From assembly GCA_964035545.1 (NCBI GenBank), contig OZ037769.1, forward strand, positions 1,984,001 through 2,048,000: 64,000 bases of DNA, given 5' to 3'. Both the position numbers and the translations under genes were made by a program. Below, piece by piece: positions 1 through 64,000 of this stretch. This stretch comes from Bugula neritina (lineage: Eukaryota; Animalia; Bryozoa). Within the stretch, counting starts at the first letter, position 1. Every line of letters begins with the position of its first letter. The notes beneath the pieces are model-generated. The model was not told where the DNA came from, did not search any database, and saw nothing but the letters and a program-made list of their open reading frames with translations.

Positions 1-1922
1 AAAAGCAATGTTATTGTTTAATCAAAGTATAGCTATGTGTTAGAAAAATGGTTGTGTGCAGTCATGCATCTACATTGATATGGTGGTATTTTGGTATCCA
101 GGTAAGTTACCTATATTTAAACATTTTATTTAAGTCAAATAAATTACACACCTGTCAACTGAATTTTTAGCCAAAAATTTCTTCCCTATAATATACTGTA
201 ACTAGCTGAATTAATTTCAATAAGTTACTGGCAATTTTAAGTTTTGATTGAAGACTGCAGAAAATTGCGTAATTCAACTTTTATAGCACTCCCTCGCGCA
301 CACACATACGCTTGGTTTACTAATTCCGTACGATGGTGTAATAATAATGTATACCGCCACTGGCATGCTTAGGTAACCAACCAATATTATTGTTTTAAGA
401 GATAATTGGAAATCAGTTAACAAAATTTGTAGAGATGCTTATAATGCTGAATCAATGTAGATATTTAGCTACTGTTTATCTACAGCCATATCTATTTGCT
501 TCTAAAAACACTATTTGAATTGAGCAAGTGTGTCTTGGTTGCAGAGTCATTATTAGTTTAGCAAAATTCAGAGAATAATTAAGTTGAACTCTTGAGATGC
601 AAAGTCTTTTATGTTTCTGCATAACAACCAATTTTAAGAAAATATAATAAGGAGTTGTCAAACTGGCCATTTGTGTTTCAATAAAATATTATTATTCTGC
701 TTTTTGAAACTTGTATATGCATTAAGTGCCTATTAGATAAGCATAAGGCAGTTTTTTTTATTGTTTAGTTTCATATATTATAGCTAGAGAGTCTTCAGGC
801 TAGTCATTAGGCAGAATATTGGCTGTTTTCTCATTGCTTGAAGGCAAAGCTTTAGTTTGCTACTAAAAGCTTAAAAATTATCCCCAATCTTCACATTGAC
901 CATTTAGAGTACCACTGAGCAGTGCATATTAAAATCCCAAGTTTTGCTAAGCTAGGCCTGCATTAAACTCCTAGTACCTTGAGCTACAGAGAAGCGTGTC
1001 GGGGTAAATGAAAAGTTTAAAAATTGAGGTTATCCATGATAAATAACATGACAGTCAAAGATAAATTTTAGCCACTGCTTTTTTGATGTGAATTAATTGC
1101 GTATAATTATAGTGAGGTAACGTTGGGGCATTCATGCATATATGGTGATGGATGTATTTAAGCATTGAGAATCCTATTAATTTATATTGATCATTTCTAA
1201 TTTTAAGCATTTTACAATACAATTCTCACCTTTCTCTGCCATGTTCTGATTAGCATTTTGCTATATATGATAGCTGGAAGCCCTTTTTTCAAGCTATAAG
1301 TTGGCCGTTATAAAACCTTTATTTTTATTGAGCTAATAAGTGTAAATAAAGTTTATAGTAGCTTAAAAAAAGGTTGCACAAAAAAAAACCAAAAACACAT
1401 GCCTTAAAAATTGTGGTCTTTCAAGACAGGTCATGCATGAATATTCAGTAAAGAGTAAATATATAGTAATGAGGACATTCCTATTGGGAACTACAACGCT
1501 TATATATTCCTAGAAGCAGTCATGCATGCATAAGCTTGTTAATATATTATATAAAATCATTTTATAGTTTGTAATTTATAGTCTTTAGTTTGAGGCAGAA
1601 CAAGCTATGGCCAGTCACGCATAAACTCTGTATATACTTGTATTAGTCAACAGTGCAGTCTAGTTCTATCACTATAGTTCAAAGTAGTCAGTGAAAGTTT
1701 GAAGGTAAGCTACCCCTTTATTACAATAACAAAATGTTGAATAGTTTATTTACATCAAAGTTGTAAGTTGGTGTTATCTTGTACCCGATTCATTTACATT
1801 GAATATAAATAGATTTATTTCCAGACTGGGTGAATTAGGTATAAATTCGTACTTATTACAGGTGTGTTGAGTGATAAAAAATTTGCCAATATTATAGTAA
1901 TTAGTATGGTGTCCAATAAACA

Positions 1923-2131
1923 AGGCACAGGTAATAATGGTACAAATGGCAAAGTAGGTTAAAATGGCATACTTTCAATGTGATGGTTTGGAGTTTAGGT
2001 TTGGGGGTGGGGGTTTGAGTTTGGGGTTGGAGTTTAAAAGTTGGGTGTTTGCGTCTTGGGTTTGGAGAAATCTAGCGTCAGTGCGCCATTTTTACCTACT
2101 TTTCTATAATTACCTCTGCCATTTTTACCTA
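1923..2131. mobile_element. MITE-like element with inverted ends and a G-rich core, just upstream of the ABCC start exon
   Basis: AAAGTAGGTTAAAATGGCA vs GCCATTTTTACCTACTTT; core of GGGGGTGGGGGTTTGAG-type repeats. Confidence 0.5.
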
Positions 2132-2223
2132 AAATTGGCTGATATATAATTATTTACAGCAAAATATAACATTTTTATACTTAACATTCTGAGTTGAAAT
2201 GAGTTTAAATTTTAGTTTGAGAC

Positions 2224-21365
<19,142 letters not shown>

Positions 21366-21964
21366 TTTCTGGAAAAAATACTGAAACTTTTAAATACATA
21401 AACATTTCGCCAACATTATTTTAATAGAGAAATACAACAATCGCAATTTGTTAGATAAAATGTTGGTTTCTTTTGTAAAAGAGCTTATAAATTTATAATA
21501 AAAGCTCTGTAAGCACTATTAATTGTAAAACAGAAATTTTCAATAATAAAATTACCTAACAAAAACCTTATGTTAATACATATTGTCTTAATAACATGCA
21601 GTTAGGTATTATATAGATTGTATAAATAACACTTCATAATAAAATTACTATAAAATTTAAAGATTAATCAATTTCAAGTTTATAGATATGCTATCAATAG
21701 TCAACCATGCATGCAATATAGAATAACATCTATAAAAAAAACTACAAAAAACTCGAGAACAAAATTATTAAAAAGTATTTAGACAACATAATTATCAGAA
21801 AATTGTGATTATTGTTCATGCATATGTAAACATAAAGTTTCATCAAAGTTAGGTATATATACGGATATTGAAATACCAAAATCGAGGAGAGAATATTTAT
21901 TTATGTCAAGCTGTAAAATAAATGCAAATATAAATAAACTACCAGGTAGATTGAGGTTTTGTCA

Positions 21965-34936
<12,972 letters not shown>

Positions 34937-36409
34937 TGTGATGATAATTTAAATTTTAGACTACTTCAGTTACAGGCTACACATTCTGTCCTACGTTTCC
35001 TATCCTCTCTATCTATTAGCAATAGTAAGTCTATGTGGATACATCCACAAGTCACGATTACTTGGGAGTTTAGTTACAAGTGATCGTAAATGGAACACAG
35101 CCCTTTTATGATTAACCACACGATTAGTTATACCAAGGTAGATACAATATTTCCTTATCATTTGTTGTAGCTGGAAAAAATAATTCCCCTTTCCCAGCCC
35201 TAGTGCAATTTAGTTCAACCACTTCGTTTCCATGGTTGCGTGATTAATGTAATTTACCTCTTAGCTATAAGAGTGATTCCTTGTAAATTAATCTCTGATT
35301 GCAAAACTTATTTTACTGTCAGTTACCATGGCGATTAGCTTCTTCATTATATATTAAATGATAAATGAATAATATGAAGCTATATGTTCCCCCCACCCCC
35401 ACCCCCACCCATGATAGCAGCTATATGGCTATAAGGCTATCTGCTATTGTTGCACTCTACATCCTCTAATATGCTTAATACAGTGGACTATAGTATATAA
35501 TTTAGTCTAATATATATTCTAATTTTGTTAGCATATGGTATTTTTTTGCATGTACAAACAGTAAAATGTTCAACAGTCAAACACATTTACTTCTAATGGA
35601 CTAAAAACTTGAGATATTTTTGCTTTCAAACAACTTATAATAAATAAGTTATGTCTATAAAAATACCATTAAAATATATTGCCATAGCAACTATATATAT
35701 TATAGGTGTTTCAAAAGTTCATTTATTTGAAAAAGTTACAGAGATTAAAGGTTCACTCACAATCAAGGGTGTATAATTTATCAGATAGTGAAAACGTCAT
35801 AAGCATGGTAAACTAATGTAAATAGGTAAGTTATAGTGCTATTTTAAACATGTTTGTAAATTGGTAGATAAAGATTCATTTTAGTAAAGGAAGATCTGCA
35901 GCAAAAGTGTTGTAACCTGCCAAAACCTGTCAAGTTCTGTTGTCATAGAGTTATTAAATAGCTCATACGAGTTAAAGTTAAGTTTTGATCAGCTAAGTAG
36001 TTGCAGCTGTAAGTGTAAAATTCAAAAATCATAAAAAATAAAAAAATTCAAAGGCAAAAAAGAGATAAAATTATGATAATAAAAATGTGTCACAAATTTT
36101 TACTATATGATATTATTTTTTACTGTGTCATACAGTATATTGTATTCTGAAGTATATATATATAATTTATCATAGATTACGGACATATATATTATATTAT
36201 ATGAGTCATATATGTATTGAACTATAATATAAGGCTGGATATATGTGTGTGTAAGTATATAACATAATATAGGCTACTATATAGTATATGTAGTATGTAT
36301 ACTATATATTATACACCATGATATATAGTATACATAATATATATATTATATGTACTAAATACATACTATACATACATTATATAATAAAGACCATAATACA
36401 AGCACACTA

Positions 36410-39400
36410 CTATTTGACCTCACTGCTCAAACAATCTTGTGCCGTAAACAGCGAATAGGAAGTCGTTGAGCTTTGTTGCCGCGGTAACGGTTTTGGCTTA
36501 TCTGTTGTATTCGAAGTAGGCTCTGCTATACTTTGGTACTGACCAGATGCTAGTTGCTCTGTCGTAGGTATTGCATATATGTGTTCATTTCCCTTACTAG
36601 AGTCTGCAGTTAGAGAATTATCTGATGCACTCACACCGTTACTTTCACTGCTGGTCTTATCGCTATGCTTGGCACTTGTTAGAATGGTACTTAAACTTAA
36701 ACTGCTGTGCCCAGTGAATGCAAGATTCGTCTGCTCAACTTCTAAAACACTTCCAGGGCCCATGAGACGCTGGCTTGTAAGGAATTCACTCTTTTGTCTG
36801 AGGAAAGAAGTTTGATGAAGCTGTGCCGTTGGCGCTGGGTGTTGAGATGAGTTTTGCATCGCCGTTCTCGTAGGATAAATACTTTCTAAAATGTTATCAG
36901 GCGTTAAATTACAATACAGATGATGCTTTGATATTTGTTAAAAATAACTAAAGCAACATATATACTGATTATTAATTTACCTGGTTTTTCATACACTCCA
37001 CTGTGTGTATCAGAAAGAGTTGTGCTCTCCCTGGGCGAAGACTTATCTGAAAAAAATGTTTAAAAAACTGATAATATTTTAAACGCAATAAAAATTCAGA
37101 TTTTTGCCAATTACAGTAAATAAAACATTTGAAAGCAAAACAACTCAAAAACTCAAATTAAATAATATAGTTATGTTATGTAGTTATTGTCATGTGTTTG
37201 TAGACTATTATACCTGATGAGGAAAAAGGAACTTTTATGAATTTTTTAATTACTATGCTATTGACAAAAACCGAGGAAGGAAAAAATCAATATAATTAGA
37301 AATACAAAACTGTGGAACTAAACAAGAAATGCTTTACCTTTTTTGTCAGATTTCTTGAAATGATACACAAAAATTCCTGCCACTAAAATAACAAGGATTA
37401 CTCCAAGAACGATAGCGATTATTGTAGGAGTCTTCGTGGTTAAAGGTTCTGGCTCTTCATTTTTTGTTGTTGAACAGCGAGCTTGGCAATGTCCATGACA
37501 ATGAGTTGCATTTATTCCTTTCTCAACAGGGTCGTATGTATCGTATTGTTTCTTCTTGTAAAATACGGGTGGGTTCTTGTTTTCTAGAATATCGGCAGTG
37601 TCAAATTCATACGCCAAGACGTAGGTGAAATTTTGAGTTCCTTCCCTTCTTTGATGAGAAAATACTTGATACCCTGATTGCCCGTCAAAGTTATCATCAA
37701 ACGGCCAAATCATATCATCTGTTTGCTTTTGAGCTGCCGAGTCAGATATCGGTATGCTGACGTTACCAATAAATCTTTTTAGTTCTTGTGAAGTGGCCAG
37801 GGTCCTAGCATATAGAGTTGCACAGGTTTTGTAGAGTTTGTCTGGGCATGAATTAATGGCGTAATTAAGAAAACCATAGCCAAAGGCATAAATAGATTTG
37901 ATAGTGTACAAGGCGTAAATCTCAATGTTGAATGCTTCTTTGAATGGAGATGTTCCTTTACAAACTTTTCCCACATAACTAGAGTCAAAAGATCCTCGCA
38001 GCTTGCAGTGTTTTTCATTTTGGTACATTTGAGCAAACCATGGGTTACTGGTTGTAGGATTTGGCCTCAGTGATAACAAATACTCTTTAAATCCATCAGT
38101 CTACAAATCAATTTGACAAAACTCGGTGTTGTAAAATTATTTTGCAACAAAGTACATGATGACTTATAGCTTTTTACCGAACTTTTAACCTATTCTACAC
38201 ATATATAGGCTACTACAAAACTAGTTTTATTTTACATTGCTTAAATCTTATGTTTGTGAGTTTTTTACTGTTCAAAGGATTTAATAACTACTGCCTAACA
38301 TAATTAAACATCCGACTTGGGTTTTGGTGTATAGAAATTAGCTGGAAAACTCGATATAATAATTGTTAGTTACATACCTCAAAATTGGGAGTTATCTTAA
38401 ATGTCAAGGAGCCTCTGGTCAGGTGACCGTATTGTTGAAGTAAGGGTAGCCTGTCTTCCCACACTTCTGCCATCAAGAAAATGTTTCCACTCTCCTGCCA
38501 CCAGTTGCTGTGATCCGTATTACTAATTATATGGTCCAAGAAATTTTTTATTGCCTATAAAATTTATAAATATAGAATGCTAGTAGCATGATTACTATAA
38601 GTATTATGAGCAGTAGTACTAGTAGTATGAGTAGTACGGTGCATGAGTAGTATTAGTTATAGTATGAGTAGTATTAGTAGTACTATAGTAGTATGAGTAG
38701 TCCTATGAGTATGAGTGGTACTAGTAGCATGAGTAGTACTAGTAGTATTAATAGTATTAGTAGTACTGTGAGTAGTACTAGTTGTATGAGTAGTACTAGT
38801 AGTGTGAGTACTATGATGAGTAGTATAAAAAGTACGATAGTAGTATAGGCAGTACTATGAGTAGGTACTGCAATGCTTTTCACATTATTCAGTGAAAAAA
38901 AATCATGAGTGGCACTTGTATAAAACTAAAACTTTTGTGAAATGTCCTCCATCAATTTATGTCAGATTTTCATGAGTTCACATAATAATATGTTAAATAA
39001 AAAAAGATTTAAAAATAGTAATTAGTAACAGCGCTAATTGGTTAAACCAATAAAATGTTTCGTTTCAGTTACATAATTCATAATTGAAAAAGTTACGAAT
39101 TCTGCGATATATTTTGATTTACCTTTTCTTCTCCAATGTAGATAATGACTTGGCTATTATCATTGTGCTTCTTCAAACTGGAAATTATGTTTTCATATGT
39201 TGACGGATATTCCTCCAATCGATAATTGAGCTCGAACTCTTCCAACAGGCAGTAGTCGGACTGGTTGAGCTTCATTTTCATCAGCTGCAACAATAATATA
39301 TGAAATGCAATACTGATATATATAATCTTTTCAAAGGATAGTCTTGGAATAGTTTGAGTTATTGAAATGAAAAGACTCAATAACTCTGATGAGGAAAATA

Positions 39401-42400
39401 TTGAAATTAAATTATATATGAACTTTTCGAAATTAAATAAGTTAGCCCCACATAGCGCAATTAATAATAAAATTTTGTCCCTTTAAATCATAAAATGTAT
39501 ATTATATTGTTGACGCTATAAGGTATCCTACTTTATATGGAGTCAGTGAATTTAAACTCGCATAATTTAGAAATAAAATAGCTAGGTTAAGGAAACTATT
39601 TAGTCAAACATTTTTTGATTGAGTTTGCCTTTATCTAAATATTGAGTTGATAAATCAAGTTGCCTATATATGTATAAGATAATTTTATATTATATTACAT
39701 TTCATTATTATATTATATTAAATTATACTTAAATTATATTATTTCATAATATAATATTGCATTACATGTTGTTAAGTTATATCACTTAGTCTTGAAAGAA
39801 TCAAAGACCATATAGACCTTGTAAACTTCAACCCATCAAAACATAAAGCAACAGCTAAATTGATCTTTCTCACTGTATAATATTATATAGTCCAATCGCT
39901 TCCTATAAAATCAATTAGTTGTAATCTGAAAGAAACTCAAGCATATCCTTTGAAGTCCCACATGTTATTCAATGTTTTTAAAAACAAATATTATAGTGTT
40001 ATACTTTTATCCAGTTTCTGAGTATGAATATATAAGCATGCCTGCATTACTAACATTATATTTAAAAATGACTGGTTAGAATACTATAATCCACAAACCT
40101 CTGCCCCACTTTTACCATAAAGAGAGTTTGTGCTCAAAACGACAGCTGAATTGATAGCGTTGGCAGCATTCTGGTTTAAATCTTCCAGCACTTTGATGAG
40201 GTTGTTGGTTACTCTGGTAGCTGTGGGGTGAGTCCTGAGGAAGTGGGTGTGAATAGACTTGTCATCTAACTTCCAAGTAGAAGCCCCATATGCAACTTGT
40301 ATTAGGTTTGCTGGAATCATTAATGCTTGCTCCTACAAAATGAGTATATATGTATTCTAATAACTACCATATATTCTGTTTGTTTGTGTGTATGTGTTTG
40401 TGCATGTGTATGTGTTTGTGTGTGCAGGCGTACGTGCGAGTGTGGCGTACAAGAATCTATTCTACAGTACTCTTTCTAAATAATGTGCATACCGTGGTTG
40501 AAATATGACTGCTGTAGTCCCCTATCAGACCAACAATTTTGGATCTGTCCAGGCAATGCTCTTCATTACAGTATTCTGTTGTAAACTTTAAAACAAGTTC
40601 AGAATGTTAAATTTTTAATAAAGTTATATATAAGACAGCATACCGTAACAGATATGTGACTACTGTAATCTCCAATCAGTCCAATGATCTTTGACCGATC
40701 TAGACATTGCTCTTTGTTACAGTATTCTGTTGTACCATTCAGCACATCCGTGAGCAACTTCTGGGTAAGAGCTGTGTTGAAGCAGGTGTCCAGAATTAGC
40801 AAGCCAAATGTGAAGTTATCCTCCCTGAAAAGCTCGTTCAACCTTTCTCTAGCAAACAGAGCTGCTTCGGCTCTAAGAGAGGTCTCATTGTTGAAAGCTT
40901 CGCAACTCCACAAGTCTGGGTATTTGTTGAAACTAAAAACAACAGTAACAGTTACACAGAGCCGCTACATATAAGTAAGTAGTACATTTTGTAAACAAGG
41001 TTTTTGTTACTCATGTGCACAGTTGCTTATAAAACAGTGGCCGAGTGAGAATTTTTAATAGATTTTAAAAGCAAGTTTGATAATATAATTTTATAGAGTT
41101 ACTGGTTATAAATTTAATTATTCAAATAATTTTCTCTTCACGCTTGAAACAACCTCAAACCCAAATGTGTAAATGAAGTTCTGTGCAACTTTGATATAAA
41201 TAGTATTTTCATCAATATAACTTTTAGTTTGATTTTAATCATTAAAAAATATTTAAAATTTAATTTAAATTAAATGCAAAATACTGTGAAGGCAGCTCAT
41301 GACTGTAAGAAAAACTTTAAACTCAAGTACCAGAAATACTCTAAATGTAGAGATTGGTCAGCCTACAAGCGTTAGTCACACACTCAGACCTACCTGTCGT
41401 GTATCGGCATCGTAACAACAAGGATAAAGTCACCGTGCACGTAAGTAAAATTCTGGGGTTTTATCTGCTCTTTACATTTTTTTCTGCAGGCTTCATCGGT
41501 GCACCAGAACTGATTTGAGCCTTCTCTGCTATCAAAGTTCCATCCATCATCCACTGTAAACTCAGCTATCTAAAAGTTAACAAATAAAACCACTAATGAC
41601 TATAAGAATATTACTGTAGCCTAAATACTAAGTAAAAACCACACTGTTTCATCAATTAGAGTTAAATGCTTCCATAATGAGATTTGAAAAATGACTTACA
41701 ATCTCATTATTTGTAATTTGGTGATACGCTGGAGCTGACGTATCATTTATTTGTAGGGACTGGTCAGAGAATTTCAACCGTCTGCTGACATTCTGGTAGT
41801 GAGAGTCTGTCAAACTGTATGGGCTGTAGTCAAGCTCGATCTCTTGCAGTTCTTGATTTACTAGAGATGGCAGCTTTGCAACCCATGAGCTGTCACAAAG
41901 ATCAAACTGTTTAGAACAGTTTCGGTTTATTAGATTTTGAGCAGATGTGGCCAGGAGCTGTATGGCAATTGGCATTGCATCAGGGTGGTGGTGCTGTATA
42001 ATGTGAACAGAGTTTTTCTGTAGAGAAGAGTATTTGACAGGCTTTGACTCTGGAAGATGAGGAGAGACAATCCATTCTAGCGAATCAGATCTGTCATGAG
42101 TGAGGGTAGCTGTAAAAGGAAATAAAATGCTGCCCTGTGAGCAAAAATAGTGATAAAGCAGCCATGATAATTGCAAGACCAGCAAAATTTAGAAGAAATA
42201 GATATTATAATTTGTGCACGTGCGTGTATGGGTGGTTTAAATTAAACGCTGCAATTACATTTATAAATTGAGCCGTTTTACTTAATTTACAGTACGCATA
42301 GGAAATCTCCAGTTTTTAGCTATTTTTCACAACTTAGCTGCTAATGAACATTGCTTTTGCCCAAAATTAGTAAAATATCAATAAATACATCTAAATAGTT

Positions 42401-45400
42401 AAGGTTCTTTTTAATTTTGCTTGATTTCCCATGTTTTTTCCTATTTATTTAGCTTATTTTGATTTCGGACCATTACGAAAAAATCTGTAACGGTCCACAA
42501 TCAAAATTAGCTAAATAAATGAGAAAAAAACAGGGGAAATAAAAAAAATTAAAAAGAACCTTAACTACTTAGGTGTATTTATTGATATTTTACTATTTTT
42601 GGGCAAAAAGCAATGTTCATTAGCAGCTAGATTGTGAAAAAAGCTAAAAACTGAAGATTTCCAGTGTGTACTAAATTACATGAAATGACCCAATTACTTT
42701 GCTTCTGTTGAAAGACAAAAATATAATTTTTGTCATCAACCCTGAACAGTAGAGTGTTTAACTCACCCCCACTCTGCAATCCAATAACAATAACAGCTTT
42801 TGGTTTGGCGTCATTCGAGACGCGGCTAGCGATGTCAGCAGCAGCGGAGGTGTCGGAAAACTCGAAATATTCATCAACACAAACAAGATTTGCTTTCAGC
42901 TCATCTTCAAGAAGTGCTTTCAGTTCATGACTAACTGGGTCTGAGCCATAAGCAACCGTAGTGTAGTCCCAGTTTAGTTTCACAGCCAGCTCTGCTATAG
43001 CCTGTAATATTTTCGTATAAGAGTTGATAACAAAAACATGTGAATTAGGCGTGATATGCTCAATCAACTTGAAAGCTGTTAAATACGGTTTAAAATAGAA
43101 TTGTAACGTAAAATCACAATTTCTGCTAACTCTTTTGTCACCTATGCTATCCCATTTTTTTACAACCATTTTGAATTTTTCTTTTTTATTTCAACAAACT
43201 TAATTAGAAATTGTCTTCTTTTTGAGCTTCAACAACATATTTAGAAATCCTACAATTATGTTTATAGAGACTCATCATTTAAGATAATTTGTCGTTATTG
43301 TGATAAAATATAATATCTATTTGAAGCAAAAACACTTTAATAGTAATTGCAATTATATACTATTAATTTTTTTACTTCAAATAATATATAGTAATAAACT
43401 GGAGTCATGATAAAACACACATTAAGCTCACCTTAGCCCGAAATATCAGGGAGTCGCTGGTATAGAACACATTTTCTGCTGACGCATCATTAGCTAACGT
43501 TTCTCCTAGTGTTATTAGTGGAATATCTGTTTCACCGAGCACATCTTGCAAATTCAAGTGGAAAGGGGCAATGACGCCTAAAACAAAAATAACTTGTGAG
43601 AAAGGAATATAATATTGCAAGTCATGTGACCAGGTAGGTGTTTCCTTGTTGATAGAGAGTCTAATTTATATGCAAGTAAATTGATACAAATTATTAAACC
43701 AAAGTAGAAGTTGATGGTTTTGCACTCTCTGAACCTTACAACATGAGTCAGAGCAGTTCTAAAAATTCAAGCAATAAAACGCTATAGGTGTTAGTACACT
43801 TTTTTAGCTAATATGGAACATCAGAAATTTCATGTACAAACTTGTAATAGCTTTTTAGTATCATATTTATTTTGCTTGTACCGGAAGAGTGTGCAGTTCC
43901 CTAATAGAATATTATCCATGCTTCTGGGGTGTTAACTTATTCAAACCCAAAATGAAGAATTTGAACTTTGTAAAACATGCAAAGCTTTCTTATCATTCAA
44001 CATCTTACTGTATAAGTATAGAGTAAAGAAAGCTGATAAAATAATAGAATTACATCAATTACATAAGATATTATAAAAACATCTGCCCCCATCAGGAATT
44101 GAATCACAGACCTTCAGCTTGTAAGCTAGTACATACTAACCATTACACTCTAAGGGATCTTAGAAAATTTCAACGCTACATCTATATATAATAATATAGT
44201 TATAAGAGATATTTTAGCGATGGTTATTGCCAGTAAGTACCAGCAGTTCAAATGTCATTAAATACTTACACTCTATATTTCTCAAATATATATGTAACTA
44301 AGTTGTTTGGGCATTCCTTCAAGAATAAGTCAATTTATAACTTATTTGTGCATAGTTTGAGCCTTTCATGTAGTTAAAATATATGTAAAGCTTGACGCAG
44401 GTAGCAGTCTTTTAACATAGTGAGTGAATCAATTCACCTACCAATCAGAGAACTGGTACTATTCTCAGCTGTCGTAAGTTGACACTGATCAGCAGGTGGT
44501 AGTTGCTGTAAAATCCTTGCTCCAACTTGTACCCTTGTGACCTGGTTAGGATGGCAGAGTGGTAACACTTGTAAACCTATATATATAGAGTAATCGGTAA
44601 AGTGTATGCATTGCGAAACCTTGTGTACGTTAATCATACATTCTTTTAAACTATAATTGCCTGGTACTTCCTAATACACAATAACAAACGTTATTATTAT
44701 TTTTCAAAATACATTATTAGTTTGAATATTATCATCTTTGAAAAGCAACCATTATTTTAGTTGTAAATTTTTCAAACTTATATATTATATATTGCATTTC
44801 AGTTTATCATATTTCAGCAAATTTTTTCAAAAGATTTTTACTAGAGGGAAACATTTTAATGCAGGCATCTTAATTTTATTATAGATATGCAATAAGAGCA
44901 AAATTGTGTATAGCAATAACGCTATACTTCTCAATAAGTATTATTATAGAGGCAGCAGCTTTGTATGCTAGCTGGGAAAACAACGAAATTAAAGCTCAGA
45001 CTTAAACTGACATTTTCTGATTTGCTTGAAAACTTCGAAGCAAGCGTAAGTTTACTATACTAGGAAATAAATTTGCTGCTCAGTTAAGCATTTTGTGGGG
45101 AAAACTATTTAGGTTTATATTGAACGAACTAAATAACATCAGTCCATAAAAATGTCAGATTTAAACTTATGTATGATAGAATCTCAAAACATTAATTTTG
45201 TCTAAACGCCATCATGACAGTACAAGGAAGTTTTTTATGAGAGGGACAGGTGGTTATTTATAAAGTAAAATAGCATAGACATTTATCTACATTATAACAA
45301 CATAATAATATCATTTAACTATATTATGAATTGTTGCTAGGGATAAATCAGTTTAGCTCAAAGTACGTAAAGGAAATCATAAACAGGGTTCCAAATACTT

Positions 45401-48400
45401 CTTCTATTTATAATTTTCTAATTTAGCTTCAGCAAATATATTGTGCAAAAGTTTGTCTTATAATTATACAATATGAAGCTGTAGCAGGTATAAATACTTA
45501 CCAAAACTGAGACTAGAGTTCATGTTGATGGTTTGAAGAATTTCCTGGGCTGTATCAACTGATGCCGAGTTGGCAGCAACACTTCCTGATTTACAATACT
45601 CATCCTCGTTGCTGACGTAAATGATGTGGGCTTGAGAAGCTGAAATATAACCAAATCAAATCAAAGTATATACTAGTTGGTGTTTTTTGAAATAATAATA
45701 AAAAGTGGATGAAAATATTGCTTGCATGGGTGTGTAGGTGGTGCATTATTGTGTGTCCTCGTTTTAGCTGTTATTTGCTTATAAAACTAGGTAAGTTTAC
45801 ACTCTTATACCCTGTGTTTCCATGACAACCATTACGAATGCCCTTAGGATTAATTATGGTTTGGGGAGGTTAGCATAAACTTATAGTTGCGGTTTCATCC
45901 TAAATGTAACTATTTCCATTAGTGGAATGAAAAAATCATTCGGATAATGATAATGGAAATGTAGTGATAGATAGACAGATTTTCCTAGCTATTTCATCAA
46001 ACAGTTTGCATAACAGATTAGGTACATATACATATGCATACATGTATAATATACATTGAAGATACCTACGGCAGCTATCTACGGGTATAAATATCATGAA
46101 TGTACTTACAATGAATTTAAATAGTGGCTGTACCCTACAATCTACGAGAACAATTAATATAGATATATAGTGAATGTATCTAAGTAAGTGCATATAGATA
46201 ACTTTATCACAAACACAATTATCTGCTGGAATTTTATAACAATTAAGTATTTAATATGCACAATGCGAGGTGATATATAGAAGATAATACAAATATAATA
46301 ATATAGTGGAAGTGCTTCACTAAGTATTATATTCCCTAATAGGGTATAATGCTAATGATAGATATATGCCTATCGGGTATCATGCATGATTAGTAAAATC
46401 CTTTCAGCTAGTAACTTTTATGATTAGATCAAGATTCAAATAACTCAAGGAATTTTAAAACTTGAATAATAATTGCGTAAACCCTTACAAATAAACCTAT
46501 GGCCTTCAAGCTTATAGTTTTAGCAAATGATGTTCTTTTACCAGAGGCTTGCGATAAATGTATACTATTCAGAAAAGATCCATAAATAAAACTAATTGAA
46601 GGCAACATTGTAATTGAAATTCTCAAAAAGTTGAGGCAAAAGTGCTTGCAGACGGCTATTATAAAAATGAGCAAGGTATTGCAAAACAATGCAGTATTGC
46701 GTAATTCTGTTGTGACAAGATTTTCATGCTGCCAAAAGCCTTTCCTTTCCCTGACAGAGATCGGAAGACACTATAAAATCTGACATGATATGCTCAGCCT
46801 TAAACAACAGTATGCTACATGTATTGGTTTTATTTTAGTCTATTTTGTCACATGTAATTAGGAAAATTATAAAATTATTATAACAACTAATTGTAAATGC
46901 AGCAAAAACAACACCACACACTATATATACATGTATCTAGTCATCAGTGTTATGAAAACACATCAGCAATTAATGGAAAGTTTGCAGTTTCGATCCAACA
47001 GCAGCAGCAGCAGCAAAATTCAAGAGCACAACATAGAAAGAAATTATTGGGCTTAATACATATTATTTTATATAAACCTAATTCAACCACTAGCATTCCA
47101 CTTTTTCAATATATATTCATACTTGATATCAATAGATCAAACCTTTAAATCAATATATCTATAATTTATATCAATAAATCAGTGCTTTATATCAATAGAC
47201 CTATACTTTTGTATCAATAGATGAAGATGTATGCAAATGTAGCACTTCATAGTAGTGCTTGAAGTGTGCGCTGTAAAAAAATCATGAATTATTTGACGGC
47301 ATAAACTTAATATATGGCTTCTTCTCACACTCTTTTGGTTTTTTATCCTAATCTTTTGTTTTGTTCCATTTATGCTGAACGCGTTAATACACGCTAAATC
47401 GTCTTATATAAAATGATTTTTTAATTAATTGTTCTAGAAAGCAAACTTTTCCATATTTGAAATGTAAAACTTATATAACCCTGTCTACTTATATTCTTTA
47501 GCCAGTGTGCCATATTTTAATTTGTTTATACCAATTAAACTAGTTTATAACAAAAATAAGTTATGTAATAAATGTATTTATATCAAAGATAAATTAAATT
47601 GAGGTGTAGCCCATATGAAGGTATGCTAGAAATGCAGAACTAGCTAAATTGTTTATAATTCATATCGCTGAGAGTTTTAGTTTAGATTAATAGTTTTATA
47701 CTGTTTTACCCAACGCAATGCTCAATTTTAAAGCCATTGAAATAGTTTCAAGTTGCCATGGAATAGCATTGAGATACTTTAAATTATGCAATACACATTA
47801 TTTTTCAATAATCAATAATCAATAAAATTTACAGCAGCTCAACTGTAATCATTGTAAAAAAAGAAACTTTCTTTTAACTGATACACAATATTTGATTTTT
47901 AAAAATTAATAAAATCTTAAAATGTTACTAGGCTATATTTTCAACGTCAGAATGTTTAAGAAGTAAAGTTTAAAATGATTTAAATATTTAGTGAATCTAG
48001 ACGAAGAAAAATGCAATATAGTTACTTAATATATATGGTAACTTGAACGGTCAAAGTCAAAGTAGAAAGTCAAAACTATAGCTACGATAGGATTTGGAAC
48101 AACTTTTTGAAGTAAACTTCCTTGCTTTAATTATTCAGGATTTGCTATAGCTAGCTGCGTTAGCAGGCAAACACTTATGACAGTTCAATCCACGTAAACA
48201 CTTTTTTTCCTTAACAATTGGGGATAAACTAAAATTAATTTTATGCTTAGCTACCAGCTATTTGCCTATAACAACAACTTGATTGTATAGTTACTCTTTA
48301 CTAGATAACTATGAGCACCAATAGCTTTGTTGTAGCGCTATAAAAAGCCGCTCATAGTCTCAGATAAAATGTAAACACAAAGTCCTAGCAAAACAATACA

Positions 48401-50298
48401 AACATTCGAGAACTTCTACTATAGTGCCTTATACACTTGGATTTAAACAGTTGGGTTACTGTCGAGCACCTGAAGCTATTTAGATTCGTCGAAAAATTAG
48501 TGCTCACCGAATTCCCACATTCCTCATGGCTTTGCTTATCATTAGCAATTATGACTGAGGTTGACCTAATTTCAGAAGCTGACAAAAAATCTGCTGAAAG
48601 TTCACTTTTACAGTCCAGGAAGAGCTGATTGTCACGTTTTAACACACTGCCGTATAGATGTGAGAATTTCATAAATTAACTTACAAGTTGTATATTTTTT
48701 AGCTTCACCAGGTTTACACCATGCAGAGCTATAATGAAACTAAAAAAATATCTGGTGATGGAATTGTACTTTAGACCTGCATTAGACAAACTATTTACAT
48801 CCAATAACAACTTCATATCCTTGTTTGTTATTCCATTTGAATACAGTATAAATAGAAAATTGTAGCAAGTGACACCCAAAGTGATTCATATCATAGTAGC
48901 GCAAGGTTTTAAATTTCCATACCATGCAGTTACAACATATAGCAGATATAACGGATATATAGTATGTCTGTTAATCATTCCCTCCTACAAAAAGAAACCT
49001 ATTGGCACATCCACAAGCAGAATTCATTAGTGACAGCAGTGAATAAATAATATCTGTAATAGTATAATGCAATCAATGTAGCAACTTAGACTATATATAG
49101 TATAGCAACACTACAAGCAAGATCAATTATTTTGTCTACCAATGGCGCTATCCATCATATAATACACTCAGAATGCTTACCAAAGCCCACAATAGAGCAA
49201 ACAACATTGCTAGCCTTTTCAGAGTCTAAAAATGTTATTTATTACGAATGTCCAAGTTTTGATCTTTAAAGCAGCCTAGCTATTATTATAAACTTAACGT
49301 TATAAATAGTTGAAGCGATGCATTAGCTAATCTCCTAATATGTGTCTTGAATTCTAGAAATTCAGGGCTCATCACGTGTCATGGGAATCTAATAAAAGCC
49401 GCTAGTTTGGTACTTAAGTTTTTACTATAAAACTAGAACATTGAAAGTGATTCAGACTTTGGAAATAGATAAACATGAATCACTAAAGTTGAAATCTGAG
49501 CTATAAGTTATTGCTAGACTCAATGATTATAGACTGCTAGCTTTTACTTTGAGGTAGGTGCAGTAATGGAGAAATTGAGAAAAGCCTGTGTTCTAGATTT
49601 GAAATGTAGCATAAGAAGTTATGTTCTCACGAGAATTTTAACCCACGCCCCAAACCAAAATTTAACTATAAAATTAAAGAACTTAGGCTTTCTCAATTTC
49701 TCCACTACTGCTCCTAAATGTTTACTTTTTGCTGCATAAAACTACATAAAATCTATAGAAAGATGTTAAAAAATTCAGAGGAAAAGCAAATTTTTATCAA
49801 ATGCATGATCTTGTAGACATATACCACTAAACTTATAATAATAGAACACACTCCTTACACCTAAATACTAATTGCAACTCCATCTGTTAAAAAACTTATT
49901 TCGGAGAAGTACAGGTTATTGCAACCAATTCTTATAACGAAAAATACTATTTCTTTTTCTAATTTTTACAACTTAGTTTTTCAAGTATAAGAAATATGTG
50001 TGGGATAAATCTCCAAACATCGATTGACACTACTTGGAAAAGCCACTAATGATGTTAAAGATTCAAAGAAACTGACGACTGTCGCAATTTGTAAAAGCAA
50101 TCAGGCTATTAGTCATAAATTAAGATAATGTGATATACTAAAGTATACTATAGAATATTTAGTTGTTTCAGCACAGATGTTCAACTCTACAGACTACATA
50201 CCTGGTGTAAGAGATCTTAAGCCACATGATTGGCTTTCAGAGAGCTTACAGAGTATAGCAAGAGAGTAGAGATATCCAAAACCAAGCAATGCCTTCAT
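36410..50298 (-). CDS. Paralog A: single-pass type I membrane receptor with two tandem mGluR-type Venus flytrap (ANF-receptor) domains and a Tyr/Pro-motif cytoplasmic tail
   Basis: Exons (approx.): 50298-50202 (signal peptide MKALLGFGYLYSLAILCKLSESQSC), 45639-45502, 44576-44442, 43577-43432, 43001-42698 (AIAELAVKLNWDYTTVAY), 42109-41700, 41569-41394 (GDFILVVTMPIHD), 40932-40644 (LRAEAALFA, GLLILDTC, IIGLIGDYSSHIS), 40332-40099 (QVAYGAST..LDDK..HFLRTHP, YGKSGAE), 39284-39123, ~38554-38378, 38101-37338 (NPWF; TM IIAIVLGVILVILVAGIFVY), ~37046-36981, ~36885-36410. Splice phases join in frame. Confidence 0.85.
38580..38870. repeat. Degenerate (AGT)n trinucleotide repeat
   Basis: AGTAGTACT/AGTAGTATG units; intronic in paralog A. 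Confidence 0.9.
40493..40582 (-). pseudogene. Displaced duplicate of the 3' half of a VFT2 exon of paralog A, with intact GTATGC donor
   Basis: Encodes TTEYCNEEHCLDRSKIVGLIGDYSSHISTT versus the adjacent exon's TTEYCNKEQCLDRSKIIGLIGDYSSHISVT; many synonymous differences. Confidence 0.85.
42270..42691. mobile_element. Foldback MITE, copy 2, with 4-bp TSD AATT
   Basis: AATT|GAGCCGTTTTA...TGAAATGACCC|AATT; same family as 18893-19314. Confidence 0.85.
44085..44155 (-). repeat. tRNA-derived (SINE-like) repeat, same family as 34621-34700
   Basis: Minus strand GAGTGTAATGGTTAG...CTAGCTTACAAGCTG...GATTCAATTCC; shares upstream TGTAGYGTTGA with the other copy. Confidence 0.45.
49555..49716. mobile_element. 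Small MITE (~160 bp)
   Basis: TAGGTGCAGTAATGGAGAAATTGAGAAAAGCCT ... AGGCTTTCTCAATTTCTCCACTACTGCTCCTA; a similar right end occurs at ~34500-34529. Confidence 0.75.
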
Positions 50299-51557
50299 TT
50301 TCTGCTAGTATCTGTGTATCCATATAGCTGCGTAGAAAGATAGTAGTATAGCCACTAAGTGAGAGCACACTTTCTATGTAGTACTTCCTGGTATGGCTAT
50401 GCTTGAATGAATGTTGCACAATTCAATAAGTAATCTGAGGCTTTTGATATGGTTAACAAAAATTCTAAACACGCAATCCTACTACAACCTATAAAAAATA
50501 TGTTTTCATGACTCATTGAACAAAGCTGTGAGTTGTATAAGGCTGGCGTACGGCTGGGAGTAGTAAACTGAGCATAACTTAGATTAAATCTAGTTGTATT
50601 GTGTTTCATTTATGTTCAAATGAACAACAATTTGCGTATCTATATTATTTTCACTGTAATCGTTTAGTAAAAAATTTTTGGCTTTGACTGTATCTCTTAA
50701 ATGATACGTCAAACCTATTTTATTATATTCGATAAAAGGTTGCCTAAAAGAAGAGTAAATGTTTGTGAGCTGGCAGCCACTGAATAAAAACTATTACTTA
50801 GCAAAACCGAACTGGCATTGATGGAGCTGAACTAAAATTAACGCAAAATTTCCAAGCCCAAGTTAAACAAAAGAAAATGTAATGCATTACATATAAATAT
50901 AAAAATACTATAAACACTTTTGTTAGGCACTTGCATTATTATATTATTATATCTATACATGTAGTACAATGGCTCGTTGAATTAAGTATACCAGTAGTGT
51001 TTTACCACTCTGTCTATTGTAACAGACCTGCATCTTTCTGTAAATTATGCAAATTTTAAACAGATACACATTCTACAAAATGAATAAACAAAAAAGCTAC
51101 ATTATTATAGGCATGCACCCTTGCTTAGCTCATTATAAGCATTGCAAATGCCAATATTTCTTTTACTAAAAGATTGTAACATTGACTTACTTTTTTTATA
51201 AATTTATGAATGCATTTTAAAAAATAGTTTTGCTATCAAAAGATTTATACACTTGAAAAAAAAGATAAAAGCTTTAAACATAGTTATAACAACTTTTTGG
51301 ACATAGATTGATCAACCTTGGGAGTTGCTCTTTCAAAATAATTGCAAAGTTTTTGATATAATTAATTTGTTATAACTATTGTGATACAACTTTTGAGAAC
51401 TATTAGTACAATTGTTACCATATAATTTTATATTGAGATTTGATATGATAACATTTCGATAGATTATCAATTTTGTTGGTTATGCAGAACGTAGCTTTTC
51501 TCAAATAGTAGAACACTATACAAATCCAAAGCTATCATTTGTTTTTAAAAAAAATCC

Positions 51558-54500
51558 TTAATTAGGAGTTATTGTCCTTGGCATAGGGACTGGCTGTGCA
51601 TCTTCTGAATGGCTGGGGGCTGAATGTTTTTGTATATTACGATATCCGTAACCCTGCAACCTTGAACCACCATCTTCCTTAGCTATGGGATCACGAGCTG
51701 CCTCAGACGCACTGGTAGTAGCAACTGTAGCTTGGGTAGGATTTTTATTTATTTCATTGATAGAGTTCTTGAGGCGATCGATGTAATGAGTTGGTTCTAA
51801 AGTAATTTCTGTAAAATAATGACTTGGTGCAGTTGAAGTTTCAAGATTAAAACAGGGTTGAAAATACGTAAGTGTTTGGCAAATGAATGAAGCCCTGTGA
51901 ATATTTGAAACAATCCAGCTGTAAGCAAAATATTTAATTAACAGAGCTTCAATTAATGAAATAATGAAAGATAGAAAGTGCATCTCCCTACACCAATTTC
52001 TGAAGTTATAAAGCTATTATTGCTGAGTCCTAATTCATAACAATAAAATTAAAAAAGATTTTTTTATGCTGCTATCACTACCTATAAATTATTGATTTGA
52101 TGCAGATATCAGAACCATACAAAATTTGAATTTTTCTTACAGAAAGCAACTCACCAACAACAGCCTGTCTGTCAGAATTTCTACTCCTGCTTTCGTTGTA
52201 AGGCAATGAATACGTCGCATCGTCTGTAAATTGCCGATTATTGTGGAAAAACACACATTCGGTTATTATAAATAAACTGTTTTTATGTGTGCAGTGATAA
52301 TGGCATATCCTCCATTGAAATTTGAATAATTATTACTTTTATGCAACATTTATATAGGTATATATGCTGTTCACCCTTACTATACAAATATGTATAAGGT
52401 GGCACATTTCCAACAAATCTTTATCAAAAAATAGTTTAGCAGTACCAGTTTTTATTAATTCGTAGCAGAGTTTTAGAAAATCAAAAATAGTTTTACATTA
52501 AATTTTCAAGAAACATTCTGCAGTTTAGTGAATTGAGCAGTTAATGTACATACTCATATGTGGTCAAAGAGCCAGCAACTATGTAATGACTGAGAGAACT
52601 CTAACAGGCAACAAGGTCACTTACTAGGAACATTGGACGAAGTTCCATTTGCACTGTGTACGTGACTTCTGTTGTTGGTCAAATCTTTCGGCTTGTTTTG
52701 TGACTGCCCTATTAAAAAGATAAAACAAGAAACATTACTGTATTCTCTGAAATGTTGTTTTTGACAAACATTCACTTTGATCATCAACCGATGTTGATAT
52801 TTTACAAACATATACTTATATATAAATAGGTACAGTAAAAAGTTCAGTTTTCTAAAAATTATTAGTTTTATAGCGAAATTTTTACAAGCATTGTTATTTA
52901 GAGAATCAGCTGAAGTTAAACGTAGTCTAGCTTTAATTTTGTAACAATTTGAAGGATATATAATATGCTTGAGAAATTTAAAATTTTTTTTTACTACATA
53001 CCTTTGTGTTTAATGATCAGCCAGACGACTGCAGTAAAAAGAAATAGGATGACTATCCCTAAGCAACTGGCAATAACAATAATCTGTTGGTTATCTTCTT
53101 TTGTTGGTACAGCTGTACTAGAATGATTACTTTTATCCGGACCGGGACAGAAACTCGCACAATGAAGATCACATGACCTGCTTACTAAAATGTCTTGTAT
53201 GACCTCTGAAGAACCGGAACTATCAGCTGTGTAAAATATTGGTGTGTCTGATCCATTTGGTACAGAGATGTCATTGTTGGTATCAAACTCATAAATTAGA
53301 ACATAGCGATAGTTTGAAGTGCCAGGAATCAACTGTTGGGAGAAAACTTGATAACTACTTTTTCCATCCAAATTTTCATCAAAAGGTGAGAGTCCTGCAT
53401 CCCCACCCGTCTCGGAGCTAGAATCATTTTGAGGAATTCTTACTCTCCCAATATTATACTTCAGCTCTTGTGAAGAATACAGTGTTCTATCAAGTAGCTT
53501 ACTGCAAGTTTTAACACTTTGACCTTCACATTCACGATCAGCATAATTCATGAATCCGTATACTAAAGCGTACATAGCTTTCAAGGTGTACAAGCCGTAC
53601 ATTCCAACATTAACCTTCGAGCCTTCCATGATATAAGATTCATTGCTGGGGCAAATGTTAGCTGTAGAGGAAGTGAAGGAACCTCGGACCTTGCAAGCTC
53701 TTTTTGTTTCATACACTACTGTAGTCCACATATTTGAGGCAAGGCTACTAGCTCTTATACTTAGTAAATGACTTTGAAATTTGTTTACCTGTAAAAAATG
53801 TGCAAACCACAATATTTTTTTAAAGAATGATACAATTCTTTAATTATGACCTTTCATACACTCATTGAAAAAATATTTCTGATTGTTGTTATTGAAGAAA
53901 ATTAAACCCAAGATACATTTTAGGTGGCAAAGAGGTTACTTATTTTGACTATTTACTTGAAACTCTGGGTTCACTTTGAAGGTGAGAGATCCTCTCAGAA
54001 TGTGCCCATATTTCTCTAATAGAAATGTTCTGTTCTCCCACACTTCTGTCATTATAAATATGCTGCCACTTTTCTTCCACCAGTTCTCATGTACAAACTT
54101 CATATTGTCTAAGAGATCTCTGATTGGCTGAAAAGTATAGCTGAAATTATCAGACAAGAAAAACATAATCATGTATAAAACCTTTGATAAATAGTATATT
54201 TACTTTACTGAACTTTACTCAATAATTTTTAATACTTTATGCAAAATTTTGGGTTTTACTGAGAAGTAGTTATAATGAAATGTCATAATATAAATAGTAA
54301 ATTATGTGATGCTTTTTATTTAGCACTAAGAAAATAGTTGTTTATCACTTTAATGATTAGTGTCTTACTTTTTCTTCTCCACAGTATATGACAACAAAGC
54401 TTTTTTCACCGTAAGACTGCAGAGTGGACCAAATAGAGTCATACTTGATAGTAGTTTCTTCTCCCAAATAGCTTAGTTGAAAAGACTCAATGATGCAGTA

Positions 54501-57500
54501 GTTAGACTTGTTCAAATGACTTCTTACAAGCTACAAGATGGCAAACACTGTAAGTTTTACATCTTTGGTTTGAAGTAAAGTAAACTACTGAGTTATGATA
54601 TGAAACTTTAGATCAGAAATAAAAATTTATTCGGTGCTAATCAATCAATACATTGTAGCACAGTTTTCGAACCAAGCATTAACAAACTCAGTGTTGCTAT
54701 TTGTAGCTTTAAGCCTATATGCCTAGTAGCCATAAGTTTTGCTGGGCTATATCTTTCTGCTTTACAACCAACACACTGCTTTAGCAAGACCACAAACCAA
54801 CCTCTGCCGTTGTCTCCCCATACAAAGAGTCTGTGTTCATCAACACCACAGAATTTATATCAGCTTTCCCAGCAGAGTTCAGGTTGTTTAGTAATTTTAT
54901 AAGTATTGCTGCAATTCTAGTTGCAGATGGATGAGTCCGCAGGAAGTGGGTGAACTCAGTCTTGTCGTCCAATTGCCGTGTCGCCGCACCATATGATATT
55001 TGAATAATGTTAACAGGAATCATCAGTCTCTGCTCCTGTTATTAAAGTATAAAAACTTACAAATAGGGGTCAAGCTAGTAAAATGTAATTTTTGTCAATG
55101 TTAAAATATGTTTCATGTTGGCTTCATGGCAACCAGACTAGTTAAAAATTACAAAACAGGAAAAGAAATTAAACAATGAACCTAACAACAGCGATAGAAT
55201 TTTAGTAGAGCTGTAAATGAGACAGCATACCGTAACAGATATGTGACTACTGTAATCTCCAACCAGTCCAATAATCTTTGAGCGATCTAGACAATGCTCT
55301 TTGTTACAGTATTCTGTTGTACCATTCAGCACATCTGTGAGCAACTTCTGAGTAAGAGCTGTGTTGAAACAGGTGTCTAGAATTAGCAGGCCTAAATTGA
55401 GACCTTTATCTTGAAAGAGTTGATTTAGTCGTGTCCTAGCAAATGTAGCAGCTTCAGCTCTCAGCGATGCTTCTGCGTTAAACTTCTGACAGCTCCATAA
55501 ATCAGGATATTCATTAAAACTGCAAAGTATGAAGCTGTTGTTTTTCTAGTACCAATCTTGTGTGCCTTGTGCAAGACAAACCAAAATATTGCATAAGAGC
55601 AGTGTTTGCAAAAATATAATAAGAATTTGTTGAAGTTTTATGAACTGAGGTTTTCCTCAAAATAAAGTTTTTAAGATATTTAAACTTGTACTCAATTATC
55701 CTAACCTACCTGTCATGAATAGGCATAGTGACAAGTATGATAAAGTCTCCTGGCAGGTAAATGTAATCTGGTACAGGTAGTTGCTGACTACACTTTCCTC
55801 GGCAGCTCTCACTGGTACACCACATGTCTGTGTTCATCTCTGCCACGGAGTCCACCATCGACCACCCACTGGAAGGGCTGTATGTCTCCTAACAAAATTA
55901 TGTCAATTTTATTTTGAGGCGTTCTTCTTTGAATATAATTCGATCTACTAGGAATCTTCTTTATAAGTTGAAAGTAATCAATTGACTGGTCATTTTACCA
56001 TTTACCAGAAAATGTTTACAGATAGATCCATAGCATTTATAGATACAAAATGAAACACCTTCAGAACATCACCACCATAACAGATTCACAGGTCATTTTG
56101 TAAACACAATTATAGAGATGAAGACAAAAAGTTCTAAATTTCCAATTTGTATTAAAGTATACATGAAAAATCTTACACCCTGTCTTAGCTGGTAAAGTGG
56201 TATTTCTGGCTGTATTTGAAGAACATTTTTCATAAATCTGAGGCTGAAGGTTTTGTTATCATAATCTAAAGTTATGCTAATAGATTTCACTTTTTTGTTG
56301 ATCAGCTTCTGTAACTTCTCAACCTCAAGGTTAGGACAGACTGCTATTCTGCCTGAGCACTCACTATTTACCACTTCCTGTACGGAAGCAGCCAATAAGC
56401 GCACTGCTGCCAAAGTTTGGAAGACGTTAGATCCAGCAGAGCTATTCAGCTGGTACTGTTTCACAATGTGTATAGAGTCATGAGCACCAGCAAGAAACTC
56501 AAAGTCTTCTCTCTCTGGCAGTTCAGGAGAGACAATCCAGGAAAAGCCGAAGCCAGTGAGATGAGTAGGATTTACTAAAAACAAAAGATAATGCAATGAT
56601 TCCATTTCCATTATCTCCAGAATCAACAAGGTATAGAAAAAGTTCTTTTTTTTCCAATGGAAATTTTTGGTGGCATGAATAGAATTCACTAAAATATAGG
56701 TTTGCGTCTGTAAAGAATTGTTTCGAAACTGTATCTTATATATTGAATGCAAGAAAATCTCTGTCACTACTCAGTGTTTTTAGTCATGATATGTAAAAGT
56801 TCCTCAAAATACCTTGATTTCAGCCAATAGAAATTTAATAAGCAAAGTATTCTTGACAACAAAATGTATACCACTTCATTTCGTTTGAAAACATTCAGTG
56901 TTACAGGTAATTTGCTGCTAAATTGCTCAGAACCTCTATGAGAATATTATTACAACTTTATGACCCTTGTCGAACATACTCTCAATTGAGTTGTATGATT
57001 AAAACCTGACAAGGAAGCATTTAGCAGATGCTAAGCCTAAAATATTTCACGACCAAAGAGATAACGCTTGACTTGTTATTCATAAAAATGATTGATGTTG
57101 GCACTTCTCTTTTAGGTTTTTAGCTCAAATTTCAACATTGTGCCAGAATAAGATAAGAATACCTGTAGTAATTAAAAATATTGTGGTTGTTTAACTCTTA
57201 ATATGACTAAAATTTCAACAGGAAAAAATAAAGCTGCTATAAACTATTTTTAACTGAAAAAAGCTTAAAGTGGATTATTTCTAAAAGTTGATGTGTAAAA
57301 GAAAAGCAAAAACCTACATTTACTAGGTGCTGACAGAATTATAACTCCCCGAGGTTTATCCAACCCTGTCACATTACGTATGAGTTGAGAGCCAGTAGCA
57401 TCTTGGAGGAACTCAATGTAGCTGTCTACACACACCCTCTTCTCTCTGAGTTCATTTTCCAGCAGCTGTCTCAGAGCTCTACCAGAAGTTGTGGAGCTAT

Positions 57501-60145
57501 ACGCCACTGTTGTATAGTCCCAGTTCAACTTGACTGCTAACTCAGCTATTGCCTATAGTAACATGTATGGAGTTTAATTTTGCAATATTTTATTCTTAAA
57601 AAATATTAAAAGATAGCTGTTATGTAAAATAATATCTACATGTCAAAGGCGCAATACCTTTAAAGCTTTCTTTATTGCTTCTCTATTTTGATTGACTATT
57701 ATATGTTTTACTTTTTACATTACAGCCTCTATGAATAATTTGTATAATATTTTAGTCAAAAATATAGGCAATTAAAAGTAGAATCTCACTTTGGCCCTCC
57801 ACTTCAAAAGAGGGCTGGTATAATATAGGTTGTCATCATAAATAGTTGAGTCTGAAAATTCTTCAAAGCTTATGTAGGGAATTCCAGTAGATCTCAGTAC
57901 TTGGTGAATAATCAGCAAGCCAACACTATCAATCACGCCTATTAAAAAATATCATACTTTTAAAGATTTGCAGATATAATAAATAAGATGCAGATCCAAA
58001 AAATGTTTATAATTTTGCTAAGGAATTTTAAATCAAGATCAAATGATAAAATAGTTCCTAGAGTGACATTTAGTTCAGCAAACTAACTGTTATTTCATAG
58101 ATTATTAATATGGCAGAGCTATAAGCCTAGCTATAACTGAGACATATAGAAATTCAGTCAATTAAGGGTATATCATGACAGAGCAAGGAATGCATCATTT
58201 TTGAAATCACCAGATAGTTGCATGAATTTAATATAGCCTATTACTTATCAACTTAGGTATATATTTATATAATTATATAATTATACCATAATCATAAATA
58301 TTTATATAAAGCATATAGGATATCCAGGCAATATTATACTAAAATCCCAGAGTTTTAAATTCTTTGGTCAAAAAGCTCTACAGTGTAAATAAATTTTTTA
58401 GAAGAATGTTATAATTACCTAAGGCTTGAAATACATTAAGAAACTAAATGTAAGGCAATATCACATTTCTCTTAGCTACTTTCAGATCAACAAACCAATG
58501 AGTGTGCTGTTAGCATAGGACACTGTGCTTTTAACTCCTTCACATGTTTCTCTTAGCAAAACTTGATTAGAGATCTCTGCATTCACTTTAATTGCAGAAT
58601 TGGAGTCACTCCTACAGACTGAGAGGACCTGTACTCCTAACATGCAAAACCAAACAATGTAAATAAAATTCTACAGCATATAATAAAAAATTAATAAACT
58701 CAAAGTTGTTATACTATTGAATTAAAGTATGTTTAATTATTTCTAAAAGAGCATATCAATTCAATCACAAAGGGACACTTCACACATATTTCATGTTAAT
58801 ATGATTTCAATAGAATTAATTCAAATTCAATTTGCAGTTCATAGGTGCAAATTTACTTCGACCATTATTACGGTCACACAAATTGTTCAAACTCTTTTGC
58901 CTTAAGCTTAACTAATTTATCTCTGTTCATGTATAAAGTAGCTTACTCCTAAATGGCTGGTAAATGCTTACAAGCAATGAAACATAAAGGATATCCAGTT
59001 AGCAAACACTAAACCCACTCACCAAAATTCAATGATTGTTTGCTGTTGATACTATTCAAGGTTTCCTTGACTTTCTGTACTTTGGCAGATGCCGGCCCAT
59101 TTTGATTGGCTAAACAGTCAGCGTCTTCTCCACTAATAAATATTATGTAGAAGTCTGAATCTAAAATAGTGGTGAGGTGTTCCAATACATGTATACAGAC
59201 ATTATTTGAAGCAATATCGTAAAGTAATTGCAAGTCAAATATATTTGTATTTTGAAAACAAATTCAATATTTAAAAAACAAAATTAGATTGAGTTTTCTA
59301 ACTCTCATGATTTTCCTTCAGATGTTTACAATTTTGAAAAAAGTGAGGTAACCTTCTGCTTGTTGTTATGCCAGTATTTTACTACCTCTAAATATTATAA
59401 TGTCTAGCTAACATAGGTGCAGCAAAACAAGCAGATGTTATTATAATGCTAAAATGGAGCATTTATTAAACGCCATTTATCTATTTTTCTAGGGAAATTT
59501 TCAGACAGATATGCATATGATGCATCCCAAAGGGAACCAGAAATTAAACAGTGCAACTTTTACTAAACATTATATTTTGGTAGATGACGCAGTTGGTTAG
59601 AATATCTCTATTTTAGGCACCAGCTTCTGAATATTATTATAAAATTAGAAATTAGTTGCCTCATAACTTTTGGATTTTTGCTTAAACACACTATATTTTT
59701 AATTTAATATATGCATGACGCCAGATTATATTTTACACGCTGTAATAAAATATATCCTATTATATTACAATTATTGTAGGCTACTCTACATATTATATTA
59801 CATTGTAACTTATTATAATGATGATATATTTTAATTTTCAGTAGCTACCAGTATGCTGTAGGGTGGCATTTTTAGTCTCAGCTTACATGCTTGCCCAAAA
59901 TGTTTACAAGCATGTGAATTTTAAAATTTCTGTTTGAATGTGCAAACTCAAGAATATTGATTTTAAAAAAAAACAAAAATATGTGATAAACATGACCAAA
60001 TCAACTTTTAATCTAATGAAAACATAAAATTAATTCTTTTAGTTTTACCATGAGAGGATGACTGCTTTAAGCATGTTTGAGTGCTGACGAGGTCGGCTAT
60101 GTATAATCCTACAACAGCAAGTACAATTTGAATGAGTCTTCTCAT
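51558..60145 (-). CDS. Paralog B: single-pass receptor with two tandem Venus flytrap domains
   Basis: Exons (approx.): 60145-60049 (signal peptide MRRLIQIVLAVVGLYIADLVSTQTC), 59161-59022, 58637-58497, 57938-57790, 57553-57318, 56575-56177, 55888-55711 (GDFIILVTMPIHD), 55519-55231, 55035-54802, 54530-54369, 54128-53957, 53788-53002 (TM IIVIASCLGIVILFLFTAVVWLII), 52708-52623, 52223-52155, 51808-51558. Ectodomain intron positions and phases match paralog A. Confidence 0.85.
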
Positions 60146-62202
60146 TTCTAAGTATGTCCCTGTATCTTGGTGGTTACTGAACTATAATATAAAAATTGTT
60201 ATTCACTTTTCTATATAAAAAGTTTCCTTATATTTGTTATACAGCTACTAGACACGAATCATTGCCTAAGTGACTTAGCTATTTTTGATGCATATTTATA
60301 GCCTATAAAGCCAATCAAGTTTTTAATACATTGGAGGAAAGTTGTAAGGTAAAGATCAAAATGCAAATTACAGTTTGGGCTCCAAAGAGCGGCTTTCATA
60401 TAAATCACACCTTAAAATAAAAATATGATTATGGTTTTTTTGTGGCTTGTTGCAGTAATACAAGTGACAAAGAATTTAGTGTTAGCAGAGTAACAATTAA
60501 ATTGGTATTTGGAGTTGCACTCCCAGCTCTAATTTAGTTATCGTTGTACAGTTTTAAAATATTCAACTCGGTTCAATTATTAAACCGCATAGGCCTATTA
60601 TATTATTTGGCTAAGGTAGAGTAGGATGGCCTAGCTCCAGCATAAAAACATTCAAGGCTTTATCAAATCGTTAAACATGTTATGGGAGATCAACAAGACT
60701 GTTAGGCTTCTCAAGATATAATTTCAAAGGATTTGTTTTTTGTGCAAGACATAATTTTTAAAACTTCCTTCTTGTTCTCTGGATCAAAGAATTAGCATAA
60801 CTTAATTTAATAAAATGCAACTTGTTGTGCAGAAGTTGTTCTTATTGATTAAGTATTTTGTGTTGTGATCTGTAGTGTTGAGTTTACCCAGTATATAGGG
60901 GGGCGGGATTTCATATGCTCATTTGTAGATGAAGCCTTATTTGCACATGCTGGCGATGTAACTCGATTATATTAAATGTCTTTTAGCTTTTTATACAACC
61001 TTTGTAATTTACTCGTTCTATTAAGTTTATACCTTAATGAGCTCTTGTACTATTAAGCTTTTACTGTAACTAAAATGGCATTGATAAAGCCAAACTATAA
61101 AATTAACTCAAAATTTCCAAGCCCAATTGTTGAATAGACAATAAAGCTACAAATTATTATAAGCACACTTGCTTAGCCCATTATGAGTGCTACCAATCTC
61201 AATTCTTTCAGTAGGAAGATGCAGAACTATGATTTAATTTTTTTAAAAGTTGTATTTACTTGAGAAAAAGATAAAAGCTTTAAAATTAGTTATAATATTT
61301 TCTCAGACGTATTATAGATTGATCAACTGCATGGGAGTTGCTTTTGCAAACCAACTGCACAGTTTCTGATATATGCAGTAATTTGCTACAACTACCGCGA
61401 TACAGATTTTTTTCAACTACATCAGTGTAATTGTTATCATACAGTGATACATAATGCTTTGAGATTTGTTACGATGATATCTTGATAGGGTAATCAATTT
61501 TGTTGGAGTTATATGCACAACGTAGCCTTTTTCAAATAGTAAATTGCTGTCCACAGACTCAAGCTTTTAATATTTTTAGAACAATTTCTTGATTGCGATA
61601 GTCAAACTGAATTGACTTGTTTATGGGCAATCTCTTTTCTGTTAATGATAAAACCTTGAAAGGTACAATATAGGTATTATTGAATTATGCAATTATTCAA
61701 TATTTTAGGTCTATAGAAGGTTTTATTATTTTATTGATATAAAATTTTTCTAGATCATTATGTAGTGGAGCACACAGTTTAAAATCTACAGCAAAACTCC
61801 TAAATAAATGTAGGTAAGTGAAAAAATATATCATTATAATAAATTTACCTAAAACGTGCCCACTATATTAAGCCTCAACAGCAAAGAAGTACATATTTAT
61901 TAGTAGGCAAACAACAAATGTGAATACTGTTATAAGCCATATTGTACATGTAATAGTATATAATATATAGTAGTATACATAATATATAGTATTATAATGT
62001 ATAATTTATGTTTCTGTCAGCTTGTTTTGCAGTTTGCAGAGTTATAGTCTTTGGGGTGTACTATACATTAACATGACAAATAAGTGCAGTAAAACTAAAC
62101 ATTGTATATTAAGCCTTAGATCCTATTAGACTTTTGTATGTCAAAAATAAAAGTCATAGAAACAAATAAAACAATGTCCATAGACATAATGAAGTTCTCT
62201 TC

Positions 62203-64000
62203 CTAATTTTCCTGATCCGATACATCAACTGGCAGTTGTTGCTTCTGATTTATTTGTGCATCTTTAGAGAGATGAGGAGTTATTGTCCTTGGTGCAGGGA
62301 CTGGCTGTGCTTCTTCTGAAGTACTAGGGGCTGAATTGTTTGGTATAATATAATATCCGGAATCTAGCAACTCTGAGTCACCATCTGTGTCAGCTGTGAC
62401 ATTTGCACTGGTAGTAGCTACTGTAGCTTGAGTGGGCGTTTTATTTATTCTTTCAGGTGCCTGGTCTGTGCGATGTAATGGGTTGGGTGGCAGAGGTTTT
62501 AAAGTAATTTCTATAAAGTAATGATTTGGTGCATTTAAAGTTTCAATTGATTAAAACAGAAATGAACACACATAAATACTTAGCAAATATAAAGAATGCT
62601 CATGTAAATAATTAATACAATTTAGCTGCATGTAAGCAAAAGATTTTGTGTAGGGCCACACCACGTTTGTTTTTAAACTACGTCATCCGATTTGGATATT
62701 AAAAAAGCGGAAATGCAAACTACATAAAACTGTTTTAATTCAGCTCGCTAGAAGTTAAAATGTAAATTAAAATAAAAAAATGTGCTCGCTAAATATTACA
62801 TGGTAATAAGCCAATTCGATCAAACTGTGTCGCACAAGTGCATATGTCGCACTTCTCACTCAGCATGTTAGACGCTTGAAAATCCTCACGCGACGTCCAA
62901 TTTTTGGACTAAATGGGATTTCTCGCGTCGTGTGGCCCTACATTTAATGAACAAAGCTCGAGATGATGAAATAAAGAGGTAATGAAAAATAGAGGGCCTA
63001 TTTCCTTACAAATGAGAAGTTTTTATGCTGCCATCACTGCCTACAAATTTTGGACTTAATGCAAATATCAAAGCCATATACAATTTGAGTTTTTCTTGCA
63101 AAATGCAACTCACCATCAACAGCCTGTCTGCCAGAATTTCCAGTTAGCCAATCATTACTCCTCTTTCCGTTGTAAGGCAATGAATAGGTAGCTTCATCTG
63201 TGAATTTGTTGAAAAAAACAAGTTTAAGCATTTTAAAAGGCTAATTTTTATGTGCACAATAACAATAGTGTATATTAATAGTGTATATTACATGTTCACA
63301 CTTGCTATAAATCTATATATTGCTGCGCATTTCTATGAAAATTTTATTGAAGTATAAAATATAGTAATATCAAATTTTATCAATTCAAAACGTGACTTTA
63401 GAAAACTAAAAATAGATTTACAGCAAGTTCTCAAGAACTTTTTGCAACTTAGTAAATTGAACATTCACTGTATTTGTTAGTATGTTAACTAAAAGAACTG
63501 CAACAGGCAACAAAGTCACTTACTAGGAAGATTGGATGAAGTTCCACTTGCAATGTAGACGTGACTTCCTTTATTGGACAAACCTTTAGACATTTTTTGT
63601 GACTGTCCTATTAAGAAGATACAACAAAAACATTTATTGTTTTCTCTAAAATATATTAATTGTAGACAAACATTTACTTTGCTCATCAGCAGATTTTGAT
63701 ATATTTCAAAAACATATATTACTTATATATTTCAGTCAACAGCTTTTGCTTTTCTTCACAAAATTATTAGTTTTATAAGAAAAATTTTGAAACCACCATC
63801 ATTAGGAAGTTCAACTTAGATTGAAAATGTTCTTGCTCTCATTCAATAACGAGGTGAAAGGTGCATATGCTTAATATATAAGTGACTTTCTATACCTTTG
63901 TTTTTGATGACAAGCAAAATGACTGCAATGACAAGAAGTAGGATGACTGTCCCTAAGCAAATCGCAATTGCAATGGTCTGTTGGTTAGCCTTTGTTGGTA
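62203..64000 (-). CDS. Paralog C (3' part only; gene continues beyond the window): TM exon and three cytoplasmic-tail exons, closest to paralog B
   Basis: TM exon >64000-63896 (TIAIAICLGTVILLLVIAVILLVIKNK), ~63607-63523 (GQSQKMSKGLSNKGSHV), ~63197-63113 (EATYSLPYN), 62510-62203 (..QPVPAPRTITPH..DQEN*). Exons, introns and 3' flank align with paralog B. Confidence 0.82.
62649..62942. mobile_element. MITE (~290 bp) in an intron of paralog C, absent at the equivalent site of paralog B
   Basis: TGTAGGGCCACACCACG ... CGTCGTGTGGCCCTACA; paralog B has the uninterrupted GTAAGCAAAATATTTAATTAACAGAGC at ~51921. Confidence 0.8.

What the first reader, a model, noticed from the sequence alone, without database searches (positions are those of the whole stretch)
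36410..64000. Tandem array of single-pass receptors with two stacked mGluR-type Venus flytrap domains and no 7TM, kinase or cyclase
Seen: at least three head-to-tail minus-strand paralogs. A and B splice to signal peptide, VFT1 (AIAELAVKLNWDYTTVAY...CVD), Cys mini-module, VFT2 (GDFI..TMPIH, RAEAA.FA, GLLILDTC, IIGL.GDYSS, Q.SYGA..LDDK..HFLRTHP, YG..GAE), Cys mini-module, one hydrophobic helix followed by basic residues, a ~135-190 aa disordered tail and a stop. Established: these motifs belong to the class C GPCR (mGluR/CaSR/T1R) flytrap, normally coupled through a 9-Cys domain to a 7TM domain; other VFT receptors couple to a kinase (Venus kinase receptors), guanylyl cyclase (NPR-A/B), a short tail (NPR-C) or an ion channel (iGluR). 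Inference: a lineage-expanded, non-catalytic receptor family that repurposes class C ligand-binding modules for adaptor-based signalling. I know of no named family with this architecture, but cannot exclude unannotated database homologues.
Basis: partly seen in the sequence, partly recalled or inferred. Interest (0 to 1): 0.9.

Follow-up and report, generated by a model that had tools for sequence, protein, structure and literature searches.

The report
Double-flytrap receptors lacking a GPCR core
This moss-animal (bryozoan) genome carries a row of genes for cell-surface receptors that stack two ligand-catching domains of the glutamate/taste-receptor type on a single membrane anchor with no enzyme or G-protein-coupling part, and they belong to an unnamed family that also occurs in snails, clams and lamp shells.

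Summary
Confirmed. Genes A (50298-36410, 1167 aa) and B (60145-51558, 1127 aa) and the 3' end of C are intact minus-strand paralogues; a fourth, D, lies just beyond the window. Layout: signal peptide, VFT1, Cys stub, VFT2, Cys stub, one TM helix, low-complexity tail. An intron-free contig from a public run encodes a full-length paralogue (1141 aa) that joins both VFTs, TM, tail, stop and 3'UTR. VFT2 folds like mGluR (Foldseek E 1e-26) and keeps most alpha-amino-acid pocket residues; VFT1 is a shortened, degenerate VFT. The host is Bugula neritina or very near it, with about 15 loci. The family is not lineage-specific: the same architecture occurs as 'uncharacterised' proteins in molluscs, Lingula and Watersipora. 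Its nearest kin are class C GPCRs with 3-5 stacked VFTs and no nine-Cys domain. Tails are enriched in YxxP, PxxxPR and (in molluscs) PDZ-type ends, so adaptor-based signalling or endocytosis is likely, but ligand and signalling are untested. Ten literature searches found no description; closest precedents are NPR-C, Venus kinase receptors and schistosome SmGBP. First-stage readers noted the same architecture at other loci of this genome.

The parts
36410..50298 (-). Gene A, 14 coding exons, 1167 aa: SP-VFT1-Cys-VFT2-Cys-TM-tail (~185 aa)
   Evidence: exons 9-14 are 87-97% identical to B. neritina KAF6016456.1, mis-named GRM5
50202..50298 (-). A exon 1: ATG and signal peptide, 97 nt, phase 1
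   Evidence: same length as exon 1 of B and C; best match to paralogue leaders
41700..45639 (-). A exons 2-6 (45639-45502, 44576-44442, 43577-43432, 43001-42767, 42109-41700): VFT1, shortened and degenerate
   Evidence: PF01094 E 2e-4 on exon 5; exons 2 and 4-6 collinear with P0171; the P0171 domain folds as a VFT
41394..41569 (-). A exon 7: first Cys stub and first strand of VFT2
38378..40932 (-). A exons 8-11 (40932-40644, 40332-40099, 39284-39123, 38554-38378): VFT2 with pocket residues equivalent to mGluR1 R78, S165, T188(S), Y236, E292, D318(E)
37338..38100 (-). A exon 12: C-terminal part of VFT2, second Cys stub, Thr/Pro stalk, single TM helix, basic stop-transfer
   Evidence: mGluR5 E 1.3e-8; hydropathy
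36410..37046 (-). A exons 13-14 (37046-36981, 36885-36410): low-complexity tail with two YxxP and one PxPxPR, stop at 36412-36410
   Evidence: no Pfam domain
51558..60145 (-). Gene B, 15 coding exons, 1127 aa, same architecture (SP 60145-60049; VFT1 59160-56177; Cys stub and VFT2 55888-53957; TM exon 53788-53002; tail 52708-52625, 52223-52155, 51808-51558)
62203..64000 (-). 3' end of gene C: end of the TM exon (to 63896) and tail exons about 63607-63524, 63197-63114, 62510-62203; the rest of C and all of D lie beyond the window
40493..40585 (-). Partial tandem copy of the 3' third of A exon 8; AG/GT-bounded, 93 nt, in frame: possible cassette exon or remnant

Best explanation
A tandem array of intact genes for an unnamed lophotrochozoan family of non-catalytic type I membrane receptors, derived from a lineage of multi-VFT class C GPCRs but without the 7TM domain. 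Shown: architecture, splicing of a paralogue, fold of both domains, family range and affinity. Inferred: (1) the receptor sits at the cell surface as a dimer, like other VFT receptors; (2) the membrane-proximal VFT2 closes on a small amino-acid-like ligand, probably not glutamate-specific because the mGluR1 K409 and D208 positions are changed, while the degenerate Bugula VFT1 acts as spacer, dimer contact or protein-binding head; (3) closure or clustering changes the spacing of the two helices, and the disordered tails signal through recruited partners: cytoplasmic tyrosine kinases phosphorylating YxxP sites for SH2 adaptors (Crk/Nck type), PxPxPR binding CIN85/CD2AP SH3 domains (endocytosis, actin), and PDZ scaffolds in molluscs.
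For: Open exon chains with shared intron phases in four paralogues. Intron-free 3618-nt contig encoding the whole 1141-aa protein; its 3' part (nt 1353-3618) maps in exon blocks to paralogue E, with the TM exon joined to the tail exon, stop and 3'UTR. VFT2: mGluR5 E 1e-17 by sequence, Foldseek E 1e-26. VFT1: VFT fold, Z about 15 over about 300 residues; family profile hits mGluR3 at E 1e-91. About 25 full-length homologues with two VFTs, one TM and no kinase motif; those scanned have 2x PF01094 and no PF00003/PF07562. VFT2s form one clade (97/92); VFT1s group with the first VFT of 4-5-VFT GPCRs (100/99). VFT2 pocket across 25 homologues: S165 in 23, T/S188 in 24, Y236 in 25, acidic 318 in 24. 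Tails of 27 members: YxxP 36 vs 17.9 expected (0/1000 shuffles), PxxxPR 11 vs 2.9 (0/1000), hydrophobic last residue 17/27 vs 3.9. PxPxPR in 8 of 10 Bugula tails that could be read. PXXXPR is the CIN85 SH3 motif (PMC2833206).
Against: No ligand, partner, phosphorylation, dimer or expression-site data. Motif counts come from related sequences and are not independent. Some members have very short tails (17-60 aa). Paralogue B has lost the T188 hydroxyl, and Bugula VFT2 lacks D208. The direction of change (7TM lost versus gained) is not rooted by a formal test.
Confidence: 0.5

Rival explanations
1. Ligand-binding co-receptor that signals in trans through a partner with a 7TM or kinase, for example a multi-VFT class C GPCR, in the way GABA-B1 binds ligand and GABA-B2 couples G protein.
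For: VFTs are dimerising modules (established knowledge); the nearest kin are 7TM receptors present in the same phyla; some members have tails too short to carry much signalling.
Against: Long motif-rich tails in most members; about 15 single-pass loci against about 10 7tm_3 loci in the genome; no partner gene adjacent.
Confidence: 0.17
2. Clearance or uptake receptor in the manner of NPR-C: it binds a ligand and is internalised through CIN85/CD2AP rather than relaying a signal.
For: Same topology class as NPR-C; the best-kept tail element in Bugula is the CIN85/CD2AP-type PxPxPR.
Against: Canonical YxxPhi sorting motifs are not enriched (31 vs 35 expected); YxxP and PDZ-type ends point to signalling or scaffolding.
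Confidence: 0.13
3. Adhesion or recognition molecule: the stacked VFTs form a rod that binds protein or cell-surface ligands (as the amino-terminal VFT of GluD receptors does), used in neural wiring, immunity or colony recognition; the pockets are vestigial.
For: Fast divergence and tandem expansion in Bugula (long branches); degenerate distal VFT1; phosphotyrosine-type tails are typical of non-catalytic immune and adhesion receptors (own knowledge).
Against: The alpha-amino-acid pocket of VFT2 is strongly conserved across the family; no polymorphism or expression data.
Confidence: 0.17
4. Artefact or decay: mis-spliced or truncated mGluR genes, or pseudogenes.
For: No reads were laid on the window itself; the public annotation of this species calls one piece GRM5.
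Against: Open frames with conserved phases in four paralogues; full-length intron-free contig; the same architecture in many independent genomes; 7tm_3 loci all lie elsewhere.
Confidence: 0.03

Closest known systems
Metabotropic glutamate receptors (class C GPCR)
   Same: VFT sequence and fold, lobe II cysteine, most alpha-amino-acid pocket residues, first cysteines of the linker
   Different: Two VFTs, no nine-Cys domain, no 7TM, one helix and a disordered tail; K409 and D208 positions changed in Bugula
Uncharacterised multi-VFT class C GPCRs (e.g. XP_074641006 nemertean, XP_059178375 snail, XP_002735016 acorn worm, XP_035691717 amphioxus)
   Same: Stacked VFT-plus-Cys-stub units, no NCD3G in those scanned; VFT1 groups with the first VFT of the 4- and 5-VFT forms
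   Different: 3-5 VFTs and a 7tm_3 domain; themselves not described in the papers I could search
NPR-C (natriuretic peptide clearance receptor)
   Same: VFT, single TM, non-catalytic tail (own knowledge); VFT1 model matches its ectodomain at Z 12
   Different: One NPR-type VFT binding a peptide between protomers, short tail; here two mGluR-type VFTs and usually long motif-rich tails
Venus kinase receptors (PMC3703292)
   Same: Invertebrate, VFT, single TM, amino-acid ligands
   Different: One VFT and an insulin-receptor-like kinase; no kinase here. No VKR was among the long hits of the profile search
SmGBP of Schistosoma mansoni (PMC3206071)
   Same: mGluR-type VFT without 7TM, shown to bind glutamate; the five pocket residues listed there correspond to R, S, S, Y, E in gene A VFT2
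   Different: 488 aa, single VFT, no Cys linker, no C-terminal TM, no tail
BvgS/EvgS bacterial sensor kinases (PMC4352136)
   Same: Two stacked flytrap domains above one TM helix: a mechanical analogy
   Different: Bacterial histidine kinases with a different class of periplasmic binding fold (own knowledge); not homologous in architecture

Membership tests
class C GPCR (mGluR/CaSR/T1R) | VFT (PF01094) of mGluR type | tested here: met
class C GPCR (mGluR/CaSR/T1R) | 7TM domain (PF00003) | tested here: not met
   one TM then tail and stop; no PF00003 near any paralogue or in homologues
class C GPCR (mGluR/CaSR/T1R) | nine-cysteine domain (PF07562) | tested here: not met
   single genomic match, on another chromosome beside a 7tm_3; only a 3-Cys stub here
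mGluR glutamate site | R78, S165, T188, D208, Y236, D318, K409 (rat mGluR1 numbers, from own knowledge) | tested here: inconclusive
   Bugula VFT2 keeps R, S, S/A, Y, E but not D208 or K409; VFT1 has lost most
Venus kinase receptor | intracellular tyrosine kinase domain | tested here: not met
   tails have no Pfam domain or kinase motif; no listed PF07714 match near the genes
NPR-A/B receptor guanylyl cyclases | kinase-homology and cyclase domains | tested here: not met
   135-185 aa low-complexity tail then stop
NPR-C | single NPR-type VFT with short tail | tested here: not met
   two VFTs; all top sequence and structure matches of VFT2 are mGluRs
flatworm GBP (SmGBP) | single VFT with no linker, C-terminal TM or tail | tested here: not met
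   architecture differs; the ~500-aa hits examined are fragments of this family or of multi-VFT GPCRs
unnamed 2xVFT single-pass family | two VFTs, one TM, no catalytic domain, VFT2 in one clade with mollusc and brachiopod members | tested here: met
non-catalytic tyrosine-phosphorylated receptors (functional class) | ligand-dependent tail phosphorylation and SH2/SH3 adaptor binding | not testable with these tools
   only motif enrichment

The most novel reading that the evidence does not exclude
An old, undescribed branch of the class C superfamily: multi-VFT GPCRs across lophotrochozoans and invertebrate deuterostomes, plus a derived 7TM-less family in which small-molecule binding by an mGluR-type flytrap is relayed through one helix to phosphotyrosine, SH3 and PDZ adaptors: a G-protein- and enzyme-independent route for sensing amino-acid-like ligands in animals.
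Probability: 0.4. Interest if true: 0.85.

Novelty: new variant of a known kind. Interest (0 to 1): 0.68.

Why it matters
Class C flytraps in animals are thought to signal through a 7TM, a kinase, a cyclase or a channel. Here a widespread family in molluscs, brachiopods and bryozoans uses two of them with none of these, and it hides in databases as 'uncharacterised' or is mis-named mGluR. It gives candidate chemosensory or nutrient receptors for oysters, scallops, snails and the fouling model Bugula, and a natural experiment on how flytrap closure is passed through a single helix. It also exposes class C GPCRs with up to five stacked ligand-binding domains.

Tried and rejected
Exons were concatenated only inside scripts to count phases, stops and hydropathy. 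My first signal exon for A (46608-46542) was rejected for 50298-50202. The search for homologous proteins was nearly blank (word index), which says nothing; the full HMMER search found the family. Pfam alone does not see Bugula VFT1 as a whole. A kinase-less VKR origin was considered: no kinase-bearing protein among the long hits, but VKR VFTs were not placed in the tree. A recent internal duplication giving VFT1 and VFT2 is rejected (p-AU 1e-4). VFT2 plus the last VFT of 5-VFT GPCRs (p 0.13) and VFT2 plus canonical mGluR (p 0.10) are not rejected, so the exact route of 7TM loss is open. Ten paper searches found no description of either architecture; subscription journals are not covered.
Full report
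Setting. The window is G000:C5:1984001-2048000 of a 216 Mb, AT-rich animal genome. Database proteins 87-97% identical to the exons are annotated Bugula neritina, so the host is that bryozoan or a very close relative.

Observation. Gene A splices over 14 exons (50298 to 36410) into 1167 aa and gene B over 15 exons (60145 to 51558) into 1127 aa, with canonical sites, compatible phases and no internal stop. Paralogue C ends at 62203 and continues beyond the window, followed by D; exons 1-12 keep the same phases and nearly the same lengths in all four. Each protein has an N-terminal leader and one strong hydrophobic helix near residue 960, followed by basic residues and a 135-185 aa low-complexity tail. 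The TM-containing exon finds 11 loci in the genome on three chromosomes, and a Watersipora homologue finds four more, about 15 in all. None lies near a 7tm_3 or NCD3G match, nor near a listed kinase match. Downstream of A there are only unrelated open frames and an ABC transporter gene on the other strand.

Transcript evidence. However, a 3618-nt contig from public run SRR4125604 holds an uninterrupted 1141-aa frame, P0171. Its 3' part (nt 1353-3618) maps in exon blocks at 88-98% identity to paralogue E (C5, 5.37-5.38 Mb), with the TM exon joined directly to the tail exon, stop and 3'UTR; A exons 2 and 4-12 align to it in order. So both flytraps, the single helix and the tail are on one message in a paralogue.

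Domains. VFT2 is an mGluR-type flytrap: E 1e-17 to mGluR5 by sequence, pLDDT mostly 80-97, Foldseek E 1e-26 and TM about 0.85 to isolated mGluR ligand-binding domains. VFT1 of Bugula is about 100 aa short and partly low-confidence, but it folds as a flytrap (Foldseek E 4e-10 to CaSR and mGluR5; VIA Z 14-15 over about 300 residues to VFT-family chains). The model was built with an alignment of VFT homologues and so leans to that fold, but the family profile of the domain hits mGluR3 at E 1e-91 and the mollusc and brachiopod members carry two clear PF01094 matches. The Cys module after each VFT corresponds to the first cysteines of the class C linker.

Family. A profile of the TM-exon ectodomain part found 233 proteins among 1.84 billion representatives. 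About 25 full-length ones have two VFTs, one TM and no kinase motif. Those looked up come from Solemya, Lingula, Batillaria, Potamilus, Bulinus, Sinanodonta, Saccostrea, Pecten, Haliotis, Nucella, Physella and Watersipora, all labelled hypothetical or uncharacterised. The ESM Atlas has a 105-member, 1283-aa cluster with PF01094 and no 7tm_3, auto-named as an mGluR. The same search brought up class C GPCRs with five VFTs (nemertean, snails, scallop), four (acorn worm, crinoid) or three (amphioxus) and, where scanned, no NCD3G; one is a 2802-aa frame on a 9-kb contig. In a tree of 59 VFT units the single-pass VFT2s are one clade (97/92) and the single-pass VFT1s group with the first VFT of the 4- and 5-VFT GPCRs (100/99), apart from canonical mGluRs (the very long Bugula VFT1 row was left out there and fell among VFT1s). 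Holding VFT1 and VFT2 together is rejected (p-AU 1e-4). The simplest reading is loss of the 7TM from a multi-VFT ancestor, but there is no formal root, and two alternative placements of VFT2 are not rejected.

Mechanism. Using rat mGluR1 numbering (own knowledge; the matching mGluR3 residues are listed in PMC3206071), the VFT2 pocket for the alpha-amino-acid group is conserved across the family: S165 in 23 of 25, T or S at 188 in 24, Y236 in 25, an acid at 318 in 24; the distal glutamate contacts vary. Bugula VFT2 keeps R78, S165, Y236, E292 and mostly an acid at 318, but has lost D208 and has Tyr for K409; B also lacks the 188 hydroxyl; Bugula VFT1 has lost most of the pocket. The tails are unalignable except between close kin, yet hold twice the expected YxxP (0 of 1000 shuffles), four times the expected PxxxPR (0 of 1000) and a hydrophobic last residue in 17 of 27 (related rows, so not independent). 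Eight of ten readable Bugula tails keep PxPxPR, which fits the CIN85 SH3 motif (PMC2833206). I therefore favour a dimeric, non-catalytic receptor in which VFT2 senses an amino-acid-like ligand and the tail recruits SH2, SH3 and PDZ adaptors (0.5). Rivals are a co-receptor for a 7TM partner, an adhesion or recognition molecule, and an NPR-C-like clearance receptor. Ligand, dimer, partners and tissue are all untested.

Comparison and novelty. It is not a class C GPCR, VKR, NPR or flatworm GBP by the defining features tested. It works most like NPR-C in topology and like mGluR in its pocket. Ten full-text searches found only VKRs, SmGBP and bacterial BvgS as precedents; the library lacks most subscription journals. 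The sequences are public but unnamed. Other first-stage notes flag the same architecture at other loci of this genome; they are not independent evidence. Verdict: a real, apparently undescribed receptor family, a new variant of the VFT-receptor kind, interest 0.68.

Noticed in passing
database proteins P0006, P0024, P0026, P0034, P0037, P0043, P0044, P0051, P0085, P0020: Class C GPCRs with 3-5 tandem VFTs before a 7tm_3, no nine-Cys domain in those scanned, in nemertean, molluscs, acorn worm, crinoid and amphioxus; I found no paper on them.
   Followed up: partly
window 40585-40493 (-): In-frame 93-nt partial duplicate of A exon 8 with splice sites, repeating the strand that carries the pocket serine; possible cassette exon.
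   Followed up: partly
window 42269-42692 and 18892-19315: Near-perfect 420-nt palindromic element (MITE-like; fold z -26), one copy in intron 5 of A and one about 80% identical in the ABC transporter region.
   Followed up: partly
window about 14600-20500 (+): Exons of an ABC transporter, ABCC/MRP-like by motif (PF00005).
   Followed up: no
window 22801-23670 (-) and 30230-32581 (-): 289-aa single-exon frame with a weak beta-propeller hit, and short coiled-coil-like frames upstream; perhaps a TRIM/NHL-like gene; unresolved.
   Followed up: no
window 16427-17154 and 27457-28460: Long microsatellites (4-mer x142; dinucleotide x396) that create the spurious long ORFs.
   Followed up: yes
G000 small contigs (for example C33, C66, C105, C176): Many intronless kinase matches with only TAA/TAG stops inside: probable ciliate contamination or symbiont in the assembly.
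   Followed up: no
G000:C1:2.64-2.66 Mb, C2:5.80 Mb, C3:3.65 Mb: Second, intron-poor subfamily, the first three loci with VFT2 and TM in one exon of over 800 codons, closest to the Watersipora protein; not read.
   Followed up: partly
G000:C9:4.80-4.83 Mb: Cluster of PF01094 matches with no 7tm_3 nearby; identity not examined.
   Followed up: no
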